Part shown: piece by piece, positions 1 through 64,000 of the stretch
How the letters are laid out: every line of letters begins with the position of its first letter
Numbering within the stretch: position 1 is the stretch's first letter
Source: Dehalococcoidia bacterium
GTDB taxonomy: Bacteria; Chloroflexota; Dehalococcoidia; Lucifugimonadales; Australimonadaceae
Reading direction: 5' to 3'
Assembly (NCBI GenBank): GCA_965116015.1
Contig: OZ220477.1
Span: forward strand, 711,940 to 775,939
DNA length: 64,000 bases
Position numbers and translations under genes: made by a program
The notes under the pieces: model-generated
Databases searched by the model: none
What the model was told of the DNA's origin: nothing
The model's input: the letters and a program-made list of their open reading frames with translations, nothing else

Positions 1-1387
1 CGCGCAGCGTCTCCAGCCTCTCGAACGTAACCTCGCCGATAACCCGAATGGCGAGCCCCGGACCCGGGAACGGCTGACGGTTCAGTATCTCCGGAGGCAG
101 TCCCAGCTCCGCGCCGGCCTCTCGCGCCTCATCCTTGAACAAGTAACGCAGCGGCTCCACCAGCTTCAGCTTCATCCGCTCCGGAAGACCGCCCACGTTG
201 TGATGCGTCTTGATCTTGTGCGACGCCGACGATTCCGCCGTCTGGCTCTCGATCACATCCGGATACAGCGTCCCCTGCGCCAGAAAATCCACCGCGCCCA
301 GCGCCCCCGCCTGCTCCTCGAACACGTTGATGAACTCCGCGCCGATAACCTTCCGCTTCCGCTCAGGATCGACCACTCCTCCAAGCGCCGTAAGGAACCG
401 CTCCGCAGCGTCGACGTACACCAGATTCAGCCCAATGTTGCGCTCGAACACATCGCGCACCCGCTCCGGCTCCTCCTTCCGCAGCAGCCCGTTGTTCACG
501 AAAATGCAGGTCAGCTGATCGCCCACCGCCTCATGAACAAGCTTCGCCGTAACCGCAGAGTCCACCCCGCCCGAAAGCGCGCAGATCACGCGCCCCTCTC
601 CCACCTGCTCCCGGATCCGCCGGATGCTCTCCGCAACGAAATTGCCGGGCGTCCACGCGCCCGACGCCCCGCACGCCCGGTACACGAAATTGCGCAGAAC
701 CCGCGCCCCTCGCGGCGTATGCGCCACCTCCGGGTGAAACTGAATCCCGTAAACCCCCGCGTCGTTCGCCATCGCCGCGATCGGCGAGTTCTCGCTGTAC
801 GCGATTGCGCGGAATCCGGGCGGGAGCGTGTCGATGCGGTCGCCGTGGCTCATCCACACCGGGCTTTCGTCGTCGATCCCGTCAAACAGCAGGCTCGACG
901 CGTTCCGGTGAATCACCGCGAACCCGTACTCGCGCTCCGTCGCGCGCGCAACCACCCCCCCAAGCTGATGCGCGATCAGCTGCATCCCGTAGCAGATCCC
1001 CAGCACCGGCACGTTCGCCTCGAATATCCACGGCTGCGCCAGCGGAGCCCCCTCTTCGTACACCGACGCCGGACCCCCCGAGAGAATGACGCCCTTCAGA
1101 TCGAGGCCAGCCGCAGCCTCGCGCGGAGCGTCCGGCGGAACGATCTCGCAGTACACGTTCTGCTCGCGGACGCGCCGCGCGATCAGCCGGCTGTACTGCG
1201 ACCCATAGTCGACGACAACGATAGCCTCCGCCCCAGCCCTGGCAGGCTCCGCGCCCCCGCCTCTCCCCCGAACGCCCTCCTGCTCCTGCGCGATTCCCAG
1301 ATACGTCGACACCTCGACATCGCCGCTCGTCGCGATCCGGCGCGACGGAGCGGCGGAGGCGGACTCTGGATGATGGTCGTCGGGCAT
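1..1387 (-). CDS. guaA: GMP synthase (glutamine-hydrolysing); C-terminus cut by the left window edge
   Basis: The reverse frame is open to position 1, so it is missing from the ORF track. My translation from the ATG at 1387 shows the GATase block [17 protein letters not shown], the ATP-PPase motif SGGVDS and the C-terminal [26 protein letters not shown]...[11 protein letters not shown]. Confidence 0.9.
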
Positions 1388-1502
1388 TCCTGTCTCTCGC
1401 CTGAGCGGGCATCCTCGCCAGCAGGTTCGCTGACGCGCGCAGAGCGCACAGAGGGCAACTAACGTAGCATCCAACGCCTGCTCGGTCAACGCGCCCCCGC
1501 GT

Positions 1503-1511
1503 TGGTATACT
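1503..1511 (+). promoter_or_regulatory. Candidate extended -10 promoter (TGgTATACT) for the tsaC-pgk-tpiA-miaA block
   Basis: TGGTATACT lies 27 nt upstream of the ATG at 1538, in the divergent gap from guaA. No clear -35 element. Confidence 0.3.
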
Positions 1512-1537
1512 CGGAGCCGCCGCGCGGTCGGCCAGCT

Positions 1538-2185
1538 ATGCCTCGCGTAACCGACAACCCCAACAACCGCTCCGTCGCCTCCATCCTGCTCCGCGAGAGC
1601 GGAGTCGTCGCTTACCCCACCGACACTGTCTACGGACTCGGCGCCGCCGTCTTCAACTACGCCGCTGTCTCCTCGCTGTTCGTCATCAAGGGACGCAGCC
1701 GCGACCAGGGCGTCCCCGTCCTCGTCGCCTCCGAATCCCAACTCCACGAAATCGCCTCCGAAGTCTCAGACGACGCCTACGCCCTCGCCAAAGCCTTCTG
1801 GCCCGGCGCGCTCACGCTCGTCGTGCCCCGCCGCCGCGACATCCCCGCCCTCGTCGCCGGCGGAAGCGAAACCATCGCTGTCCGCCTCCCCGACCACCCC
1901 TGCCCCCAGTCGCTCATCCAGGCCCTTGGCGCGCCGATAACCGGCACGAGCGCCAACCGCCACGACGGCCCGGAACCCACATCCGCCGGCGAAGTCCAGC
2001 GCCAGCTCGGCAACCGCCTCAGCCTCATCCTCGACGGCGGACCAAGCCCGCGATCCGTCCCCTCGACCATCGTCGACACAACCACCGCGCCCCCTAAAGT
2101 CCTCCGCCTCGGAGCCCTCACGCTTGAGGAGCTCCAGAGCGTCTGCGCCGTCGCCCCCCCAGACGCCTCCCCCGCAAGAGAGTAG
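1538..2185 (+). CDS. tsaC: L-threonylcarbamoyladenylate synthase (YrdC/TsaC/Sua5 family, short form)
   Basis: [16 protein letters not shown]..., [32 protein letters not shown] and PSTIVD are YrdC-domain hallmarks. I prefer the ATG at 1538 to the TTG at 1502. Confidence 0.8.
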
Positions 2186-2192
2186 CCCTCTT

Positions 2193-3239
2193 ATGCCTCA
2201 AGGCCGCCTCCCCGATTTCCTCGCCGCCCACGCCCCTCTCGTCGAGCGCGCCCTGCGCGCAAGCCTCGAACTCCCCGCCGACCCCAACCTCCCCCCTTAC
2301 CGGATGATGCGCTACCAGCTCGGATGGACCGACCAGATGGGCGAAGAGACCCCCTCTCAGCAACCCCGCCTGCTCGGAACGCTCTGCATCGAGGCCCACA
2401 ACTCGCTCTCCGCAAACAGCGCGGCCACTGCCGCCCCTGCGGCCGCAGCCATAGAACTCTTCCACGAATCCACCCGCGTCCACGAAGATATGCAGACCGC
2501 CGCGCAGCGCCGCGCAGGGCAGGACGCCGTCTGGTGGATCTGGGGCCCCGCGCAGGCCATCAACGTCGGCGACGGCCTGCACGCCATCGCCCTCTACACG
2601 CTTATGCAAGCGCAAGACGCGCTCGGAGCCTCCGCCGCTCTCGACGCCGCCGCAGCCCTCGACGCCGCAGCCCTCCAGTACTACGAAGGCCACTTCCTCG
2701 ACCTCCAGATGCAGGAGCGCGTCGACGTCTCCCAGGCCGAGTACCGCCGAATGGCCCGCTGCAAGCACGGATCGCTCTTCGGCGCCGCCCTCGCCCTCGG
2801 CGCAGTCTGCGCCGGCGCCCCCCCAGACGCCGTCGAGGCCTGGCGCAACATCGGCTCCGCGATCGGCGCCGGAGCCCTCATCTCCGCCGAAGCCCGCGTC
2901 TTCTGGGGCGACCCCGCCGAAGACCACGCCGAACGCGCCCTAAACAAAAGCAAGCTCTACCCCGTCGTCGCCGCGTTCGCACAGGCCAGCGTCGCCCAGA
3001 AACGCGCGCTCGGCGCCTACTACTTCAAGCGCGTCATCGAACCCAACGACCTCCACGCCATCCGCAGCATCCTCGACGACGCCGACGCCCGCGACAAAAC
3101 CAACCAGGCCATCGCAGCCGCCCAACTCGACGCCCTCAATGCCCTTAGCGCACTCAACGCCCTCCAAACCGCCGGCGTCGACCCCGGCGCGACGCGGCGC
3201 TGGGAAACAATCGTCTCCGCTTTGGTGAGCCAGCCATGA
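2193..3239 (+). CDS. Polyprenyl synthetase-family protein with degenerate Asp-rich motifs
   Basis: Family blocks RRAGQDAVWWIWGPAQAINVGDGLHAIA and YYEGHFLDLQ...YRRMARCKHGSLFGAALALGA are present. The first DDxxD position reads VHEDMQ and the second reads ISAEARVFWGD. The stop overlaps the pgk start (ATGA). Confidence 0.6.
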   Translation: MPQGRLPDFLAAHAPLVERALRASLELPADPNLPPYRMMRYQLGWTDQMGEETPSQQPRLLGTLCIEAHNSLSANSAATAAPAAAAIELFHESTRVHEDMQTAAQRRAGQDAVWWIWGPAQAINVGDGLHAIALYTLMQAQDALGASAALDAAAALDAAALQYYEGHFLDLQMQERVDVSQAEYRRMARCKHGSLFGAALALGAVCAGAPPDAVEAWRNIGSAIGAGALISAEARVFWGDPAEDHAERALNKSKLYPVVAAFAQASVAQKRALGAYYFKRVIEPNDLHAIRSILDDADARDKTNQAIAAAQLDALNALSALNALQTAGVDPGATRRWETIVSALVSQP

Positions 3240-4423
3240 CGAAAATGACCATCCGCGATATCGACTGGCGCGGCAAACGCGCCCTCCTCCGCGTCGACTT
3301 CAACGTCCCCTTCGAGCGCGGCTCCAACCGCATCTCCGACGACATCCGCATCCGCGAGTCCCTCCCCACCATCCGCCGCCTGCTCGACGCCGGAGCCTCC
3401 GTCGTGCTCTGCTCCCACCTCGGACGCCCCGGAGGCAAGCCCGACCCCAACCTCGAACTCCGACCCATCGCCGACCGCCTCTCCGAACTGCTCGGCTTCC
3501 GCGTCGCCTACGTCCACGACGCCCCCGGCGACGAGGCGCGGCAGGCGGCCGCCGCCCTCAATCCCGGCGACGTCCTCCTCATCGAGAACATCCGCTTCTG
3601 GCCCGGCGAAGAGGCGAACGACCCCGATTTCGCAGCCGCCCTCGCCGCCCTCGCCGACGTCTACGTCAACGACGCGTTCGGCGCCGCGCATCGCGCCCAC
3701 GCCTCCACCGAGGGCGTCGCCCGGCTCCTGCCAGCGGTCGCCGGCCTCCTTATGGAGAAAGAAGTCGCCTTCCTCGGCGGCGTCCTCCACAACCCCGAGC
3801 GCCCGCTCGCAGCCCTCCTCGGCGGCGCCAAGGTCAGCGATAAGCTCCAAACGCTCGAACGCCTCGTCGGCCACGCCGACGAGCTCTTCGTCGGCGGCGG
3901 AATGGCCGCAACCTTCCTCAAAGCCAAAGGCTGCGAAACCGGAACCTCCCTCATCGAGGAAAACCTCGTCCCCTTCTGCGCCGGAATCCTCGCCAGAGCC
4001 GAGGCCGCCGGCTCCCCCATCAACCTCCCCGCAGACGTCGTCGTCAGCGACAAGATCGAACCCTGCGCCAGCGCCGAGATCGCTCCCGCCAGCAGCGCCC
4101 CCGCCGGAATGATGATGCTCGACATCGGCCCCGACGCCGCCGCCGACTACGCCCGCCGGCTCGCCGCGATGGGCAGCGTCGTCTGGAACGGCCCTATGGG
4201 CGTGTTCGAGGTTCCCCCCTTCGACCGCGGAACGCGCGCCGTCGCAGAGGCTCTCGCCGCGAGCGCCGCCGTCACCGTCATCGGCGGCGGATCAACCGCC
4301 GAGGCCGTCGCCGCGCTCGGGCTCGGCGACAAGATGTCGCACGTGTCGACCGGCGGCGGCGCGTCCCTCGAATTCCTCGAAGGCAAAGAACTCCCCGGCG
4401 TCGCAGCCCTCAACGACAAGTAA
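3236..4423 (+). CDS. pgk: Phosphoglycerate kinase
   Basis: [20 protein letters not shown], full length 395 aa. Confidence 0.95.
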
Positions 4424-4448
4424 CCCTCCCCAGGAGCGCAACCCGCCT

Positions 4449-5219
4449 ATGCGAACTCCCCTCGTCGCAGGAAACTGGAAGATGAACCCCCCCGACATCG
4501 CAGCCGCCGTGCGCCTGGCCGCCGACGTCCGCGCCGCAGCGTCGAACATCGACGGCGCCGGCTGCGTCGTCTGTCCCCCGTTCGTCGCCCTGAGCGATGT
4601 CGCCGCCGCCTTGCGCGGCTCCAGCGTCGGCGTCGCCGCGCAGAATATGAACCCCGAACCGAAAGGCGCCTTCACCGGCGAGATCGCCGCCTCGATGCTC
4701 CAGGGACTCTGCAGCCGCGTCGTGCTTGGCCACTCCGAACGCCGCCATCTCCTCGGCGAGAGCGACGCGTTCATCAACGCCAAAGTGAAAGCCGCCCTCG
4801 ACGCGAACCTCATCCCCATCCTCTGCGTCGGCGAGACGCTCGACGAGCGCGAGGCGGGTAGGGCGGAAGCAGTCGTCGACGCCCAGATCCAGCGCGGACT
4901 CGACGCCGTCCCCGCAAGCTCCGTCGCCGGCGTCGTCATCGCCTACGAGCCCGTCTGGGCGATCGGAACAGGACGCGCCGCCACGCCGGACATCGCCCAA
5001 GCGATGATCGCCGCCGCCCGCCAGACGCTCCAGCGCGTCGCAGGCCCCGCCGCCGACGCGACGCGCATCCTCTACGGCGGAAGCGTAACCCCAGCCAACG
5101 CGCGCGACCTCGCCGCCCAGCCCGACATCGACGGCGCCCTCGTCGGAGGCGCAAGCCTCGTCGCCGCCGACTTCGTCGCCATCGTCCGGGCGTTCGCCGC
5201 CGCCGGCGCGTCCGCATAG
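4449..5219 (+). CDS. tpiA: Triosephosphate isomerase
   Basis: VAGNWKMN, LGHSERR, AYEPVWAIGTG, ILYGGSV. Confidence 0.95.
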   Translation: MRTPLVAGNWKMNPPDIAAAVRLAADVRAAASNIDGAGCVVCPPFVALSDVAAALRGSSVGVAAQNMNPEPKGAFTGEIAASMLQGLCSRVVLGHSERRHLLGESDAFINAKVKAALDANLIPILCVGETLDEREAGRAEAVVDAQIQRGLDAVPASSVAGVVIAYEPVWAIGTGRAATPDIAQAMIAAARQTLQRVAGPAADATRILYGGSVTPANARDLAAQPDIDGALVGGASLVAADFVAIVRAFAAAGASA

Positions 5220-5234
5220 CCCCGCGAGTTCCTG

Positions 5235-6152
5235 GTGGCCAGCCCGCTGCAGGCGCTCTTCATCGTCGGCCCCACCGCCAGCGGCAAAACAGCCGCCGCC
5301 GTCGAACTTGCCGGGCGCGCCCCCATCGAAATCATCAACGCCGACAGCCGCCAGATCTACCGCGGAATGTCCATCGGCTCCGCCAAGCCAACCCCCGCCG
5401 AACAGGCCGCCGCCGTCCACTGCCTCATCGACATCGCCGACCCGGACGAACCGTTCAGCCTCGGCGCGTTCCTCGCCCTCGCACGCGAGGCCATCGCCGG
5501 CGCCGCCTCGCGCGGGAGAATCCCCGTAGTCGTAGGAGGCTCCGGACAATACGTATGGGGGCTCGCGGAAGGATGGCGCCCGCCCCCCGCTCCCCCCGAC
5601 AACGCGCTGCGCCAGCAGCTGTACGCCCTCGCCCAGCGCGACGGCGCGGCGGCCCTCCACGACCGCCTCCGCGACCTCGACCCCGCCTCCGCCGACGCTA
5701 TCGACCCCCGCAACATCCGCCGCGTCGCCCGCGCAATCGAGGTCTGCAGCATCACCGGCAAACCCTTCTCGCAGCAGCGCCTCAGAGCAGACCCCGGATT
5801 CGTCCCCGTCATCCTCGGGCTGCGTCCCTCATCGCGCCAGGATCTCCAACAGCGCATCGACGCCCGCGTCGACGCAATGCTCGCCAGCGGCTGGCTCGAC
5901 GAGACCCGCGCGCTCCTCGACGCCGGATACTCCCCCGACCTGCCGTCGTTCTCCGCCGCCGGCTACCGCGAACTCGCCGCCTGCCTCAACGGCGAACTCA
6001 CCCTCGACGAAGCCGCCGCGCGAGCAAAGTTCGCCGCCCGCCGCCTCGCCCGCTACCAGGGCGCCTGGTTCAAAGAGCGCGACCCCCGCATCGACTGGAG
6101 CGCCGACCCCGCACGCATCGTCCAGCGCGCCCTCAGCATCATCCGCCCTTGA
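5235..6152 (+). CDS. miaA: tRNA dimethylallyltransferase
   Basis: GPTASGKT P-loop, IINADSRQIYRGMSIGSAKPT; GTG start. Confidence 0.9.
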   Translation: MASPLQALFIVGPTASGKTAAAVELAGRAPIEIINADSRQIYRGMSIGSAKPTPAEQAAAVHCLIDIADPDEPFSLGAFLALAREAIAGAASRGRIPVVVGGSGQYVWGLAEGWRPPPAPPDNALRQQLYALAQRDGAAALHDRLRDLDPASADAIDPRNIRRVARAIEVCSITGKPFSQQRLRADPGFVPVILGLRPSSRQDLQQRIDARVDAMLASGWLDETRALLDAGYSPDLPSFSAAGYRELAACLNGELTLDEAAARAKFAARRLARYQGAWFKERDPRIDWSADPARIVQRALSIIRP

Positions 6153-6330
6153 CGCCCCGCCACTCGCGTCGAAATCCCGCCCCCGCATCGACTGGAGCGC
6201 CGACCCCGCACGCATCGTCCAGCGCGCCCTCAGCATCATCCGCCCTTGACGCCCGCTCCCCATCGAAATCCCGCCCCCGCATCGCCTGGAGCGCCGACCC
6301 CGCCCATCGTCCATCCGCCCTTGACGCGCC
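6084..6330. repeat. Tandem repeat (96 + 94 + about 52 nt, three copies) duplicating the last ~70 nt of miaA, including its stop
   Basis: cccccgcatcgactggagcgccgaccccgcacgcatcgtccagcgcgccctcagcatcatccgcccttga occurs at 6084 and again at 6180. A shortened, deleted copy starts at 6274. Confidence 0.85.
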
Positions 6331-6395
6331 GCCCCCGCGTCGTGCAACCTTGCGAACGGCCCCCGCGCCGAAATCGCACTCCAAAGCAGGTGACT

Positions 6396-7070
6396 ATGGC
6401 AGGCTACCTCGACCCCAACGACCCCACCGTGCAAGCGTTCGCCGCACTCGGAACAACCCCCGTCAGCGACGCAATGGACCGCCTCGGCCTCATCGGCCAG
6501 TGCCTCGGCATCAAACCCGTCGACCGCGACTTCACCCTATGCGGACGCGCCCACACCGTCCGCAACGAACCGATGACCGCCGGACACAAAGGCGAGAGCG
6601 TCGGCGACTACATCGACGAAGTCAAACCCGGCGAAATCGTCGTCATCGACAACGGCGGACGCCTCGACGCCACCGTCTGGGGCGACATCCTCACCATTAT
6701 GGCTAACCGCAACAACCTCGGCGGCACCGTGATCCACGGCGTCTGCCGAGACTCCAACCGCGCCCTCAAACTCAGCTACCCCATCTTCTCCCGCGGAACC
6801 TACATGCGAACCGGCAAAGACCGCGTCCGCGCCGACGCCTACCAAGAGCCAGTCTCGCTCGGCGAAGTCCGCGTCCTCCCCGGCGACCTCCTCCTCGGCG
6901 ACGGCGACGGCGTCCTAGTCGTAGCCCGCGAGCACGAAGAGGCCGTCCTCAAAGCCGCCCAGGAGATCGACGCCGCCGAAGAGCGGATCCGCAACGAAAT
7001 CCTCCAGGGCAGCCGCCTCGACGCTGCCCGTCAGAAATTCCAGTACCACAGCCTCCAAAGCCGCGCATAG
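6396..7070 (+). CDS. RraA-family protein / 4-hydroxy-4-methyl-2-oxoglutarate (CHA) aldolase-like
   Basis: PVSDAMDRLG, GRLDATVWGDILT, GTVIHGVCRD and GDLLLGDGDGVLVV are typical of RraA/HMG aldolases. ATG at 6396 follows AGCAGGTGA. The upstream part of ORF 6246.. lies inside the miaA repeat and is not credible coding sequence. Confidence 0.7.
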   Translation: MAGYLDPNDPTVQAFAALGTTPVSDAMDRLGLIGQCLGIKPVDRDFTLCGRAHTVRNEPMTAGHKGESVGDYIDEVKPGEIVVIDNGGRLDATVWGDILTIMANRNNLGGTVIHGVCRDSNRALKLSYPIFSRGTYMRTGKDRVRADAYQEPVSLGEVRVLPGDLLLGDGDGVLVVAREHEEAVLKAAQEIDAAEERIRNEILQGSRLDAARQKFQYHSLQSRA

Positions 7071-7082
7071 GGAGCGCGCGTA

Positions 7083-7835
7083 GTGGCAACGCCTGAGAAC
7101 GACATTAGCGCAAACGATATGGCCCCACCTGAGAATGACGCAGGAGCACAAGAGGTAGTCGCGCCCCAGAGCGATCAAAGCACGGTTACCCAAAGGGACG
7201 ATTCGAGAGGAATCGTCTACATTCTGACGAACGCGGCTATGACCGGGTACATCAAGATTGGGAAGACCAAGGGCACTTCCTCAAGGGACGTGCAGGATCG
7301 TATGCGCGAGCTCTATTCGTCGCCGAGTTCGAGTGGCGTCCCTAGACCTTTCGATTGCTACTACGCGGCAGTAGTCGCAGACCGCCATACGGTTGAGAAG
7401 AAGCTGCACACCATATTCAGTGACTACCGAATCAACCCCAAACGAGAATTCTTCGAGCGCGTCCCGCTCGCCAGCGCGAGAGCCGCTCTGGAGCTAGTCG
7501 CAGAGGTGGATGTAACGCCTAGGGAAATGAGTGAAGGCGAAGAGGAGGGGGATATTAAGCCTCCCAAACTTCCCCATTTCAAATTTCAGAAATACGGCAT
7601 ACCGAAAGGAGCAACGTTGGTGTTCGTGCGAGACAACACCGTAACCTGCACAGTAGAAGACAGCAATAGAAATGTGAAGGACAGCGAAGGAGAAGTCACC
7701 ACACTCTCTCCCTTGACGCAGAAACTCTTGGGTTGGCGCCGGGCGCCATCTGGGGCCGACTACTGGCTGTATGGCGACGAAACCCTAGCCGACTTGCGCA
7801 GAAGGCTAGACGAGGAAGACGCCAACAGAGAGTAG
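7083..7835 (+). CDS. GIY-YIG-like T5orf172 (MUG113) domain protein with a C-terminal DUF4357/RAMA-like domain; low-GC single-gene island
   Basis: GIVYILTN....GYIKIGKT...R..EL and FSDYRINPKREFF match the T5orf172 pattern as I recall it. The C-terminal FKFQKYGIPKGATLVF...TVTC..V......GEVTTLSPLTQKLLGW...GADYW resembles the restriction/methylase-associated RAMA fold. The start may be ATG 7119 rather than GTG 7083. Confidence 0.65.
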   Translation: MATPENDISANDMAPPENDAGAQEVVAPQSDQSTVTQRDDSRGIVYILTNAAMTGYIKIGKTKGTSSRDVQDRMRELYSSPSSSGVPRPFDCYYAAVVADRHTVEKKLHTIFSDYRINPKREFFERVPLASARAALELVAEVDVTPREMSEGEEEGDIKPPKLPHFKFQKYGIPKGATLVFVRDNTVTCTVEDSNRNVKDSEGEVTTLSPLTQKLLGWRRAPSGADYWLYGDETLADLRRRLDEEDANRE

Positions 7836-7929
7836 CCCACTCCCCCCGCCCCTTGACCGCCCGCCTGACCCCCCGCTACCGTTGCGTGCGCAACGCGCCT
7901 AACCCCATCCCGCCGGAGGAGCTCTCGCT

Positions 7930-9042
7930 ATGCAAACTGCAATCCCCTGCGTGTTTATGCGCGGCGGAACATCACGCGGCCCTTACTTCCTCGCCTCAGA
8001 CCTCCCCGACGACCCCGAAACCCGCGACAAGGTGCTCCTCGCCGTTATGGGTTCCCCCGACGACCGCCAGATCGACGGCCTCGGCGGCGCCGACCCCCTC
8101 ACCAGCAAAGTCGCCATCGTCGGACCCCCCACCCGCGACGACTGCGACGTCGACTACCTCTTCGCCCAAGTCGTCGTCAACGAACCCGTCGTCGACGTCA
8201 GCCCCAACTGCGGCAATATGCTCGCCGGCGTCGGCCCCTTCGCCATCGAGCATGGCCTCATCCCCGCCCAGCAGAACGAAACCGTCGTCCGCATCCATAT
8301 GGTCAACTCCGGCGACAGAGCCATCGCCCGCGTCGCTACCCCAGGCGGCCAGGTCGAATACCAGGGCGACGCCCGCATCGACGGCGTTCCCGGATCCGCC
8401 GCCCCCATTATGATCGACGTCGAAGACACCGCCGGCTCCTTCTGCGGCGCCCTCTTCCCCACCGGCAACCGCATCGACGTCATCGACGGCGTCGAATGCT
8501 CTCTGATGGACAACGGAATGCCCATCGTCGCGATGCGCGCCGCCGACCTCAACCGCACCGGCTACGAATCCCGAGACGCCCTCAACGCCGACGCCGAACT
8601 GAAAGAGCGCATCGAGAGCATCCGCCTGCAAGCCGGCCATCTTATGAACCTCGGCGACGTAACCGACAACGTCGTCCCCAAGATGTTCCTCCTCGCCCCG
8701 CCCGTCGCCGGAGGCGCCCTCTGCACCCGCTCCTTCATCCCCAAAGTCGCCCACGCCTCCATCGGAGTCCTCGCAGCCCTCACCGTCGCCACCGCCGCCG
8801 TCTTCCCCGGAACAACCGCCTACAGCCTCGCCGTCCGCCCTGAGGGCAAACGCAAGATGCTCCTGCTCGAACACCCCACCGGCGACTACGGCGTCGAGAT
8901 CGAACTCGGCGGCGCAGACGCCGAACCCTTCATCGAACGCGCCGCTATGCTCCGCACCGCCCGCAAGCTTATGGAGGGCGCCGTCTACGTCCCCGCCAGC
9001 GTCTGGGAAGGCAACCGCGCCCTCGCCGAGGCCACAGCCTAA
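7930..9042 (+). CDS. PrpF-family isomerase (4-oxalomesaconate tautomerase / methylaconitate isomerase-like)
   Basis: IPCVFMRGGTSRGPYF, GSPDDRQIDGLGG, TSKVAIV and SPNCGNMLAGVGPFA are PrpF/GalD hallmarks. Confidence 0.75.
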   Translation: MQTAIPCVFMRGGTSRGPYFLASDLPDDPETRDKVLLAVMGSPDDRQIDGLGGADPLTSKVAIVGPPTRDDCDVDYLFAQVVVNEPVVDVSPNCGNMLAGVGPFAIEHGLIPAQQNETVVRIHMVNSGDRAIARVATPGGQVEYQGDARIDGVPGSAAPIMIDVEDTAGSFCGALFPTGNRIDVIDGVECSLMDNGMPIVAMRAADLNRTGYESRDALNADAELKERIESIRLQAGHLMNLGDVTDNVVPKMFLLAPPVAGGALCTRSFIPKVAHASIGVLAALTVATAAVFPGTTAYSLAVRPEGKRKMLLLEHPTGDYGVEIELGGADAEPFIERAAMLRTARKLMEGAVYVPASVWEGNRALAEATA

Positions 9043-9923
9043 TGACCAACCGCGAGATCCGAACCATCCCCGGCCCCGACCCCAACCCCAAGAAACCCGA
9101 CATCCAACTCCCACCCAACGCCTGCGACGCTCACTGCCACGTCTTCGGCCCCGCCGACATCTTCCCCTACCACCCCCACCGCTCCTACACCCCCCCCGAC
9201 GCCTCCAAAGAAGCGCTCGCCGCCCTCCACGGCCATCTCGGCATTGAGCGCGCTGTCATCGTCCACGCCAGCTGCCACGGCGTCTATATGGACGCCACCC
9301 TCGACGCCATCGCCTCCTCCGGCGGACGCTATCGCGGAACATCCATCGTCTCCCCCAACATCTCCGACGCCGAACTCGCCCGCTACCACGACGGCGGCAT
9401 CCGCGCCGTGCGATTCAACTTCGTCCGACACCTCGAAAGCGTCCCCGACCCCGCCGACGTCCAGCGAATGGCCGAACGCGTCGCCCCTATGGGCTGGCAC
9501 CTCGTCGTTCACCTCGACGCTCAGGACATCGTCGAGCTCTCCCCGCTCCTGCTCGCCCTCCCCATCCCGTTCGTCATCGACCATATGGGACGCGTCGAAG
9601 CCGGCGACGGCCTCGAACAGCCCGCCTTCCGCCAGCTCCTCGACCTGATGAACAGCGATAAAGCATGGGTGAAGATCTGCGGCGGCGAACGCATCTCCGC
9701 CGGCGGCCCCCCCTTCGCCGACGCGATTCCGTTCGCGCAGGCGCTCATCGCCGCCGCCCCCAACCGCGTGCTCTGGGGCACCGACTTCCCCCACCCCAAC
9801 GTCCGCCATATGCCCAACGACGGCCAGCTCGTCGACCTCTTCGCCCTCTACGCCCCCGACCCCGCCACGCAGCGGCAGATCCTCGTCAACAACCCCGACG
9901 CCCTCTACTTCAACGTCCCCTAG
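9042..9923 (+). CDS. Amidohydrolase-2, LigI-like 2-pyrone-4,6-dicarboxylate lactonase family
   Basis: 293 aa. CDAHCHVFGP, VIVHASCHG, IRAVRFNF, FVIDHMGR and WGTDFPHPN are colinear with LigI as I remember it. TAATG overlap with the upstream gene. Confidence 0.7.
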   Translation: MTNREIRTIPGPDPNPKKPDIQLPPNACDAHCHVFGPADIFPYHPHRSYTPPDASKEALAALHGHLGIERAVIVHASCHGVYMDATLDAIASSGGRYRGTSIVSPNISDAELARYHDGGIRAVRFNFVRHLESVPDPADVQRMAERVAPMGWHLVVHLDAQDIVELSPLLLALPIPFVIDHMGRVEAGDGLEQPAFRQLLDLMNSDKAWVKICGGERISAGGPPFADAIPFAQALIAAAPNRVLWGTDFPHPNVRHMPNDGQLVDLFALYAPDPATQRQILVNNPDALYFNVP

Positions 9924-10179
9924 CCTCCGCGCAACGCCCGGCCTGGCGGATTCGCGACGTTCTCGCGCACAATGGCGCCGGCGCGAGCCGACGCGATAGG
10001 CAGCGCCCCGGCGTGCCCGGATTTTCGCGGCGGCGCCGGCAGCGCCGCGCCCCAGCCCCAGCTTGCGCCCCGGCGCCCGATATCCGGCGAACGCCGCGAC
10101 GCCCTCCCGCGCCGAAGCGCAGGACGCCCCCGACGCGGACAAGTTGCGCCCTCTCCGCCGGCGCGCCTACGATAACCGC

Positions 10180-11598
10180 ATGCTCGCACAAGGAATGCGC
10201 CGACCGCCGACCGCGCTGGCCCTTGCCCATCCCATCGGACTCGCCCTCAGCGCCTTGCTGCTGTTCGCAGGCCTCGCCGCTCCCGCCCTTGCGCAATCCC
10301 GCGAAGCCGACGTCGTCCGCATCGACGCCATCATCAGCCCCATCACCGAGCGCTACCTCGAACGCGCCCTCCGCGACGCCGGCGACAACAACGCCGCAGC
10401 CGTCGTCGTAGCCCTCGACACCCCCGGCGGACTCCTCGACGCCACCCGCGCAATGGTCGAAGACATCCTCGCGTCTCCCGTCCCCGTAGTCGTCTACGTC
10501 TCCCCAAGCGGAGGCCGCGCCGCATCCGCCGGAACGTTCATCACCGCCGCCGCCCACATCGCCGCAATGGCCCCCGGCACGAACATCGGCGCCGCAAGCC
10601 CCGTGAGCGGGCAGGGCGGAGAGCTCGACGAAACCCTCAAGAACAAAGCCTTCCAGGACGCCGCCGCCGAGATGCGCGCCATCGCCGAAGTCCGCGGTCG
10701 CCCCGTCCAACCCCTCGAAGCCACTGTGCTCGAGGCAACCTCCTACACCGCCGAAGAAGCCCTCAACCTCGGCATCGTCGACTACATCGCCTCCAGCATC
10801 GACGACCTCCTCGCCCAGATCCACGGCGCCGAGGTCGTCGTAACCGTGAACGGCCAGGAGCGCGCAGTAACCCTCGCAACCGCCGGCGCATCCCGGCGCG
10901 AGCGCCCTATGGGACTGTTCGACCGCATCCTGTCGTTCGTCGCCGACCCCAACATCTCCTACCTCCTCATCTCCCTCGGCGGGCTCGGCCTCGTCGTCGA
11001 GCTGTGGAACCCCGGCCTCATCTTCCCCGGCGTCATCGGCGCCATCTTCCTCATCGTCGGCCTTATGGCGCTCGGAAGCCTCCCCGGCAACTGGGCCGGA
11101 GTCGCCCTCATCCTCCTCGCATTCGCCCTCATCACCATCGAATTCTTCGCCGACGGCTCCGGCCTCTTCGGCGCCCTCGGCGTCCTCAGCCTCATCCTCG
11201 GAGGAATCATCCTCTTCTGGCGCTTCGGAACCCCCTCTCCCGTCCTCCCCGACATCGCCGTCAGCCCGTGGGCGCTCGCGCCGGTCGGCGGAGCCGTCGG
11301 AATCGGCGTCGCCCTCTTCGTCCGCGAGTCCCGGCGCGCCCGCCGCGCCCAGCGCGGAGCGCCCATCCCGCAACCGCTGCTGGTGGGAGCCTACGGCGCA
11401 GTAGTCGCGGCGATCCCCCGCAACGGAGAGGGCAAGGTGCAAGCCCGCGGCGAGACCTGGAACGCCCGCCACCCCGCCGGCGACGCGGTCGCCCGAGGCG
11501 TCAGGATCACAGTGAAAGCTCAGGAAGGCGCTACCCTGGTGGTGGAGCCGCAGCGCTTCCCTCCGGAATCAGAGAGCGCGCCCCCTCCGGACGAGTAA
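10180..11598 (+). CDS. NfeD-family membrane-bound serine protease (ClpP-class)
   Basis: Signal/TM segment, then ALDTPGGLLDATRAMV, VYVSPSGGRAASAGTFI, four to five TM helices and a C-terminal OB-like NfeD domain (GEGKVQARGETWNARH). ATG at 10180 lies 7 nt after a TACGAT box, so the mRNA may be leaderless. Confidence 0.8.
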   Translation: MLAQGMRRPPTALALAHPIGLALSALLLFAGLAAPALAQSREADVVRIDAIISPITERYLERALRDAGDNNAAAVVVALDTPGGLLDATRAMVEDILASPVPVVVYVSPSGGRAASAGTFITAAAHIAAMAPGTNIGAASPVSGQGGELDETLKNKAFQDAAAEMRAIAEVRGRPVQPLEATVLEATSYTAEEALNLGIVDYIASSIDDLLAQIHGAEVVVTVNGQERAVTLATAGASRRERPMGLFDRILSFVADPNISYLLISLGGLGLVVELWNPGLIFPGVIGAIFLIVGLMALGSLPGNWAGVALILLAFALITIEFFADGSGLFGALGVLSLILGGIILFWRFGTPSPVLPDIAVSPWALAPVGGAVGIGVALFVRESRRARRAQRGAPIPQPLLVGAYGAVVAAIPRNGEGKVQARGETWNARHPAGDAVARGVRITVKAQEGATLVVEPQRFPPESESAPPPDE

Positions 11599-11684
11599 TT
11601 CCTACTCCTCCTCGGAATGCAACCTCTCCGAACAGAAAATCAAACAACGAAGCAACCAGAAAACAACCAGAGAAAGAGGATTCC

Positions 11685-12548
11685 ATGGCCAATTGGGGCG
11701 TCAACATCGTCAAGCAATACCAGCGGCTCGTCGTATTCACATTCGGAAGCTACACCGGCGCCCGCGGCCCCGGCATCCGCTGGCTCTGGCCCTTCATCAA
11801 CAACGGCACCAGCACCGTCGACCTCCGCGAAATCCCCGTCCCCATTCCGCGCCAAACAAGCATCACCCGCGACAACGCCCCCATCGACATCGACTTCTTC
11901 GTCTATATGCGCGTGATGGAAGACCGCCCCGAAGACACCATCCTCAACGTCAGCGATTTCGGAACCGCCGCCCAGGCCCTCGCTATGACAACCCTCCGCG
12001 CCGTCGTCGGCGAAATGGACCTCGACGACGTGCTCTCCAAGCGCGAGCGCATCAACGCCCAGCTCCAAGTCAAGCTCGACGAAGTAACCGTCAACTGGGG
12101 CGTCAAGGTCACGCGCGTCGAGATCAAGGAAGTCGAACCCCCCCGCGACGTCCAGGACGCAATGAACCGCCAGCTCTCAGCCGAGCGAACCCGACGGGCG
12201 GCCGTCACCGAAGCCGAAGGCGAGCGCGACGCCGAGATCAACCGCGCCGAGGGCGAACGCCAGGCCGCCGTGCTCCGCGCCGAAGGCTCCAAGCAAGCCG
12301 CCATCCTCGAAGCGCAGGGCGACCGCGAAGCCTCCATCCTCCGCGCCGAAGGCTTCAGCGTCGGCATGCAGCGCATCAACGAGGTCGCTATGCAGGCCGA
12401 CCCGCGCACAATGAGCCTCCAGTACTTCGACACCCTCAAAGACATCGGCGGAAGCCCCTCCACGAAGTGGATCTTCCCCCTGGAGTTCACCTCGATGCTC
12501 CAGCCGTTCTTGCGGCAAGACAACCCCCCTCCCGCCGACAACGCCTAG
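11685..12548 (+). CDS. SPFH/band-7 (stomatin-like) protein, partner of NfeD
   Basis: VKQYQRLVVFTFG, ITRDNAPIDIDFFVY, LRAVVGEMDLDDVLSKRE, WGVKVTRVEIKEVEPP. AGAAAGAGGA RBS before ATG 11685. Confidence 0.85.
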   Translation: MANWGVNIVKQYQRLVVFTFGSYTGARGPGIRWLWPFINNGTSTVDLREIPVPIPRQTSITRDNAPIDIDFFVYMRVMEDRPEDTILNVSDFGTAAQALAMTTLRAVVGEMDLDDVLSKRERINAQLQVKLDEVTVNWGVKVTRVEIKEVEPPRDVQDAMNRQLSAERTRRAAVTEAEGERDAEINRAEGERQAAVLRAEGSKQAAILEAQGDREASILRAEGFSVGMQRINEVAMQADPRTMSLQYFDTLKDIGGSPSTKWIFPLEFTSMLQPFLRQDNPPPADNA

Positions 12549-12567
12549 CGCGCCCGCGCGTCCGGCG

Positions 12568-13311
12568 ATGCCCGCGCTCCGGAACAGACCGCCCCCCAGG
12601 AGAGGCCCAACCGCGCTCTCTGCGCTCCCGGCCTCTCTCCTCGCGATCCTCATCCTGTTTCCCGCCTGCTCCGCCGACGGCCCCCCCGAGCCCGCGCTCG
12701 CTCCCGAACAAGCCCGCGACAACATCGCCGCCGCGATGCGAGCCCTCTCCTCCGCCCGCTTCGCCGTCTGGCATGAAGAGGGCGGCACAGACCTCGGCTT
12801 CGGAACGCTCACCAGAGCCGAGGGCGACGGCCTCTTCCCCGACCGCGCACGCTTCGTCGCCACCACCACCGCCCCCCAATTCGGAGGCGTCACCCTCGAA
12901 TTCGACATTATCCAGCACGGCGGCAGCGCCTTCATCCGCGACCGCATCAGCAACCGGTGGCAGACCATCCCACCCGGAACCCTCCTCATCAGCTTCGCCG
13001 ACGTAACCAGCGCCATCGCCGACGGCATCGCCGCAATGAACGACCCCCAGCTCTCCTTCGACGCCCCCGGCGGCGACGGCAACGCCTTCCTCCTCTCAGG
13101 CTCCATCGATGCAGTCGCCCTCGCCGGCCTCGTCCCCTCCGCTCCGGCGGGCAGCATCCTCGACCTCCAGATCCGGGCGCAGCGCGACGATTTCCTCGTG
13201 CGCCGCGTCTCCGTTGCCGGCGTCCTGCTCCCAGGCGACCCTCCCTCCACAACCCGGATCCTCGAACTCTCCGAGTTCGGCAAACCTCTCACCATAGAGC
13301 CGCCGCTTTAG
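12568..13311 (+). CDS. Putative lipoprotein, LppX/LprAFG (LprG)-like
   Basis: Signal peptide ending in the lipobox-like LFPAC|S. The size (247 aa) and overall pattern resemble the LprG family. The assignment is from memory only. Confidence 0.45.
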   Translation: MPALRNRPPPRRGPTALSALPASLLAILILFPACSADGPPEPALAPEQARDNIAAAMRALSSARFAVWHEEGGTDLGFGTLTRAEGDGLFPDRARFVATTTAPQFGGVTLEFDIIQHGGSAFIRDRISNRWQTIPPGTLLISFADVTSAIADGIAAMNDPQLSFDAPGGDGNAFLLSGSIDAVALAGLVPSAPAGSILDLQIRAQRDDFLVRRVSVAGVLLPGDPPSTTRILELSEFGKPLTIEPPL

Positions 13312-13320
13312 AATGACCGC

Positions 13321-14817
13321 ATGAAACCGCCCCTTGCCGCGCGGCGACTGCCGCCCGGCGCCGCCCTCGCCGTGGTCTGCGCCGGGGTCTTCTTCGCGTC
13401 CCTCGATCAAACATCGGTGGTCACAGCCCTCCCCGCCGTTATGATCGACCTCGGCGTCGCCATCGACCGCATCGACGACCTCGCCTGGATAGTTACCGCA
13501 TACCTACTCGGATTCACCCTGGCAATGCCCCTGCTCGGACGGGCAGGGGACATCTACGGCTACCGCCGGCTCTACCTCGGCGCAATGCTGCTGTTCGGCG
13601 CCGGCTCCGCCCTCGTCGCCCTCTCCCCAGCCCTCGGATGGCTCGTCGCCGCCCGCGTCGTGCAGGCAGTGGGAGGCGGCGCGCTCATCCCCGCCGCAAT
13701 CGCCATTTCCTCCGAAGGACTCCCCAAGCGCCGCAGACCCATCGTCTTCGGCGTCATCGGCGCCGCCGCAGAGGCCGGCGGCGTGATGGGCCCCCTCTAC
13801 GGCGGCGCCATCGTAGAGTGGCTCGGATGGCGATGGGTCTTCTGGTCCAACCTCCCCATCGTCGCCTTGCTCGCCGCAGCCTTCTTCGCCGTCCCCGAGT
13901 CCGCCCGCGCCCGCTCGCGCCTCGACAGCGCCGGCGGACTCCTCCTCGCAGGCGGCCTCGCCCTGCTCACCGTCGGCCTCGCCCAGCGCTCGCTGTTCAG
14001 CGCCGCCTCCGCAGCCCCCTTCCTACTCGCGGGCGCAGGCCTCGCCCTGCTCGTCGCCCTCGTCTTCGTCGAGCGGAGAGCCTCCGCCCCCATCATCAGC
14101 AGAACCCTCTTCGCCGCGCGAAACTTCGCGGCGGCGATGACCTCCCAACTCCTCGTGGGAGGCGCCCTCATCCTCGTGCTCGTATCCGTCCCCCTGATGA
14201 CCGACACCGTCCTCGGCAAGCCCCCCCTCGAAGGCGGACTCCGCCTCATGCGCTTCACCGGCGCCATCGCCGTCGGCGCCGTGCTCGGCGGCTACGCGAC
14301 GCGCTACGCCGGAACCCTCCCCCCAACCCTCGCCGGCCTCGCGCTGGCCGCAGCCGGTTTCGCCCTGATGACCACCTGGAACGAAACCATCGCCGACCCC
14401 CGCCTCACCCTGCATCTCGCGCTCGGCGGCCTCGGATTCGGGCTCGTCATCGCCCCCCTGGTCGTCGCCGCCGTCGACGCCGCAAGCGACGACTACCGCG
14501 CCACCGCCGCCGCCTGGATCACAATGGCTCGCCTCTTCGGTATGACGCTCGGCCTCGCCGCCCTCGCAGCATGGGGAATGGGCCACTTCCAGGGACTCAC
14601 GAGCGACCTCGTCTTCCCGATCGCCGCTCCCGGCGAGCCCGACGACGCCTTCACCGCCCGCTTCGACGCCTACCAATCAGGCGTCGCGAACGCGTCGTTC
14701 GAAGTCTTCCGCGCGTTCTTCCGCGCCGGAGCCGCCCTCTGCATCCTCGCCGCCGTCCCGCCGCTCTGGGCCCTCCTTGCCGCAAGGCTCCGCCGAAGCG
14801 CTCCCCCCTCCCGGTAG
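13321..14817 (+). CDS. MFS transporter, 14-TM DHA2-like efflux pump
   Basis: 498 aa. LDQTSVVTALP, GRAGDIYGYRRL, repeated hydrophobic helices. Confidence 0.8.
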   Translation: MKPPLAARRLPPGAALAVVCAGVFFASLDQTSVVTALPAVMIDLGVAIDRIDDLAWIVTAYLLGFTLAMPLLGRAGDIYGYRRLYLGAMLLFGAGSALVALSPALGWLVAARVVQAVGGGALIPAAIAISSEGLPKRRRPIVFGVIGAAAEAGGVMGPLYGGAIVEWLGWRWVFWSNLPIVALLAAAFFAVPESARARSRLDSAGGLLLAGGLALLTVGLAQRSLFSAASAAPFLLAGAGLALLVALVFVERRASAPIISRTLFAARNFAAAMTSQLLVGGALILVLVSVPLMTDTVLGKPPLEGGLRLMRFTGAIAVGAVLGGYATRYAGTLPPTLAGLALAAAGFALMTTWNETIADPRLTLHLALGGLGFGLVIAPLVVAAVDAASDDYRATAAAWITMARLFGMTLGLAALAAWGMGHFQGLTSDLVFPIAAPGEPDDAFTARFDAYQSGVANASFEVFRAFFRAGAALCILAAVPPLWALLAARLRRSAPPSR

Positions 14818-14935
14818 ACAACCAGTAAGCAACCAGTACTCAACCCAGTGCCGCCCCGCGCCGGTTATGCCCATCAGGCTGCGCATCCCCGCCCAACTGC
14901 GGTAGAATCGCGCCCGACCACACAGGAGAGGCAGC

Positions 14936-16960
14936 ATGACCACGCAGGCTTCCGACGCCAGCGCCGACAATCTCGCCATCAACGCCATCCGCTTCCTCGC
15001 CATCGACGCCGTCCAAAAGGCGAACAGCGGACACCCCGGAGCCCCTATGGGCGCAGCCCCTATGGCCTACACCCTCTGGGACAGGTTCCTCAAGCATAAC
15101 CCCGCCGACCCGGCATGGCCCGACCGCGACCGCTTCGTCCTCTCCGCAGGACACGCCTCTATGCTGCTCTACTCCCTCCTCTACCTCGCCGGATACCCCC
15201 TCTCCATCGACGACATCCTCCAGTTCCGCCAGTGGGAGAGCAAAACCCCCGGACACCCCGAGTTCGGCCTCACTCCCGGCGTCGAAGCAACCACCGGCCC
15301 CCTCGGCCAGGGATTCGCCCACGGCGTCGGAATGGCGATCGCCGAGAAACTCCTCGCCGAACGCTACAACCGCCCCGGACACCCCATCATCAACCACCGC
15401 GTCTACGGCTTCGTCTCCGACGGCGATCTTATGGAGGGCGTCTCAGCCGAAGCCGCCTCCCTCGCCGGAACGCTCGGCCTCGGAAAAATCGTCTACCTCT
15501 ACGACGACAACAACATCTCCATCGAAGGCGACACCGACATCACGTTCACCGAAGACGTCGCCGCCCGATTCCGCTCCTACAACTGGAGCGTCGTCGGCCC
15601 CATCGACGGCATGGACATCTCCGCCGTCGACGCCGCGCTCCGCGAAGCCCGCGACGACCTCGAACGACCCACCCTCATCGTCGCCGCGACAACCATCGGC
15701 TACGGCAGCCCCAACAAAGCCAACACCGGCGCCGCACACGGCGAACCCCTCGGCGCAGACGAAGTCGCCCTCGTCCGCCAGCGGCTCGGCTGGAATCACG
15801 AACCCTTCGTCGTCCCCCAGCAAGCCCTCGACCACGCCCGCCTCGCCCTCAAACGCGGCGCCGACGCCCAGGCCGACTGGCTCCAGCGCCTCGACGCCTA
15901 CCGCAAAGCCTACCCCGCCGAAGCCGCCCAGCTCGAACTCGACCTCAGCGGACAGCTCCCCGATGGCTGGGACGACCCCCTCGCCAACCTCTTCGACAAC
16001 GACAACAAGCCCATCGCAACCCGCGACGCCGGAAACCGCGTAATGAACGCCCTCTCCACCCGCGTTCACTCCCTCATCGGCGGCTCCGCCGACCTCGCCC
16101 CCTCAACACGAACACTCCTCAAAGAAACCCTCAACCTCGCCGGCGCCGAATTCCCTCCCCGCAATATGCACTTCGGCGTCCGCGAGCACGCTATGGGAGC
16201 CATCGCCGGCGGAATGGCCCTCCACGGAGGCCTCATCCCCTACACCGCCACCTTCCTCATCTTCTCCGACTATATGCGCCCCCCTATGCGCCTCGCCGCC
16301 CTTATGGGCTTGCGCGTCGTCTACATCTTCACCCACGACTCCATCGCCCTCGGCGAAGACGGCCCCACCCACCAACCCATCGAACAGCTCCTCGGACTCC
16401 GCAGCATCCCCAATATGGCCGTCCTCCGACCCGCCGACGCAACCGAAACCGCCGTCGCCTGGAAAGCCGCCCTCGAACGCTCCACCGGCCCCTCCTCCCT
16501 CCTGCTCACCCGCCAGGCCCTCCCCATCCTCAACCGCTCAGAGTGCGCCCCCGCCAACGGCGTGCTCAAGGGCGCCTACACGCTCTGGGAAAACAGCCCC
16601 AACCCCAGCGTCCTCATCATCGGCACAGGCTCCGAAACGCACATCGCCCTCGACGCCGCCAAACGCCTCGCCGACAGGGGAATCTCCTCTCGCGCCGTCT
16701 CGATGCCCTCCTGGGAGCTGTTCGACGCGCAACCGCAGGAGTACCGCGACGCCGTGATCCCTCCCCGCGTAACCGCCCGCGTCTCCGTCGAGGCCGCCCG
16801 AACAATGGGCTGGGAGCGCTACGTCGGCCTCCGCGGAGCCTCGATCGGAGTCGACGCCTTCGGCGCATCCGCCCCCTACCAGCGCATCTACCAGGAATAC
16901 GGCGTCACTGCCGAACGCGTCGCAGAGGTCGCCGAATCCCTCGCAAAGGCCGCGCAATGA
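14936..16960 (+). CDS. tkt: Transketolase
   Basis: [46 protein letters not shown] box at 14903-14908. Confidence 0.95.
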
Positions 16961-18588
16961 CCCAGCAAGCACAACCCCCCGGAGCCGTCCTCGGCCCCCT
17001 TGCCGCTCCCGTCAACGATGCGCTCAACAACCTCGCCGCCGCCAACGTTATGGCCCGCATCTGGGACGGCGACTACACCGTCTGGAAGGACGACCCCACA
17101 GAGATCGTCAACCGCCTCGGCTGGCTCACAGCCCCCAGAGATATGGCGGGCTCCGTCGGCGACCTCCGCTCCTTCGCCGGCGAAATCCGCCGCGACGGCT
17201 TCGCCAGCATCGTCCTCCTCGGAATGGGCGGCAGCAGCCTCGGCCCCGAAGTCATCCGCCAGTGCATCGGCTCCGCCCCCGGATTCCCCGACCTCGTCGT
17301 GCTCGACTCCACAGTCCCCGCCAGAATCGCCGCCGTCTCCAACTCCATCGACATCAGCCGATCCCTGTTCATCGTCTCCTCCAAATCCGGAGGCACCATC
17401 GAGCCGAACTCGCTCTACAAACTCTTCCGCGCCCTCGTCGAAAGCGCCGTCGGCGAACAAGAGGCTGGCGCCCGCTTCATCGCCATCACCGACCCCGGAA
17501 CCCCCCTCGCCAGACTCGCCTCCCGCGACGGATTCCGCCGCCTCTTCGAAAACCCGCCAAACATCGGCGGACGCTACTCCGTCGGCTCCTGCTTCGGCCT
17601 CGTCCCCGCCGCGCTCTCCGGCGTCGACTGCGGCCAGCTCCTCCAGCGACTCACCCAAATGGCCTCCCGCTGCGAGGCCAGCGTCGGCGTCCGCAACAAC
17701 CCCGGCGGATGGCTCGGCGCCGCCATCGGCGCTATGACCCGCGAAGGCCGCGACAAGCTCACCCTCATCACATCCCCCTCCATCGCAAGCTTCGGACTCT
17801 GGGTCGAGCAGCTCATCGCCGAGAGCGCAGGCAAAGACGGCTCCGGCGTCATCCCCGTCGCCGGCGAACCTCTCCTCAACCCCCACAACTACGGCGACGA
17901 CCGAGCTTTCGTCTATATGCGCCTCGCCGGATGCGAAAACGCCGAAACCGACGTCGCCGCCGAGCGCCTCGCCGGAAACGGCCACCCAGTCATCACCCTC
18001 GACCTCGACGACCCCTACGACATCGGCGCCGAATTCTTCCGCTGGGAATTCGCCACCGCCGTCGCCGGGCGCATCCTCGGCGTCCACCCCTTCGACCAGC
18101 CCAACGTCCAGGCCGCCAAAGACGCCACCGATCGCGTCCTCGCAGCCTACGTCCGCGACGGCGCCCTCCCGCCAACCCCGTCCGGCTCCCCCGCAGACCT
18201 CCTCGCTCAGGCCAGCCCCGGCGACTACCTCGCCATTATGATCTACGCCGAAGAAACAACCGGCGTGAACAAAGCCGCCAACGCCCTCCGGCGGCGCGTT
18301 ATGAACCGTCACAACATCGCAACCACCCTCGGCTACGGCCCGCGCTTCCTCCACTCCACCGGACAGCTCCACAAAGGCGGGCCCAACAGCGGGCTCTTCC
18401 TCCAGCTCGCCGCCGCCCACGACCCCGACATCGAAATCCCCGGCGAACCCTTCACCTTCGGCGCCCTCGCCAACGCGCAGGCGCAGGGCGACTACCAGGC
18501 GCTCCTCGACGCCGGCAGACGCGTCGCCGCAGTCAACCTCGGCCACGACGCCGAATCCGGCATCCTGCGGCTCCTCGGAACAGTATGA
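16957..18588 (+). CDS. pgi: Glucose-6-phosphate isomerase
   Basis: [54 protein letters not shown] overlap with the tkt stop. It is embedded in the spurious 1157-aa ORF 15115..18588. Confidence 0.85.
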
Positions 18589-18751
18589 GGCCAGCAGCAT
18601 CCCCGACCCCGCAGAACCGCGTTCGGCTCAATGCGAACGCCCTCGCTCCCCTGCGCCCTGGCCGAAACCCCGCCTCCCTGGCTCCCTGCGCCCAACGCTT
18701 CCTCGCGTCCCCGCGCCCCGGAAAAAACGCTCCCACCGGAGGCCCCTAACT

Positions 18752-20233
18752 ATGCCCCAAGCAGTAACCATCGTCATCCTCGGCGGCGCCGGCGACCTCG
18801 CCCGGCGCAAACTCGCCCCCGCCCTCTGCAACCTCCTCAGGAAAAACCGACTCCCCAGCAACGTCCAGATCGTCGGCTTCGCCCGCTCCGACCTCGACGA
18901 ACCCGCCTACCGCGAACTCCTCCGGCAAGGCGTCTCCGATCTCAGCGACATCGCAATCTCCCGCGACGAATGGAACGCCCTCGCCCCACGCCTCCACTAC
19001 GCCCGCGGCGACATCGCCGACCCCGCCTCCTTCCGAGCCCTCCGCCAACGCCTGGAAGAGATCGAACCCCCAGGCGAAACCGACAGGCTCTTCTACCTCG
19101 CCATCGCACCCAACCTCCACCCCGCCGCAGCCGCCGGGCTCCACTCCGCCGGACTCGCCGACGAATCCAACGGCTGGCGCCGCGTCGTCTTCGAGAAACC
19201 CTTCGGCGAAGACGAAGATTCCGCGCGAAGCCTCAACCGCATCATCCACAACATCTTCCGCGAAGATCAGGTCTACCGCATCGACCACTACCTCGGAAAA
19301 GAAACCGTCCAAAACCTCATCGTCCTCCGCTTCGCCAACGCCATCTTCGAACCCATCTGGAACCGCAACTACATCGACAACGTCCAGATCACCGTCGCCG
19401 AGTCCGTCTCCGTCGGCCAGCGCGCCGGCTACTACGACGCCTCCGGCGTCGTCCGCGATATGGCCCAGAACCACCTCCTCCAGCTTATGTGCCTCGTCGC
19501 CCTCGAACCCCCAAGCTCAATGGACGCCAACGCCCTCCGCGACCGCCGCGCCGACGTCCTCCGCGCCGTCCGCCGCTGGACCCCCCATGAATTCCGCGAG
19601 CACGCCGTCGCCGCCCAATACGACGGCTACCTCAACGAACCCGGCGTCGATCCCGCCTCCCGAACCCCCACCTTCGCCGCTATGCGCCTCTACATCGACA
19701 ACTGGCGATGGCAAGGCATCCCCTTCTACCTCCGCTCAGGCAAAAGCCTCGCCCGCAAAGTCTCCGAAATCGTCATCCAATTCAAATCACCCCCCCTCTC
19801 AATGTTCCCCCGCGTCAGCCAGAGCTTCGCCCCCAACCTCCTCTCCATCTGCATCCAGCCCGACGAGGGCATACACCTCCGCGTCGACGCCAAAACCCCC
19901 GACGCCGGCCTCCTCGCCGAACCCGTCGATATGGAATTCCACTACAGCCAGCGACACGCCAACATCGAACTCCCCGACGCCTACGAGCGCCTCCTCGAAG
20001 ACGCCGTCTACGGCGACCCAAGCCTCTTCATCCGCGCCGACCAGATCGAACAGTCCTGGAACATCCTCGACCCCCTCCTCCAATGCTGGGCCGACCCCGG
20101 ATCCGGCGGCGTCGAAACCTACCCCCCCGGCTCCTGGGGCCCCCAGGGCGCCGACCGCCTCCTCGCCCAGCACGGCCACAGATGGCGATCCATCTGCGGC
20201 CCCGACCACCAGCCCCAACCGCTAGACCACTAA
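18752..20233 (+). CDS. zwf: Glucose-6-phosphate 1-dehydrogenase
   Basis: ILGGAGDLARRKL, RIDHYLGKE, full length 493 aa. Confidence 0.95.
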   Translation: MPQAVTIVILGGAGDLARRKLAPALCNLLRKNRLPSNVQIVGFARSDLDEPAYRELLRQGVSDLSDIAISRDEWNALAPRLHYARGDIADPASFRALRQRLEEIEPPGETDRLFYLAIAPNLHPAAAAGLHSAGLADESNGWRRVVFEKPFGEDEDSARSLNRIIHNIFREDQVYRIDHYLGKETVQNLIVLRFANAIFEPIWNRNYIDNVQITVAESVSVGQRAGYYDASGVVRDMAQNHLLQLMCLVALEPPSSMDANALRDRRADVLRAVRRWTPHEFREHAVAAQYDGYLNEPGVDPASRTPTFAAMRLYIDNWRWQGIPFYLRSGKSLARKVSEIVIQFKSPPLSMFPRVSQSFAPNLLSICIQPDEGIHLRVDAKTPDAGLLAEPVDMEFHYSQRHANIELPDAYERLLEDAVYGDPSLFIRADQIEQSWNILDPLLQCWADPGSGGVETYPPGSWGPQGADRLLAQHGHRWRSICGPDHQPQPLDH

Positions 20234-20331
20234 CTCCGGCCACCAACAGAGACGGGCAGGGGAGACCCCGCCCCGAAACCCCAGAACCAGTACCCCCAGC
20301 CGCCGCCGCCGCCCGCAGAAAGGAACCCCCT

Positions 20332-21447
20332 ATGCTCTTCATCGACAACGAAACCGTCCGCCGCGTCCTTACCATCGCCGACGCCATCGACTCTCAGGAC
20401 GAAGCCTTCCGCGGCCTCGTCGACGGCGCCGCCATCCACCGCCCCCGCATCGATATGTACGTCCCAACCGGCCGCGAAGACGACTACTACCGCTGGGGCA
20501 CAATGGAAGGCGCCAGCCGCGACCTCGGCGTCTTCGCCATCCGAATGAAATCCGACATCGTATCCTGGCCCGAAGACGAAAACGGCAACTGGACCGAAGA
20601 GAAGTACTGCGTCGAACCCGGCTCCTACTGCGGCCTCATCTTCCTCTTCAGCTCCACCAACGGCGAACCCCTCGCCATCATCAACGACGGCGAACTCCAG
20701 CACGCCCGCGTCGGCGCAGGCGCCGGCCTCGGCGTCCGTTACCTCTCACGCCCCAACTCGAAAATCGTCGCAATGATCGGCTCCGGCGGTATGGCCCGCT
20801 CCTACCTCCGCGCATTCTGCAACGAACGACCCATCGAGAAAGTCCGCGTCTACAGCCCCACCAGAAAGAACCGCGAAGCCTACGCCGCCGAAATGATGGA
20901 CTCCCTCAACATCGACGTCCAACCCGTCGACGACCCCGAAGCCGCCGTCCGCGGCGCCGACATCGTCTCCACCTGCACCGACGCAATGCGCCCGGTCCTC
21001 AACGGCGACTGGCTCGAACCCGGCATGCACATCACCAACCTCGGAGGCTACGAACTCGACGAAACAACCTTCGAACGCGCCGCCGTAACGATCCGCCAGG
21101 GAATCGGCGGCGCGCGCCTCGCCGACGACCCCCGCATCCAGTACGGACGCGGCCACAGCCCCGTCGCCTTCGTCGCCGGCACCGAAGAAGAGATGAAACG
21201 CCTCCCTCCCTCAGGCCTCCGGATGCGCCAATTCGGCTCATCCCCAATGCACCCATCCTTCACCGACCTCGTAACCGGCGTCGTCTCCGGACGAACCTCC
21301 CCAAGCGACATCACCCTCTACCTCAACAGCGGCAACCAGGGACTCCAATTCGCAGCTGTCGGCAAAGTCGTCTACGACAAAGCCCGCCAGCAATCCCTCG
21401 GACACGAAATCCCCACCTCTCTCTTCCTCCAGGACATCCGCGACTAG
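20332..21447 (+). CDS. Ornithine cyclodeaminase / mu-crystallin family protein
   Basis: Rossmann block VAMIGSGGMARSYL, VRVYSPTRKNREAY, ADIVSTCT. Confidence 0.7.
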   Translation: MLFIDNETVRRVLTIADAIDSQDEAFRGLVDGAAIHRPRIDMYVPTGREDDYYRWGTMEGASRDLGVFAIRMKSDIVSWPEDENGNWTEEKYCVEPGSYCGLIFLFSSTNGEPLAIINDGELQHARVGAGAGLGVRYLSRPNSKIVAMIGSGGMARSYLRAFCNERPIEKVRVYSPTRKNREAYAAEMMDSLNIDVQPVDDPEAAVRGADIVSTCTDAMRPVLNGDWLEPGMHITNLGGYELDETTFERAAVTIRQGIGGARLADDPRIQYGRGHSPVAFVAGTEEEMKRLPPSGLRMRQFGSSPMHPSFTDLVTGVVSGRTSPSDITLYLNSGNQGLQFAAVGKVVYDKARQQSLGHEIPTSLFLQDIRD

Positions 21448-21700
21448 CCGCGCCCTACAGCTCCTCGCAGACCCCTCAAGGCATCGCTCGTAGCGCACGG
21501 CGGCGCTTGCCGGCGTTCCGCAACCATCTAGCGCCCGCCGACCAGCCAGCCTCCCGCGGCCAGCCGCGCCCCGCGCCTTACGACTCCCTCGCAGACGCCC
21601 CCCAGGGCCTCGCTCCCAGCGCACGGTGGCGCTTGCCGCCGCTCCGCAACCGCCCCAACTCCCCCCGGCTAGCCAGCCAGCCTCCCACAACCAGCCGCCG
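21448..21700. repeat. Two-copy ~124-bp tandem repeat in the convergent intergenic region
   Basis: ctcgcagac...gcgcacgg(c/t)ggcgcttgccg(g/c)cg(t/c)tccgcaacc...gccagcctccc occurs at 21464 and again at 21588. Confidence 0.75.
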
Positions 21701-21730
21701 CGACGCCGCAGCGCACTCTGCTCACTCCCC

Positions 21731-22225
21731 TCACTCCCCCGCGCCCTCCCCGCGCGCCGCGCCCAGACGCTTCTCGTAGCACACCGCCCAACGCTTGGCG
21801 ACGTGATCCCCATAGCGCGGAATCCGCCTGTAGCCCAGAGCCTCGTAGAAGCCGATCGCCCGGCCAAGCAGATCTCCCGTCTCGAGCACAAGGCGCGACA
21901 GCCCAAGCTCCGACGCCCGACGCTCCAGCTCGCCCATCAGCGCGCGCGCCAGCCCGGATCCCCGCTCCTGCGGAAGAGCGTACACCCGCCTCACCTCTCC
22001 CGCGCCGCCCCCGTAAACGCGCACCGCCCCGCACGCCGCCGCAACGCCCCCGCGACGCGCCAGCAGAAACACCCCCTCGAACGCCAAGTGCTCCTCCCGC
22101 GTCAGCGCCCCCGTGCCTGCCTTGTCGCCGTACGCCTCGCGAATCTCCGCGTCCAGCAGCGCCATCAACTCCTCCGCCTCCGGAGCGCCCGGCTCAACCG
22201 CCTCGAACGTAACCCTGCCTTCCAT
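21731..22225 (-). CDS. GNAT-family N-acetyltransferase
   Basis: RRVYALPQERGSGLARALMGELERRA and FYEALGY are acetyl-CoA binding motifs. I prefer the start MEGRV at 22225. Confidence 0.75.
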   Translation of the reverse strand: MEGRVTFEAVEPGAPEAEELMALLDAEIREAYGDKAGTGALTREEHLAFEGVFLLARRGGVAAACGAVRVYGGGAGEVRRVYALPQERGSGLARALMGELERRASELGLSRLVLETGDLLGRAIGFYEALGYRRIPRYGDHVAKRWAVCYEKRLGAARGEGAGE

Positions 22226-22329
22226 CGCCAACCTCCGCTCCCTGCGCATCCCATTGCCCGCGCGCAACACAAGAAAGAGGGGCCGGCTGCCCGGCCCCTC
22301 TCGACGATCGCCCTAACCCTGCGCTGCGG

Positions 22330-23451
22330 CTAGTCCTTCTCGTTCTCGAACCTGTAGTTGGGGTCCGTGTAGCACTCCGGCGGCATCTCGCTGCGAAGCC
22401 CTCGCTTCGCCAGCTCGGCCTCGAATCGCTCTCGAATCTCAGGCGCCTCCTGATGATACTCGAACTGATCCCCAGAGCGGTCGATCTTCTCCCCCATAAA
22501 CCCCGTGAACTGCGGCAGCGGATGGAACGCCAGATAGCGCCCCGGATGCTCCCCCACATTGAAGTGCTGGTGAAACCACCTGTTCGGAGGCACGAAAATG
22601 CTCCCCTCATGCCACGGAATAAACACCTTCTCCTGCCCCTCCGGCCACATCACCGAAAACCCCTCCCCAGCCGGAATCACAATAACGTACGCAGGCCCAT
22701 GGCGATGCCCCTTCTTGTACGTCTTCGCCGGAAACACCGACATATGCGCCGTCAGCTCCGAACCCGGATACTGCACGAACACCGTCGTCCCGCCCGCGCC
22801 GCGACCCTTGAACGGCACCAATCGATCCCACGCCCGCATATCAGGAAAGAAATTCCCCACCCAGTACTGACGAACCGCCCCACGTCCCGACGGATCATCA
22901 TCCACCGCCCGAGCGTCCGAATAGAACTCGTCCGAAGAAATCAGCTCCTCCGACGGCTGAAGCGGAGTATTGAAGAAAATGCTCGCATCCTTCGCAGCCG
23001 ACATCGCAATCGGCATATTGTTGTAGTGCAGCAGCCGCGCGGGTTCCCCTCCCGACATGCTCGCATACTCCACCCAGTAGTTCCCCGGAATCCGGAACAT
23101 CGCGTGATCCGTCCACTCGAAACTGTGCTTCTCCCCGCCGTCCTTCCAAACCGTCGTCACCCCCCGCCCGCTCAGCACGTAAACCACGTCCTCCAGCGTC
23201 ATCTTGAACGGCGGCGCAGACCCTCCCGCTGGAACCTCCGTGATTCGCGCCTCCGAAACCCCCTCCTGACCCGCCAGCTGAAGGAACGCCGCATTGTGCC
23301 CCCGCTCCTTCCAGTAACCGAGCTCGATAGTCCGCCCGTCCTCGATAAAGTAATCGCGATAGACCGGTATCCCTTGCGCCTCCATCCAAGCATCGTAGAA
23401 CTGCGGCTTGCGGATATACGTCGCCTGGGGTTGTGGCGGAGCCGTTGCCAT
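22330..23451 (-). CDS. Bicupin dioxygenase-like protein (gentisate 1,2-dioxygenase-like cupin)
   Basis: Two cupin halves (VYVLSGRG..., HRHGPAYVIVIPAGEG). AGGAGGA RBS before ATG 23451. Confidence 0.6.
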   Translation of the reverse strand: MATAPPQPQATYIRKPQFYDAWMEAQGIPVYRDYFIEDGRTIELGYWKERGHNAAFLQLAGQEGVSEARITEVPAGGSAPPFKMTLEDVVYVLSGRGVTTVWKDGGEKHSFEWTDHAMFRIPGNYWVEYASMSGGEPARLLHYNNMPIAMSAAKDASIFFNTPLQPSEELISSDEFYSDARAVDDDPSGRGAVRQYWVGNFFPDMRAWDRLVPFKGRGAGGTTVFVQYPGSELTAHMSVFPAKTYKKGHRHGPAYVIVIPAGEGFSVMWPEGQEKVFIPWHEGSIFVPPNRWFHQHFNVGEHPGRYLAFHPLPQFTGFMGEKIDRSGDQFEYHQEAPEIRERFEAELAKRGLRSEMPPECYTDPNYRFENEKD

Positions 23452-23481
23452 AGCTGTCCTCCTGAGCATTGCGCCGCCGCA

Positions 23482-23510
23482 ACCCTACAGAACCACGCCC
23501 GAACTGTCAA
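23482..23510 (-). promoter_or_regulatory. Candidate sigma-70-type promoter TTGACA-17-TAGGGT for the bicupin gene
   Basis: Read on the reverse strand: TTGACA gttcgggcgtggttctg TAGGGT, about 30 nt upstream of the ATG. Confidence 0.4.
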
Positions 23511-23689
23511 AGCGCAGACCTCCTCCCCCGCCCAGCGCTATCTCGATAGGTGTGTCGCCATCGCCTACCGCCGCCCCAGGCGCGCCCCCAGCGCTGCCTG
23601 CGAGATGGGCAACGAATGAACAGCCGGCCACGCCGCAAAGCCCTAGAGCCCCTCTCGCCCAACCGCTCCCTACGCAGCTCATGCGCGTT

Positions 23690-23956
23690 TCAGCCGTAGC
23701 CGCGCGTGCTGTGCACTCTGATATTTGTCACATTAGTCGCAATAGCTCTGCTAATGGAATACAGAATCGCGTGCGGGCCGCGCGAATACAAATAAAGAAC
23801 CACTGGAGGGCGCAGAAAGGAAACCACTCGTTTCCCGTCAGGCCACGGCGACCTGAGTATGTCATCAAGACAGTCGAGTATCTCTTCAGCTCCATCGCCT
23901 CCTGCGGCGGCAAGCTCGGCCTCAGCGGTCGAGCTAAGCGACAGAGTGTTTGCCAT
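23690..23956 (-). CDS. Hypothetical 88-aa protein; candidate toxin partner of the Panacea-domain protein
   Basis: ATG at 23956 overlaps the upstream gene's end by 23 nt. Reduced-GC segment. No family recognised. The alternative frame 23728..23913 cannot be excluded. Confidence 0.25.
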   Translation of the reverse strand: MANTLSLSSTAEAELAAAGGDGAEEILDCLDDILRSPWPDGKRVVSFLRPPVVLYLYSRGPHAILYSISRAIATNVTNIRVHSTRGYG

Positions 23957-24536
23957 ACTTGGCGCGCGCCTCCTCAAGCGAAATGCCCTTGCCGCCCGCC
24001 GCGAAGTACGCCAGCGACTCATCGATGCGCTCAAACAGCCCAGGAGTTGAAAGCGCCTGTTTCACACGATCTCTTATCTCGGGATTCTGGCGCAATTCAA
24101 GCGCCGCGCCCCGTTCGGCTCCTCGCATCGGCAGCGTCTCTTTCGAAGCTCGAACAACATTCGGTGTGCTCTCTCGTCCGTATCGCTTGACGATAGCATT
24201 GATAAACTGCCAATCGTCTGCATCGAGCGGCAAATCGGCGCTGTCGAATCCCTTAGCTACGCAATACTGATAGGTAGCGTTGCCGTTTGGCAGCGCCCTT
24301 TGAGCCATCCGAACTTTCCCCTGAGACTCCAATGAAGCAAGAGACCTAACGATGCCGTTGCCCGCGGCATTCGGGCCGTAATTGTCCCACCGGTAACTGA
24401 AATCGCTAAGCTGGTCTCCCAGGTGCTCCGCTCTCAAGTTGTCAACCAGGTAAACCAGCTTGACCAGCTTTGTCCTGCCTGTGTCGCGCTTAAGCTGGCG
24501 CAACAGCCCAAGTATGACTGCCTCATTGCGCGTCAT
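23934..24536 (-). CDS. Panacea-domain (DUF4065, SocA-like) putative antitoxin
   Basis: N-terminal RTKLVKLVYLVD...FSYRWDNYGPN matches the DUF4065 pattern (K-L-x-K-L-x-Y, W..GP) as I recall it. Reduced GC. Confidence 0.55.
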   Translation of the reverse strand: MTRNEAVILGLLRQLKRDTGRTKLVKLVYLVDNLRAEHLGDQLSDFSYRWDNYGPNAAGNGIVRSLASLESQGKVRMAQRALPNGNATYQYCVAKGFDSADLPLDADDWQFINAIVKRYGRESTPNVVRASKETLPMRGAERGAALELRQNPEIRDRVKQALSTPGLFERIDESLAYFAAGGKGISLEEARAKYGKHSVA

Positions 24537-24665
24537 AGCTCGCTCTCCTCTTAGCTCAAACTCAGGACGCTGCGAAATGCTCCTAAGCGCCCGCCTCCAG
24601 CTTGCTTGACGTACAAGATAGCGCCCTAGGCCAGGCGGCTACTGATGCCGCTTCCCTAGAAGAGC

Positions 24666-24694
24666 ATCTTACACCACGCCTTGACAGGGGTCAA
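24666..24694 (-). promoter_or_regulatory. Candidate promoter TTGACC-17-TAAGAT for the Panacea operon
   Basis: Reverse strand: TTGACC cctgtcaaggcgtggtg TAAGAT, about 125 nt upstream of ATG 24536. The -35 lies inside the palindrome TTGACaggGGTCAA. Confidence 0.45.
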
Positions 24695-24930
24695 TGCGAG
24701 CCCGGCGAACAGACTTCAACCGGAGCGCTGCGCCCTCGCCGCCTACCACGCCTGGGACTCCCCGAACCCCGATCCGCCGGCGCCCTCGGACGCGCTTCCC
24801 AGCACGGCAAGGCCGCGTGCTCTCCGCTCGTGGATTGCGGCGCGGTCGCGGGGCTCTACCCGCCCACAGGACAGAGCAGCGACCACCCCTCTCGAAGCGA
24901 GGCGGGGTTATCCCGGACAGAAGCGCCCCG

Positions 24931-24962
24931 GGCGGGAGTCCGGCGCGCGCCGAACTCCCGCC
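24931..24962. repeat. GC palindrome 1 (ggcgggagtccggcg/cgccgaactcccgcc, one mismatch) directly after the DUF4258 stop
   Basis: 32-nt inverted repeat 12 nt downstream of the stop at 24974. Same family as those at 25544 and 26661. Confidence 0.8.
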
Positions 24963-24973
24963 GGATGGACGCC

Positions 24974-25312
24974 CTACCTCCTCCTGCGCCGCCTGCGCCC
25001 GCTCGGCCCTCTATACCGCCTTAAACGATGCGCCACAGTAACAACTTTCCCGCCACGCCCCACAATCACGTAAGCGTTCAGACGGTCAACTATGCGCCTG
25101 TACCCCGCCAGACCCAGCGCCCGTTTCGCTCGAAGCCGCGCGCAACGGTCCATCTCGTACCTAAAGGCGCCCTTCCGCGCCCCAATCTCCTTGCCGAACT
25201 CAAGCAGCGCATAAACGACCTCGCGCCCGATCCCTCTACTGTTGCGCCGACGCTCAGCGTGCCTTGAAAACCGGCAGGCTATTCGATCATTCCACCCACT
25301 GCTCTGTGACAT
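24974..25312 (-). CDS. DUF4258-family protein (putative BECR-fold RNase toxin), intact copy
   Basis: MSQSSGWNDRIACRFSRHAERRRNSRGIGREVV...YVIVGRGGKVVTVAHRL. The F-S-x-H-A-x-x-R....RGI block and the C-terminal V-I-T-V pattern fit DUF4258 as I recall it. GGAGAG RBS. Confidence 0.65.
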   Translation of the reverse strand: MSQSSGWNDRIACRFSRHAERRRNSRGIGREVVYALLEFGKEIGARKGAFRYEMDRCARLRAKRALGLAGYRRIVDRLNAYVIVGRGGKVVTVAHRLRRYRGPSGRRRRRRR

Positions 25313-25543
25313 CTTGCGCTCTCCTAAGCTCTGTTCCCGCGCTTCGTTACCTCTCGCAGAACACTCGCCAACATCACGGATAACCGAACATAGCGCTCTC
25401 CTTTCGTTGCGCCTCGCCGCCCCGCTCCCGGCGCAATCACAGCCTGAACAACCGCGCCAGGCCAACCCCGAACGCGTCCATCGCCATAACCGCTCTCAAC
25501 CGCGCTCGCGCAAGCGGGTAGGGCAGCGCTGGACGAGAGTCCC
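25313..25543 (-). repeat. Conserved leader L, copy B (~230 nt), between the palindrome and the DUF4258 start
   Basis: About 80% identical by eye to 26420-26660. Contains a mini-ORF, ATG TTC GGT TAT CCG TGA (25374-25391), behind GAAAGGAG. Confidence 0.8.
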
Positions 25544-25575
25544 GGCAGGGAGTCCGGCGCGCCGGACTCCCTGCC
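25544..25575. repeat. GC palindrome 2: perfect 32-nt palindrome ggcagggagtccggcgcgccggactccctgcc
   Basis: Perfect 16+16 inverted repeat read directly from the sequence. Confidence 0.9.
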
Positions 25576-25586
25576 ATATGGACGCC

Positions 25587-25833
25587 CTACCTCCTTCTGC
25601 GCCGCCTCAAACGATCCCCTGGTTTGGATTACCGGGCCTCGATATCGGAGAACGCGGCGGGCGATTAGGGCGGGAATCCTGCGCAAGCATGGCTCCCACT
25701 CGGCATGCCGCCTACTTCTTTTCCTTCTATGCCGCTTCATCTCGCGATTATCCCCTCTACTGTTGCGCCGGCTCCTGGCGCACCCTGAAAACTGACATCC
25801 TATTCGATTGTTCCATCCATCGCTCTGTGACAT
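25587..25833 (-). pseudogene. Decayed DUF4258 copy (5' ~85 nt and 3' ~35 nt retained, centre replaced)
   Basis: It starts MSQSDGWNNRIGCQFSGCARSRRNSRG, then unrelated sequence follows. The 3' end atcgtttgaggcgg...tag realigns with the intact copies but in a different frame, so the six-frame ORF runs on to 25324. Confidence 0.55.
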
Positions 25834-25888
25834 CTCGCGTCTCTCCTCAAGCTCTTTGCCCGTCACTAAACTGTTGTATGGCATATCC

Positions 25889-26296
25889 CTATTGCTCTTC
25901 ATTCTCTGAATCCTCTCCTCTCGCGCTTCGCCGCCTCTTCAACGCATCGCTAACAGCGGCCTCGCGCTCTTCCTCGCTCATCCAAGCAAGCTCCTCAGCC
26001 CGCTCGATGCTGACGCGGCCCGCGCGCTCCATCGAACGGATGGCGACGCCAAAAGACTTCATCAATGCGTCGAGCTGGCCAGTCAGCAAGAGCTTGACCG
26101 GCGAATCCTCTATCCTGGCCAGAGACTCCGCCATACGCCAAACCATCGCTTTAACAGCCGGCTGAACGACGCCTCTCGCCGCCAGCATCGCCGCCGAGAG
26201 CTCAGCAGGCGTCGCCACATGCTCCTTCCCTTCACCATCCACGTACACCATCAGATTAAACTTGTCTCTCATCGAAACCTTCCTTCCTGCATCCAT
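25889..26296 (-). CDS. Hypothetical protein X (135 aa from MDAGRKVSMRDKF...), family unknown
   Basis: GGAGGAGG RBS before ATG 26296, with a second in-frame ATG at 26272. It is in frame with the upstream DUF4258 5' fragment, which gives the 176-aa ORF 25889..26419. Acidic C-terminal tail. Confidence 0.4.
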   Translation of the reverse strand: MDAGRKVSMRDKFNLMVYVDGEGKEHVATPAELSAAMLAARGVVQPAVKAMVWRMAESLARIEDSPVKLLLTGQLDALMKSFGVAIRSMERAGRVSIERAEELAWMSEEEREAAVSDALKRRRSARGEDSENEEQ

Positions 26297-26322
26297 ATTC
26301 CTCCTCCCGAACCTGGCTGCGA

Positions 26323-26419
26323 CAGCATCGCGACTAATTCTCCTACCGCTGCGCCGACTCTCCGCGTGCCCTGAAAACCGACGCCCTATTCGATTGTTCC
26401 GTCCATTGTTCTGTTCCAT
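26323..26419 (-). pseudogene. DUF4258 5' fragment (MEQNNGRNNRIGRRFSGHAESRRSGRRIS) fused in frame to gene X
   Basis: It aligns to the first ~30 codons of the intact copies and breaks at about the same codon as the 25833 fragment. Confidence 0.5.
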
Positions 26420-26660
26420 CTGTGTCGCTCCCTAAGCTCTATTCCCGCGCTTCACTACCGCCTCGCGGAACCAACTCGCCGACATCACGGATAACCAGAC
26501 ATAACTCCTCCTTTCACCGCGCCTCGCTGCGCCGTCCCCGACGCAATCGCAGCCCGAACAAACGCGCCACGCCGAGCCCCGAACGCGCGCCACCGCCGTA
26601 ACCGCCCCAAACCATGCTCGCGAGAGCGGGCAGGGGGGTAGGCAAGAGGCGAAAGCCCCC
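26420..26660 (-). repeat. Conserved leader L, copy C (~240 nt)
   Basis: Aligns with 25313-25543. Mini-ORF ATG TCT GGT TAT CCG TGA at 26485-26502 behind AAAGGAGG. Confidence 0.8.
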
Positions 26661-26691
26661 GTAGGGAGTCCGGCGCGGCTGGACTCCCTAC
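26661..26691. repeat. GC palindrome 3 (gtagggagtcc-ggcgcggct-ggactccctac)
   Basis: 11-bp stems and a 9-nt loop, 10 nt downstream of the stop at 26702. Confidence 0.85.
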
Positions 26692-26701
26692 CAATGGCGC
26701 C

Positions 26702-27016
26702 CTATCTCCTCTTATGCCGCCTCAAACGATGCGCCACAGTGATGACATTCCCATCACGCGATACAACAACATAAACGTTGAGCCGGTCAGCGATGCGCCT
26801 GTAGTCCGCCGAGCCGAGCGCTTGCTCCACGCGAATCCGCGACGAACGATCCAGCGCGTACGCGAAGGCGCCTTCCCGAGTCCTGGTCTTCTTGCCAAAT
26901 CTGAGCAGCACGTCAACAACGGCCGATCCAATGCCTCTACTGTTGCACCGACGCTCAGCGTGCGCTGAAAACTGACGATCTACTACCCTGTTGTTCTGTT
27001 CATTGTGTGAGGTCAA
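26702..27016 (-). CDS. DUF4258-family protein, intact copy (start uncertain)
   Basis: ...NEQNNRVVDRQFSAHAERRCNSRGIGSAVV...YVVVSRDGNVITVAHRLRRHKRR. A TTG at 27016 sits 10 nt after AAGGAG. The maximal ORF extends to the GTG at 27109, which lies inside the leader's SD and is unlikely to be the start. Confidence 0.6.
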   Translation of the reverse strand: MTSHNEQNNRVVDRQFSAHAERRCNSRGIGSAVVDVLLRFGKKTRTREGAFAYALDRSSRIRVEQALGSADYRRIADRLNVYVVVSRDGNVITVAHRLRRHKRR

Positions 27017-27039
27017 GTCCGCATGGCTCCTTGGTGCTT

Positions 27040-27127
27040 GCTCTTGCGCTAGCTCTCCCGTGGAACAACTCACGAACGACACGAACAGCCTGACATACCC
27101 TCCTTTCACCTCACGCCCTGCTCGCGC
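27040..27127 (-). repeat. Partial leader L, copy D (3' ~90 nt only), with a variant mini-ORF
   Basis: ggtgaaaggagggtatgtcaggctgttcgtg... aligns with the SD/mini-ORF part of copies B and C. The mini-ORF here is MSGCSCRS (27071-27097). Confidence 0.6.
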
Positions 27128-27167
27128 TATAGCCTACGCCCGGCAGAATACCCCGCCGGGCCGAGCA

Positions 27168-27196
27168 TTGTACTACACCCCCTCAAAAAAATCAAG
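27168..27196 (-). promoter_or_regulatory. Near-consensus promoter TTGATT-17-TACAAT at the head of the DUF4258 cassette array
   Basis: Reverse strand: TTGATT tttttgagggggtgtag TACAAT, followed by the hairpin cccggcggggtattctgccggg. Confidence 0.5.
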
Positions 27197-27329
27197 CCCC
27201 CTACTACATCTAGGCCTCCCCCGACCCCGCCCCCCGGACGCGCCTCCCGGCGCCGCCAGAACCCGCCCGCTCCCTCCCGCGGATGCGCCGCCCCGTCCGG
27301 CCCGCCCGATGCTGTCCGCTTGCCGCTCC

Positions 27330-27678
27330 CTGAATATGCTTGCATCCCTATATACGTCTCCTATATGCGTAATGTGCAGAACCAGCAAGTATTCCCGCCT
27401 ATGCCCTAGTTACTAGGACTAGCTCTTAAGCAATTAGCAATTGCTTACAAGGCGCATCGTCCTAGTACTATGATCAACTAGATGCGCTCTAATTAACGTG
27501 CAATATCCAATTACTGTAGCAGTATTCAAGTTGCTCTCTGAGCGGAATTCGCACGGGTTCAAACAAAAAGTTCCGACCACTCCTAGCCCCATTTATGCAA
27601 TCACAAACGCGACGGTTTGTCAACACTTCAGGTTCCAAAATCTGTATGCTGAAGAAATCACCCTCAGGGAGGCTGCTT
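27330..27678. other. AT-rich non-coding spacer with several palindromes
   Basis: Local GC is far below the flanks. TAAGCAATTagCAATTGCTTA, CTAGTtaCTAGgaCTAG, CAAACgcgacgGTTTG. No convincing ORF. Confidence 0.6.
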
Positions 27679-28563
27679 ATGACCACTGCCGCCATCGGAT
27701 TCATCGGCCTCGGACGTATGGGTAAACCAATGGCCCTCAACCTCCTCCGCGCCGGATTCGACGTCAGCGTCGTCTCGCGCTCGCGCCCTCCCATCGACGA
27801 ACTCGTCGCCGCCGGAGCCCACGAAGCCCCCTCTCTCGCCACTCTCGCGCAACGCGCCAGCATCATCTGCACCTGCCTGCCCGACCTCGCAGCCTCCCGC
27901 GACATCTACCTCGGCAGCGACGGACTCATCCCCAACGCCCGCCCCGGCCAGACGCTCATCGAAACGAGCACGATCTCCCCCTCGCTCGCCAGACAGATCG
28001 CCGAAGCTGCCGCCGCGCGCGGCGCCGGCTACCTCGACGCCCCCGTCTCCGGAGGCGTCGAACGCGCCCAGAACGCCACCCTCGCCATTATGGCCGGCGG
28101 CGACGACGCAACCTTCAACACCGCGCGGCCAGCCCTCGACGCCATCGGCTCAGCCGTCCACCACGTCGGCGCAGCGGGGCAGGGGAGCGTCGTCAAACTC
28201 GCGAACCAGCTGCTCGTCGGTGTCCACACGCTCGCAGCCTGCGAGGCGTTCGCTTTCGGAACAGCCGCCGAAGTCAACGCCGCGCAGATGCTCGACATCC
28301 TGGCCGCCTCCTGGGGAGCCAGCAATATGCTCGCCCGCAACGGCCCCCTCTTCCGCTCCGGCGACTACGGCTCCCTCGCTCCCGTGCGCCTCCTCGCAAA
28401 AGACCTCGCCCTCGTCGAAGAATCCGCCCACGACCTCGGCGTCGCGCTCCCCATCGCGCAGCGCGCCCGCGCCCTGTTCGACGAGGCAATGCAACTCAGG
28501 CTCGGCGAGTGCGACATCTCCGCGCTCATAACGATGATCCGCCCCCCAGCCCGCCCCGCCTGA
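27679..28563 (+). CDS. NAD(P)-dependent beta-hydroxyacid dehydrogenase (3-hydroxyisobutyrate / tartronate semialdehyde reductase family)
   Basis: IGFIGLGRMGKPMALNL, ETSTISP, YLDAPVSGG, KLANQLL. AGGGAGG RBS before ATG 27679. Confidence 0.8.
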   Translation: MTTAAIGFIGLGRMGKPMALNLLRAGFDVSVVSRSRPPIDELVAAGAHEAPSLATLAQRASIICTCLPDLAASRDIYLGSDGLIPNARPGQTLIETSTISPSLARQIAEAAAARGAGYLDAPVSGGVERAQNATLAIMAGGDDATFNTARPALDAIGSAVHHVGAAGQGSVVKLANQLLVGVHTLAACEAFAFGTAAEVNAAQMLDILAASWGASNMLARNGPLFRSGDYGSLAPVRLLAKDLALVEESAHDLGVALPIAQRARALFDEAMQLRLGECDISALITMIRPPARPA

Positions 28564-28726
28564 CCACAGCGCCGCCCCAGCCTCAGCAACCACGAACCCC
28601 GCATCGTCCCCGCCGGCCAGATTCCTCGCATCGCCAGCCCCCGCGAACGCGAAGACCGCGCCAACGATGAGCGCCCGCCCCTGGCCTCCGCGAGCGAGAA
28701 GACCTCGCCCAGACGACAACCCCCCC

Positions 28727-30946
28727 CTACGCCTCCCTCAGCGCAGTGAGCAGCCGCTCCGCCGTCATCGGAAGGCTCCGCAGACGCACGCCCACAGCGT
28801 CGCGGATGGCGTTCGCGATTGCCGGCGCCACAGCAAGCAGCGGAGCTTCGCCTATCGCCTTTGCGCGGTACGGCCCCGATCCCCCGCCCGAGGGAACAAG
28901 CGCCGTCTCCATAGGCGGAATATCAGCCACATTAGGCAACTTGAAATCAGCAAACGACACCGTCGTAATCCGCCCCGCGTCGACGAGCAACTCTTCCTGC
29001 AACGCATAACCCAGGCCCATCGCCACCGCCCCGTTGATCTGACCCTGATGCGCTATCGGATTGATAACCATCCCCACATCATGAGCCGACGTGAACCGCA
29101 GGACCCGAATCTCCCCCGTCTCAACATCAACCTCCACCTCAGCAACCTGCGCCGCGAACGACGTATGCTCCGCCTGACCCGTAACCCGCGAACTCCCACG
29201 ACCGCTCACAACCCCGCCCGACGCCGCAAGCGCATCCCCCCACGCAACCGACTCACCTCCATCCGGCCTCCACACCCGCCCCCTCTCGCTCCTCAACCCC
29301 TCGCGCGGCCACCCCATCCACGCCGCCGCCGCCCGCAGAAGCTCCTCCAGAGCCGCCTCCGACGCCTCATGCACAGCGGGAACAGCCATCCGCGTCGTGC
29401 GGCTGCCTGCTACCCCCGAATCGAACGGAACAGCATCCGTATCCCACGCCTCCACCCGCACACCTTCAGCATCGATCCCCAGCGTCTCCGCCGCCGCCTG
29501 CGCGAACATCGTGTACGCCCCCGTCCCCGGCTCGAAGATCGGCGTCCTCACCACCGCCGTCCCGTCGGCGTTCAGCGCAACCTCCGCATGCGACTCCCCG
29601 CCGCCCGCCGGACGAGCGCACATCGCTATCCCTCGTCCCACATTCGCAGGCTTCGCCGTCCCGTACCCGCTGCGCTCCACAGCCGCCCGCAACGTCGCTT
29701 CCGCGCGCACATCCGCGAAAAGCTCGTCCATCGGCGTGCGCTCGCCGTCCCGCAGCACATTCCGCAACCGGAACTCCAGCGGATCCATCCCCAGCCGGCG
29801 CGCCGCCTCATCCAGGTGCGACTCAATAGCGAACGAGCCCTGAGCCTCGCCAGGACCCCGCATATACCCTCCCGGAACATTGTTCGTATACACATGACGC
29901 TGATCGAACCGCGCGTTCGGTATCCGCCAGTTCGCCGCGATGCGATCCACCCCCGCCAGCGCCCCCAGCGGCATCATCCCCGCGTACGCCCCGCTGTCGA
30001 ACCACATCTCCTGCAGGTGCGCCGTGATCTTCCCGTCCCGCTTCACCCCCGTCTTCACCCGCATCGCCGCCGAATGCTTCGGATTGCCCGCGCCAAGCTC
30101 CTCCGGCTGATCCATCGCCATCTTCACCGGGCGACCCGTCCGCGCCGACAACAGATACGCAAGAGGCTCGTCGAATGGCGCCGTCTTCGACCCGAAATCG
30201 CCCCCAACGTGCGCCGGATGCACCACGATCGACGATTCCTCCACCCCCACGGCTGCGGCCAGCGCCTGCCTCAGCCCGAACGGCGTCTTGTTCGACGCCC
30301 ACACATGCGCGCGGCCGCCAGCCTCAACCCAAACAACGCACGACCGCGGCTCGAAGAACGCCGGATGCGTCCGCGCGCAGCGATACTCATCCTCGAAAAT
30401 GAAATCCGCCTCCGCAAACCCCGCCTCCACATCCCCCAGCCCGAAACTCGCACTGAAGAATACGTTCGACGGCTGCTCAGGAGGCCTGCGGAAACCCTCG
30501 TAGCACCCCATATCCGGATGAATAAGCCGCGCCCCCTCCCGCACCGCCTCCAGCGGATCGAGCAGCGGCTCCGCCTCCTCGTAGTCCACAACAATCAGAT
30601 CCGCCGCCCGCTGCGCCGTCTCCTCGTCGTCAGCCGCCGCGACAGCAACCTTCTCCCCCGCGAACCGCGTCTCCCCCTGCGCCAGCAGAGGCGCGTCCCG
30701 CACCTGCCGCCCTTGCAGCAAACCCGCCACATCGGCGCCCGTCAGCACAGCCCGCACACCGTCGACCGCCAGCGCCCGCGACGCATCGATCGACCGTATC
30801 CGCGCGGCAGGGTAGGGGCTCCGAAGCGTCTTCGCCCACAGCGTCCCCGGCGGCAGCTCATCGAGCGCGTATCGCGCCGCCCCTGTCGTCTTCTCCCGCC
30901 CTTCCGTCCTCCCCGTCGGCTGGCCAATCACCCGATACGTCGTCAT
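28727..30946 (-). CDS. Molybdopterin-binding subunit of the xanthine dehydrogenase / aldehyde oxidase / CoxL family
   Basis: 739 aa. GREKTTGAARY, the GGDFGSK-type block (HVGGDFGSKT), GYMRGPGE and the C-terminal AIGEAPLLAVAPAIANAI. Confidence 0.85.
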   Translation of the reverse strand: MTTYRVIGQPTGRTEGREKTTGAARYALDELPPGTLWAKTLRSPYPAARIRSIDASRALAVDGVRAVLTGADVAGLLQGRQVRDAPLLAQGETRFAGEKVAVAAADDEETAQRAADLIVVDYEEAEPLLDPLEAVREGARLIHPDMGCYEGFRRPPEQPSNVFFSASFGLGDVEAGFAEADFIFEDEYRCARTHPAFFEPRSCVVWVEAGGRAHVWASNKTPFGLRQALAAAVGVEESSIVVHPAHVGGDFGSKTAPFDEPLAYLLSARTGRPVKMAMDQPEELGAGNPKHSAAMRVKTGVKRDGKITAHLQEMWFDSGAYAGMMPLGALAGVDRIAANWRIPNARFDQRHVYTNNVPGGYMRGPGEAQGSFAIESHLDEAARRLGMDPLEFRLRNVLRDGERTPMDELFADVRAEATLRAAVERSGYGTAKPANVGRGIAMCARPAGGGESHAEVALNADGTAVVRTPIFEPGTGAYTMFAQAAAETLGIDAEGVRVEAWDTDAVPFDSGVAGSRTTRMAVPAVHEASEAALEELLRAAAAWMGWPREGLRSERGRVWRPDGGESVAWGDALAASGGVVSGRGSSRVTGQAEHTSFAAQVAEVEVDVETGEIRVLRFTSAHDVGMVINPIAHQGQINGAVAMGLGYALQEELLVDAGRITTVSFADFKLPNVADIPPMETALVPSGGGSGPYRAKAIGEAPLLAVAPAIANAIRDAVGVRLRSLPMTAERLLTALREA

Positions 30947-31032
30947 CGCCGCCCCCTGAACGCGCCCCGCGCTATCCGCCCCAGCTAACCCGCGCGCGCC
31001 AGCAGTCCCTCCGCCCCCCTGACCGCCTCGCG

Positions 31033-31650
31033 CTAACCCTCCGACAGCGGCGCCACGCTGAACACCACCCGGAACGGCTTGCAGTAAATCGTCACCGATC
31101 CGTAATCGTCCGGCGACGCCTCCGCCGGCAGAGGATAGTTCTGGGAGCCGATGTTCCCCTTCAGCTTCCCCAGCTCCAGATACCCCCCGCTGTGAACATC
31201 GCTCCTGCCCTGCGGATCAGGATGCGCCGAAAGCAGCACGCGAAGATCCGGCCCGTTCGTCACCCGGAAATCCTCCAGCCGCAGCACGTGCGAGCCGTCC
31301 GCCAGCCGGTAGACCGCCGCCCGACCCGAACCCTTATGGAAGCTGTCCGCGTCGCGGAACATCCCCGCTTTCACCACAACCGCATCCCCGCCCCCCGCCG
31401 GCGGCGTCATCGGCTCCGTCATCTCATCGTCGATCATCGCGAGCGCCGCCATCGCCCCCTCCACCTGCTCGCGCGTCATCCCCGCCGGAACAACCCCGCC
31501 CGCACTGAACGGAAACTCCTCCTCCACCGTCGTGTTCAGAAAGAGCGGCGAGCCAAGCTGCCACGCCAGCGCCAGCGCAGGAGCCCCCACAACAACGCAC
31601 GCCGCCACGACGATCTTCCAGTGCGCGCGGATGAACCCACCAACGCTCAC
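31033..31650 (-). CDS. DM13-domain protein with an N-terminal TM anchor
   Basis: C-terminal FHKGSGRAAVYRLADGSHVLRLEDFRVTNGPDLRVLL...YGSVTIYCKPFRVVFS fits DM13. The GTG start forms a GTGA overlap with the qor stop. Confidence 0.6.
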   Translation of the reverse strand: MSVGGFIRAHWKIVVAACVVVGAPALALAWQLGSPLFLNTTVEEEFPFSAGGVVPAGMTREQVEGAMAALAMIDDEMTEPMTPPAGGGDAVVVKAGMFRDADSFHKGSGRAAVYRLADGSHVLRLEDFRVTNGPDLRVLLSAHPDPQGRSDVHSGGYLELGKLKGNIGSQNYPLPAEASPDDYGSVTIYCKPFRVVFSVAPLSEG

Positions 31651-32615
31651 GGAAGCAACAGCGCCTTTCCCGTCGTGCGACGGCCCTCGAGCGCCCGGTG
31701 AGCCTCCGCAGCATCCGCCAGCGCGAACGTCGCCCCAACCCGAACGCGCAACTCCCCCGACGCGATCCACCCGAACAGCTCCCCCGCGCGCCAGTCAAGC
31801 TCCTCCCGCGTCCGCGTGTAGCTCCCCAGCGTCGGACGCGTCAGAAACAACGACCCCTTCGCGTTCAGCATCTGCGGATCCATCGGCGGAACACGCCCGC
31901 TTGACTGACCGAACAGCGCAAGCAGCCCGCGCTCCGCCAAACAATCCAGGCTCCCCTCGAACGTATCCCTCCCCACCGAGTCGTACGCCACCTGCACGCC
32001 CTCCCCGCCGGTAAGACGCCTCACCTCCGCGACGAAATCCTGCTCCGTATACAGAATCACCTCGTCCGCCCCCGCATCGCGCGCCAGCTCCGCCTTCTCC
32101 TCCGTCGACACCGTCCCGATAACGCGCGCCCCGCGCATCTTGGCCATCTGCGTCAGCAGCAGCCCCACGCCTCCCGCCGCCGCATGCGCAAGACAGGTAT
32201 GGCCCGGCCCAAGCGGGAACGTCGACGTCGCCAGAAAGTGCGCCGTCATCCCCTGCAGCAGTGCCGCCGCCCCCGTCGCCGCATCGATCCCCTCCGGCAG
32301 CTTCACCAGCCTGCTCGCCGGCGCGAGCGCCAGCTCCGCGTACGACGCCGGAACCCCGCTGAACGCCACCCTGTCCCCGATCGCCACATCGCTCACACCC
32401 TCGCCCACCGCCACAACCTCGCCTGCCCCCTCCTGTCCCGCAGTATGCGGCAGCGCAACGCTATACGCCCCCGACCGCTGATACGTATCAATGAAATTCA
32501 CCCCGCACGCGCCGAGCCGCACCACCGCCTCGCCCGGCCCGGGCTCCGGCTCCGCAACATCCTCATGCCGCAATACCTCCGGACCGCCGAACTCATGAAA
32601 CCGAACAGCCTTCAC
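31647..32615 (-). CDS. qor: NADPH:quinone oxidoreductase (zeta-crystallin, MDR family)
   Basis: VKAVRFHEFGGPEVL, GVNFIDTY, HAAAGGVGLLL. GTG at 32615 after GAGGAGG. Confidence 0.8.
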   Translation of the reverse strand: MKAVRFHEFGGPEVLRHEDVAEPEPGPGEAVVRLGACGVNFIDTYQRSGAYSVALPHTAGQEGAGEVVAVGEGVSDVAIGDRVAFSGVPASYAELALAPASRLVKLPEGIDAATGAAALLQGMTAHFLATSTFPLGPGHTCLAHAAAGGVGLLLTQMAKMRGARVIGTVSTEEKAELARDAGADEVILYTEQDFVAEVRRLTGGEGVQVAYDSVGRDTFEGSLDCLAERGLLALFGQSSGRVPPMDPQMLNAKGSLFLTRPTLGSYTRTREELDWRAGELFGWIASGELRVRVGATFALADAAEAHRALEGRRTTGKALLLP

Positions 32616-32737
32616 CGCGCCCTCCTCAGCGCCTAAGCGCGAACTCCCCACATAGTACCCCAACCCCCGCAGCCGCCTACAACCCCAGAGAACCCCCGGC
32701 GCTCATTCACTCGCCCCCGCGCGCCGGCGCGGACGCG

Positions 32738-33235
32738 TCACACAAGCATCCGGTACAGCGGCGGCGTCAGCAAACCAGCCACGATAGGGAAGGGGAGGTT
32801 CACCAGCAGCCGGCTGCTGGTGAACGCCCCGCCCAGAAACGGCAGCTCCCACATCATCGTTCGCGTAACAGGAATCGTGTTCCACGCCGTAAGAAACGCC
32901 GCCACAGCCCCCACCCCCGCCCCCGACAGGAAAATCGAACCTGCAAGCGGAATAACCACGTATGGCCCCCCGGGAACCACCGCCCCCACAGCCGTCCCGA
33001 TAAGAATGCCCGTAAACCCCGACTCCTCCCCCATCCACCGCGTGATGACCTCCTCCGGCAGAATTACCTGCGTCATCGCCGCCAGCAGCATCCCCAGAAC
33101 CAGCATCCGGGCCACCGACCGCAACAGCAACAGGCTCGTAACCCCGCCCTGCCGCAGACCAGCGAACCCCTGCTTCCGAACAACCAGCGCAGCCGTCAGC
33201 GCCGTCAGACCCGCCAGCAGATAAGTCGCCGTCAC
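32738..33235 (-). CDS. Half-size permease (predicted-permease/DUF318-like), paralog 2
   Basis: Hydrophobic, with GAVVPGGPYVVIPLAGSIFLSGAGVGAVAAFLTAW. Paralogous to the upstream gene. GTGA start/stop overlap. Confidence 0.5.
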   Translation of the reverse strand: MTATYLLAGLTALTAALVVRKQGFAGLRQGGVTSLLLLRSVARMLVLGMLLAAMTQVILPEEVITRWMGEESGFTGILIGTAVGAVVPGGPYVVIPLAGSIFLSGAGVGAVAAFLTAWNTIPVTRTMMWELPFLGGAFTSSRLLVNLPFPIVAGLLTPPLYRMLV

Positions 33236-33828
33236 GTCGCGTCCTCGCCCTTCCCCGCCCCGATCCGCGACCGCGCCGACTCCTGCGCGCGCTTCGGCGT
33301 CAACCGGAACGCCAGCGGCACGAGCGCCGTCGCAACAACCACAAGCCACACCGTCGCCAGCGTCCGGCCTATCGCCAGACCCGGCCCCAGAAACGGCATC
33401 TCATACACCAGAAACCGGTTCACCGTAAACAGATTCCGCGCCGCAGTGAACGCCGCTATCGACGTAACCCCCGCCCCGCCGTGCATAAGCGCCGCCGCTA
33501 TCGGATACATCACATACGGCCCCCCCGGCGACAGCGCCCCTGCCGCCGCCCCGATCAGCGCCCCTCGCACGCTCGCCTCGTCCCCCATCCACCGCCCAAC
33601 CGTGCTCGGAGGAAACAGCGCCGTCAGCAAACCCGCCAGCAGAAACCCCAGAACCAGCGCAGGCCCTGCCCGCGCCACAAGATCAATCGCCCCCGCCCCG
33701 CCGTCCAGCAGACCCTCCGCCCCGTGCAGCGCGAACGCAACCCCCGACACAATCGCAAGCAACGAACCCATCGTGATGAGCGAAGGATCCCGCAGCCACG
33801 ACCTTCGACCCCCAGACTCACGCGCCAC
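33232..33828 (-). CDS. Half-size permease (predicted-permease/DUF318-like), paralog 1
   Basis: GALSPGGPYVMYPIAAALMHGGAGVTSIAAFTAARN aligns with paralog 2. Confidence 0.5.
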   Translation of the reverse strand: MARESGGRRSWLRDPSLITMGSLLAIVSGVAFALHGAEGLLDGGAGAIDLVARAGPALVLGFLLAGLLTALFPPSTVGRWMGDEASVRGALIGAAAGALSPGGPYVMYPIAAALMHGGAGVTSIAAFTAARNLFTVNRFLVYEMPFLGPGLAIGRTLATVWLVVVATALVPLAFRLTPKRAQESARSRIGAGKGEDAT

Positions 33829-33855
33829 GTGAACCCCTCCCTGACGCGAATGTCC

Positions 33856-34569
33856 TCAGCCGACGTCCATCCGGCCAAGACGCCGCGCCGTCAGCAGAAA
33901 AAACACCACCGTAACCGCCGCCGCGCCCCCCAGCGCCCACGGAAGCTCAATAGCAAACTCGCTGCTGCTGAACATCGCCTCGTCCAGCCCTTGCATCGTC
34001 CCCATCGCATAACTGCGCATGCTAAAGTAACGCAGATTGCTCAGAAATCCCGTAAGCAGCCCCTCCCAGATAAGCACGTAGATCAGCCCGAACCCCAGCG
34101 CCCGCGTCGTCAGCAAACCCGCCCACGTGAACACCGTCGCATACGCCGCAACCCCCACCAACGCCCCCGCACCCGCCGCGAGCCACGCCGACCCTCCCGC
34201 ATCAGGGTGCATCATCGTAATCAGCGCCGCCGTCGCGAACATCAGCGGCCCCGCCACCACAACCGTCGCAACCAGCTTGGCCAGAACAATCATCGCCCGC
34301 GACACAGGCTTCGTCACAAGCAAGCTCAGCGTGCGATCCTCCACCTCATTGCCGAACGCGCTCGTCGCAAGCACAAGCGTCGACAGCGGCAGCACAATCG
34401 ACATCACCACCCCCTCCAGAATCGGCCCCGTCAGAACATCCCCCCCCTGACCAGTCGACCGAAGCAACGCCGCAAGCCCCAAAGGCAGCAACCCCAGCAC
34501 GATCAACAGCGCAGCCTTCCGCGGCGTCAACGCCTGACGCAGCGCCAAACTGAACAGCGCGCCCGTCAA
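33856..34569 (-). CDS. ABC-2-type transporter permease
   Basis: Six predicted TM helices. Overlaps the upstream ATPase stop by 4 nt. Confidence 0.65.
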   Translation of the reverse strand: MTGALFSLALRQALTPRKAALLIVLGLLPLGLAALLRSTGQGGDVLTGPILEGVVMSIVLPLSTLVLATSAFGNEVEDRTLSLLVTKPVSRAMIVLAKLVATVVVAGPLMFATAALITMMHPDAGGSAWLAAGAGALVGVAAYATVFTWAGLLTTRALGFGLIYVLIWEGLLTGFLSNLRYFSMRSYAMGTMQGLDEAMFSSSEFAIELPWALGGAAAVTVVFFLLTARRLGRMDVG

Positions 34570-35549
34570 CGCCGCACCACGTAGGAGAACACGCTCTCCA
34601 GCGAATCATCCAGCGGCTCAACCCTGTACAGGCGGCAGCCGATCTCCTGCGCTAGCCTCGGCGCCGTCCGCTGCAACTCCCCGATATCCCACGTCCGCAC
34701 CTCGATCCCGCTCTCACCCAGCGACACCGACTCCACAGACTCCATCCCCACAAGCGCCGACGCCAGCTCACGCTGAGCCGACGCCGCAATCCGCACGTGA
34801 AACGGCCGCTCGTCCAGCTTCTCCCGTATCGCCCGGAAATCGCCGGACGCCGCAAGCTTCCCGCTCACCACCAGCAGAATCCTGTCCGCCAGCGCCTCGA
34901 TCTCCTCAAGAATGTGCGAGGAAATCAGCACCGTCTTCCCCGCAGCCGCAAGACCCCGCACAAAGTCCATGAAATGAACCCGCTGCCGCGGATCCGTCCC
35001 GTTCAGCGGCTCGTCCAGCAGCAGAACCTCAGGATCGTGCGCCAGCGACGCCGCCAGCCGTATCCGCTGCCGCATCCCCCGCGAATACGTCCCCGTCGGC
35101 CTGTTCTGCGCCTCCTCCATATCCACCGCGCGGATAATCTCGTCCACAACCTGCTCGTCCCGCATCCCCTGAAGCCGCGCCCCAAGCCGCACGAACTCCC
35201 TGCCCGTCATGAACGGATACAGCGCATCGCTATCAAGCATCACCCCCAAACGCCGGTACAGCCCGATATTCCGCGACACCGGCTCACCCAGCACGCGAAC
35301 GCTCCCGTGCGACGGCTGCGCCAAACCGCACATCATGCTCAGCAGCGTCGTCTTCCCCGCCCCGTTCGGCCCCAGCACCCCCGTGATCCCGGGACCCACA
35401 TCGAACGACACCTCGTTCACCGCCACAACGCTCCCGTACCACTTCGAAACGCCACGCAACTCTATCGTCGCGCCCCCCTCGCCCCCCGCAGACGAACCCC
35501 CCTCCGGGAGCCGCGCCGAATCTTGCCGCCCAGCCCCCTCCAGCGTCAT
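34566..35549 (-). CDS. ABC transporter ATP-binding protein
   Basis: GPNGAGKTT Walker A, YSRGMRQR signature, LLLDEP Walker B. ATGA overlap with the upstream gene. Confidence 0.85.
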   Translation of the reverse strand: MTLEGAGRQDSARLPEGGSSAGGEGGATIELRGVSKWYGSVVAVNEVSFDVGPGITGVLGPNGAGKTTLLSMMCGLAQPSHGSVRVLGEPVSRNIGLYRRLGVMLDSDALYPFMTGREFVRLGARLQGMRDEQVVDEIIRAVDMEEAQNRPTGTYSRGMRQRIRLAASLAHDPEVLLLDEPLNGTDPRQRVHFMDFVRGLAAAGKTVLISSHILEEIEALADRILLVVSGKLAASGDFRAIREKLDERPFHVRIAASAQRELASALVGMESVESVSLGESGIEVRTWDIGELQRTAPRLAQEIGCRLYRVEPLDDSLESVFSYVVRR

Positions 35550-36520
35550 AGCCGTATCCTCCGGTAACGGCTCCACAGCAGCGCGCCAGCGCCCACAGTA
35601 ATCAGCAGATACGCCGCTACAGGAAACGCGTCGTGCAGCTCCGACACCGCAATCGCCGACGGAGCAGCCTGCCCGGGAACGATCTCAACCCCGAACACCC
35701 GATTATTGATGTTGTCCGTAAGTCCGCTCACATTCAGCAGCCCCACATACGGCGCGAAATCCCCAATGAAATACTCGCACCCCTCGGCGCTCGCCGCCGT
35801 AACCTCGCCGTTCTCCGCCTCGCTCGTGATCGCGCAGTCCCCCTCGTACGACGTCAGAGCATCGCTCGTCGCATTCAGAATCAGCCACGCCGCTATCACA
35901 AACGTCGCCGCGTAAACCCGCCGCGTCGTGAACGCCGACACCGCCATCGGCGCAATCGAAATGAGCGCCGCTATCGCCGCCCCCACAAGCAGAATGCGCC
36001 AAACAACATCCCAATTCTCCCGAATGTACTCCAACGAGTCGCTGGAAGTGAGAATAAGCCCCGCCTGCAGCACAATCTGCCCCGAGTACACCAGCGCGAG
36101 CACAATAACGAAAAACGCCAGAAAACGCGCCAGCAGATAATCCGTCGGCGTCAGCGGACGCACCAGATACAGCGGCAGCACATTGTCCCGCCTGTCCGGC
36201 GCCAGAAGCTCCGGCGCCATAATCGCCGCGAACAGTATCAGAATCGCGCTCACCACAGAGTAGTAGTCCGCCGGACCCGGAATGAAACTGTCCACGCCCT
36301 CCCCAACAAACGTCAGGATAATGGCGAACACCACAGCCGGCGCCATCGCCGCAACGAAAAGCGTAATCGGCAGAATCTTCGCCCTCCCCCCTCGCCCGAT
36401 GCCAAGCATCGTGCGCAACCCGTTCTCGAACAACGCCCGCCGCGCCCTGTTCCGTCCCTCCCGAGGCCCCCGATACCGCTGGTACCCCAGGTCGTAAACT
36501 TCCGCCTCGCGCGCCCTCAC
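35546..36520 (-). CDS. ABC transporter-associated integral membrane protein
   Basis: 324 aa, multiple TM helices, sits between the two ATPase genes. Confidence 0.55.
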   Translation of the reverse strand: MRAREAEVYDLGYQRYRGPREGRNRARRALFENGLRTMLGIGRGGRAKILPITLFVAAMAPAVVFAIILTFVGEGVDSFIPGPADYYSVVSAILILFAAIMAPELLAPDRRDNVLPLYLVRPLTPTDYLLARFLAFFVIVLALVYSGQIVLQAGLILTSSDSLEYIRENWDVVWRILLVGAAIAALISIAPMAVSAFTTRRVYAATFVIAAWLILNATSDALTSYEGDCAITSEAENGEVTAASAEGCEYFIGDFAPYVGLLNVSGLTDNINNRVFGVEIVPGQAAPSAIAVSELHDAFPVAAYLLITVGAGALLWSRYRRIRL

Positions 36521-37419
36521 CCTGCGCCGCCCCTGAAAATGTCAGTCAGCTCCCGGCGCCCCGGCATAAGCCGCCGCAGACGAGCCCCCGACTCCACCGC
36601 CGCATCGCGGATAAGATCGTAGTCCCCCTCCCCGGCCTGCTCGATCACGAACGCCTGCCCGTGATCCTCAACCCTCGCCCCCTTCGCCGCAAGCGCCGCC
36701 CCAAACTCCTCATGACGATCCGCCACCTCGATAGTCAGCGCCTCGGTCTCCTCCGTCAGCTTCTCGACCGCACCCTCCTGCGCGAGCGCCCCAGACTCCA
36801 GCACAATCACCGCATCCGCCGTGCGCTCAATATCCCCCATCAGATGCGTCGACAGCATCACATTGATCCCGAACGCGTCCCACGTCCGCCTGATCAAACG
36901 CAGCATCTCCTGACGGCTATCCGGATCCAGACCCACCGTCGGCTCATCAAGCAGAACCAGCGCCGGATCGTGAACGATAGCCTGCGCCAGCTTCACCTTC
37001 TGCTTCATCCCCATCGAGTACTCCCCGATAGAGCGATACCGCTCCTCGTCAAGCCCCACATGCCGGAGCATATCCGCAGCCCGCGTCCGCGCCGCGTCCG
37101 GCGGTATCCCGCTCACCTGCGCCATATGCATCAGAAACTCCGACGCCGTCACATTCCGCGGCAGCGAATCATCCTGCGGCATATACCCGATCCGAGCTCG
37201 CCCATCGAGCGACTGATACGGCTCCTCCCCCAGCAGCATCGCCGTCCCCGACGTCGGCCGAATCAAACCCAGAAACAGCTTCATCGCCGTGCTCTTCCCT
37301 GCGCCGTTCGGCCCCAGCAGCCCCGTAACCCCCTCGTTCACATCGAACGTAACCCCATCGAGCGCTAGCGTCTTGCCATAGCGCTTAGTCAGATCGCGGG
37401 CTTCCAAAAGAGCTGGCAT
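36517..37419 (-). CDS. ABC transporter ATP-binding protein
   Basis: GPNGAGKST, YSMGMKQK, VLLDEPTVGLD. I prefer MPALLEARDL (ATG 37419). The longer ORF to 37527 runs into the CRISPR array. Confidence 0.85.
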   Translation of the reverse strand: MPALLEARDLTKRYGKTLALDGVTFDVNEGVTGLLGPNGAGKSTAMKLFLGLIRPTSGTAMLLGEEPYQSLDGRARIGYMPQDDSLPRNVTASEFLMHMAQVSGIPPDAARTRAADMLRHVGLDEERYRSIGEYSMGMKQKVKLAQAIVHDPALVLLDEPTVGLDPDSRQEMLRLIRRTWDAFGINVMLSTHLMGDIERTADAVIVLESGALAQEGAVEKLTEETEALTIEVADRHEEFGAALAAKGARVEDHGQAFVIEQAGEGDYDLIRDAAVESGARLRRLMPGRRELTDIFRGGAG

Positions 37420-37492
37420 CGCGCCCGATTCTACCACAGCCCCCACGACGCAACCCGCCCCGCGCCCGTTCCACCGCCGGAGGCCCCGCCCC

Positions 37493-37764
37493 CCTATATC
37501 CCCCCACGCGCAGGCCATCCGTCGCATGGCTGCCGGTCGAATCGCCCGACCCCTCTATATCCCCCCGCGCGCAGACCATCCTCACCAAGGCTAAGAAGCA
37601 GCTCGACCGCCTGGTCTATATCCCCCCGCGCGCAGACCATCCTCGGCGTAGAAGTCCGAGGCGGCCTTCAGTAGGTCTATATCCCCCCGCGCGCAGACCA
37701 TCCTTGCGAATATTGCGGCAACTCAACTGCGAGGACTCTATATCCCCCCGCGCGCAGACCATCC
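37493..37764 (-). CRISPR. Orphan CRISPR array: 5 repeats (28-29 nt) and 4 unique spacers (32-33 nt), period exactly 61
   Basis: tctatatccccccgcgcgcagaccatcc occurs at 37554, 37615, 37676 and 37737, all identical. A degenerate copy at 37493 has 3 mismatches. Its reverse complement, GGATGGTCTGCGCGCGGGGGGATATAGA, has the I-E-like 3' GGGGATA.A. The orientation call rests on that and on the degenerate distal repeat. Confidence 0.75.
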
Positions 37765-37893
37765 CCCGACGCGCCCTTGCGCCCTTAGCGCTGCGAGCGT
37801 AACCCCGCCCATCCCCCGCCACTCCGCCCATCGCCGCCATCCATCTCCCCCATCGTCCCCACAAGCGAGAAATCCCGCGTCTCCTCGTTCCCT

Positions 37894-38066
37894 CGTGTGC
37901 GGCCCCGCGACGCCCGAGCAACGTCCTGCCGCCCCCTTGCCTCGCCCCATAGCGTTCCCCCCGCGCGACCCTCTCCCCGCAGCGTCCCCCGTGTGCGGCC
38001 CCGCGACGCCCGAGCAACGTCCTGCCGCCTCTTGCCTCGCCCCTAACGTCCCCCCGCGCTACCCCG
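37894..38066. repeat. Two-copy 96-bp tandem repeat between the CRISPR array and icmF
   Basis: cgtgtgcggccccgcgacgcccgagcaacgtcctgccgcc...ttgcctcgcccc...ccccccgcgc at 37894 and 37990. Confidence 0.8.
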
Positions 38067-38089
38067 CTCCCCGCGATATACTCCGCGCA

Positions 38090-41041
38090 ATGCAACGCCC
38101 CCCTCGCTTCATCATCGCCACCCCCATCTGCGACGGCCACGACGTCGCCGCAGCTGCCATCACCCGCATCCTCCGCGCGGAAAGCGCCGAAGCCGTCTAC
38201 ATCGGCTTCAACAAATCCGCATCCCAGATCGCCAAAGCCGCCGCCGAAGAAGACGCCGACGCCATCGCCGTCAGCACATACAACGGCGGCCACATGTCCT
38301 TCCTCGCCGAAACCCTCAACCAACAGGCCAAACACGGTGTCGCCCGCGCCCCCCTCTTCGCCGGCGGAGGCGGATCCATCCGCGAAAGCGAAGTCCAGCC
38401 CCTCAAACGCCTCGGCGTCGCCAAAATCTACCGACCCCCGCTCGACCTCGCCGACGCCGTCCGCGATATGCTCTCCCTCGCCCAAACCGCCCGCGCCGAA
38501 CACGACGCCAACCCCGCCCCCAACCACGACGCTCCCCCATTCCGCGCCATCGCCGAGCGCCTCACCGCCATCGAGCGCGGAGCTACCCCCCAACAGCCTC
38601 CGCCCAGCAACCCTCTCCCTCGCGTCTGGGGCGTCGGCGGTCGCGGAGGCGCAGGGAAAAGCTCCCTCATCGACGAACTCCTCCTCCGCTTCCTCCACTC
38701 CAACAACGGCAACATCGCAGTCCTCGCCGCAGACCCAACCCTCGGCGACCGCCTCCGAATGCTCCACTGCTACTCCCCGCGCGTCTTCCTCCGCTCCGTC
38801 CGCGTCGGACCCGGCCAATCCGCCGAAACCACGCTCGCCCCCCTCATCGACGAACTCCGAGCCCACAACTTCGCCCTCATACTCATCGAATCCGTCGGCC
38901 TCGGCCAGAACGAACTCGGCGTCGCGCGCCTCGCCGACGCCTCCATCTTCTGTATGACCCCCGAATACGGCTCCGACATCCAGCTCGAGAAAGAAGCCCT
39001 CCTCCAGCAAGCCGAAATCGTCGTGATGAACAAGCGCGACTTCCCCCAGGCCGAAGCCCGCGCAGCCCGCGTTCGCCGCTTCCTCCCCGACGACCGCCCC
39101 CTCTTCCTCGCCGAGGCCCGACGCTTCGGCGACCCCGGCGTCTCCTCGCTGTTCGCCGAAATCGCCCGCCGCTCCGGCCTCCAGTCCGGCAACCCCCCAA
39201 CTCCACCCGCAGCCGCGGCTCCGCCCGTCCCCTTCGCCCAGCGCGCCTACCTCGGAGCCATCGTCGACGCCCACGAGAACTACTACGCCGAATCCGAAAC
39301 CGAAGCCTCCCTCGCAGCCGTAGGAAACCCCTCCCGCGACTACCAAACCGAATTCAACCGCCTCTGGAGCGACTACGGCTTCGACGGCGACCTAGGCGGC
39401 GCCTCCATCAACAACGGCGTCGCCTACCGCAACGTTAACGGCAAACCCGCGCCCGTCGCCCGAATGACCACCACCGGCATCTGGGTCCCCGTCCTCGGCC
39501 TGCCCGACCGCGACGCCGCCCCCCAACAGATCGTCCGGTACCTCTACAAACAGAACGCCCCCGGACATTTCCCCTTCACCGAAGGCGCCTACCCCCACCG
39601 CCGCCGCGACGAAGACCCCATCCGTATGTTCGCCGGCCTCGGCCTCCCCGAAACCACCAACCAGCGCTTCCACCTGCTCGCCGCAGGACACGGCTCCCCG
39701 CGCCTCTCCACCGCCTTCGACTCCCTAACCCTCTACGGCCTCGACTCCGACGAGCCCGGAGCCCTCGCCAAAGTCGGCGAAGGCGGCGTCGCGCTCGACA
39801 CCATCGACGATATGCTCCGCCTCTACGACGGATTCAACCTCGAACAAACCTCCGTCTCCCTCACCATCAACGGCCCCGCCCCAACAATCATGGCCCTCTT
39901 CCTCGCCGCCGCACGCCGCCGGGGAGCAGACTGGCGGAAACTCCGAGGCACCATCCAAACCGACATCCTCAAAGAAGTCCAGGCACAGAACGAAGCCCTC
40001 TTCCCCCTCGAACCATCCCTCCGGCTCCTCGGCGATATGATCGAGCACACACTCCGCGAGGCCCCCTCCTGGCATCCCATCTCCATCTCCGGCTACCACA
40101 TCGGCGAAGCCGGAGCCAACCCCGTCCAGGAACTCGCCTTCACCCTCGCCAACGCCTTCACCTACGTCGAAATCCTCAAAGCCCGCGGCCTCTCCCCCGA
40201 AGAATTCACCCGACGCTTCTCCTTCTTCTTCACCTCCGGCTCCGAACTCGAATTCAACGCCCTCGGACGCGTCGCCCGCCGCATCTGGGCCATCGCCCTC
40301 AAACAACGCTACCGCGTCCACGGCCCAGGCCTCGCCCTCCGCTTCCACAGCCAAACCTCAGGACGATCCCTCCAGGACTCCGAACCCCTCCACAACCTCG
40401 CCCGCGTCGCCATCCAGGCCGAACACGCCCTCCACAACAACGCCAACTCCCTCCACACCAACTCCTACAAAGAAACCTACACCACCCCCGAAGAAGACGA
40501 CGTCCGACTAGCAATCGGCAGCCAGCAAATCCCCCTTATGGAAAGCGGCGACTTCGCCTTCACCGAAAACCTCCACCAAGGCGCCTACGGCCTCTCCTTC
40601 CTCGAAGACGAAGTCGAACGCGCCGTCCACCGCATCTTCCGCGAAATCGACCGCCAGGGCGGCGTCCTCCCAGCCATCGAAAACGAGTACTTCCGCACCG
40701 TCATCCAGGAAGAAGTCCAGCGCGAACGACGCGCAATGCGCAAGGGCGAACGCAAAATCGTCGGCGTCAACTACCTCGTCTCAGCCAACCCAGACTCCAA
40801 ACCCCGCGGCGGAATCGTCCACATCCCTATGCAAGAGAAACGCCGCCAGGCCGCCCGAACCCGCGCATTCAAGCGCGCGCACGCCTCCCAGGCCAAGCGC
40901 GCCCTCGACAACCTCCAGCGCGTCGCAGCCTCCCGCGACAACGCCTTTGAAGCCATCCTCCACGCCGTCGAACACGCCACCGTCGGACAGATCACCCACG
41001 CCCTCTGGGAAGTCTGGGGACGCTTCCGCCCTAGTATGTAA
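38090..41041 (+). CDS. icmF: Fused isobutyryl-CoA mutase (B12-binding domain + MeaB-like GTPase + mutase catalytic domain)
   Basis: N-terminal B12 domain (PICDGHDVAAAAI), P-loop GVGGRGGAGKSSLIDEL, then a methylmalonyl-CoA mutase-like barrel (FTEGAYPHRRRDEDP, TNQRFH, YHIGEAGANPVQELAF). TATACT box 7 nt before the ATG suggests a leaderless mRNA. Confidence 0.85.
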   Translation: MQRPPRFIIATPICDGHDVAAAAITRILRAESAEAVYIGFNKSASQIAKAAAEEDADAIAVSTYNGGHMSFLAETLNQQAKHGVARAPLFAGGGGSIRESEVQPLKRLGVAKIYRPPLDLADAVRDMLSLAQTARAEHDANPAPNHDAPPFRAIAERLTAIERGATPQQPPPSNPLPRVWGVGGRGGAGKSSLIDELLLRFLHSNNGNIAVLAADPTLGDRLRMLHCYSPRVFLRSVRVGPGQSAETTLAPLIDELRAHNFALILIESVGLGQNELGVARLADASIFCMTPEYGSDIQLEKEALLQQAEIVVMNKRDFPQAEARAARVRRFLPDDRPLFLAEARRFGDPGVSSLFAEIARRSGLQSGNPPTPPAAAAPPVPFAQRAYLGAIVDAHENYYAESETEASLAAVGNPSRDYQTEFNRLWSDYGFDGDLGGASINNGVAYRNVNGKPAPVARMTTTGIWVPVLGLPDRDAAPQQIVRYLYKQNAPGHFPFTEGAYPHRRRDEDPIRMFAGLGLPETTNQRFHLLAAGHGSPRLSTAFDSLTLYGLDSDEPGALAKVGEGGVALDTIDDMLRLYDGFNLEQTSVSLTINGPAPTIMALFLAAARRRGADWRKLRGTIQTDILKEVQAQNEALFPLEPSLRLLGDMIEHTLREAPSWHPISISGYHIGEAGANPVQELAFTLANAFTYVEILKARGLSPEEFTRRFSFFFTSGSELEFNALGRVARRIWAIALKQRYRVHGPGLALRFHSQTSGRSLQDSEPLHNLARVAIQAEHALHNNANSLHTNSYKETYTTPEEDDVRLAIGSQQIPLMESGDFAFTENLHQGAYGLSFLEDEVERAVHRIFREIDRQGGVLPAIENEYFRTVIQEEVQRERRAMRKGERKIVGVNYLVSANPDSKPRGGIVHIPMQEKRRQAARTRAFKRAHASQAKRALDNLQRVAASRDNAFEAILHAVEHATVGQITHALWEVWGRFRPSM

Positions 41042-41092
41042 CCCGCCCCGGAACGCCCCAGCCTTCCTCCCACCCCCCTTTCCTGCACCCCC

Positions 41093-41320
41093 CCGGAAGC
41101 CCCCGAAAGGGCAGGGGAGAACGCCGCTCTCGAACATCCGCAACGCGCCGCAGCATTCCGCGCCAGTCCCCCTCCCCCAGCCGGAAGCCCCGAAAGGGCA
41201 GGGGAGAGCCGCCCGAACATCCGCAACGCGCCGCAGCGCCCGCGCCAGCTCCCCCTCTCCCTGCCGGAATCCCCCGAAAGGGCAGGGGAGAGCGCCCCTC
41301 TCGACGCCCAGGCCCCTCCG
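41093..41320. repeat. Three tandem 83-88-bp units, each carrying a hairpin (CTCTCCCTGCC..GGCAGGGGAGAG); REP-like or terminator cluster
   Basis: ccggaa(g/t)cccc(c)gaaagggcaggggaga...cgaacatccgcaacgcgccgcagc units start at 41093, 41181 and 41264. Confidence 0.8.
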
Positions 41321-41376
41321 GTGATAAAAGAAACCCCGCACAGATCCATCGCGCCGCCGGCGTCGTAGCTCCTGTT

Positions 41377-42030
41377 ATGAGCGCTATCGGCGCCCGCTTG
41401 CCGGCAAACAGCGTGACTTCCAACTCCATCCCGCCAGACGCTGAGCTCGCCCTCCGCGTCGCATCCGGCGACGCCGACGCACTCGAAGAACTCTACAACC
41501 GCTACAGCCCCGCCGTCTTCAGCATGAGCTACAGCATCCTCAGAGACCACGCCGCCGCCGAAGACGCAACCCAGGAGATATTCCTCGCCCTCTGGTCCCG
41601 CGCCAGCCGATTCCACCCCGCCAAAGGCGTCTTCCGCCACTGGTTCCTCCACCTCGCCCACAACCGCATCATCGACGAACTCCGTCGCCGCCGGCGCGCA
41701 ACCCAGCTCGACGCCGACGCCTCCCCCGACGACGCCAAACTCCCCCTCGCATCGCCCGCCGACACCGCAAACGAAGCAATAACCGCAGCACTCTTCGGAG
41801 CCGCAAGCGAAGCCCTCAAAGCCCTCCCCGAAGAGCAACGCATCCCCATCGTTATGGCCTACCTCGAAGGCGCAACCCAGCAAGAGATCGCAGCCCGCGC
41901 CAACATCCCCCTCGGAACCGTCAAAACACGCCTCAGGCTCGGCCTCGCCAAGCTCCGGGAACTCCTCGCAGCCCCCGGCGCCTTGAACCCCAAAACCCCC
42001 GCAAGCAGCCCCCCGCCATGGACACCATAG
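41377..42030 (+). CDS. ECF-type RNA polymerase sigma factor
   Basis: Region 2 (DAEDATQEIFLALW, FRHWFLHLAHNRIIDELRRR) and region 4 (YLEGATQQEIAARANIPLGTVKTRLRLGL). Confidence 0.85.
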   Translation: MSAIGARLPANSVTSNSIPPDAELALRVASGDADALEELYNRYSPAVFSMSYSILRDHAAAEDATQEIFLALWSRASRFHPAKGVFRHWFLHLAHNRIIDELRRRRRATQLDADASPDDAKLPLASPADTANEAITAALFGAASEALKALPEEQRIPIVMAYLEGATQQEIAARANIPLGTVKTRLRLGLAKLRELLAAPGALNPKTPASSPPPWTP

Positions 42031-42893
42031 ACAAGCCAGACAACATCGAAGACCTCCTCCCAGCCTACGCCCTCAACGCGCTGAACAACGACGACGCCCG
42101 AAGCGTGCAGGACGCCCTCGACCGCGAACCCCGCTACCAGCGCCTCCTCGCCGAGCACATCGAAACCGTCGCCCGCCTCGCATCCTCGCACGCCGCCGCT
42201 GTCCCCAGCGCCGCCATCCGCGACCGCCTCATGCGCCAAGCGCGCGCCGCATCCACTCCCCCAACCTCCCCGGCCGTCAGCCCCCCAGAACAACGACCCG
42301 GAGCCCCTCGCGCTCTCTGGGCCCTCGTCGCCGTCCTCGCCATAACCGTCGTCAGCGGCGGCGCCTTCTCCGTCGTCCAGCAGCAGCGCCTCTCCGACCT
42401 CGAACAGACTACCGCCGTCGAAGCGGCAACCAGCAGCCGCCAGGACCTCGTAGAACTCGGCGAAACCCTCGCCCGGCCAGGAATCGCCATATCCCAGCTG
42501 CGGCCCCCGCCCCTCGCCGCGCTCGCAGCCCAGCCCCCCTCAGACCCCAGCCAGGAGAGCAACCACCCCTCCGACATCCCTGCGAGCGCTCCCGCCGACA
42601 CCCCTGCAGGCATCCTCGCCATCGACAACCAGGGCGCCGGCGTCCTCGTAACCCTCCGCCTACCCCCCCTCGACAGCTCTCAAACCTACCAGGCCTGGTG
42701 GCGGAGCAACGACTCCCCCCCAGCTCCCGCCGCAACCTTCAACCCCGACTCCGGAGGCTACGCGCAGACGCAACTGCAGGGGAGCGCGCACGGAATGCAG
42801 TCCCTCGCCGTAACCACCGAACCCGCAGGCGGCGCCGAATCCCCAAGCCCCAACATCGTCCTCACAGGACCAATCCCCGAACCGCGCCCATAA
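42018..42893 (+). CDS. Anti-sigma factor (RskA-like, single TM)
   Basis: Overlaps the sigma gene. N-terminal LLPAYALNAL..., a central TM helix (ALWALVAVLAITVVSGG) and a C-terminal extracytoplasmic domain ending LAVTTEPAGG. Confidence 0.6.
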   Translation: MDTIDKPDNIEDLLPAYALNALNNDDARSVQDALDREPRYQRLLAEHIETVARLASSHAAAVPSAAIRDRLMRQARAASTPPTSPAVSPPEQRPGAPRALWALVAVLAITVVSGGAFSVVQQQRLSDLEQTTAVEAATSSRQDLVELGETLARPGIAISQLRPPPLAALAAQPPSDPSQESNHPSDIPASAPADTPAGILAIDNQGAGVLVTLRLPPLDSSQTYQAWWRSNDSPPAPAATFNPDSGGYAQTQLQGSAHGMQSLAVTTEPAGGAESPSPNIVLTGPIPEPRP

Positions 42894-42947
42894 CCCCCCA
42901 GCCCCCTGGCGCTGACCTCTTTTTTCCGTTCGGGAAGCTCCGATCCC

Positions 42948-43307
42948 CTACTTCGTCATCAGTTCGATGCTGTGACCGTTCGGATCGTCGAAGTAAACCC
43001 CGCGACCCCCGCGACGCGTATTAATCCGCATATCGTAACGGCTCTCCGGACTCGGACCGCTCCCGTACCGCAACCCCTCCGCCTTCACCCTCCCGAAGAT
43101 AGCGTCGAACTCCTCATCGCTCACCATAAACGCATAGTGGTGATGCGCAACCTCCCGCCGATCGTCGAAATCAAACGACAAGCTCCCAATCTCCACCGGA
43201 GCGAACGGCCCGTGCTCCCCCTTGTACTCCACCCCCATGATCCGCGCGAAGAACTTCGCCGAACCCGTCTTGTCATGCGACGGCACGATAGTGTGATCCA
43301 GATGCAT
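42948..43307 (-). CDS. VOC (glyoxalase/bleomycin-resistance/dioxygenase) family protein
   Basis: 119 aa. HLDHTIV and HYAFMVSDEEFD...DPNGHSIEL. Confidence 0.7.
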   Translation of the reverse strand: MHLDHTIVPSHDKTGSAKFFARIMGVEYKGEHGPFAPVEIGSLSFDFDDRREVAHHHYAFMVSDEEFDAIFGRVKAEGLRYGSGPSPESRYDMRINTRRGGRGVYFDDPNGHSIELMTK

Positions 43308-43374
43308 CTCTCAGCCTCCCTCCCTATGCTGACCGAAGCCTAATCCCGCCGGCTCAACCCGGTCAACGACCCCC

Positions 43375-44805
43375 TCAATCGAACCCCGGCGGACGCCTCT
43401 GCGCCCACGGACGCGCCATCTCGAACGCCGCCGACGCCCGCAACAGCGTCGACTCCTCCCCCAATCGCCCCGTCAGCATCAGACCCACCGGCAATCCCTC
43501 CGACGTAAAACCGCACGGCAAACTCGCCGATGGACGCCCCGTGAGGTTCGCGTGGAAACAGAACGGCGTGAACCCCCACGGAGGAAAAACCTCCCGCCCG
43601 TCGATAACTCCCGGGTACTGCTCGATCGGAAACGCCGGAACCGCCATCGTCGGCGTCGCCAGCAAGTCGTACTCCTCGAAGAACAGATCGAACCAGCGCT
43701 TCTCCCACGTCAGATCGTGCAACGCCTGCGAATAACGCGTCGCCCTCCACGACGACACCCCCCTCAGCAACTGCAACAGCTGCGACGGCAAGAAATCCCC
43801 CTGCCCAGCCTCAAACACAGGCTCCAGCTTCGCCCGCAGATCAGTCATCATAATCGTCACAAACGTCTGAATCGCCTCCTCCGTCGTCACCGGCGGCGTC
43901 GCATTCTCAACGCTCGCCCCCAGCTCCTCAAACGCCAGCGCCCCCTTCTCCGTCAGCTCCCGAACCTCAGGATCAACCGGCTGCCCATCCATCGCCGGAC
44001 TCCACGCCACCCGCAGATTCGAAACCCGCGGCGACCTCGCCGCCGCCACAAAATCCGGTCGCTCCCCCCGCAGCGAACGCGCATCGCGGCTGTCCGGCCC
44101 CGATAGCGCAGTCAGCAACGTCGCCGCGTCCCGAACCGTGTTCGCCAGAGCCCCACTCTGCAGAAGCGGCTCCCACGCCGCACGCCGCGTGTAATCCTGC
44201 GCCACGCGCCCCGCCGTCGGCTTAATCCCGTACACCCCGCAGAAACTCGCCGGTATCCGTATCGACCCTCCCGCATCGCTCCCGTTGCAGATCGGCGTCA
44301 GACGCGCCGCCACCGCCGACGCCGACCCCCCGCTCGACCCTCCCGATGTCCGCGACGGATCCCACGGATTCCCGCACGCTCCCCCCGCCGTCCCCTCCGT
44401 CGTCCCCTTCCACCCAAAGTCCGGAGTATTCGTCTTCCCCACGATAACCGCCCCGCTCGCCCGGATGCGCTCCACCGGAATATCGTCGTAATCAGGCGTG
44501 TGATCGATATACAAAATCGACCCATACGTAGTCCGGATCCCCTTCGTCGAGTCCAGATCCTTCACCCCAATGGGAACCCCGTGCAGCGGCCCGATCTCCT
44601 CCCCCGCGATAACCTGCTCCTCCGCACGATGCGCCTGAGCCATCGCCGGCTCCGCCGACGTCGTGATGAACGCGTTCAACTCCCCGTTGTAACGCGCGAT
44701 CCGCTCCAGAAAATGCGCCGTCGCCTCCACCGGCGAAACCTGCTTCGTGCGGATAAGCCCCGCCAGCTCAACCGCCGTACACAAACTCAAATCCGACCCT
44801 GCCAT
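43375..44805 (-). CDS. Amidase (amidase-signature family)
   Basis: GPLHGVPIGVKDL and GGSSGGSASAVAA signature. CAGGAGGG RBS before ATG 44805. Confidence 0.85.
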   Translation of the reverse strand: MAGSDLSLCTAVELAGLIRTKQVSPVEATAHFLERIARYNGELNAFITTSAEPAMAQAHRAEEQVIAGEEIGPLHGVPIGVKDLDSTKGIRTTYGSILYIDHTPDYDDIPVERIRASGAVIVGKTNTPDFGWKGTTEGTAGGACGNPWDPSRTSGGSSGGSASAVAARLTPICNGSDAGGSIRIPASFCGVYGIKPTAGRVAQDYTRRAAWEPLLQSGALANTVRDAATLLTALSGPDSRDARSLRGERPDFVAAARSPRVSNLRVAWSPAMDGQPVDPEVRELTEKGALAFEELGASVENATPPVTTEEAIQTFVTIMMTDLRAKLEPVFEAGQGDFLPSQLLQLLRGVSSWRATRYSQALHDLTWEKRWFDLFFEEYDLLATPTMAVPAFPIEQYPGVIDGREVFPPWGFTPFCFHANLTGRPSASLPCGFTSEGLPVGLMLTGRLGEESTLLRASAAFEMARPWAQRRPPGFD

Positions 44806-44848
44806 GAAACCCTCCTGATATCCCCCCGCAATTAAGAAAACCGCGCGG

Positions 44849-45982
44849 CTATCCCTCCGAAAAGAACCGCGACGGAGAAAACTCGCCGATATCCGCCTCC
44901 GACTCCCCCAACGCCGCCAGCTCCGCCATACTCTTCCCCGTCGCCAGCGCCAGCGTAACCCCCTTATACCCGTGGCCCGTCGCCACATAAAGACCCTCGC
45001 TCCCTGGCGCAGCCCCCAGAATCGGCATCTCGTCCGCGCTCAGCGGACGCAAGCACGCCGTCAGATCCCGGATCGGCGCGTCCAGCGTCTGCGGCGCCAG
45101 ACGCGACACCGCCTCCAGAATCCCATCCTGCGCCTCCTGCGTCGGACGCGCGTCGAACCCCGCCAGCTCCTGCGTCGTCCCCGCCAGAAGATCCCCTCCC
45201 GCCTTCGGCAGAAGGTACCCCGTCTCATGAAATATCGCATGACTCGGCATCGGCGCGCCCGCCGGCGGCGACATATGCACAATCTGCCCCCGAAGAGGCT
45301 CCACCGGAACATCCATCCCCAGCCATCCCCCCGTATGCCGCGACCACGGACCATTCGCAACGATCACGGCCCCAGCGCCTACCCGCTCCCCGTCCGCAAG
45401 CGCAACCCCAACCGCCCGATCGCCCTCCCGCAGAACATCAACCGCCTCAGCCGTCCTGATCTCCACCCCTCGCCGCTCCGCAGCCTGCGCCAGCGCTATC
45501 GCGAACGGATACGCCTCCAACTGCCTCTCAACCGTATACGCCGCCCCCACCGCCTCCGGCGACAACCACGTCCCCAGCTCGCGAACCTGACCCGCGTCCA
45601 GCCACTCCACCCCTATCCCCAGCCCCTGCTGCCACCCCATCTGACCCCGCAACTCCTCCGCCTCCCCCTCGTCGAACGCCGGACGCAGCAGCGGAATCTC
45701 CGAAAACCGGTAATCAACGCCCGACTCCTCAACCAGAGCAGGCGCCATCTGCTCATGCATCCGTATCCCGTCAAGCAAGAACCGCGTGAACCGCTCCGAA
45801 TACCGGTGGCGCCCAACCGCCCCAAGCTCCCCCGCCGCCCCGCCCGACGCCCCGCTCCCTACAGCGTCGCGCTCCACAACAAGACACGACGCCCTATGCT
45901 CCGCCGCCAGAAAATACGCGATCCCGCACCCGATCACCCCGCCGCCCACAATCACAAAATCGGGCGCGCGGACGCTGGTCAT
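44849..45982 (-). CDS. FAD-dependent oxidoreductase (DAO / glycine-sarcosine oxidase-like)
   Basis: DFVIVGGGVIGCGIAYFLA dinucleotide fold. ATGA overlap with the upstream gene. Confidence 0.8.
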   Translation of the reverse strand: MTSVRAPDFVIVGGGVIGCGIAYFLAAEHRASCLVVERDAVGSGASGGAAGELGAVGRHRYSERFTRFLLDGIRMHEQMAPALVEESGVDYRFSEIPLLRPAFDEGEAEELRGQMGWQQGLGIGVEWLDAGQVRELGTWLSPEAVGAAYTVERQLEAYPFAIALAQAAERRGVEIRTAEAVDVLREGDRAVGVALADGERVGAGAVIVANGPWSRHTGGWLGMDVPVEPLRGQIVHMSPPAGAPMPSHAIFHETGYLLPKAGGDLLAGTTQELAGFDARPTQEAQDGILEAVSRLAPQTLDAPIRDLTACLRPLSADEMPILGAAPGSEGLYVATGHGYKGVTLALATGKSMAELAALGESEADIGEFSPSRFFSEG

Positions 45983-46521
45983 CTCCGCGCCCCCGTCCCG
46001 TCCCCAAGCCCCTCGCCCTGAAACAACCCCGCATAAGGGCTCTCCGTAACCGCATCCAGCGTCAGAAACACCATCTGAACAATCCGCGCCCCCCGCGCGA
46101 GAACGATCCCGTGCCTGTTGTACACCGCCACCTGAACCTGCGAACGCCCCACATACCCAGCGTCCCACACCGCATTGTGCGCCGCAGCCCCGTTCCGCAG
46201 CATGCTCGACCGCGGCTTCGCCAGCGCCATAATATTCCCCGGCAGCGCCACCGTCTCATTCAAACGCGCCACATACGCCCCTGGCGGCAGCTCCACATAC
46301 CCCTGCGAATCAAACTCCAACTCCCGCGACGGCGCGATAACCCGCTGATCGTTGCTTATCCCTATCCTCCCCGCTCCCATCAGCTCCGCTATCGACCCCA
46401 GCGTCAGATCGAACCCGTTCGGCTGCAACTGCCCGCTCAGACTCACATAATTCGAAACAAGCGGAGACTGGCCCTCAACCATCGCCCGAATCTGCTGAGA
46501 AGAGAGAACGCCCAAATCCAA
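45979..46521 (-). CDS. dCTP deaminase / dUTPase-superfamily protein
   Basis: 180 aa. LQPNGFDLTLG, PPGAYVARLNE, AVWDAGYVGRSQVQV. Confidence 0.6.
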   Translation of the reverse strand: MDLGVLSSQQIRAMVEGQSPLVSNYVSLSGQLQPNGFDLTLGSIAELMGAGRIGISNDQRVIAPSRELEFDSQGYVELPPGAYVARLNETVALPGNIMALAKPRSSMLRNGAAAHNAVWDAGYVGRSQVQVAVYNRHGIVLARGARIVQMVFLTLDAVTESPYAGLFQGEGLGDGTGARR

Positions 46522-46707
46522 ACCTCGCGCCAGTGTGCAGACCCGAGCGCGCCAGCCTCCCGAACAGCGCGCCGAGCCTCCCGAAAACTATAGGGAGCCC
46601 GCCCGCCCCCTGTCAAAAACCCCAGCCCCGCCCACACCCCCACGCGCCCGCCCCTCTCCCCCCACGCGAAAAACCCCACGCTCGACCTCCCGCCCCGCGC
46701 CCTAACC

Positions 46708-46736
46708 TTGACTCAACCCCCCGCCTGACATAGATT
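46708..46736 (+). promoter_or_regulatory. Candidate promoter TTGACT-17-TAGATT for the DUF5679 mini-gene
   Basis: Read directly: ttgact caaccccccgcctgaca tagatt, about 55 nt before ATG 46791. Confidence 0.5.
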
Positions 46737-46790
46737 GTCCGCTCAGGTCGCGCCCGCCGAAGGGAGTCCCCCGCTGTGAAGGGATACTGT

Positions 46791-46919
46791 ATGAAGTGCC
46801 GGAGCGAACGCCAGATCGCCAACCCCACCACCGTCTATATGAAGAACGGACGCCCCGCCACAGAAGGAAAATGCCCCGTCTGCGGCGCCCGTATGTACCG
46901 CCTCGGACCGGCCGCCTGA
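46791..46919 (+). CDS. DUF5679-like 42-aa zinc-ribbon protein (below the ORF-track size cutoff)
   Basis: MKCRSERQIANPTTVYMKNGRPATEGKCPVCGARMYRLGPAA. The pattern KC....I.NP....MKNGR.A..G.CP.CG....R matches the family as I recall it. Confidence 0.6.
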   Translation: MKCRSERQIANPTTVYMKNGRPATEGKCPVCGARMYRLGPAA

Positions 46920-47084
46920 GCGCCCACCCATCACCCCTATAATGCCCTCCACTTCCTCCAACCTCGCCCCGCCACAGAAGGGAAATGCCCCGTCTGCGGC
47001 GCACGTATGTGCCGCCTCGGACCGGCCGCCTGAGCGCCCACCCATCACCCCTATAATGCCCTCCGCCTCCTCCAACCTCGCCCC
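46853..47084. repeat. Two-copy 114-bp tandem duplication covering the 3' third of the DUF5679 gene plus downstream sequence (each copy has a TATAAT box)
   Basis: ccccgccacagaagg(a/g)aaatgccccgtctgcggcgc...cctgagcgcccacccatcacccctataatgccctcc at 46853 and 46967, about 5 differences. TATAAT at 46938 and 47052; the latter lies 60 nt before lgt. Confidence 0.85.
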
Positions 47085-47116
47085 CAACAGCGGCAACCCC
47101 GCGAGCTGACCAGCGC

Positions 47117-48052
47117 ATGGACTTCGACATAGCCTTCCGCGGCGTAACCCTCTTCGGCTTCGAGGTGCGCTTCTACTCCATCATGATCCTCGCCGGACTC
47201 TTCGCCGGCATCATCCTCGCCCAGCGCGAAGCCCGACGCCTCGGAGAAGACCCCGCCCACGTCATCAACTTCGCCGTCGTCGGCGCAGCTTGCGCCCTCG
47301 TCGGCGCCAGGCTCTACCACGTCATCGACCAGTGGACCTTCTACTCCGCCAACCCCGCCCAGATCTTCGCCCTCCGCTCCGGAGGCATCGGCATCTTCGG
47401 CGCCATCGCCGGCGCCGCATTCGCCGTCGTCGCCTACGCCTGGATCGTCAACCGGCGCGCCCGCCGAACCTCCTCACCCCCCCTCAGCTCCCTCCGATGG
47501 CTCGACATCGGAGCCCCCGCATTCCTCCTCGGTCAAGCCATCGGTCGCTGGGGCAACTACTTCAACCAGGAACTCTTCGGCCCCCCATCCGACCTCCCCT
47601 GGGCCATCCCCATCGACCTCGCCTACCGACCCCTCCAGTACTCCGAATCCACACACTTCCACCCCCTCTTCCTCTACGAATCCCTCCTCAGCTTCCTCGG
47701 CGTAGCCGTCCTCCTCTGGATCGGCCGCCGGTACGCCCGCAAACTCCGGCGCGGCGACATCCTCCTCGCCTACCTCGTCTGGTACTCCCTCGAACGCTCA
47801 GCCCTCGAATTCCTCCGCATCGACAACTGGAAGATCGGCCCTGTCCCCACAGCCCACATCGTCGCCATCGCCCTCATCGCCATCGCTATCGCCGCCTTCC
47901 TCTGGTGGCGACGACCCCCCTACCTCGGAAACGCCGCCGCCAGCGACTCACGCGACAACCCCCAAGGACGACGCTCCCGCTCCTCCCAGCGACGCGAACA
48001 ACGCCGCGCATCCTCACCCCCCGAACAACCCGAAACCCCCGCCTCCCCCTAA
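47117..48052 (+). CDS. lgt: Prolipoprotein diacylglyceryl transferase
   Basis: FRVRFYSIMILAG-type N-terminus, GRWGNYFNQELFG, WAIPID. Confidence 0.9.
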   Translation: MDFDIAFRGVTLFGFEVRFYSIMILAGLFAGIILAQREARRLGEDPAHVINFAVVGAACALVGARLYHVIDQWTFYSANPAQIFALRSGGIGIFGAIAGAAFAVVAYAWIVNRRARRTSSPPLSSLRWLDIGAPAFLLGQAIGRWGNYFNQELFGPPSDLPWAIPIDLAYRPLQYSESTHFHPLFLYESLLSFLGVAVLLWIGRRYARKLRRGDILLAYLVWYSLERSALEFLRIDNWKIGPVPTAHIVAIALIAIAIAAFLWWRRPPYLGNAAASDSRDNPQGRRSRSSQRREQRRASSPPEQPETPASP

Positions 48053-48094
48053 CCCTCTCCCGGCCACAGCCCCCCGCTCGCTCCCCCTCGCTCC

Positions 48095-49942
48095 CTACTC
48101 CACCGTAACGCTCTTGGCGAGATTCCGCGGCTGATCAACATCGTTCCCCAGATAGTCCGCCATCTCATACGCAAGCAACTGCGCCGCCACCGTCGCCACA
48201 ATCGGCTGCAACAACTCAGGACACTCAGGCGCCCAGACCACATCGTCCGCGTGCTCCCATATCCCCTCATTCCCCCGAGTCGCCACAGCAATAACGATCC
48301 CCCCTCGAGCGCGCGCCTGCGACATACTCGCCAGCGTCTTCTCGTACATCTCATTGCTCAGCGCAAGCGCCGCCACCGAAGTCTCCCCGTCAACCAGCGC
48401 GATCGGCCCATGCTTCAACTCCGCCGCAGACATCCCCTCCGCGTGGATATAGCTCACCTCCTTCAGCTTCAGCGCCCCCTCCCGCGCGATCGGCTCCAGC
48501 AAACCACGCCCTATGAACAGCAACCGCCGCGAACGAACATGCCGCCGAACAATCCGCCGAACATCCTCCCGCGCCAGCGCAATCGCATCCCCCAGCAGGG
48601 CAGGGAGCCGCGACAACTCCTCAGCACGCGCCTCCGCCTCCTCCCTCTCAAGCGCCCCACGATCCTGACCCAGCGCGCACGCCAGCAGATACATCGCCGC
48701 CATCGACGTCGTCATCGTCTTCGTCGACGCCACCCCAATCTCCGGCCCAGCCCGCGTCAGAACAGTCCCCTCCGCCAACCGCGACGCCTGGCTCCCCTCC
48801 ACATTCGTTATCGCCAGCGTCCGAGCCCCCCGACGCCCCGCCTCATGCAGCGCCTCCAGCGTATCCGCCGTCTCCCCAGACTGCGTAACCCCCACCACCA
48901 GCGTCCGCTCGTCAACAATCACGTTCGGCCTCCGAAACTCCGCCGAACTCTCCGCCCACGCCGGAATCCGCGCAAGCGCCTCCAGATAACGCGCCCCAAC
49001 CTGACCCGCGTACACGCTCGTCCCCATCCCCAGATACACCGCCCGATTAAACCCCAACCTCTCCTCAGCCGAGAACGGCAGCTCCCCAAGCGACACCCGC
49101 GCAGGCCCGAACGACAACCTCCCCCGCAGTGCGCTCATTGCCGACTCCGGCTGCTCCAGCATCTCCTTCAACATAAAATGCTTGTGCCCGCCCTTCGCCA
49201 CAACCGCCGGACTCATAGCAATCACCCGCCTGCCCCCAGACGTCCGCTTCCCGTCCAGCGTCATCGCCATCCACTCCCCCGGATGCGCCGCCAAAGCCTC
49301 CCCCGGCTCGAGCGACGCAACCTCCAGCGCGAACGGCGCCAGCGCCGGCGCATCGCTCGCGATATACGTCTCACCCTCGCCCCCACCCGCCAGAATCCCC
49401 CCCGCGTTCCCCACACGCACAGCGACAACCGTGTCCGGCGTCCCCGTATGCATAAACGCAATAGCGTGCGCCCCCCGCAGGCGCTGCGCCGTCAGCCTCG
49501 CCGCCTCCTCCAGCGACGCCCCCCTCGCCAGAAACTCCTGCGCCAGATGCGGAATCACCTCCGTATCGGTCGCCGACGTAAACCTATGACCGTTCGCCGT
49601 CAGCTCCTCCCGCAGCTCCCCGTAGTTCTCCACGACCCCGTTGTGAACAACCACCACCTCCCCCGAGCCGTCGACGTGCGGATGCGCGTTCGCGTCCGAC
49701 GGCGCCCCATGCGTCGCCCACCGCGTGTGCCCCACCCCCCGCGACCCGCTCATCGGCTGCTCCTCCACCAACCGCAGCAGATTCTCCAAACGCCCCGCCG
49801 TCTTCCGCATCTCCAACCTGCCGCGCTCATCGATAACCGCCGCCCCCGCGCTGTCGTAACCGCGATACGCAAGACGGCTCAGCCCATCGAGAACGATCCC
49901 CGTAGCGTCCCGGCGCCCAACATAACCGAAGATGCCGCACAT
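48095..49942 (-). CDS. glmS: Glutamine--fructose-6-phosphate aminotransferase
   Basis: MCGIFGYVG N-terminus, two SIS domains, C-terminal KSVTVE. Confidence 0.95.
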   Translation of the reverse strand: MCGIFGYVGRRDATGIVLDGLSRLAYRGYDSAGAAVIDERGRLEMRKTAGRLENLLRLVEEQPMSGSRGVGHTRWATHGAPSDANAHPHVDGSGEVVVVHNGVVENYGELREELTANGHRFTSATDTEVIPHLAQEFLARGASLEEAARLTAQRLRGAHAIAFMHTGTPDTVVAVRVGNAGGILAGGGEGETYIASDAPALAPFALEVASLEPGEALAAHPGEWMAMTLDGKRTSGGRRVIAMSPAVVAKGGHKHFMLKEMLEQPESAMSALRGRLSFGPARVSLGELPFSAEERLGFNRAVYLGMGTSVYAGQVGARYLEALARIPAWAESSAEFRRPNVIVDERTLVVGVTQSGETADTLEALHEAGRRGARTLAITNVEGSQASRLAEGTVLTRAGPEIGVASTKTMTTSMAAMYLLACALGQDRGALEREEAEARAEELSRLPALLGDAIALAREDVRRIVRRHVRSRRLLFIGRGLLEPIAREGALKLKEVSYIHAEGMSAAELKHGPIALVDGETSVAALALSNEMYEKTLASMSQARARGGIVIAVATRGNEGIWEHADDVVWAPECPELLQPIVATVAAQLLAYEMADYLGNDVDQPRNLAKSVTVE

Positions 49943-49948
49943 CGCGCG

Positions 49949-50713
49949 CTAACCCGCCGCTTCAGGAAACCCCTCAGGCGCACCCGCAAACCCGCTCGCC
50001 GCCTCCCGATCAAGCAGCCACTGCAACGTCCCCCGCTCAGGACGCACCCGCGCCGCCGGCAGCAGCGGCTCCGCCAAAGACTCCGGACCCAACGCCCGCG
50101 ACGCCGCCCACGCCTTCGACGCCCCCTGCGCCAGAATCAGCGCCCGCCGCGACGCATTGATCAGCGGAAGCGTCGCCGTAACCCGCCAGCCATTCTGCGG
50201 CCCCGCCCGAGTCGCCGTGAAAAGCAACTCCTGCTCAGACAACGCCCCCGCCCCCGGAAACAGACTCGCCGTATGACCATCCTCGCCCACCCCCAACAGC
50301 ATCAGATCCGGCCTCGGATACCCCCCGTCGAACATCTCCCGCAGCCGGCGCTCCGCCTCCGCCGCCGCCCCCTCCGGATCCCCTCCCGACGTATCGATCG
50401 CGATAATCTGACCCGCCGGCACAGCAACATGATCCAGCAGCGCCGCCCGAGCCATCCCCTGATTACTCTCCGGATGATCAGCCGGCGTCCACCGCTCGTC
50501 CCCCCAGAACACATACGTCGACTCCCACGGCATCAACTCCGCGAATGGAGCCTGCGCCAGCAGCTCATACAGCGGCCGCGGCGTCGTCCCCCCCGAAAGC
50601 CCCCACACGAACCTGCCCCGAGCCTTCACCGACTCCGACGCCGCCTCCACCGTCAAACCCGCCGCCGCCTTCGCCAGCAGCAGCCCCGAATCGTACGTCC
50701 GCACAATCGCCAT
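49949..50713 (-). CDS. pgl: 6-phosphogluconolactonase
   Basis: LSGGTTP, FWGDERW, LLGVGEDGHTASLFPG. I prefer the start MAIVRT. Confidence 0.85.
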   Translation of the reverse strand: MAIVRTYDSGLLLAKAAAGLTVEAASESVKARGRFVWGLSGGTTPRPLYELLAQAPFAELMPWESTYVFWGDERWTPADHPESNQGMARAALLDHVAVPAGQIIAIDTSGGDPEGAAAEAERRLREMFDGGYPRPDLMLLGVGEDGHTASLFPGAGALSEQELLFTATRAGPQNGWRVTATLPLINASRRALILAQGASKAWAASRALGPESLAEPLLPAARVRPERGTLQWLLDREAASGFAGAPEGFPEAAG

Positions 50714-50723
50714 CTCAGCCCTC

Positions 50724-51635
50724 TCACCCCCCCGCGCGCCGCACAGAATGCCCCCCAAACTGATTCCGCATCGCCGCCAGAAGCCTGAACCCGAACTGCG
50801 ACGTATCCCGCGAACGAAACCGCGCCTGCAACGCCATCGAAATCACCGGAATCGGCACCGCAAGCTCCACCGACTCCTCAACCGTCCACCGACCCTCCCC
50901 CGAATCGTCAACCCACGGCGCAATATCCGCAAGCCCAGAATCCTCCTCGAGCGCGCTCGCCGTCAGATCCAGAAGCCACGACCGCACAACGCTCCCGTGC
51001 CGCCAAACCTCCGCAATCTGCGCCACATCCAGCCCGAACCCCTCCTTCGCCTTCAGCAGCTCGAACCCCTCCGCATACGCCTGCATCAACCCGTACTCGA
51101 TCCCATTGTGAACCATCTTCGTAAAATGACCCGCCCCCAGCGGCCCCACATGCGCATATCCCCGCTCCGCCGACGGCGCCAGCGCAAGAAACGCCGGCTC
51201 CGCAGCCGCAACGCTCTCCGCGTCGCCCCCCACCATCAAACAATAACCCTCCGACAACCCCCAAACCCCTCCGCTAACCCCCGCGTCGACCATGCGGACC
51301 CCGCGCCGCTGCAGCGCAGCCCCTCGCCGCATCGTATCCTTGTAATTCGAATTCCCCCCCTCAATCACAATATCCCCAGACTCCAACTCCTCCGCCAGCG
51401 CCGCCACAGTCCCCTCCGTCGCATCCCCCGAAGGAACCATCACCCACACAACCCGCGGACCCGCCAGCAACTCCCTCATCTGCTCCACCGACTCCGCAAC
51501 CTCGATTCCCCGGCTCCCCGCCGCGCCCCGCGTGTCCGGATCGCGGTCATACGCCACCACCCGGTGGCCTCCCTTCTGGATGCGTTGCGCCATCGCTCCC
51601 CCCATCCGTCCCATCCCTATCATCCCTATCTCCAT
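50724..51635 (-). CDS. gnd: 6-phosphogluconate dehydrogenase (decarboxylating), short Gnd-like form
   Basis: IGMIGMGRMGGAMAQRI, EGGNSNYKDT, VDAGVSGGVWG, HFTKMVHNGIEYG. GAGAGGAGG RBS. Confidence 0.85.
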   Translation of the reverse strand: MEIGMIGMGRMGGAMAQRIQKGGHRVVAYDRDPDTRGAAGSRGIEVAESVEQMRELLAGPRVVWVMVPSGDATEGTVAALAEELESGDIVIEGGNSNYKDTMRRGAALQRRGVRMVDAGVSGGVWGLSEGYCLMVGGDAESVAAAEPAFLALAPSAERGYAHVGPLGAGHFTKMVHNGIEYGLMQAYAEGFELLKAKEGFGLDVAQIAEVWRHGSVVRSWLLDLTASALEEDSGLADIAPWVDDSGEGRWTVEESVELAVPIPVISMALQARFRSRDTSQFGFRLLAAMRNQFGGHSVRRAGG

Positions 51636-51883
51636 CGCCCGCCTCCTCTCTCTCCGACTCTCTCCGATTCCCCCAAACTCTGGCTTCGGAGCCTCCCGCA
51701 ACAGAGAGCCTCCCTACCGGGACGAATCGACCGACTGTCCGCCCCGCGACCCCGCAACGCCCCCCCGCAACAAGGAAATCCTACGTCGCGCTACTGATGC
51801 GCGGCACGGATAACGCACGCCCACCGTAAACGGGGAAATCTCCGCTCCTTTTTGCCGCTCCTCGCCTCCGAAAACCTCCAGCC

Positions 51884-52981
51884 TCAACTGCGCGACGCCG
51901 CAAGCTCGCCAAACTTCGCCGCCACACTCGCAACCGCGTCTTCGAACGACTTCGCGAACGCCGCAACCCCATCCGCCAAAAGCCTGTCCGTCACCGCCTT
52001 CATATCAACCCCTGCCTCCTCGATCGCCCGCAGCGTCCGCGCAGACTCCTCCCCCTTCCCCTTAATCGTCGATTCCGACCTCCCATGATCCAGCGCCGCC
52101 CGCAACGTATCCGGCGGCATCGTATTCACCGTATCCGGACCAATCAGCGCATCCACATACAGCGTATCCGGATAACTCGGATTCTTCGTGCTCGTGCTCG
52201 CCCACAGCGGACGCTGAACCCGCGCCCCCCGCTCAGCCAGCGACGCGAAATCCTCCCGGCTGAACCGCTCCTCGAACATCGCATACGCCGCCTGAGCATT
52301 CGCGATCGCCGCCTTCCCCTGAAGCTCCGGATAACCCTCCAGCAACGCATCCGCCGCCGTATCCACACGGCTCACGAAAAACGACGCCACCGACGCCGCC
52401 CGCGACAAACTCATCCCCTTCTCCGCCAGCTGCTCCAAACCCTCAACATACGCGTCCATCACCCTGCTGTAAGCGTCCAGCGAAAAGATGAGCGTAACGT
52501 TCACATCCACCCCCTCCGCAATCAGCACCCGAACCGCCGGAATCCCCCCCGGCGTCGCCGGAACCTTAATCATCACATTCGGACGCTGAAGCAAACCCCA
52601 CAACCGCCGCGCCTCCCGAACCGTCCCCCCAGTATCGTGCGCAAGGGTAGGGGACACCTCCAGCGACGCGTACCCATCCACCCCGCTCGTCTCGTCGTAC
52701 ACCTGCCGCAGAACATCCGCCGCATCCCGAATATCCTCAACCATCAGCGCCTCGAACGCCTCCGCCGGCGTCTTCCCCCCCGCCGCAAGCTCCGCCAGCG
52801 CATCATCGTAGTAACCGCTCCCCGACACCGCCCTCTCGAAAATCGTCGGATTCGACGTCAGACCCGCAACCCCCTCTCGCGCAAGCCTCCCCAGCTCCCC
52901 AGTCGTCAGCATCTCGCGCCGGATATAGTCGATCCACGTCGACTGCCCCAAAGCCCTGTTCCGCTGAATCACATTCTCCAT
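51884..52981 (-). CDS. tal: Transaldolase
   Basis: GQSTWIDYIRR, TSNPTIF, MIKVPAT. Confidence 0.9.
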   Translation of the reverse strand: MENVIQRNRALGQSTWIDYIRREMLTTGELGRLAREGVAGLTSNPTIFERAVSGSGYYDDALAELAAGGKTPAEAFEALMVEDIRDAADVLRQVYDETSGVDGYASLEVSPTLAHDTGGTVREARRLWGLLQRPNVMIKVPATPGGIPAVRVLIAEGVDVNVTLIFSLDAYSRVMDAYVEGLEQLAEKGMSLSRAASVASFFVSRVDTAADALLEGYPELQGKAAIANAQAAYAMFEERFSREDFASLAERGARVQRPLWASTSTKNPSYPDTLYVDALIGPDTVNTMPPDTLRAALDHGRSESTIKGKGEESARTLRAIEEAGVDMKAVTDRLLADGVAAFAKSFEDAVASVAAKFGELAASRS

Positions 52982-53039
52982 AACCCATTCCCTCCTCGCG
53001 ACGCCCTTGCTGCCCTATCGCGCCCCTGCCGCCCCTTGT

Positions 53040-53273
53040 CTCCCTGACTGCCTCTGCCGCTACTGCCGTCCTGCCTCTATGCCTCCCTAGCCGAGCCGCC
53101 CCTGCGGTCCCTGCCTCCCTAGCCGCCCCTGTCGCCCTCTTGTCGCCCAGCTGCCTCTGCCGCCCTCGCCGCTTCCTGTCTCGCCCGCTGCCGCTCCTTG
53201 TCTCGCCCGCTGCCGTCCCTATCGCAATAACGCCGCTGCCGGTCGCTGCTTTGTCCCCCGCTGCCTCCTGCTC
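53040..53273 (-). repeat. Pyrimidine-only-like (+ strand) CTGCC-rich spacer between rpiB and tal; GGCAG repeats on the transcribed strand
   Basis: I count at least 12 CTGCC pentamers. Internal tandems include tgtctcgcccgctgccg x2 (period 24) and cctccctagccg x2. Confidence 0.7.
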
Positions 53274-53726
53274 CTACTGCCGCGATGTCAGCTGCGACGC
53301 CTCAACGGCCAGCCCCTTGTTCAAACGCCGCACATGACGCTCCTCCCCGGAAAACTCCGCCCTCAGAAACGCCTCCAGAGCCTCGCGCGCGCACTCCGCC
53401 CCAACCACCCGCGCCCCCAAACACAGCACATTCATATCGTCGTGCTCCACACCCTGACGCGCCGAATACGTATCGTGACACATCGCCGCCCTTGCCCCAG
53501 CCACCTTATTCGCCACAATGCTCGCTCCCACCCCGCTACCGCACACCACCACCCCGCGATCCGCCTCCCCACGCGCCGCCGCCTGAGCCGCCAGAACAGC
53601 GAAATCCGGGTAATCGTCAAGCGGATCCACCGCATGCGCCCCCAGATCAACAACATCGTGCCCCAACCCTCGCGCCACCGCCAAAAGCTCCCCCTTCAGC
53701 GCGAACCCCGCATGATCCGCCGCCAT
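53274..53726 (-). CDS. rpiB: Ribose-5-phosphate isomerase B
   Basis: AADHAGFALK, VVCGSGVGASIVANK, DMNVLCLGARV. The start is either ATG 53726 or TTG 53738. Confidence 0.85.
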   Translation of the reverse strand: MAADHAGFALKGELLAVARGLGHDVVDLGAHAVDPLDDYPDFAVLAAQAAARGEADRGVVVCGSGVGASIVANKVAGARAAMCHDTYSARQGVEHDDMNVLCLGARVVGAECAREALEAFLRAEFSGEERHVRRLNKGLAVEASQLTSRQ

Positions 53727-53914
53727 TGCTACTCGCAACCCTCCGCCTCCTCCGCCCCCCGGAATTCCCGCCCCCCGACCCCAACAATAACAAACGAACG
53801 ACGCCCTCGCAGCAAGCCCGCCCCTCCCCCGAACGACCACTCGCCCCCAAGCGCAAAGAAGCCCCCTCAGGATTCCTGAGAGGGCTTCGCATCATCGCCG
53901 TTGCCGTTCTGCCG

Positions 53915-54217
53915 CTACCCTTCCATCATCGAACGAGGACGCCTGCCCCGCCTCCGGATTGGCGGAGCCTCCACCCAGAAGTACACCGAATCCTCAGCCT
54001 TACGCACCTGCAGCGACTTCCCCAACGCCGTCGCAGCATTCGTAAGACGACGGCGAATCGCATTCGTCGTCTCCCCCTCCTTCGCCGTAAGCTTACCGGC
54101 CTGCCCCTCCGGAACACGGTCAATATAGCCCATGTACTCGCGCAATATCTGCGCGCGCTTTCCAGTAACGCTGCTCGCCTGAGCCTCGCCCAGCGCCAGG
54201 ACATTGAATATCGGCAT
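53915..54217 (-). CDS. Hypothetical 100-aa protein with a basic RRRGRRPR (AT-hook-like) tail
   Basis: AAGGAG RBS before ATG 54217. No family recognised. Confidence 0.35.
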   Translation of the reverse strand: MPIFNVLALGEAQASSVTGKRAQILREYMGYIDRVPEGQAGKLTAKEGETTNAIRRRLTNAATALGKSLQVRKAEDSVYFWVEAPPIRRRGRRPRSMMEG

Positions 54218-54709
54218 CGATTCCACTCCTTGCACGTTAGTCGCTGCGCTAAATAACACAGCTTACGCCCCCAATCCTAAGCCATTAATGAACTCCTCGC
54301 AACCCCGCGCCTAACGCCCCCATTGCGCCCTCAATAAACCCCAACGAAACCGCCCCCAGACGCCCCATCCCCAACCCTCATTCCACGCGAAATAACCTCC
54401 TCATTCCCCCGCATTCCCCCCGAACTCACAACCTCCCCCTCCACCCGTTCCGTTCCACGCGCGCGCCGCCCACACAACTCCTCGCATCCGCAACTCCCGA
54501 CCCCGAACAGCAACCGAACGCGCTGCCCCGTTCCCCAGCCGAACAACCCTCCCCAACCCTCGCAACACAGCGCGACCCTCACCAAGTGGATGCCGCACAG
54601 TCCCGATGCGCCGCACCCCTCGCAACGCAACGCCCGCCCCGCGCCCAAGCGGCATCTCAGGTATCATTGAACCCTCAGCCCGATCCACTCCATCACAGGT
54701 CGCTCGACT

Positions 54710-55510
54710 ATGAACCCCCCTCCCAACCTCCCCATCATCGACTCCCACCACCAACTCAACGCCGCGACCGCCCGCCCCGCCGAACTCGCCCCCATCCTCG
54801 CCGGCAACGGCGTCCAACGCTCCATCCTCATACAGCCCGAGCCCTCAACAGACCACACCCGCGACGCCCTGGCGCTCGCCGACGACTCCCCATTCGTCGC
54901 CGCGGCAGCCGTCTGGGCCGACCTCAACACCGCATCCCTCTCCCCCGCCCTCGACCAGCTCGCCCGATCCCCCAAACTCCGCGGCCTCTGCCTCAACCTC
55001 AACAACTACGACAACGCCCCCCAGCTCGCCCGCGACCCTATCCTCGAATCCCTCCGCGAAACCGCCGCCCGCGGACTCAGCCTCGACATCATCGCCTCCC
55101 CATCCCACATCCCCTCCGTGCGCGCCCTCGCAGAAGCCATCCCCAACCTCCAAATCGCCCTCGCCCACCTCGGATCGCCCCGCATCGCCCGCGGCGAACG
55201 CGAACCCTGGGGCGTCCACATGCTCAACCTCGCCCCCCTCAACAACATCTCCATCAAACTCAGCGGACTCCTCTCCCTCGACCCGCAACCCCAACCAAAC
55301 CCCGCCCGCCTCAAACCCTTCGTCGAAACCGTCATCCGCCTCTTCGGATACTCCCGCCTCATGTTCGGCAGCGACTGGCCAGCCCCCAGAACCCTCAACG
55401 CCTACCGCCAGACCCTCCAAACCTCCATCGACGCCGCCTCCCCCATCGCCCAACCCCAGCTCGCGCGCCTCCTCGCCGGAACAGCCGCCGACTTCTACCG
55501 CCTCGACTAA
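54710..55510 (+). CDS. Amidohydrolase-2 family protein
   Basis: IIDSHHQL N-terminal metal motif, ALAHLG and MFGSDWP C-terminal motif. Confidence 0.7.
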   Translation: MNPPPNLPIIDSHHQLNAATARPAELAPILAGNGVQRSILIQPEPSTDHTRDALALADDSPFVAAAAVWADLNTASLSPALDQLARSPKLRGLCLNLNNYDNAPQLARDPILESLRETAARGLSLDIIASPSHIPSVRALAEAIPNLQIALAHLGSPRIARGEREPWGVHMLNLAPLNNISIKLSGLLSLDPQPQPNPARLKPFVETVIRLFGYSRLMFGSDWPAPRTLNAYRQTLQTSIDAASPIAQPQLARLLAGTAADFYRLD

Positions 55511-55627
55511 CAGCCTCCCATTCGCTACAATTCCCCCCGCCGCGCCCCAATCCCTCCTGCGCCCCCCCTTGCCGCGCCCTCGCGCAACCCGTAACCTAAA
55601 CCCAACGCCCGCCGTCAGCCTGCGTCA

Positions 55628-56287
55628 ATGAGCCGCCCCAAAACCACACTCATCATCCTCTCCCTCATCGCCATTGCCGCCTCGGCCGCCTGCGGCGGCG
55701 CCGACCCCCAACCCCCAACCCCCACGCCAACAACCCCACAGCAGCCCACTGCGCCATCCCAAAACCCCGGAGCAACAATGCCGCAACAATACAACGCCCC
55801 TCCCCCCATCACCATCGACCAGAACAAATCCTACTCCGCAACCTTCAAAACCGAGAAAGGCGACATCATCGTCGAACTCTTCGACGACAAAGCCCCAGCA
55901 ACCGTCAACAACTTCATCTTCCTCGCCCGCGAAGGCTTCTACAACAACACAACCTTCCACCGCGTCCTCCAAAACTTCATGGCCCAGGGCGGAGACCCCA
56001 CCGGAACCGGCAGGGGAGGCCCCGGCTACCGCTTCCCCGACGAATTCCACCCAGACCTCAAACACGACAAACCCGGCATCCTCTCTATGGCCAACGCCGG
56101 ACCCAACACCAACGGCTCCCAATTCTTCATCACCCACGTCCCAACCCCCCACCTCGACAACCACCACGCCGTCTTCGGGCAAGTCGTCCAGGGCCTCGAC
56201 ATCCTTATGAACATCAGCCTCCGAGACCCCCAAACCGCCACAACCGACGGCGACAGAATCCACACCATCGAAATCACCGAACAGTAA
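55628..56287 (+). CDS. Cyclophilin-type peptidyl-prolyl cis-trans isomerase, probable lipoprotein
   Basis: Signal peptide ending AASAAC|[33 protein letters not shown]. Confidence 0.9.
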
Positions 56288-56338
56288 CCCAACGCCGCCC
56301 CCAGCGGCCAAAACCCACCTTCCAACAGGAGACAACAT

Positions 56339-57346
56339 ATGAAGATCCGCGCAGAGTACATCTGGGTCGACGGAACCAAACCCACCGCCAAGCTCCGCTC
56401 CAAAGGCAAAATCATCGACCAGGGACAACAACCGCCCATCTGGGGATTCGACGGCTCCTCAACCGCCCAAGCCGAAGGACACGACTCCGACCGCGTCCTC
56501 AACCCCGTCTTCTCCTGCCCAGACCCCGTCCGCGGAGAACCCAACATCCTCGTAATGTGCGAAGTCCTCATGCCCGATATGACCCCCCACGCATCCAACA
56601 CCCGCGCCGCCTGCGCCGATGCCCACAACAAGTACGCAAACCTCGAATTCCTCTTTGGCATCGAACAGGAATACACCTTCTTCAAAGGCACCCGCCCCCT
56701 CGGATTCCCCGAAGGCGGATACCCTCCCCCACAGGGCGGCTACTACTGCGGCGTCGGCGCCGACGAAGTCTTCGGTCGCGACGTCGTCGAAGCCCACCTC
56801 GACGCCTGCCTCGAAGCCGGCCTCGGCATCTCAGGCATCAACGGCGAAGTAATGCCCGGACAATGGGAATTCCAGGTCGGCCCGCTCCCAGCCCTCGAAG
56901 CCTCCGACCACCTCTGGATCGCCCGTTGGCTCCTCTACCGCACCGGCGAAGATTTCGGCATCAACGCAACCCTCGACCCCAAACCCGCCCGCGGCGACTG
57001 GAACGGAGCCGGAGCACACACCAACTTCTCAACCAACGCCATGCGCTCCTCATACCAACCCAACATCGACGCCGCCGAAGCCCTCGGAACCCGGCACGAC
57101 CTCCACATCGCCAACTACGGCTACCGCATCGAAGAACGCCTCACCGGCCTCCACGAAACCGCCTCCTACAAGGAATTCAAATACGGCGTCTCCGACCGCG
57201 GAGCATCCGTCCGAATACCCTGGCAAGTCGAACGCGACGGCAAAGGCTACATCGAAGACCGCCGACCCAACGCCAACATGGACCCCTACACCGTAACCCG
57301 CCTCATAATGGAAACCGTCGGCCAAGCCGCCACCGCCAACGCCTAA
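56339..57346 (+). CDS. glnII: Glutamine synthetase, type II (eukaryote-like)
   Basis: AEYIWVDG, WGFDGSST, GIEQEYT, GEVMPGQWEFQVGP, GAGAHTNFS, SVRIP. Confidence 0.85.
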   Translation: MKIRAEYIWVDGTKPTAKLRSKGKIIDQGQQPPIWGFDGSSTAQAEGHDSDRVLNPVFSCPDPVRGEPNILVMCEVLMPDMTPHASNTRAACADAHNKYANLEFLFGIEQEYTFFKGTRPLGFPEGGYPPPQGGYYCGVGADEVFGRDVVEAHLDACLEAGLGISGINGEVMPGQWEFQVGPLPALEASDHLWIARWLLYRTGEDFGINATLDPKPARGDWNGAGAHTNFSTNAMRSSYQPNIDAAEALGTRHDLHIANYGYRIEERLTGLHETASYKEFKYGVSDRGASVRIPWQVERDGKGYIEDRRPNANMDPYTVTRLIMETVGQAATANA

Positions 57347-57398
57347 CCAGCCCCTGTGCGGCCCCTCCCCACACCCCACTGCGCGGAGGGGCCGCCGC

Positions 57399-57694
57399 CC
57401 CCACCCCCGCGAGGCGCTCGGCTACCTGACCCATCCCAGCGGGAGTGGGAGCGGGCTGCCCCACGCCCGCGAGGCGCCCGGAGATTCACGACGCAAGGGT
57501 AGGGTAGGAAGCCGCCCCTCGCCCCGTGAGGCTCTCTCCACAACCCAAGTATTCATCGCCCCCCGACGGCCGCCGCCCCTTCGCCGCGAATCGCCTCCTG
57601 CGCCATCCGTCCCGCGCAAGCGGGAATCTCCAGACCGAACCCGAGCGCGTGCTTGTACTGCTCACCTCGCCCCCGCGCAAGCGGGAACCTCCAC
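57399..57694 (+). CRISPR. Decayed (fossil) CRISPR-like array: about six degenerate I-E-like units
   Basis: The best pair is catccgtCCCGCGCAAGCGGGaatctccag (57604) and cctcgccCCCGCGCAAGCGGGaacctccac (57665), 61 nt apart. Weaker units at 57401, 57461, 57517 and 57578 share c.tcgcc / cccgcg / ctcca ends, with spacings of 60, 56, 61, 26 and 61. Confidence 0.35.
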
Positions 57695-57775
57695 GCTGCC
57701 CGCCTCTACCCCCTTACGCGCACGCTGACCCCCGACGCCCTGAATCCCAAGCGCCGGCGCAGAACAGCCGACCGG

Positions 57776-58336
57776 CTACCCAGTGAACGTCCGCCGGAAA
57801 CGCAGCAGATTCTCCTCCGCCGCCACAACCGGACGACGCGCCCTCCCCCCAGGCTCCTCAACCAGCGCATGAATGAACCACGGACCATCCTCGCGCATCG
57901 CCTCGTCCAGCGCCTCCTCGAACTCCTCCACCGTCGACGCCCTCCTCGTCTTCCCGATCCCGCACCCCTCCGCCACACGCAACAGATCCGTCCCCGTCGA
58001 CGTATGCGTCGGCTGTCCCCCAGTCTCATGCCACATCCCGTTATCCCACACAATATGCACAAGATTCACCGGCGACTGACGCGCAATCGTCGCCAGCGAC
58101 CCCAGATTCATCAACAACGAACCATCCCCATCCGTAACAAACACCCGCCTGTCCGGCGACGCAAGCGCCACCCCCAAACCGATCGACGACACCAGCCCCA
58201 TAGCCCCCCACGTATAGAAATTCGCATCCCGATCCCCCAACTCATGCAACTCGAACGTCGACTGACCCAGATTCGCGATAACCGGCTCATCCCCCAACCG
58301 CCCCAACAGCGCCCTTATCCCCTCACGACGCAGCAC
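57776..58336 (-). CDS. TPP-dependent decarboxylase, beta subunit (sulfopyruvate/phosphonopyruvate decarboxylase family)
   Basis: TPP-binding GDGSLLMNLGSL...N motif. 186 aa. Confidence 0.7.
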   Translation of the reverse strand: MLRREGIRALLGRLGDEPVIANLGQSTFELHELGDRDANFYTWGAMGLVSSIGLGVALASPDRRVFVTDGDGSLLMNLGSLATIARQSPVNLVHIVWDNGMWHETGGQPTHTSTGTDLLRVAEGCGIGKTRRASTVEEFEEALDEAMREDGPWFIHALVEEPGGRARRPVVAAEENLLRFRRTFTG

Positions 58337-58835
58337 GTTTCGCCCCCGTCAACTGCGAAAACCACAACACCGCCACCGGCATCCTGCTCGCATAACTCAA
58401 CTCAATAGCCCCATCCACATAACCCTCCACCTCATCCTCCCGCTCCGGCGCATAATGCTGAATCCCAAGCGAATCCAGAATCGCCGGAATCGGACGCGCC
58501 GACGGAGTCTGCACCGCATTGAACTCCCCAAGCCCCCCGCGCATCCCGATGAACAACGGAACCGGAATCCGGTGCGCCGTCAGCAACTGCGTCAGCGCAT
58601 TCACCGTATTCCCGAAACCGCTGCTCTGCAGAAACACCGCTGCCCTCTTCCCGCCCGCATAAACCCCCGCCGCCACACCCACCGCCTCCTCCTCCCGCGT
58701 CGAAGCCACCACCGTGAACGCCGGATCCCCCTCCAGCTTCGCAAGCACATTCCAATTGATCGCATCCGGCACATACGCCGAAAACAGCACATCATGCCGC
58801 CGCAAACTCTCAACCACCGCATCCGCCCAACTCAT
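58323..58835 (-). CDS. TPP-dependent decarboxylase, alpha subunit (sulfopyruvate/phosphonopyruvate decarboxylase family)
   Basis: Pyrimidine-binding half: VPDAINWNV, REEEAVGVAAG, QSSGFGN. Start taken at MSWADAVV. 14-nt overlap with the beta subunit. Confidence 0.65.
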   Translation of the reverse strand: MSWADAVVESLRRHDVLFSAYVPDAINWNVLAKLEGDPAFTVVASTREEEAVGVAAGVYAGGKRAAVFLQSSGFGNTVNALTQLLTAHRIPVPLFIGMRGGLGEFNAVQTPSARPIPAILDSLGIQHYAPEREDEVEGYVDGAIELSYASRMPVAVLWFSQLTGAKRAAS

Positions 58836-59223
58836 GCCCGCAGTATACCCCCCAAACCCCATCCTCGCCCTCAACCCTCGCTCCCCATCCCTTGCCCTAC
58901 GACCTCTCCCACCCCCACCCCCCTGTCCCCGCGCAATGGGTCATGGCGGAAACCAGCCTCGCGCGAGACAAAGGGATTCCCGCCATGAACCTCTCGCCGA
59001 TGCCTCTCCGGACGCGCGCTCCTCTGCGACGACAACATCAACGCCCTCAGAGACCTCCCCGAAAACCCCATCCTTCAAGCGCCGTCGCACGCGAAATCCC
59101 AGCCCCCAAAAACGCGCGAGCCTAACCCTCCCCGCGCATCCCCCGCACAGAAAACGGAAGGCTGCGCAACTGCGCAGCCTCCGCATCCCATCCTCAGCGC
59201 GCCTGCGCGCCCAAACTCTCGCC

Positions 59224-59706
59224 CTACTCCGCGCTCTTCGAGCCGCGCTCCCAAACCCCCTGCGCCACAATCACCAGCCACGACACCCCAACAACCCCAA
59301 AGTACGTCGTATGCCAGATCAGCGGCGTCGGACGCGCAGCCGTAACAACATTCGAGAACGCGAACACCGCAAAGATAATCGCGCTCACGAACAACCCCAA
59401 CAGAATCCACGGCTGACGCGCCGCAGACCCCGTCCTCATAAAGAACTGAATCAGCGCCCACGTAAACACCAAACCCACCAGCAGCTCAACCACCCCCGTG
59501 AAATAGAACGCGAAATCCCCCAAACCCGTCCCCCAACCCATCTTGTCCAGCGTCGCCGCAAACGGATTCATATCCCCCTTCTCCGCAAACCGCACCCCGA
59601 TATTCACCCCAGGAATCAGCTTCGCCAACCCGTTCGCCAGCCAGAACAACATCCAGAAAATCACCGTCGCAAGCTCCAGCGAACCCACCCTCCTCACATA
59701 GTCCAT
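59224..59706 (-). CDS. Hypothetical integral membrane protein (4-5 TM helices)
   Basis: Hydrophobic profile. Start at MDYVRRVG. No family recognised. Confidence 0.4.
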   Translation of the reverse strand: MDYVRRVGSLELATVIFWMLFWLANGLAKLIPGVNIGVRFAEKGDMNPFAATLDKMGWGTGLGDFAFYFTGVVELLVGLVFTWALIQFFMRTGSAARQPWILLGLFVSAIIFAVFAFSNVVTAARPTPLIWHTTYFGVVGVSWLVIVAQGVWERGSKSAE

Positions 59707-59897
59707 AACGCAGCCTCCTTCCCATGCGCATAACCCGCGCGTGTAATCCAAGCGCAGCGAATATACCAGCGCCGTCAACCCCTCACGAAAGACCCCCCTC
59801 TACGCCCCCGCTCCCTCCCCAAAGAACCCGCGAACCCCCCTCCCAGCGCCTCCGGCCAGCCAAACTCCCCGCCTCTCCGACCAGCCCCTCCCCCCGA

Positions 59898-60854
59898 CTA
59901 ACCAGCCTCGAACGCCTTCCGCAACTCCGAACCCGCCTCCGCTATCGCCGTCCACGTCTGATCGAACGGCGCCCCCGCATTGAAAAACCCGTGAATCATC
60001 CCCTCATACCGCGTAACCCGCGCCGGAACCCCCGCCGACCGCAGAAGCTCCCCATACTCCTCGCCCTCATCCCGCAGCGGATCAAACTCCGCCGTCAGCA
60101 CATACGCCGGAGGCAACCCCGACAGATCCCCCGCAACGCTCGGAACCGCATACCCGCTCCCCGCATCATCACCCCGCGCATAACAATCCCAGAAATACGC
60201 CATCGTCTCCAGATCCAAACCGTAACCCGCACCATTCTCCCGATACGACGCCCGACCAAAATCCCGCGACGTAACCGGATAAATCAACGACTGATGCGCC
60301 AACCGCGGACCTCCCCGATCGCGCGCCAGCAGCGCAACCGCCGCCGCAAGATTGCCCCCCGCGCTTGCCCCCGCCACCGCAAGCCTCGACCCATCGCCTC
60401 CCAGCTCCCCCGCATTCTCCTGCGCCCAAACCGTCGCCGCATAACAATCGTCCAGCGGAATCGGAAACGGATGCTCCGGCGACAACCGATACCCCACCGA
60501 CGCCACAATACTCCCCGACGCATTCGCCAGCGCACGGCACGTCGCATCATTCGTCTCGATATTCCCCACCACCCAACCGCCCCCATGAAACCACATCGTA
60601 ACCGGCAAGACAGCCCCTCCCCCGGCGGCCAGCTCTCCCTCAACCGCGCCCCCGCCTGCCGGAACATACACCCGCACCGGAACATCCCCATGCGGACCCG
60701 GAACCAACCGATCCTCCACCCGCGCCACCTCCGGCCCCGCCACCCTCGGCGCCGCCGCCTGCAGCGCCCGAGCCTCCGCCGGACTCACCTCATGCGGCCG
60801 AGGCGTCCCCGCCCGCTGCGCCAGCGACTCCGCCGCCTGTGGATCAAGACCCAT
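59898..60854 (-). CDS. Alpha/beta hydrolase, hormone-sensitive-lipase-type esterase
   Basis: Oxyanion motif HGGGW, nucleophile elbow GASAGG, C-terminal HGF. Start taken at MGLDPQAA. Confidence 0.8.
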   Translation of the reverse strand: MGLDPQAAESLAQRAGTPRPHEVSPAEARALQAAAPRVAGPEVARVEDRLVPGPHGDVPVRVYVPAGGGAVEGELAAGGGAVLPVTMWFHGGGWVVGNIETNDATCRALANASGSIVASVGYRLSPEHPFPIPLDDCYAATVWAQENAGELGGDGSRLAVAGASAGGNLAAAVALLARDRGGPRLAHQSLIYPVTSRDFGRASYRENGAGYGLDLETMAYFWDCYARGDDAGSGYAVPSVAGDLSGLPPAYVLTAEFDPLRDEGEEYGELLRSAGVPARVTRYEGMIHGFFNAGAPFDQTWTAIAEAGSELRKAFEAG

Positions 60855-60934
60855 CTCGCCCTCCCAACCCCCAGAATCCCCCCGATTATACCCACCCCCC
60901 CGCCAACCCGCCCCGCGACCCCTCGACCCCGCTC

Positions 60935-63832
60935 CTACGCCCGAACCTCGCCCTCCTCTCCCCATGGCCCCATCCACCACTCCAACCTCCCGCCCGCATT
61001 CTCATACGCCTCGCGATCCGTCGTCACCCTCCGCGTAGACCCCCACGGACTCGTCACATCCCAATGCTTCCCCCCTCTCCCTGCCGCCGTCCAGCCGGCG
61101 GGCAGCAGCCCCGGCTCGCGCAAAGGCCGCTCCAGATCCTCCAGCCCCACCTTCGGACGCAGAGGCTCCTCTGGCCCCTCCCAATCCGCGTTCAGCCGGT
61201 TGATATCGAACACAGACCGCTGCATCTCCTCCAGACGCTCCAGCTCAGCCTCAGCATCCCTCTCATCCCGGATAATCCCCTGAATCCCCGCCGCAATGAT
61301 CGGCGGGTACTCCCCCACATTCTTCGTTATGCTCTCGAAACGCCGCGCAAGAGCCTCATACGCGTCATGCTCCGCCGTCCCCGCATAGAACAGATTCACC
61401 ACATCCACCACCTCACGCTCCTGACCGATACGATCAATCCGACCCGCCCGCTGCTCCAGCGTCATCGGATTCCACGGAATATCGTAATTCACCACCGCCG
61501 AACAGAACTGCAGATTCAACGACTCCGACGCCGTCTCCGTGCACAGAAGAACCCCGCCCTCCTCCCTCCTGAACGCCTCCAGACGCTCCCCCCGATCCCC
61601 CAAACCCCCATCCCCGCCGTAAAGCTCAACAACGTGCCGCCCAGACCCCCGCAGATGCTCCCCCAGCCACCGCTGCGTATCCCGGAACTGCGTGAACAAC
61701 AGAATATGCCGGTGCCCCTTCCCCCCAAGCTCATCCAGAACGCCACCCAAACGCTCCCGCTTGCTATCCCTCTCCGACAACCTCTCAGCCGCCTCCGCCG
61801 CCTCAAGCAACCCCCCAGGATCCGATGCCGACCCCAACCTCCCCGCCTCGCTCTCCGCAACCTCATCCAGATCAGCATCGTCCAGCAGAGCAGCCCACTC
61901 GTCAGAATCCAGAAGCAACCCCGACTCGTCCGACTCCCCCCGACCCGCCACATTCCGCAACGTCTGCGCGTACGCAACCAGCGACGACCCCATCCGCTTC
62001 CGGAAAATCGTCGTGATAAACCCCAACGCCTGACCCGTGATCCCACGGCTCCCGTAACGCTGCTCCACCAACGGCTTGATCCCCTCGTACAGACCCCGCT
62101 CCTCCGCCGTCATCTCTATCGTCACGTCCCCCGCCCGACGATGAGGCACAGGAGCGTCCAGCAAACCCCGGCTCCGATACTCCCGCAGCAACTTCCGCGT
62201 ATGACGGCTCATCAACCGACGCCCCGGAGCATCCCGCTCCATCGCCCTCGCCGACCTCTCACGCTCCCCAGCATCCGCCAGCCGGCGCGCGATATAGTCA
62301 TCGTTGTCGCTATCAAGCAGGAAATCCCCCGACCCCAACTCCGACTCTAACCCCGACGCCCTCCGCCACAACTCCCGACGCCGCTTCCAACGCCCAACAT
62401 CAACCCCCCCATCCCCAGACTCCCCCTCATAGAACTGACGATACTCCTCCGAACCCCAACCCTCCGGCTCAAGCAACTCCAGCAATCCCCACAACTCCGC
62501 CTCATTCAGCTGCATCGGCGTCGCCGTCAGCAACAGCAACTCCCGAGTCCTCCGCGACAGCTCCCGCAACAACTTCAGATACTGATTAGGCTGACGCCGA
62601 GCATCGATATCCACATCCCGGAACCGCGCCCGATGCGCCTCATCCACAATAACAATGTCATACTCCCCGCACGTCGCCAGAAACTGCTCCGAATTCCGAA
62701 CCAGCCACTGATGACCCGCTATCCCCAGCGGAACCCCAACCCACGGAGGATCCCCCGAACCCTCGCTCCGACCATCCCGATACGAAAGACCCCGCGCGTC
62801 AACGATCGGCGCCTCAATCGCAAACTTCATCTTCAACTCGCTCTGCCACTGCTTCCCCGCAGCCTTCGGAGCAATCACCAGAGCCCGCCCCGCACGCCCC
62901 TGATTCAACCGCGTCCGCAGAACAACCCCCGCCTGCAACGTCTTCCCCAAACCCACCTCGTCCGCGATCAACCGCCGCGCCGCAGCAGCCCCCACATTCG
63001 CCCGCCGGAACCGCTCCTGATGCGGCCACAGCCTCGCCGGCATCGTCGCCGCCGTACTGTCCGCATCGCTCGCCAGACCCTCCCGGATCCGCCGCCAGTA
63101 CTCCTCAGCCTCGCCATCCTCCGCCCCGTAATCCTCCCCAACCTCCCGGATAACCCCCGGAGGCGACTGCGGAGCCTGCGACGCAATGTACTCCCGGAAA
63201 TGCGCCGGCAGATCGATCACCCTCACCCCCGACGCCGCGTTCTCCCACAACAACCGAAACTCCCGCTCCGCACCCTCCAGATGCTCCAGAGTCCCCCAGC
63301 TCGTATACACATGAACCGACTCCCAATTCGCCTCCCACGAATGCCGCGTCTCATTCACGCTCCCCGTAAACGCCGCCCGATTCCCCCACGCATCCTCCAC
63401 GATCCCGCTCTTCGCGTGAAAGCTGTCCTCCCCCCGAATCGCAACCTTCACCTCCATCAACCCGTTCGCCACAAGCCAGTACGCCAGACCCAAAGGAGTG
63501 CGCCCCGCGATATCCTCCGCCTCCGTCAGACGCAGATCCTCCAGACTCACCGCCTCGCGCAGAACCGCCTCCCCATCCACCTGATTCCGATACAGCGCCT
63601 CCAGCGTCTCCCGATTCACCGCATGATCGCACACCACCCGTATCCGGCCGCCGTTCCGAACCAAACCCGCCGTACCCTCAGCCGCCGCCCTCAAACCGCT
63701 CGCGCTGAACGTATACGTCGTCCGATCGTACCGAACCGCCTCCCCCAGCAACGGCTCATACAACCCCGCCACCAGATCCGGACAATCGCCATGGTTGTAA
63801 ACCGCCCGCAACCCAATATCACTCAGCGCCAT
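60935..63832 (-). CDS. PLD-like nuclease domain fused to an SNF2-family helicase (965 aa)
   Basis: N-terminal single HKD-type motif FHAKSGIVED...GSVNET. SNF2 motifs LWPHQ, DEVGLGKT, VIVDEAHR, LLLTATPMQ. Helicase-C motifs VLLCTETASESLNLQ and NPMTLEQRAGRIDRIGQ. Confidence 0.8.
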   Translation of the reverse strand: MALSDIGLRAVYNHGDCPDLVAGLYEPLLGEAVRYDRTTYTFSASGLRAAAEGTAGLVRNGGRIRVVCDHAVNRETLEALYRNQVDGEAVLREAVSLEDLRLTEAEDIAGRTPLGLAYWLVANGLMEVKVAIRGEDSFHAKSGIVEDAWGNRAAFTGSVNETRHSWEANWESVHVYTSWGTLEHLEGAEREFRLLWENAASGVRVIDLPAHFREYIASQAPQSPPGVIREVGEDYGAEDGEAEEYWRRIREGLASDADSTAATMPARLWPHQERFRRANVGAAAARRLIADEVGLGKTLQAGVVLRTRLNQGRAGRALVIAPKAAGKQWQSELKMKFAIEAPIVDARGLSYRDGRSEGSGDPPWVGVPLGIAGHQWLVRNSEQFLATCGEYDIVIVDEAHRARFRDVDIDARRQPNQYLKLLRELSRRTRELLLLTATPMQLNEAELWGLLELLEPEGWGSEEYRQFYEGESGDGGVDVGRWKRRRELWRRASGLESELGSGDFLLDSDNDDYIARRLADAGERERSARAMERDAPGRRLMSRHTRKLLREYRSRGLLDAPVPHRRAGDVTIEMTAEERGLYEGIKPLVEQRYGSRGITGQALGFITTIFRKRMGSSLVAYAQTLRNVAGRGESDESGLLLDSDEWAALLDDADLDEVAESEAGRLGSASDPGGLLEAAEAAERLSERDSKRERLGGVLDELGGKGHRHILLFTQFRDTQRWLGEHLRGSGRHVVELYGGDGGLGDRGERLEAFRREEGGVLLCTETASESLNLQFCSAVVNYDIPWNPMTLEQRAGRIDRIGQEREVVDVVNLFYAGTAEHDAYEALARRFESITKNVGEYPPIIAAGIQGIIRDERDAEAELERLEEMQRSVFDINRLNADWEGPEEPLRPKVGLEDLERPLREPGLLPAGWTAAGRGGKHWDVTSPWGSTRRVTTDREAYENAGGRLEWWMGPWGEEGEVRA

Positions 63833-64000
63833 CCGACTCTCCTCCCTCGCTTTCCCCTCCTTCGCTCACTGCTACCGCCCTAGCGCTCCCCCCGTCCAAC
63901 CCGGGCAGGCGAGGCTGCACCCCCGCCGGACGCGGAGGCTCCTCCCCATACAGCCCCTCCCACAGATTCCGCTGTGCCTCATAATCATCATGACCCGGCT
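63819..64000 (-). CDS. 3' end of an unidentified ORF that runs off the right edge and overlaps the helicase start by 14 nt
   Basis: My reverse-strand translation is ...PGHDDYEAQRNLWEGLYGEEPPRPAGVQPRLPGLDGGSARAVAVSEGGESEGGESDGAE*. G/T-ending codon usage matches the other - strand genes. It has no start inside the window, so it is missing from the ORF track. Confidence 0.35.
   Translation of the reverse strand, partial: PGHDDYEAQRNLWEGLYGEEPPRPAGVQPRLPGLDGGSARAVAVSEGGESEGGESDGAE

Follow-up and report, generated by a model that had tools for sequence, protein, structure and literature searches.

The base composition of the two DNA strands differs in several well-described systems. Borrelia burgdorferi is a known strong case of strand-dependent codon usage, and the heavy/light asymmetry of vertebrate mitochondrial DNA (mtDNA) is essentially transitional. 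In bacterial skew of the Lobry type, G exceeds C and T exceeds A on one strand, and gene orientation does not affect the sign; third and four-fold degenerate (4-fold) codon positions show the effect most strongly, intergenic DNA shows it less, and amino-acid usage is touched as well. The G/C excess per nucleotide is "typically around 2.5%" in bacteria, and the GC and TA skews are concordant in most non-Firmicutes bacteria and discordant in Firmicutes (SkewDB, PMC8941118). Clostridium perfringens, another strong case, ranks first by GC-skew index in Arakawa & Tomita 2007 (PMC2684130), and in five species the 4-fold codon bias is reported to be similar between the strands (bioRxiv 10.1101/2021.10.07.463495). 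For vertebrate mtDNA, deamination of A and C on the exposed strand has been invoked (Xia 2012, PMC3269012).

The locus described here has all of the listed features of Lobry-type skew, including concordant GC and TA skews, and differs in magnitude. It is a stretch of 64,000 nucleotides (hereafter the window, which is what the analysis covers) from a contig of 2,388,059 bp that belongs to an uncultured, metagenome-assembled Dehalococcoidia genome. The + strand contains 12407 A, 27718 C, 14623 G and 9252 T, with a GC content of 66.2%, a GC skew, (G-C)/(G+C), of -0.309 (z = -63.6 against G=C) and an AT skew, (A-T)/(A+T), of +0.146. On the - strand G exceeds C (43.3% vs 22.8%) and T exceeds A (19.4% vs 14.5%), and the + strand is correspondingly C- and A-rich. 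Expressed per nucleotide, (G-C)/N is -0.205, an excess of 20.5% compared with the published ~2.5%; the largest absolute skew in a comparison set of about 60 loci from other bacteria, each 8 kb or longer, was 0.18. An earlier note on this DNA had claimed a strong C excess on the + strand, far above the usual bacterial range, and both statements are borne out, the mean lying beyond -0.15. The six lines that it had counted by hand as C=158 and G=74 contain 157 and 75 on recounting, and are slightly more skewed than the window as a whole (-0.35 vs -0.31). The note had also called the skew uniform. This holds for the sign, which is negative in 32 of 32 2-kb bins (range -0.16 to -0.48) and in 254 of 255 500-bp windows, the sole positive one (+0.03) lying inside the T5orf172 gene discussed below. 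It does not hold for the strength, which rises from left to right. Because the + strand is poor in T, it bears long spurious shadow ORFs consisting of 16-26% Arg and 14-20% Pro, as had been proposed; stop codons occur on it at about half the density found on the - strand (10-13.5 vs 17-25 per 1000 codons).

As in a chirochore, it is the DNA strand that determines the sign of the skew, the silent sites are most strongly affected, codon positions 1 and 2 less so, and the bias is present in non-coding DNA. The whole-gene GC skew of the + strand is negative in all 51 called genes. At 4-fold sites, again in + strand terms, it is -0.82 in + genes (n=5420 sites) and -0.83 in - genes (n=5106), so that the constancy of sign over both gene orientations asserted earlier is upheld. 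Irrespective of gene direction, C outnumbers G on the + strand about 2-fold window-wide and about 10-fold at silent codon positions. The strand component rises from ~0.07 at the first two codon positions to 0.63-0.70 at the third and 0.82 at 4-fold sites, and every class of intergenic DNA (convergent, divergent, tandem) is skewed, from -0.32 to -0.42. In consequence of their strand, genes speak two codon dialects, NNC/NNA in + genes and NNG/NNT in - genes, a split that had also been noticed before. For Ala, GCC makes up 74% of codons in + genes and 2% in - genes, and GCG 10% and 84%; the corresponding values are 70% and 3% for GAA, 68% and 1% for AAA, and 94% and 33% for GAC. At two-fold sites the two gene orientations agree: as fractions, C occupies 0.958 and 0.976 of the + strand pyrimidine sites, and G 0.428 and 0.463 of the + strand purine sites. 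Compared with Lobry-type systems, then, the 4-fold skew reaches 0.82-0.93, the codon preferences of the two strands are non-overlapping for most amino acids, and the genes are not co-oriented. No rRNA, tRNA or ribosomal-protein genes were found in the 64-kb window. Its features are as follows; the gene names in the earlier note, icmF among them, agree with the Pfam results.

1538..21447, + strand: sua5, polyprenyl synthase, pgk, tpi, miaA, RraA, PrpF, amidohydrolase, NfeD, SPFH, MFS, tkt, pgi-like, zwf and OCD (Pfam; housekeeping); C/A-ending codons, per-gene sense 4-fold GC skew -0.63 to -0.95.
7083..7835, + strand: T5orf172 / PDC-S57-like gene (Pfam PF10544; PADLOC PDC-S57, E 2.5e-53).
23452..27678, no strand assigned: 4.2-kb island of atypical composition (GC 60%, skew -0.22, AT skew ~0, no codon periodicity).
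28727..37407, - strand: Mo-hydroxylase, DM13, ADH, permease pair and ABC transporter (Pfam); G/T-ending codons, sense 4-fold GC skew +0.72 to +0.89.
37495..37765, + strand: orphan CRISPR-like mini-array in which 5 repeats of ~29 nt recur every 61 nt, separated by four unrelated 32-nt spacers.
38090..42893, + strand: icmF-type fused mutase, ECF sigma factor and anti-sigma factor (Pfam; syntenic in relatives L081 and L083); C-ending codons, 4-fold skew -0.74 to -0.91.
42948..54217, mostly - strand: glyoxalase, amidase, DAO, dcd, glmS, pgl, gnd, tal and rpiB (Pfam; core of the ortholog comparison); sense 4-fold skew of the - genes +0.58 to +0.94.
47117-48052, + strand: lgt, inside the preceding block; 4-fold skew -0.95.
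54710..57346, + strand: amidohydrolase, cyclophilin and GlnA-like (Pfam); the most extreme C-ending usage, 4-fold skew -0.89 to -0.96.
57776..63832, - strand, right end: split TPP enzyme, hypothetical gene, esterase and SNF2/PLD helicase (Pfam, PADLOC); the most extreme G-ending usage, 4-fold skew +0.88 to +0.98.

The closest relative available for comparison is a sister chromosome, OZ241740.1 (ERZ25068043 ctg12652_31x_c; 2,381,319 bp, circular; our loci L004, L081 and L084), which is collinear with the window over at least 50 kb and has the same orientation of skew. In a tree of the loci the window groups with L081, then with L083, and L002, L003 and L005 form the other branch, ((window, L081), L083), (L002, L003, L005), with gene order conserved. 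At shared 4-fold sites the strand component is 0.90 in the window, ~0.58 in the sister, ~0.16 in the next relative and ~0 in three MAGs, so the extreme skew is peculiar to this lineage, and its strength is graded among the relatives that share the gene order. The sister shows the same kind of purine:pyrimidine asymmetry at 4-fold sites in weaker form (~69% purine). It differs from the window in its 4-fold strand component (0.56-0.58 vs 0.82-0.90), its 4-fold AT skew (~0 vs 0.65) and its transition asymmetry (~2-fold vs ~40-fold), and of the two only the sister has a PIN toxin-antitoxin pair and a Fur cluster. The per-gene skews of window and sister correlate (rho 0.63), which suggests the existence of gene-specific modifiers. 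Silent sites are saturated, which prevents the polarising of substitutions.

Some DNA in the window lacks the bias. The T5orf172 gene has a GC content of 55%, a whole-gene skew of +0.05, a 4-fold skew of -0.09 and a GC3 of 0.63; the count that had singled it out (C=13, G=16 on line 7201) is exact. The sister has no such gene between RraA and PrpF, and the genes that flank the site of the 4.2-kb island are only 247 bp apart there. Both segments, 7083-7835 and 23452-27678, thus combine the two marks of horizontally acquired DNA, an atypical composition and absence from a collinear relative (L084), and since they are missing from the sister they are recent insertions specific to the lineage of the window. 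The proposal that skew can serve as a detector of foreign DNA is well supported, in that the two low-skew places coincide exactly with the two insertions that the collinear sister does not have. The island, a low-skew stretch, had no place in the earlier account; it yields only weak SocA/Panacea and DUF4258 matches, and a search within it for RNA genes found none. The spacers of the mini-array had likewise been described as unbiased, with 41 C and 41 G in total. We count 39 of each, so that the equality stands and the numbers do not (binomial p=0.0035 against the G fraction of the window). The array has the regular near-identical repeats and unique spacers of a CRISPR. No cas domains occur among the genes of the window, the repeats have no match to Rfam CRISPR-DR at the gathering score, and two spacers have no exact match in IMG/VR.

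We consider it likely that the window displays a replication-strand asymmetry of the ordinary bacterial kind, about 8-fold above the typical size, that is driven by mutation and not by selection and has brought silent sites near to saturation. We infer the link to replication, the identity of the leading strand and the biochemical cause, which might lie in damage, repair or polymerase errors that differ between the strands. Purely by convention (G>C and T>A on the leading strand), the G/T-rich - strand would be the leading one, and forks would then run from right to left; by the same convention the whole window would lie on one replichore, with the + strand as the lagging strand. Two superimposed asymmetries are needed to account for the composition. 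The 4-fold sites of the - strand are ~79% purine (0.77-0.81), nearly all of it G, a purine:pyrimidine ratio of about 4:1. The first asymmetry is this transversion-type imbalance, common to window and sister. Cytosine deamination cannot yield a purine excess, because transitions never alter the purine/pyrimidine class of a site. In addition, 96-98% of the - strand purine pairs are G:C, whereas only 43-46% of the - strand pyrimidine pairs are C:G, and these fractions imply a combined C-to-T-type and A-to-G-type strand asymmetry of ~40-fold (~2-fold in the sister). The second asymmetry is this transition imbalance, confined to the lineage of the window, which strips C and A from the - strand and leaves T in large excess over A. 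On this reading a symmetric GC-favouring force holds GC3 at 80-86%.

The purine excess of the presumed leading strand (57.8% of the - strand overall, 77-81% at 4-fold sites) recalls the PolC-associated asymmetry of Firmicutes. The window differs in being depleted of A and in having no strong gene co-orientation. A PolC-type asymmetry, with A>T accompanying G>C, was rejected as a match, since T exceeds A on the - strand both overall (19.4% vs 14.5%) and at 4-fold sites (16% vs 2%).

The likeness to vertebrate mtDNA raises an alternative, namely that replication is unconventional and keeps one parental strand unpaired for much of the time, whether by strand displacement as in mitochondria, by very sparse priming of the lagging strand or by replication in one direction only. 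The skew and its drift along the window would then record single-strand time and not the passage of an ordinary fork. As in mtDNA, C and A have both been lost from one strand, the silent-site skew is of comparable size (0.82-0.93 in the window) and its strength varies along the sequence. In the window, 4-fold + strand G (that is, - strand C) falls from 12% to 3% from left to right and - strand T rises from 10.6% to 18.6%; this trend is significant overall (Spearman p=1.7e-5) and within each gene orientation (p=0.006 and 5e-5), and a simple two-replichore model does not predict it. However, the drift is non-monotonic, with a dip at 24-32 kb, and the per-gene values correlate with those of a sister that itself has no positional trend. 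The sequence also comes from a GC-rich bacterial chromosome of 2.39 Mb with housekeeping genes. A purine content of 77-81% at 4-fold sites requires a large transversion asymmetry, unlike mtDNA, and single-strand deamination supplies no transversions. Deamination asymmetry of the mitochondrial type was accordingly set aside as a match: its transitions are present (a product of ~40-fold), but the purine fraction is 0.77-0.81 and not balanced. Prolonged single-strandedness thus seems to us unlikely, and we retain mutation bias between replicating strands as the preferred reading.

Strand-specific selection could act by favouring G-poor mRNA in head-on genes, suppressing R-loops, or by favouring G-rich or G-quadruplex-forming sequence on one strand. 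In both cases synonymous sites would be expected to respond more than intergenic DNA. G4 motifs number 43 on the - strand and 0 on the + strand, and genes are not depleted on the supposed lagging strand. Further, the intergenic skew, about -0.36 overall, is less than half of that at 4-fold sites (-0.82) and intergenic GC is 69% compared with 85%. This tells against the preferred reading as well, in that intergenic DNA must be under constraint or else 4-fold sites are not entirely neutral. Selection of this sort nevertheless gives no reason for extreme G-richness in co-directional genes. Every intergenic class is skewed, the recently inserted genes function without the bias, and the opposite amino-acid shifts described below speak of pressure rather than benefit; we regard selection as improbable. 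There is still less to be said for an asymmetry of transcription or of the coding strand (purine loading, transcription-associated deamination or transcription-coupled repair) that becomes strand-wide only through the arrangement of genes. The usual coding signal is present, in that codon position 1 is G-rich on the sense strand whichever way the genes run (+0.155 and +0.304). But coding sequence is split 51:49 between the strands (8831 codons on +, 8510 on -), and the sense-strand 4-fold skews are -0.82 and +0.83, with a sense component of 0.00, which led us to reject this explanation. Finally, one might suspect a faulty assembly, a sequencing artefact or a chimeric MAG, since the genome was assembled from a metagenome and its bacterium is uncultured. 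This is scarcely credible, given full-length Pfam or homolog support for 46 of 51 called genes, ~50 kb of collinearity with an independently assembled circular sister and with two other MAGs, and a signal that is specific to codon position.

The asymmetry extends to the proteins. Compared with their orthologs in the unskewed relative L002, - strand genes have gained R, E and G and lost I, D, P, H and N, and + strand genes have gained P, I, A, N and T and lost V, G, E and M. Where residues have been replaced, the combined GC skew of the first two codon positions has risen from +0.04 to +0.23 in - genes and fallen from +0.27 to -0.23 in + genes. Amino-acid replacements therefore go in opposite ways on the two strands, and the genes of the two strands in the window use slightly different amino acids.

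The window holds 12,407 A, 27,718 C, 14,623 G and 9,252 T (GC 66.2%), with a GC skew of -0.309, an AT skew of +0.146 and a G deficit of 20.5% per nucleotide (z = -63.6). GC skew is below zero in every 2-kb bin, with a range of -0.16 to -0.48, and in 254 of 255 windows of 500 bp, the sole exception (+0.03) lying inside the gene for a T5orf172-domain protein. An earlier note had estimated this asymmetry by hand from six lines. That count was accurate (a recount gave C 157, G 75), although at -0.35 these lines are modestly more skewed than the window mean of -0.31.

Genes were called by log-odds scoring, each strand having its own codon table. A plain filter of ORFs by GC frame was dropped since it mis-called genes, its first-start ORFs being chimeric with shadow frames. 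The caller gives zero genes on low-GC loci, and the baseline for four-fold skew was therefore taken from high-GC loci only. The window contains 51 confident genes, which cover 82% of it. Pfam supports 44 of the 49 genes scanned, of the five that Pfam did not match, four have conserved orthologs in related loci, and Tkt and GlmS have many full-length homologs. The codons are split evenly between the strands (8831 on +, 8510 on -) and no co-orientation of genes is seen in the window.

At four-fold sites the GC skew, expressed in + strand terms, is -0.82 for + strand genes and -0.83 for - strand genes, and the component that depends on orientation is 0.00. At codon positions 1 and 2 the strand component is about 0.07 each, and codon usage is mirrored between the strands.

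Table. Sense-strand composition, GC skew by codon position, and codon usage (fraction within each amino acid).
Measure; + strand genes; - strand genes
Four-fold sites; C 78.2%, G 7.7%, A 10.9%, T 3.1%; G 74.3%, C 7.0%, T 16.4%, A 2.3%
Position 1 GC skew; +0.155; +0.304
Position 2 GC skew; -0.207; -0.070
Position 3 GC skew; -0.70; +0.63
Ala GCC; 0.74; 0.02
Ala GCG; 0.10; 0.84
Leu CTC; 0.89; 0.04
Thr ACC; 0.75; 0.02
Thr ACG; 0.09; 0.90
Glu GAA; 0.70; 0.03
Lys AAA; 0.68; 0.01
Asp GAC; 0.94; 0.33

A cause linked to transcription or to the coding strand is ruled out by the presence of the same + strand skew in both gene orientations. Ordinary translational selection is likewise excluded, because it would result in the same preferred codons on both strands, and the preferred codons differ. 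Intergenic DNA (6.6 kb, GC 69%) has a skew of -0.36, with little difference whether the flanking genes are convergent, divergent or in tandem; in bacteria, intergenic values commonly fall short of four-fold values by such a proportion (here -0.36 vs -0.82). Across the whole window, 43 non-overlapping G-quadruplex motifs lie on the - strand and none on the + strand, which carries 440 runs of at least five C and three of at least five G. Stop codons occur at 10-13.5 per 1000 codons on the T-poor + strand, about half of the 17-25 on the - strand, and + strand shadow ORFs reach 1157 aa with 16-26% Arg and 14-20% Pro. Naive ORF calling and gene finders with one codon model will fail on such DNA, where + strand shadow ORFs of 845-1157 aa occur, and a single tRNA pool has to decode two non-overlapping codon dialects.

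Clostridium perfringens has a skew of about 0.2, owing much to gene co-orientation. It was the strongest bacterial genome in a 2007 survey of the GC skew index (PMC2684130). SkewDB, which surveyed more than 30,000 replicons, gives the G excess as "typically around 2.5%" per nucleotide (PMC8941118), as against 20.5% in the window. The largest absolute GC skew among the GlmS matches listed, roughly 60 loci of 8 kb or more drawn from many phyla, was 0.18. In five well-studied species the four-fold codon bias is reported to be alike on both strands (bioRxiv 10.1101/2021.10.07.463495), whereas here the preferences of the two strands do not overlap. A literature search on Dehalococcoidia and Chloroflexota found no earlier report of extreme skew, and matches for "extreme GC skew" concerned organelles, gerbil genes and GTAs. 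That the window has the strongest skew known is our judgement rather than the outcome of a scan of all genomes.

Between 38 and 59 kb the window is collinear with a locus (L081) of a sister chromosome, the circular 2,381,319-bp MAG OZ241740.1, with an ENA scaffold (L083) and with three MAG loci (L002, L003, L005). The species is a singleton in the database searched with GlmS, because after one protein of 100% identity, on a 2,388,059-bp NCBI/ENA contig, the next-best matches are merely 76-77% identical; in a search of genome contigs the relatives among the matches listed were at most 78% identical. A neighbour-joining tree of 2819 aligned residues, with a SAR202 MAG (L007) as outgroup, gave ((window, L081), L083), (L002, L003, L005). 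Its longest tip is the window, and phylogenies built on such strand-biased proteins may be biased. We compared strand skew across this clade at shared four-fold sites in conserved residues and found 0.90 in the window, about 0.58 in the sister, about 0.16 in L083 and about 0 in L002, L003 and L005; the genomes OZ244741.1, OZ252088.1 and CBDHDB01 are unskewed. It is within a shallow clade that the trait arose and grew stronger. The outgroup MAG, VGZX01000010.1, has a four-fold strand component of -0.28 over 20 kb; given this distant relative, elevated skews may recur in the class.

The nature of the bias was also examined. Transitions keep the purine or pyrimidine class of a base, and the 77-81% purine found at four-fold sites of the window's - strand therefore needs a strong transversion asymmetry; cytosine deamination alone is insufficient for this excess. 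The four-fold purine asymmetry is weaker in the sister (66-72%) and weaker still in L083. Transitions were isolated at two-fold sites, where purine pairs on the - strand of the window are 96-98% G:C and pyrimidine pairs merely 43-46% C:G. The resulting odds ratio, which is unaffected by a symmetric GC-favouring force, is about 27-54 (roughly 40) in the window and only about 1-3 in the sister, and four-fold AT skew is 0.65 in the window vs about 0 in the sister. The asymmetry was thus built in two steps: a transversion-type G/C asymmetry common to the clade, and a later transition-type asymmetry in the window's own lineage that strips C and A from the - strand. The transition signature resembles the paired deaminations of C and A invoked for mitochondrial DNA (PMC3269012) and for bacterial intergenic polymorphism (bioRxiv 10.1101/2021.10.07.463495), but the transversion signature is unlike both. 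When silent substitutions were polarised by parsimony, with the sister and two outgroups, the sites proved saturated and the spectrum unreadable; ancestral C and ancestral G both reach roughly the window's equilibrium composition. In both gene orientations four-fold skew depends on the neighbouring base, being -0.94 with G as the + strand 3' neighbour and -0.61 to -0.66 with C in that place. At four-fold sites, C on the - strand is best retained beside G and worst in CC.

The proteins have drifted as well. Drift was scored at the alignment columns in which window proteins have a residue different from that of their orthologs in L002, which is unskewed. In - strand genes the net gains were Arg +47, Glu +42 and Gly +35 and the net losses Ile -39, Asp -27, Pro -21, His -19 and Asn -15. 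In + strand genes the gains were Pro +29, Ile +22, Ala +21, Asn +19 and Thr +15 and the losses Val -56, Gly -30 and Glu -26. At these columns the GC skew of positions 1 and 2 combined is +0.23 in the window vs +0.04 in L002 for - strand genes, and -0.23 vs +0.27 for + strand genes. The pattern is repeated in comparisons with L083 and L081. Such opposite, strand-dependent drift of orthologs is what mutational pressure predicts, and the window illustrates the extent to which this pressure can push a working genome. Predictors based on composition or on the proteome are distorted by the strand bias. For example, the fraction of IVYWREL residues among all called genes is 0.376 on the + strand and 0.415 on the - strand, and the growth-temperature formula 937F-335 returns 18 °C from the former and 53 °C from the latter.

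The earlier note had described the skew as uniform. This holds for its sign, which is constant in all 2-kb bins, but silent-site strength drifts from left to right. In 8-kb bins, four-fold G on the + strand drops from 12.1% to 3.0% and A climbs from 10.6% to 18.6%, with C steady at 74-79% and GC4 down from 0.86 to 0.80. Taken separately, genes of either orientation show the trend (Spearman p=0.006 and 5e-5), with a dip at 24-32 kb. Rearrangement was considered as a cause of the weaker skew in the left 15 kb and rejected: collinearity with the sister extends from tpi to the Mo-hydroxylase, and therefore no inversion has occurred since the split. Since per-gene skews of window and sister are correlated (rho 0.63, p=4e-5) and the sister has no positional trend, gene-specific modifiers probably account for at least part of the pattern. 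A nearby terminus, or a true gradient in single-strand exposure, is a possible source of the trend.

The following features bear on inserted and repeated DNA.

7083-7835, + strand: T5orf172 gene, GC3 0.63, four-fold skew -0.09
23452-27678: 4.2-kb island, GC 60%, skew -0.22, AT skew 0
37495-37765: orphan CRISPR-like mini-array, five repeats of about 29 nt ('TCTATATCCCCCCGCGCGCAGACCATCC') with a 61-nt period and four spacers
6083-6321, 37889-38074, 41093-41297 and 46851-47117: four intergenic tandem duplications, units of 83-114 bp
60935-63832, - strand: SNF2 helicase with an N-terminal PLD nuclease domain

The note had proposed that skew offers an internal test for foreign DNA, and this works: the T5orf172 gene and the four spacers (G=C=39, p=0.0035) lack the bias, and synteny validates the test independently. 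The T5orf172 gene, a PADLOC match (E 2.5e-53) to the candidate single-gene defence family PDC-S57, has no counterpart in the sister, where a 230-bp spacer separates RraA from PrpF; the gene is an insertion confined to the window's lineage. The sister also lacks the 4.2-kb island, the flanking genes being 247 bp apart there. Codon periodicity is absent from the island in every frame, and its domain matches, to SocA/Panacea and DUF4258 (toxin-antitoxin-like), are weak. PADLOC and RNA searches gave no matches in it, an rRNA operon is rejected as there are no Rfam or tRNA matches anywhere in the window, and a CRISPR array sought within it was not found there. No cas genes accompany the mini-array in the window and its repeat matches no Rfam family; two of its four spacers, searched in IMG/VR, gave no exact match. 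A second pair of repeats, of 22 nt and likewise with 61-nt spacing, lies at 57611-57693. Skew is a very sensitive marker for recently inserted DNA. In PADLOC the helicase has matches to PLD_Helicase, DrmD and BrxH, which are helicases of defence systems; its four-fold skew of 0.92 is the full host bias, and it is therefore a long-term resident. The sister (locus L084) has, between MFS and tkt, a PIN toxin-antitoxin pair (9211-9842) and, between zwf and an OCD gene, a Fur regulator with two small ORFs (15396-16603); the window has merely 98-118 bp at these sites (14818-14935, 20234-20331). The tandem duplications (2-2.5 copies, 88-95% identity) do not form a repeat family, being mutually unrelated and absent from related loci; that at 6083-6321 takes in the 3' end of miaA. 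Four per 64 kb is an unusual density.

The window's skew is best read as an exceptionally strong mutational asymmetry between the replication strands, with the - strand leading. The link to replication and the strand assignment would follow solely from the universal convention of G>C and T>A; orientation independence, the codon-position gradient, protein drift, unbiased insertions and the graded phylogeny are shown. More tentatively, and with rather less than even confidence, we suggest that in a small uncultured Dehalococcoidia clade a heritable change in the damage, copying or repair of the two template strands may have produced the strongest asymmetry of a cellular chromosome known to us. 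Such a change would have acted within about 20% protein divergence. The clade may have lost a repair activity that ordinarily keeps transversions and deaminations symmetrical; another candidate is a replisome in which leading and lagging strands differ greatly in fidelity or in single-strand exposure.

In most genomes the skew signal is a few percent, too small for dissection. The signal in the window is near saturation at silent sites and unconfounded by gene orientation. The cause of bacterial GC skew is disputed between deamination, polymerase asymmetry and selection (bioRxiv 10.1101/2021.10.07.463495). The trait is graded (0, 0.16, 0.58, 0.90) and two-step among these collinear genomes, and if our reading is true a comparison of their replication and repair gene sets could therefore reveal a genetic determinant of GC skew. 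Because collinear relatives add a natural dose series to this near-saturated, unconfounded signal, the determinant would be mappable by comparative genomics and by SNP spectra from metagenomes already available.

Follow-up and report, generated by a model that had tools for sequence, protein, structure and literature searches.

Here we describe a two-gene locus from a Dehalococcoidia bacterium that would best be explained as a toxin-antitoxin (TA) module of the PanAT type. The candidate antitoxin is a stand-alone Panacea protein of 200 aa, and the cognate partner in the toxin slot would be a translationally coupled protein of 88 aa. We consider it fairly probable that the Panacea protein directly binds and silences this partner of the RelE/ParE fold, and that the partner acts non-catalytically. 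The locus as a whole would be a chromosomal, horizontally acquired type II module with a Panacea antitoxin. Directly observed are the folds of both proteins, the conservation of the pair, the overlap of the two genes together with a ribosome-binding site, and the swap to a PemK partner in sister clades. The window referred to below is the whole stretch of DNA that was analysed, 64,000 nucleotides in length. Within it the pair and its signals are laid out as follows.

24666 to 24694, minus strand: sigma-70-like promoter candidate, TTGACC-17 nt-TAAGAT, approximately 130 nt 5' of the Panacea gene, 9 of 12 consensus positions
24545 to 24550, minus strand: Shine-Dalgarno-like GAGGAG, 8 nt 5' of the ATG of the 200-aa gene, read from the sequence
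23934 to 24536, minus strand: panA-like gene, 200 aa, ATG at 24536, TAG at 23934-23936
23969 to 23975, minus strand: Shine-Dalgarno-like GAGGAGG within the 3' end of panA (LEE codons), 12 nt 5' of the partner ATG
23690 to 23956 including the stop, minus strand: panT-like gene, 88 aa, ATG at 23954-23956, TGA at 23690-23692

A sequence-only reading of this DNA had proposed the two overlapping ORFs. Both are present on the minus strand where it placed them, and they share 23 nt (23934-23956). The GAGGAGG element inside panA, together with the ORF overlap, suggests translational coupling of the partner. A GGAGGA element also lies 12-14 nt 5' of the partner start in three related loci (L001, L003 and L011). 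The same reading had assigned the pair a promoter of its own. The motif TTGACC-17-TAAGAT does occur at 24694-24666 on the minus strand, but one site in the region compared with 0.4 expected in shuffles is weak evidence for that assignment. A palindrome search found no operator-like palindrome upstream of panA.

The pair lies in a segment of reduced GC content, as had been read from the letters. Its GC fraction is 0.564 compared with a mean of 0.662 for the window, which is in the lowest 0.6% among equal-sized windows. The GC3 values of the two genes are 0.64 and 0.56, compared with 0.76-0.84 in the neighbouring cupin and GNAT genes. The low-GC island extends over approximately 4 kb (~23.6-27.5 kb) with the pair at one end, and the remainder is a repeated array of DUF4258-like modules. 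The array, previously described as a DUF4258 array, is a genuine repeat, although the DUF4258 matches upstream of the pair are only sub-threshold (E 0.007 and 0.013). One flank of the island carries cupin, GNAT and ornithine cyclodeaminase genes. The other carries a 3-hydroxyisobutyrate-dehydrogenase-like gene and a molybdopterin oxidoreductase. No integrase or transposase is present among the genes checked immediately beside the island; these adjoining genes are all metabolic, so the island edges carry no such mark. No tRNA genes occur within the window.

The 200-aa protein had been put forward as a Panacea (DUF4065) candidate, and the family as a whole bears this out. The Pfam profile SocA_Panacea (PF13274) matches it over profile positions 1-106 of 113 (E=2e-4). 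The profile search thus returned the expected family, but the score of 22.7 bits is below the gathering cut-off of 25.7. A search of 5.8 billion protein clusters recovered 24 homologues with 28-51% identity in addition to the protein itself, and a precomputed PF13274 match exists for 21 of these 24 (the window's own protein excluded). In individual scans the best E among the aligned family members is 4.4e-11. Since 25 of 25 members match PF13274 at E<=0.01, Panacea membership, as judged from profiles, is secure at the family level despite the sub-threshold score of the window's own protein.

The Panacea core of the 200-aa protein spans residues ~24-131. Within it G54-P55 are invariant across the family and N56 is conserved in at least 90% of members, giving the string YGPNA. 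A 'GPV' signature has been reported to be critical for neutralisation (PMC8832971); G54-P55 match its first two residues, and the third residue here is Asn (GPN, not GPV). The core is followed by a helical C-terminal extension of approximately 50 residues with the terminal motif ISLEEARAKYG. The AF2 model has a pLDDT of 91; the value falls to 84, 74 and 52 in the three C-terminal helices behind the core. No HTH was detected at the N-terminus of the protein, which is a stand-alone ('noNTD') Panacea. A weak PadR-like winged-helix similarity covers residues ~60-125 (profile E 0.004-0.05), and the corresponding fold match reaches a Foldseek probability of up to 1.0 with a TM of only 0.3. Neither sequence nor fold search found a solved Panacea structure.

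The 88-aa ORF had been proposed as the partner of the Panacea protein, and it proves to be a real gene. Conservation of the gene pair in other genomes, which had been named as a check, was followed in 8 genome loci (all Dehalococcoidia MAGs), 42 metagenome loci from a scan with the PanA alignment, and others, amounting to 53 unique loci. The partner was sought by iterated profile search in the six reading frames of each locus. It adjoins the Panacea gene in 45 of the 53 unique loci. The arrangement is tandem in 39, with the genes overlapping or within a few tens of nt, and convergent in 6, with the genes on opposite strands, tail to tail, and their stop codons -6 to +6 nt apart. The partner is absent from the other 8 loci, 2 of which end at a contig edge. 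Convergent gene order is atypical for type II TA operons. Its presence in 6 unique loci means that co-transcription is not obligatory, and a comparison of the tandem and convergent variants could show whether PanAT pairs depend on it.

In the first loci recovered, partner homologues of 86, 85, 90 and 98 residues lie directly after the Panacea gene, and an uncalled copy with a TTG start occupies the same position in another locus (L010). Sequence conservation of the partner in this position is 20-47% identity. The flanking genes differ between loci wherever gene calls existed, and the neighbours at related loci include an MmeI-type restriction-modification gene, transposases, and a relaxase with CRISPR Cse1. 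Because the flanking genes vary, the pair behaves as a mobile two-gene module.

Between two close relatives (L001 and L011) the nucleotide differences in the partner are distributed 6/3/15 by codon position, a pattern that carries the signature of purifying selection in the 88-aa frame. Most of the 45 loci with the partner have an intact ORF. Decayed copies also exist: the partner in L005 is without a start codon and the N-terminal part, and that in L019 is frameshifted. A spurious ORF is ruled out by the conservation, the codon-position bias and the confident fold. Two other versions of the gene were dropped. A 114-aa version with a TTG start was set aside because the homologues align from the internal ATG (MAN.. 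in one, MPN.. in the other), where the Shine-Dalgarno element is found. The alternative frame of 61 aa, suggested previously, is conserved nowhere (best E 0.78). The public protein collections searched, including the 5.8-billion index, hold no entry identical to the 88-aa protein, not even itself, and so the gene is unannotated in the source genome.

The partner had also been offered as a possible new toxin family. This stands at the level of sequence and fails at the level of fold. Pfam, NCBIfam and PDB sequence searches gave no match to the 88-aa protein (none at E<=10 in Pfam), and PADLOC, PHROGs and NCBIfam returned nothing significant for either protein. An exhaustive phmmer search of 1.84 billion cluster representatives gave 9 matches; 7 of these can be credited as relatives, full-length or partial. 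Ten were found when a profile was run against the larger index, and a metagenome scan with the partner alignment (A5) found no relatives. All 8 loci from the genome collection belong to Dehalococcoidia (Chloroflexota) MAGs, and the partner family is found only in MAGs of this type and in metagenomes.

The AF2 model of the partner, built from an 11-sequence alignment, is confident (pLDDT 90.3, pTM 0.79) and consists of an N-terminal strand, a long helical segment and four antiparallel strands. Folding the ORF had been recommended as a check, and the model leads to known RelE, YoeB, ParE and HigB toxins rather than to a new fold. The top 13 Foldseek matches in the PDB are almost all RelE, YoeB, ParE, PrpT or HigB, with a TM of 0.6-0.72. 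The best structural matches are the archaeal aRelE (1wmi_A, E=4e-4, TM 0.70) and RelE1 of M. tuberculosis (9g12, TM 0.72). The others include Thermus RelE (2khe), Mtb RelE2 (3g5o), YoeB (7v6w), PrpT (7ycs), ParE (5ceg), E. coli RelE (4fxe) and HigB (5ycl).

Profile comparisons lead in the same direction at lower significance. A 36-sequence partner profile run against PDB sequences placed 1wmi first, collinear over residues 1-85. RelE-family chains make up 6 of the 10 best PDB profile matches (1wmi, 2khe, 9g12 and, as three separate entries of E. coli RelE, 4fxe, 4v7j and 2kc8), all sub-significant at E 0.1-1.2. The Pfam ParE_toxin profile (PF05016) is matched by 1 of the 36 family members (E=0.004), and hhalign of the partner with E. 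coli RelE gave E=0.019 at a probability of 2.5%. In the viral library the best match to the partner is a RelE-like 'cytotoxic translational repressor'. By its modelled fold, then, the partner is a remote member of the RelE/ParE superfamily and not a new fold. Its sequence family is new but belongs to an established toxin superfamily, so that no new type of toxin is involved, and it adds a further case of the RelE/ParE fold below the reach of sequence models.

The sister loci support the view that the position downstream of the Panacea gene serves as a toxin slot. The most divergent of these (L060-L061) encode a protein of approximately 125 aa immediately behind the Panacea gene (gap 0 nt). Both downstream proteins pass the cut-off of the PemK/MazF profile PF02452 (E=2.5e-7 in L060 and 9.9e-6 in L061), and two further loci (L059 and L062) have the same PemK-like partner by sequence similarity. 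The PanA proteins differ along with their partners. Most PanAs with a RelE-like partner carry a C-terminal motif, ..ISLEELKA.Y.., which those with a PemK partner lack. This correlation, together with the report that neutralisation can reside in C-terminal helices appended to Panacea (Ernits et al. 2023, PMC10440598), suggests that the C-terminal extension of PanA binds the partner.

How the partner might act was considered from its conserved residues. The catalytic residues of E. coli RelE are K52, K54, R61, R81 and Y87. A reference sequence of this protein, verified as identical to 4v7k chain y, was used to map the equivalents by sequence alignment, not by structural superposition. On this mapping all five are variable in the partner family; the R61-equivalent column, for example, reads W/R/K/H/D/E/A, with Ala or His in the window protein. 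The conserved partner columns (L30, Y32, I33, P37, P39, D40, G41, P51 and Y57) are hydrophobic, Pro, Gly or Tyr with the addition of D40, and an exposed surface loop, (H)PEPDG, is conserved in the family. In the family alignment, neither the sheet nor the C-terminus has a conserved Lys, Arg, His or Glu. As aligned, the window's clade is without any RelE catalytic residue.

Charge and chain length also set this clade apart. In related clades the partner ends in a basic C-terminal tail, NIG..(K/R)P.IRR, and the median pI is 7.7. In the window's clade the chain stops right after the last strand with no basic tail. Acidic proteins predominate in this tail-less group: the median pI is 5.0 and that of the window protein 6.0, whereas the pI of E. 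coli RelE is 9.7. Acidity of this kind is unusual among RelE-type toxins. The idea that PanA and the partner consistently complement each other in charge was dropped, as the pI of PanA spans 5.0 to 9.6 across the family.

These features bear on the first alternative, a canonical RelE-type module in which the partner, as a ribosome-dependent endonuclease, would cut mRNA in the manner of RelE or YoeB and the Panacea protein would neutralise it. RelE proteins (1wmi, 2khe, Mtb RelE1/2 and E. coli RelE) are indeed the best structural and profile matches, the related clades have the basic tail, and the ..TRGYG end of the window protein resembles the R-G-x-x-Y of the aRelE C-terminus. However, the terminal R..Y is missing from the closest relatives, which end in ..AAAAVL, ..LGIF or ..AIAGG, and both the variable catalytic positions in the alignment and the acidity of the tail-less group stand against such an enzyme. 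We regard this alternative as unlikely. The action of the partner, judging from its residues, is probably not canonical RelE-like.

Equally doubtful is a decaying or domesticated remnant. The partner would here have lost its toxicity, and the pair would persist as a non-toxic complex or be heading for loss. The lack of conserved polar catalytic residues is consistent with this, as is the tail-less and acidic character of the group next to its tail-bearing, more basic relatives. The two decayed copies (L005 and L019) and the rarity of the family among the 1.84 billion representatives point the same way. Yet the ORF remains intact in most of the loci that carry it and its substitutions are biased towards the third position, and the confident model and the conserved (H)PEPDG loop argue for continuing selection on function.

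A third alternative, to which we give a similarly small probability, starts from the same acidic, tail-less and catalytic-residue-free partner. Built on a RelE scaffold, the protein could be an effector with a new mechanism, or else serve, without toxicity, as a decoy or sensor-binding module. Its function would then reside in the exposed (H)PEPDG loop. The convergent order would mean that no operon-type coupling is needed, as for example in a Chloroflexota-specific defence switch sensed by Panacea.

Very improbable is a sensor-effector or regulatory pair outside TA biology, in which a PadR-like Panacea would bind either DNA or a cue from phage, with the small protein as its modulator: the winged-helix similarity, the convergent loci that do without operon-type regulation, the restriction-modification or CRISPR genes beside some loci and the sensory role proposed for Panacea by Ernits et al. 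2023 (PMC10440598) are in its favour, but that similarity is weak, no operator was found, PADLOC gave no significant match, the partner has a classic toxin fold, and a bona fide PemK toxin occupies the same slot in sister clades.

The preferred reading remains a PanAT module. Neutralisation by PanA proteins occurs by direct binding (PMC8832971; PMC10440598), and the Panacea protein described here would likewise bind the small protein and keep it inactive. The binding element would most likely be the C-terminal helical extension (residues ~150-195, motif ISLEEL-KA-YG), which may wrap the partner as the C-terminal tails of RelB, ParD and Phd wrap their toxins. Once the antitoxin is lost or triggered, the partner would be freed and would arrest growth. 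Because the partner clade is acidic and has neither RelE catalytic residues nor a basic tail, ParE-like binding and poisoning of a protein is a more likely mode of action than RelE-like ribosome-dependent mRNA cleavage.

The PanAT framework comes from Kurata et al. 2022 (PMC8832971), who predicted 1,268 pairs with toxin domains including MqsR, ParE and PemK. Several of the toxin clusters in their Dataset S1 (T14, T28 and others) have HHpred matches to HigB-2, YoeB/ParE or RelE, and pairs of the T14/T28 type have an antitoxin-then-toxin order with overlaps of -4 to -17 nt (PMC8832971). The pairing of Panacea with RelE/ParE-like toxins is thus already catalogued computationally (PMC8832971). The features by which PanAT pairs were recognised (Kurata et al. 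2022) are found here as the 23-nt overlap, adjacency in 45 of 53 loci, and unrelated flanks where genes were called. As in the catalogued pairs, a stand-alone Panacea gene comes first and a small overlapping partner of the RelE/ParE fold second. The two-gene architecture is kept across genomic contexts, and the partner is swapped between related PanA clades; such swapping is what defines Panacea antitoxins (PMC8832971). Most PanAs neutralise without ClpXP or Lon, and 8 of the predicted PanTs showed no toxicity in E. coli (PMC8832971).

The pair also departs from the PanAT systems described so far. The partner is a separate sequence family that Pfam, NCBIfam and PDB sequence searches do not detect, and in the window's clade it is acidic, tail-less and without catalytic residues. 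The Panacea signature is GPN rather than GPV, the genome loci all belong to the Dehalococcoidia, and some lineages have the convergent order. The RelE/ParE type itself is absent from the experimentally validated pairs of 2022 (Table 1; PMC8832971).

Comparison with the classical RelBE, YefM-YoeB and ParDE systems shows both likeness and difference. The toxin fold is shared (N-terminal strand, helical segment and antiparallel sheet in ~85-95 residues, TM 0.6-0.72), and so are an antitoxin gene in first position, overlapping frames and a flexible helical C-terminus of the antitoxin; examples are 1wmi, 4fxe, 9g12 and 5ceg. However, the antitoxin here is Panacea and not RelB, YefM, ParD or Phd. 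The partner has no RelE catalytic residues and no ParE-type C-terminal region, and it is acidic rather than basic. An N-terminal DNA-binding domain and an operator, as in the classical systems, were not detected at this locus.

SocAB of Caulobacter crescentus is a type VI system in which SocA, a Panacea protein, acts as an adaptor between the toxin SocB and ClpXP. SocB inhibits replication by binding DnaN and has no relation to RelE/ParE. The locus described here resembles SocAB in having an upstream SocA-like Panacea protein in an adjacent gene pair. It differs in the RelE/ParE fold of the partner, and nothing here points to protease-adaptor action.

The locus extends the catalogue of Panacea-associated toxins by an unannotated gene and by a sequence family that is rare, and the present evidence leaves general toxin-antitoxin biology unchanged. 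Noteworthy for specialists are the loss of all RelE catalytic signatures in a partner that is still conserved and the recurrence of the convergent order. Should the partner prove toxic although the catalytic residues of RelE are missing, it would offer a compact model of non-canonical activity in this fold. The sister loci add an exchange between RelE-like and PemK partners that took place within one narrow PanA lineage.

A swap between the RelE-like partner and PemK/MazF-family toxins has occurred inside one narrow lineage of PanA, the Panacea-domain candidate antitoxin. In sister clades, the PemK/MazF-family gene replaces the RelE-like partner immediately after the Panacea gene. The copies of L060 and L061 match PF02452 in a Pfam scan (E=2.5e-7 and 9.9e-6), and those of L059 and L062 were assigned by similarity. 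The L-numbers denote related loci from the genome collection or metagenomes, with locus-internal coordinates. Still another partner, a Cys-rich protein of 126 aa with no match in Pfam, is present in L063. The PemK/MazF-family partner genes are:

L059 843-1238, by similarity
L060 1586-1984, Pfam match
L061 899-1288, Pfam match
L062 approximately 3010-3428, by similarity

The arrangement of the pair also varies. Six unique related loci have convergent genes: the RelE/ParE-fold partner is encoded on the strand opposite to the Panacea gene, the two are oriented tail to tail, and their stop codons are -6 to +6 nt apart. Because of this arrangement, co-transcription of the pair is impossible in these loci, and the order is unusual among type II toxin-antitoxin pairs. 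Three further loci (L021, L022 and L052) are duplicates of convergent loci and are outside this count. The unique convergent loci are:

L009, 4001-4873, partner opposite to Panacea gene
L014, L027, L028, L048 and L050, partner opposite to Panacea gene

Related partner clades conserve a basic tail at the C-terminus, NIG..(E)(K/R)P.(I/L).RR (loci L034, L042, L044, L046, L047, L049, L053-L055 and L057). The median pI of these tail-bearing clades is 7.7, more basic than the 5.0 of the tail-less clade of the window. The tail may be a functional, perhaps catalytic, element that the clade of the window has lost. In two other loci the partner gene itself has decayed, and the Panacea protein of L005 (P0015) has no precomputed Pfam match. 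The decayed copies are:

L005 4613-4856, N-terminal third missing and no ATG, GTG or TTG start
L019 5515-5827, split by a frameshift

The core of the Panacea protein encoded at 23934-24536 (residues ~60-125) shows a weak but repeated likeness to PadR-like winged-helix transcription regulators. Profile comparison with the PDB gave PadR-like winged-helix matches at E 0.004-0.05, and Foldseek returned Pex and PadR, the probability reaching 1.0 but the TM just ~0.3 on the query. Neither search found a solved Panacea structure.

Mobile or defence genes adjoin homologous modules in three loci:

L001 23-3601, MmeI-type restriction-modification enzyme
L003 5185-6142 and 8315-8615, DDE transposases
L010 1-2970 and 6912-8603, CRISPR Cse1 fragment, relaxase and TrwB-like conjugation genes

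In the window, a repeated module is found directly upstream of the Panacea pair:

24900-27110, minus strand, DUF4258-like array

The array matches Pfam DUF4258 below threshold (E 0.007 and 0.013). A 260-nt repeat (73% identity) and the motif FS.HAERR.NSRGI are common to two ORFs, 24974-25465 and 26702-27109. Two further copies, 25324-25902 and 25889-26419, retain the N-terminal motif, diverge after it, and look degenerate or fused. GC is low across the entire array, as it is in the Panacea pair. A second unusually low-GC stretch lies at ~6850-8050 (GC <=0.58 in 844-nt windows, versus a mean of 0.662 for the window); this stretch and the 23.6-27.8 kb island are the only ones of this kind in the window.

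What the first reader, a model, noticed from the sequence alone, without database searches (positions are those of the whole stretch)
37493..37764. Orphan five-repeat CRISPR array with I-E-like geometry and no cas genes within at least 23 kb on either side
Four identical 28-nt repeats and one degenerate terminal repeat are spaced at exactly 61 nt, with four unique spacers. The spacers lack the host C excess (C=41, G=41 in total), which fits a foreign origin. The repeat's 5' half (GGTCTGCGCG) no longer forms the usual CCCCGC/GCGGGG stem with its 3' half. The array may therefore depend on a distant or unusual Cas6-type nuclease, or be inactive despite perfect repeat identity. It sits 74 nt upstream of an ABC-transporter operon on the same strand and abuts the ATPase's annotated N-terminal extension.
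Basis: partly seen in the sequence, partly recalled or inferred. Interest (0 to 1): 0.6.

Follow-up and report, generated by a model that had tools for sequence, protein, structure and literature searches.

The report
Orphan CRISPR mini-array, hairpin-less repeats
This is a real but very small CRISPR array (five repeats, four spacers) in a housekeeping region of an uncultured Chloroflexi-like genome; it has the dimensions of a type I-E array, has lost the repeat hairpin and has no cas genes nearby, so it is a minor curiosity rather than a new system.

Summary
Four identical 29-nt repeats and one degenerate end copy lie exactly 61 nt apart (37493-37765), separated by four unrelated 32-nt spacers. 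None is expected by chance.

The array fills a lineage-specific ~645-bp gap between two divergent housekeeping genes, an ABC ATPase and IcmF. Eight related genomes have no array near their ABC-operon homologue; seven keep the IcmF-ABC gap, and five carry a PhD/PIN toxin-antitoxin pair in it.

None of about 65 ORFs scanned across the 64-kb window matches a Cas family.

Read on the minus strand, the repeat aligns in register with type I-E repeats (16/28 with E. coli, shuffle p≈0.002). The I-E hairpin is lost (+1.9 versus -15.1 kcal/mol).

The flanks and the repeat carry the host's strong strand skew. The spacers do not (-0.01, versus a host mean of -0.31), which suggests a different origin.

The repeat and spacers have no match in the reference-genome, metagenome, viral, phage or plasmid collections.

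Best reading: a young array of I-E lineage with no cas genes nearby, probably not processed by a canonical Cas6e. It may have arisen by off-target spacer integration.

I could not read the rest of the 2.39-Mb source genome, so whether cas genes exist elsewhere is open.

Interest is low to moderate.

The parts
37493..37765 (-). The whole CRISPR array: 5 repeats and 4 spacers with a 61-nt period. It is read on the minus strand, running from the IcmF side towards the ABC operon.
   Evidence: The orientation is inferred from the degenerate repeat lying at the 37493 end and from the in-register similarity to I-E repeats on the minus strand.
37737..37765 (-). Repeat 1, on the inferred leader side. 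Minus strand: GGGATGGTCTGCGCGCGGGGGGATATAGA. Only the first base differs from the consensus.
37705..37736 (-). Spacer 4, the newest under the inferred orientation. Minus strand: GTCCTCGCAGTTGAGTTGCCGCAATATTCGCA.
   Evidence: No match in viral contigs, phages or plasmids, the window or the relatives' loci.
37676..37704 (-). Repeat 2, the consensus sequence AGGATGGTCTGCGCGCGGGGGGATATAGA.
37644..37675 (-). Spacer 3. Minus strand: CCTACTGAAGGCCGCCTCGGACTTCTACGCCG.
   Evidence: No match.
37615..37643 (-). Repeat 3, consensus sequence.
37583..37614 (-). Spacer 2. Minus strand: CCAGGCGGTCGAGCTGCTTCTTAGCCTTGGTG.
   Evidence: No match.
37554..37582 (-). Repeat 4, consensus sequence.
37522..37553 (-). 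Spacer 1, the oldest. Minus strand: GGGGTCGGGCGATTCGACCGGCAGCCATGCGA.
   Evidence: No match.
37493..37521 (-). Terminal degenerate repeat, CGGATGGCCTGCGCGTGGGGGGATATAGG. It keeps one more C of the former 5' stem arm than the other copies. The public annotation places the ABC ATPase start codon inside it.
37766..38066 (-). Flank on the inferred leader side. It is lineage-specific and GC-rich (0.73), carries host-like strand skew (-0.42), has no consensus promoter and is not AT-rich.
37889..38074 (.). A 96-nt unit repeated twice in tandem inside that flank. Each unit holds TCCCCCCGCGCG(A/T)CCC, which resembles the repeat core TCCCCCCGCGCGCAGACC. The resemblance may be chance.
37420..37492 (-). 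A 73-nt trailer between the array and the ABC ATPase start. It holds a TGGTAGAAT extended -10-like motif 7 nt before the ATG.
   Evidence: plus reading of the sequence.

Best explanation
This is a genuine, evolutionarily young CRISPR array of type I-E lineage. It sits alone in a variable intergenic gap of an uncultured Chloroflexi-like chromosome.

How it was built (inferred). A Cas1-Cas2 integrase with a type I-E ruler inserted 32/33-bp fragments of DNA from elsewhere. Each insertion duplicated a 28/29-bp repeat.

What the repeat looks like now (shown). It keeps the I-E register and the I-E-like 3' half (CGCGGGGGGAUAUAGA). It has lost the 7-bp hairpin that Cas6e needs. Every change that breaks the stem removes a C from the RNA-sense strand, which is the direction of this genome's strong strand bias.

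What it most likely does (inferred). If transcribed, it would run on the minus strand from the IcmF side towards the ABC operon. A canonical Cas6e would not cut that transcript into crRNAs, so the array is most likely silent.

How it got here (inferred). The most economical origin is off-target ('neo-CRISPR') spacer integration into native intergenic DNA by an I-E adaptation module encoded elsewhere in the genome, now or in the past. The alternative is propagation of a mutated leader-proximal repeat.

Shown: the anatomy, the I-E register, the loss of the hairpin, host-like flanks with non-host-like spacers, absence from relatives, and absence of cas genes in the window. Inferred: the orientation, the integration mechanism, the lack of processing, and the ectopic origin.
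For: - Anatomy: five copies at exactly 61-nt spacing with 0.00 expected by chance. The four 32-nt spacers are unrelated, sharing 6-14 of 32 positions against 9.6 expected.
- Not a coding repeat: 61 is not a multiple of 3. TRF does not call the region as a plain tandem repeat.
- I-E lineage: ungapped in-register identity is 16/28 with the E. coli K-12 I-E repeat and 17/28 with a metagenomic I-E array (L050). Only 41 of 20,000 shuffles reach 16, even allowing both strands and frame shifts of up to 2 nt.
- Same geometry as true I-E arrays: L050 and L010 have 29-nt repeats and a 61-nt period.
- Hairpin lost: the minimum free energy is -4.9 kcal/mol (z = -0.3). Forced into the canonical I-E stem register, the repeat scores +1.9 kcal/mol, against -15.1, -12.2 and -14.3 for true I-E repeats.
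- The terminal (oldest) repeat keeps one more stem C and scores -2.7 kcal/mol in that register.
- Strand skew: trailer -0.45, leader -0.42, repeat -0.56, spacers -0.012. Only 1.4% of 128-nt windows in the whole window, and 0.4% locally, reach a value that close to zero.
- Young and lineage-specific: homology with relatives stops at the two gene starts.
- Relatives: the seven that keep the IcmF-ABC gap (adjacent ABC protein 81-84% identical) have no array. Five carry PhD/PIN in the gap, one of these also carries HepT plus a neighbouring gene, one gap is an empty 173 bp and one is short and unoccupied. An eighth relative (76% identical, ABC operon in a different neighbourhood) also has no array.
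- Identical repeats contrast with the heterogeneous copies of a decayed I-E array such as L050.
- No Cas family in about 65 ORFs scanned across the window.
- Off-target integration that creates new arrays is documented for the E. coli I-E system. I know this from Nivala et al. 2018 only as cited in bioRxiv 10.1101/148544, PMC7054753 and PMC6698737.
Against: - No protospacer was found for any spacer in IMG/VR, in GenBank phages or in PLSDB plasmids. Foreign origin rests on composition alone.
- The same repeat was not found next to cas genes anywhere, so the type assignment rests on geometry and 57-61% in-register identity.
- The 3' handle (AUAUAGA) differs from the I-E consensus (AUAAACCG) in its last three positions.
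- The flank on the leader side is GC-rich and has no recognisable promoter or AT-rich leader.
- Four perfectly identical repeats would also fit an active array served by a distant, non-canonical processing enzyme.
- The ectopic-origin idea lacks its key evidence. No relative shows an alignable empty site, and the parent array and cas1-cas2 could not be looked for because the rest of the source genome was not retrievable.
Confidence: 0.6

Rival explanations
1. It is a functional satellite array. A cas operon more than 26-37 kb away in the same 2.39-Mb genome uses this exact hairpin-less repeat, through a divergent Cas6e or another processing route. The array is transcribed and provides immunity.
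For: - Four perfectly identical repeats and strictly constant 32-nt spacers point to recent, precise acquisition.
- Arrays that lie far from their cas operon are common. This is established knowledge; the second E. coli K-12 array is an example.
- The spacers look like fragments of coding DNA from a GC-rich source and lack the host skew.
Against: - No hairpin.
- No AT-rich leader and no consensus promoter.
- Only four spacers.
- The repeat is absent from 185,579 species-representative genomes, from JGI metagenomes and from IMG/VR. No family of such arrays next to cas genes is visible.
- No array in eight relatives.
Confidence: 0.2
2. It is the relic of a complete CRISPR-Cas locus. The locus was inserted at this hot spot and later lost its cas genes by deletion. 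The repeat then drifted under the host's mutational bias.
For: - The gap is a hot spot that holds toxin-antitoxin cassettes in relatives.
- All the substitutions that break the stem remove a C in the direction of the host skew, and the oldest repeat is one step closer to the canonical stem.
Against: - Independent decay should make the copies differ from each other, as in the decayed array L050. Here four copies are identical.
- The 645-bp insert has no room for a cas gene fragment and has host-like skew throughout its flanks.
- It would need a large insertion followed by a near-precise deletion that left both neighbouring promoters intact.
Confidence: 0.12
3. It is not a CRISPR array. It is a regularly spaced set of protein-binding sites (iteron-like or regulatory), or a product of the tandem duplication that is frequent in this genome's intergenic regions.
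For: - The window holds several intergenic tandem duplications of 85-114 nt: 6083-6254, 37889-38074, 41080-41304 and 46851-47078.
- The array lies between two divergent promoters.
- There is no cas gene, no protospacer and no hairpin.
Against: - The other duplications copy whole units at 90-100% identity. Here 29 nt are perfect and the 32 nt between them are at chance similarity. Divergence after duplication cannot produce that pattern.
- The spacers alone lack the host skew.
- The dimensions are exactly those of I-E, and the repeat aligns in register with I-E repeats.
- None of eight relatives with the same operon has such sites.
Confidence: 0.05

Closest known systems
Type I-E CRISPR arrays (E. 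coli K-12 repeat GAGTTCCCCGCGCCAGCGGGGATAAACCG; metagenomic examples L050 and L010 fetched here)
   Same: - The repeat is 28-29 nt, the spacers are 32-33 nt and the period is 61 nt.
- In-register identity is 16-17 of 28 positions.
- They share the G-run followed by AUA at the point where Cas6e would cut.
- A degenerate repeat sits at the far end.
   Different: - The 7-bp hairpin is absent: +1.9 kcal/mol in the canonical register against -12 to -15.
- The last three bases of the 5' handle differ (AGA instead of CCG).
- There is no AT-rich leader.
- No I-E cas genes lie within 26-37 kb.
Neo-CRISPR (ectopic) arrays made by off-target Cas1-Cas2 integration (Nivala, Shipman and Church 2018, Nat Microbiol 3:310; known here only through citing papers)
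   Same: - It is a short array outside any cas locus.
- Its repeat has the length set by the parent system but only partly resembles the canonical repeat.
- Its flanks look like native DNA by skew.
- It is absent from relatives.
   Different: - The parent array and cas1-cas2 have not been shown to exist in this genome.
- No empty-site homologue could be aligned.
- Four successive spacers at one ectopic site would be unusually many, as far as I recall from that study. I could not read the paper itself.
Orphan CRISPR arrays in general (arrays in genomes or regions that lack cas genes)
   Same: It is an isolated small array in a housekeeping neighbourhood with no cas genes nearby.
   Different: Many orphan arrays have heterogeneous, decaying repeats. 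This one has four identical copies. 'Orphan' is established here only at the scale of the window.
Mini-arrays carried by viruses and mobile elements
   Same: It is very short (four spacers) and has no cas genes of its own.
   Different: No phage, plasmid or transposon gene lies next to it. The neighbours are in the same order as in the relatives' chromosomes.

Membership tests
CRISPR array (generic) | At least 3 near-identical direct repeats of 23-55 nt at regular spacing | tested here: met
   There are five copies of a 29-mer with starts exactly 61 nt apart. Four are identical over 28-29 nt. The number expected by chance is 0.00.
CRISPR array (generic) | Unique spacers of similar length | tested here: met
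   The four spacers are all 32 nt. Pairwise identity is 6-14 of 32 against 9.6 expected by chance. None has another copy in the window or in the relatives' loci.
CRISPR array (generic) | Spacers match mobile genetic elements | tested here: inconclusive
   There were no hits in IMG/VR, using patterns with N at every sixth position and patterns that tolerate codon wobble. blastn against phages and plasmids gave only chance-level matches that overlapped the repeat. These collections may simply lack this lineage's viruses. The spacers' lack of host skew is indirect support.
CRISPR array (generic) | cas genes adjacent or elsewhere in the genome | tested here: not met
   No Cas family was found by Pfam, PADLOC or NCBIfam in about 65 ORFs scanned across the 64-kb window. 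The rest of the genome could not be tested because the source contig could not be retrieved.
CRISPR array (generic) | AT-rich leader with a promoter next to the newest repeat | tested here: not met
   Both flanks are GC-rich (0.73 and 0.80) and no sigma-70 consensus was found. The promoter scan also missed the evident promoters of the two neighbouring genes, so it is weak evidence.
CRISPR array (generic) | Transcription and processing into crRNAs | not testable with these tools
   This needs small-RNA sequencing of the organism or its community.
Type I-E array | 28-29-nt repeat with 32-33-nt spacers (61-nt period) | tested here: met
   The layout is 29+32 (or 28+33), the same as the I-E arrays L050 and L010.
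Type I-E array | Repeat forms a stable 6-7-bp GC hairpin (CCCCGC/GCGGGG) recognised by Cas6e | tested here: not met
   The minimum free energy is -4.9 kcal/mol, no better than shuffled sequence. In the canonical stem register the repeat scores +1.9 kcal/mol, against -15.1 for E. coli, -12.2 for L050 and -14.3 for L010.
Type I-E array | Sequence similarity to I-E repeats in the same register | tested here: met
   Identity is 16/28 with E. coli and 17/28 with L050. Only 41 of 20,000 shuffles reach 16. The similarity is concentrated in the 3' half.
Type I-E array | I-E cas operon (cas3, cas8e, cas11, cas7e, cas5e, cas6e, cas1e, cas2e) in the genome | not testable with these tools
   It is absent from the window.
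Neo-CRISPR / ectopic array | Flanks and proto-repeat are native DNA of the site | tested here: inconclusive
   The flanks and the repeat have host-like skew, -0.42 to -0.56. However, no relative has an alignable empty site. Their gaps hold toxin-antitoxin genes or an unrelated 173 bp.
Neo-CRISPR / ectopic array | A canonical parent array and cas1-cas2 of matching ruler length in the same genome | not testable with these tools
   The source genome is not retrievable.

The most novel reading that the evidence does not exclude
The array records repeated, precise spacer acquisition onto a repeat that cannot form the I-E hairpin. That would mean one of two things. Either it is a natural neo-CRISPR locus caught shortly after it arose by off-target integration in an uncultured Chloroflexota lineage, or an I-E-derived system in this lineage adapts and processes crRNA without the Cas6e hairpin.
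Probability: 0.2. Interest if true: 0.55.

Novelty: new member of a known kind. Interest (0 to 1): 0.3.

Why it matters
If the array arose by off-target integration, it would be one of very few natural examples of a CRISPR locus being created from nothing. It would come with a clear before-and-after comparison, because relatives have a different content at the same site. That bears on how new arrays originate.

If instead a distant cas operon uses it, it would show an I-E-type system that tolerates a repeat with no hairpin.

Otherwise it is an ordinary small array with no cas genes nearby. Its main practical consequence is an annotation error. The public ABC ATPase model starts inside the terminal repeat and carries a spurious 33-residue extension at its N-terminus.

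Tried and rejected
- Rfam. The region gave no CRISPR-DR match even at E<=10. Three canonical I-E arrays used as a positive control gave none either, so this negative result says nothing.
- Exact repeat search. The 22-mer was absent from the species-representative genomes, the JGI metagenomes and IMG/VR.
- Two-copy search with the 3' core of the repeat in the reference genomes. It returned only an unrelated 30-nt tandem repeat in Marinilabilia.
- Three-copy search for GGGGATAT in the metagenomes. It returned more than 120 loci, including true I-E arrays, but none shares the 5' half of this repeat.
- Spacer searches. Nothing was found in IMG/VR with N at every sixth position, or with patterns that tolerate codon wobble. 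blastn against phages and plasmids gave only chance-level hits that overlapped the repeat.
- Self-targets and extra copies. The window holds no self-target, no anti-repeat and no extra repeat copy.
- Retrieving the source genome by exact protein look-up failed three times.
- Remnants of the relatives' PhD, PIN and HepT genes and HepT's neighbouring gene were sought in the window by tblastn. None was found.
- Further degenerate repeats in phase in the flanks reach only 15-17 of 29 positions, which is indistinguishable from the C-rich background.
- A literature search for the repeat sequence found nothing relevant. The Nivala et al. 2018 paper itself is not held in the library.
- A search of the protein database with a Cas protein, to pick out hits from the 2,388,059-bp contig, was considered and not run. 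Only the best 120 hits are listed, so success was unlikely.

Full report
**1. The observation**

The + strand of 37493-37765 holds five copies of TCTATATCCCCCCGCGCGCAGACCATCCT, with starts exactly 61 nt apart.
- A 27-mer search allowing three mismatches finds these five copies and nothing else in 64 kb. Shuffled sequence gives 0.00 expected.
- Three copies are identical over 29 nt. The copy at 37737 differs only in its last base. The copy at 37493 has two internal changes plus changes at both edge bases.
- The four intervening 32-mers share 6-14 of 32 positions with each other and with the flanks, against 9.6 expected from composition.
- TRF does not report the region as a tandem repeat. That is what a repeat-spacer layout predicts.
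- The period of 61 nt is not a multiple of three, so this is not a coding repeat.

**2. The setting**

The array lies in a 670-bp gap between two divergently transcribed housekeeping genes.
- One is an ABC-transporter ATPase on the minus strand. Its real start is MPALLEAR at 37419.
- The other is the fused isobutyryl-CoA mutase IcmF on the plus strand, which starts near 38091.
- The public protein for the ATPase (P0001, 333 aa, on a 2,388,059-bp contig held by NCBI and ENA) begins MACAWGDIGG. That is a translation of the terminal repeat. Its relatives are 299-300 aa, so the annotated start is an artefact of the array.

No cas gene is present in the window.
- I scanned about 65 ORFs covering the window against Pfam. 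They were chosen by codon-position GC, plus the ORFs that lie in the gaps between those.
- I scanned the ORFs with no Pfam match, plus two with defence-like domains, against PADLOC, and the ORFs with no Pfam match against NCBIfam.
- Nothing matches a Cas family.
- The neighbours are central-metabolism genes such as pgk, tpiA, tkt, zwf, tal and glmS.

The named hits among the ABC protein's homologues are Chloroflexi and Dehalococcoidia MAGs.

**3. Relatives**

Exact-protein look-ups gave the syntenic locus in seven relatives whose ABC ATPase is 81-84% identical. An eighth (76%) has the ABC operon in a different neighbourhood.
- None has a CRISPR-like array anywhere in the roughly 130 kb fetched.
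- The IcmF-ABC gap is variable. It is an empty 173 bp in L001.
- It holds a PhD/PIN toxin-antitoxin pair in L004, L007, L008, L129 and L130. L004 also has HepT and a neighbouring gene there.
- It is short and unoccupied in L006.
- Nucleotide homology with the window stops at the two gene starts. About 645 bp (37421-38066) is therefore specific to this lineage.
- tblastn finds no remnant of the toxin-antitoxin genes.

The array is thus a recent, lineage-specific occupant of a site that turns over small cassettes.

**4. What kind of repeat it is**

On the minus strand the repeat reads AGGATGGTCTGCGCGCGGGGGGATATAGA.
- The degenerate copy is at the end nearest the ABC gene. The usual rule (degenerate repeat far from the leader) therefore also puts the leader on the IcmF side and transcription on the minus strand.
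- In that orientation the geometry (29+32 or 28+33) is that of type I-E. Two true I-E arrays fetched from metagenomes have the same 61-nt period.
- An ungapped in-register comparison gives 16/28 identities with the E. coli K-12 I-E repeat. I wrote that repeat from memory.
- It gives 17/28 with L050, although that locus was selected because it shares GGGGATAT.
- Only 41 of 20,000 shuffles of the repeat reach 16, even allowing both strands and frame shifts of up to 2 nt.
- The shared positions are mainly in the 3' half (CGCG..GGGGAUA).

The hairpin that defines I-E repeats is gone.
- The minimum free energy is -4.9 kcal/mol, no better than shuffled sequence.
- Forcing the canonical 7-bp register costs +1.9 kcal/mol. 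True I-E repeats score -15.1, -12.2 and -14.3.
- Relative to the canonical stem the changes are C to G, C to U and C to U in the 5' arm, and C to G in the 3' arm.
- Every one of these removes a C from the RNA-sense strand.
- The terminal repeat keeps one of those Cs and scores -2.7 kcal/mol.

The Rfam search found no CRISPR-DR family. Canonical I-E arrays used as a control found none either, so that negative carries no weight.

**5. Composition**

This genome has an unusually strong strand bias. GC skew on the + strand runs from -0.2 to -0.48 across the window.
- The trailer (-0.45), the leader-side flank (-0.42) and the repeat itself (-0.56) all share it.
- The 128 nt of spacer have a skew of -0.012.
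- Only 1.4% of all 128-nt windows, and 0.4% of local ones, reach a value that close to zero.
- The spacers therefore differ in origin or orientation history from everything around them. The repeat and flanks look native or long-resident.

This is the best evidence that the variable segments were imported piecemeal, as in CRISPR adaptation.

**6. Searches elsewhere**

- The repeat (22-mer) is absent from 185,579 species-representative genomes, from the JGI metagenomes and from IMG/VR.
- A two-copy search with its 3' core found only an unrelated tandem repeat.
- A looser three-copy search found many I-E arrays, but none with this 5' half.
- No spacer matched IMG/VR, even with tolerant patterns. 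blastn against phages and plasmids gave only chance-level alignments that span the repeat.
- There is no self-target and no anti-repeat in the window.
- The remainder of the source genome could not be retrieved. Whether cas genes exist elsewhere in it is unknown.

**7. Interpretation**

The anatomy can only reasonably be produced by a CRISPR integrase: perfect 29-mers alternating with unrelated 32-mers of fixed length and different composition. I put about 0.9 on 'it is a CRISPR array' and about 0.65 on 'of I-E lineage'.

Four identical repeats mean one of two things. The array may be young. Alternatively, new repeats were copied from an already hairpin-less first repeat.

Independent decay of an old array would give heterogeneous copies, as L050 shows.

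Several features fit off-target ('neo-CRISPR') integration by an I-E Cas1-Cas2:
- there is no local cas gene;
- there is no AT-rich leader;
- the flanks look native;
- the repeat resembles I-E repeats only in part;
- the relatives have no array.

That process has been described for E. coli and inferred in a few natural genomes (Nivala et al. 2018). I could consult it only through citing papers.

The alternatives cannot be excluded without the whole genome. They are a functional satellite array of an unusual system, or the relic of a deleted locus whose mutated repeat was propagated.

A non-CRISPR origin is unlikely. This genome does make tandem duplications in intergenic DNA, but those copy whole units at 90-100% identity.

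**8. Verdict**

What I add is:
- the statistical link to I-E repeats;
- the contrast between host-like flanks and spacers without the host skew;
- the hot-spot context;
- the annotation error.

It is a new member of a known kind. Interest is low to moderate (0.3). It would rise to about 0.55 if the full genome shows that this is a neo-CRISPR locus or a working hairpin-less I-E variant.

Noticed in passing
window 36517-37518 (minus strand): The public protein model of the ABC ATPase (P0001, 333 aa) starts at an ATG inside the terminal CRISPR repeat (MACAWGDIGG...). It carries a spurious 33-residue N-terminal extension. Relatives start at MAALLEAR and are 299-300 aa.
   Followed up: yes
window 1-64000: GC skew is extremely strong and uniform on the + strand, -0.2 falling to -0.48. 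It persists whichever strand the genes are on, so it is probably a replication-strand mutational bias rather than an effect of gene orientation.
   Followed up: partly
window 6083-6254, 37889-38074, 41080-41304, 46851-47078: There are several near-perfect tandem duplications of 85-114-nt units in or at the edges of intergenic regions (97 nt x2-3, 96 nt x2, about 85 nt x3, 114 nt x2). It looks like a recurring habit of this genome, and its cause is unknown.
   Followed up: no
window 24900-27150 (minus strand): A lower-GC stretch (0.58-0.65) holds four diverged tandem copies of a ~550-600-nt unit. Their ORFs share the motif FSxHAERRRNSRGIGREVV...YRRIxDRLNAYV...TVAHRLRR. None matches Pfam, PADLOC or NCBIfam. 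Some copies look decayed. They may be DUF4258-like toxin paralogues, since relatives carry a DUF4258 gene next to IcmF.
   Followed up: partly
window 60935-63832 (minus strand): A 965-aa protein combines a PLD nuclease domain with an SNF2 helicase. It matches the PADLOC models DrmD, BrxH, PLD_Helicase and PbeA (E down to 3e-61). It appears to be a lone defence-type helicase with no obvious DISARM or BREX partners in the window.
   Followed up: partly
window 7083-7835 (plus strand): A 250-aa T5orf172/MUG113-domain protein matches the PADLOC candidate defence family PDC-S57 (E=2.5e-53). It is inserted among housekeeping genes in a locally lower-GC stretch (0.63).
   Followed up: no
window 37430-37442 and 38070-38090; L001 9828-10000: Both genes flanking the gap have a -10-like hexamer (TAGAAT or TATACT) only 7-10 nt before the start codon. 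The same is true in relative L001. This suggests leaderless or near-leaderless mRNAs in this lineage. The consensus promoter scanner misses these sites.
   Followed up: partly
L004 8281-9921; L007 9311-9978; L008 9291-9955; L129 4880-5730; L130 2731-3575: In five relatives the IcmF-ABC gap carries a PhD/PIN toxin-antitoxin pair. L004 also carries HepT plus a neighbouring gene. This one intergenic site exchanges small defence or addiction cassettes between close lineages.
   Followed up: yes
L021, L050, L010 (control): The Rfam copy used here returns no CRISPR-DR family even for canonical I-E arrays with dozens of repeats. Rfam negatives for CRISPR repeats in this tool set should not be trusted.
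   Followed up: yes
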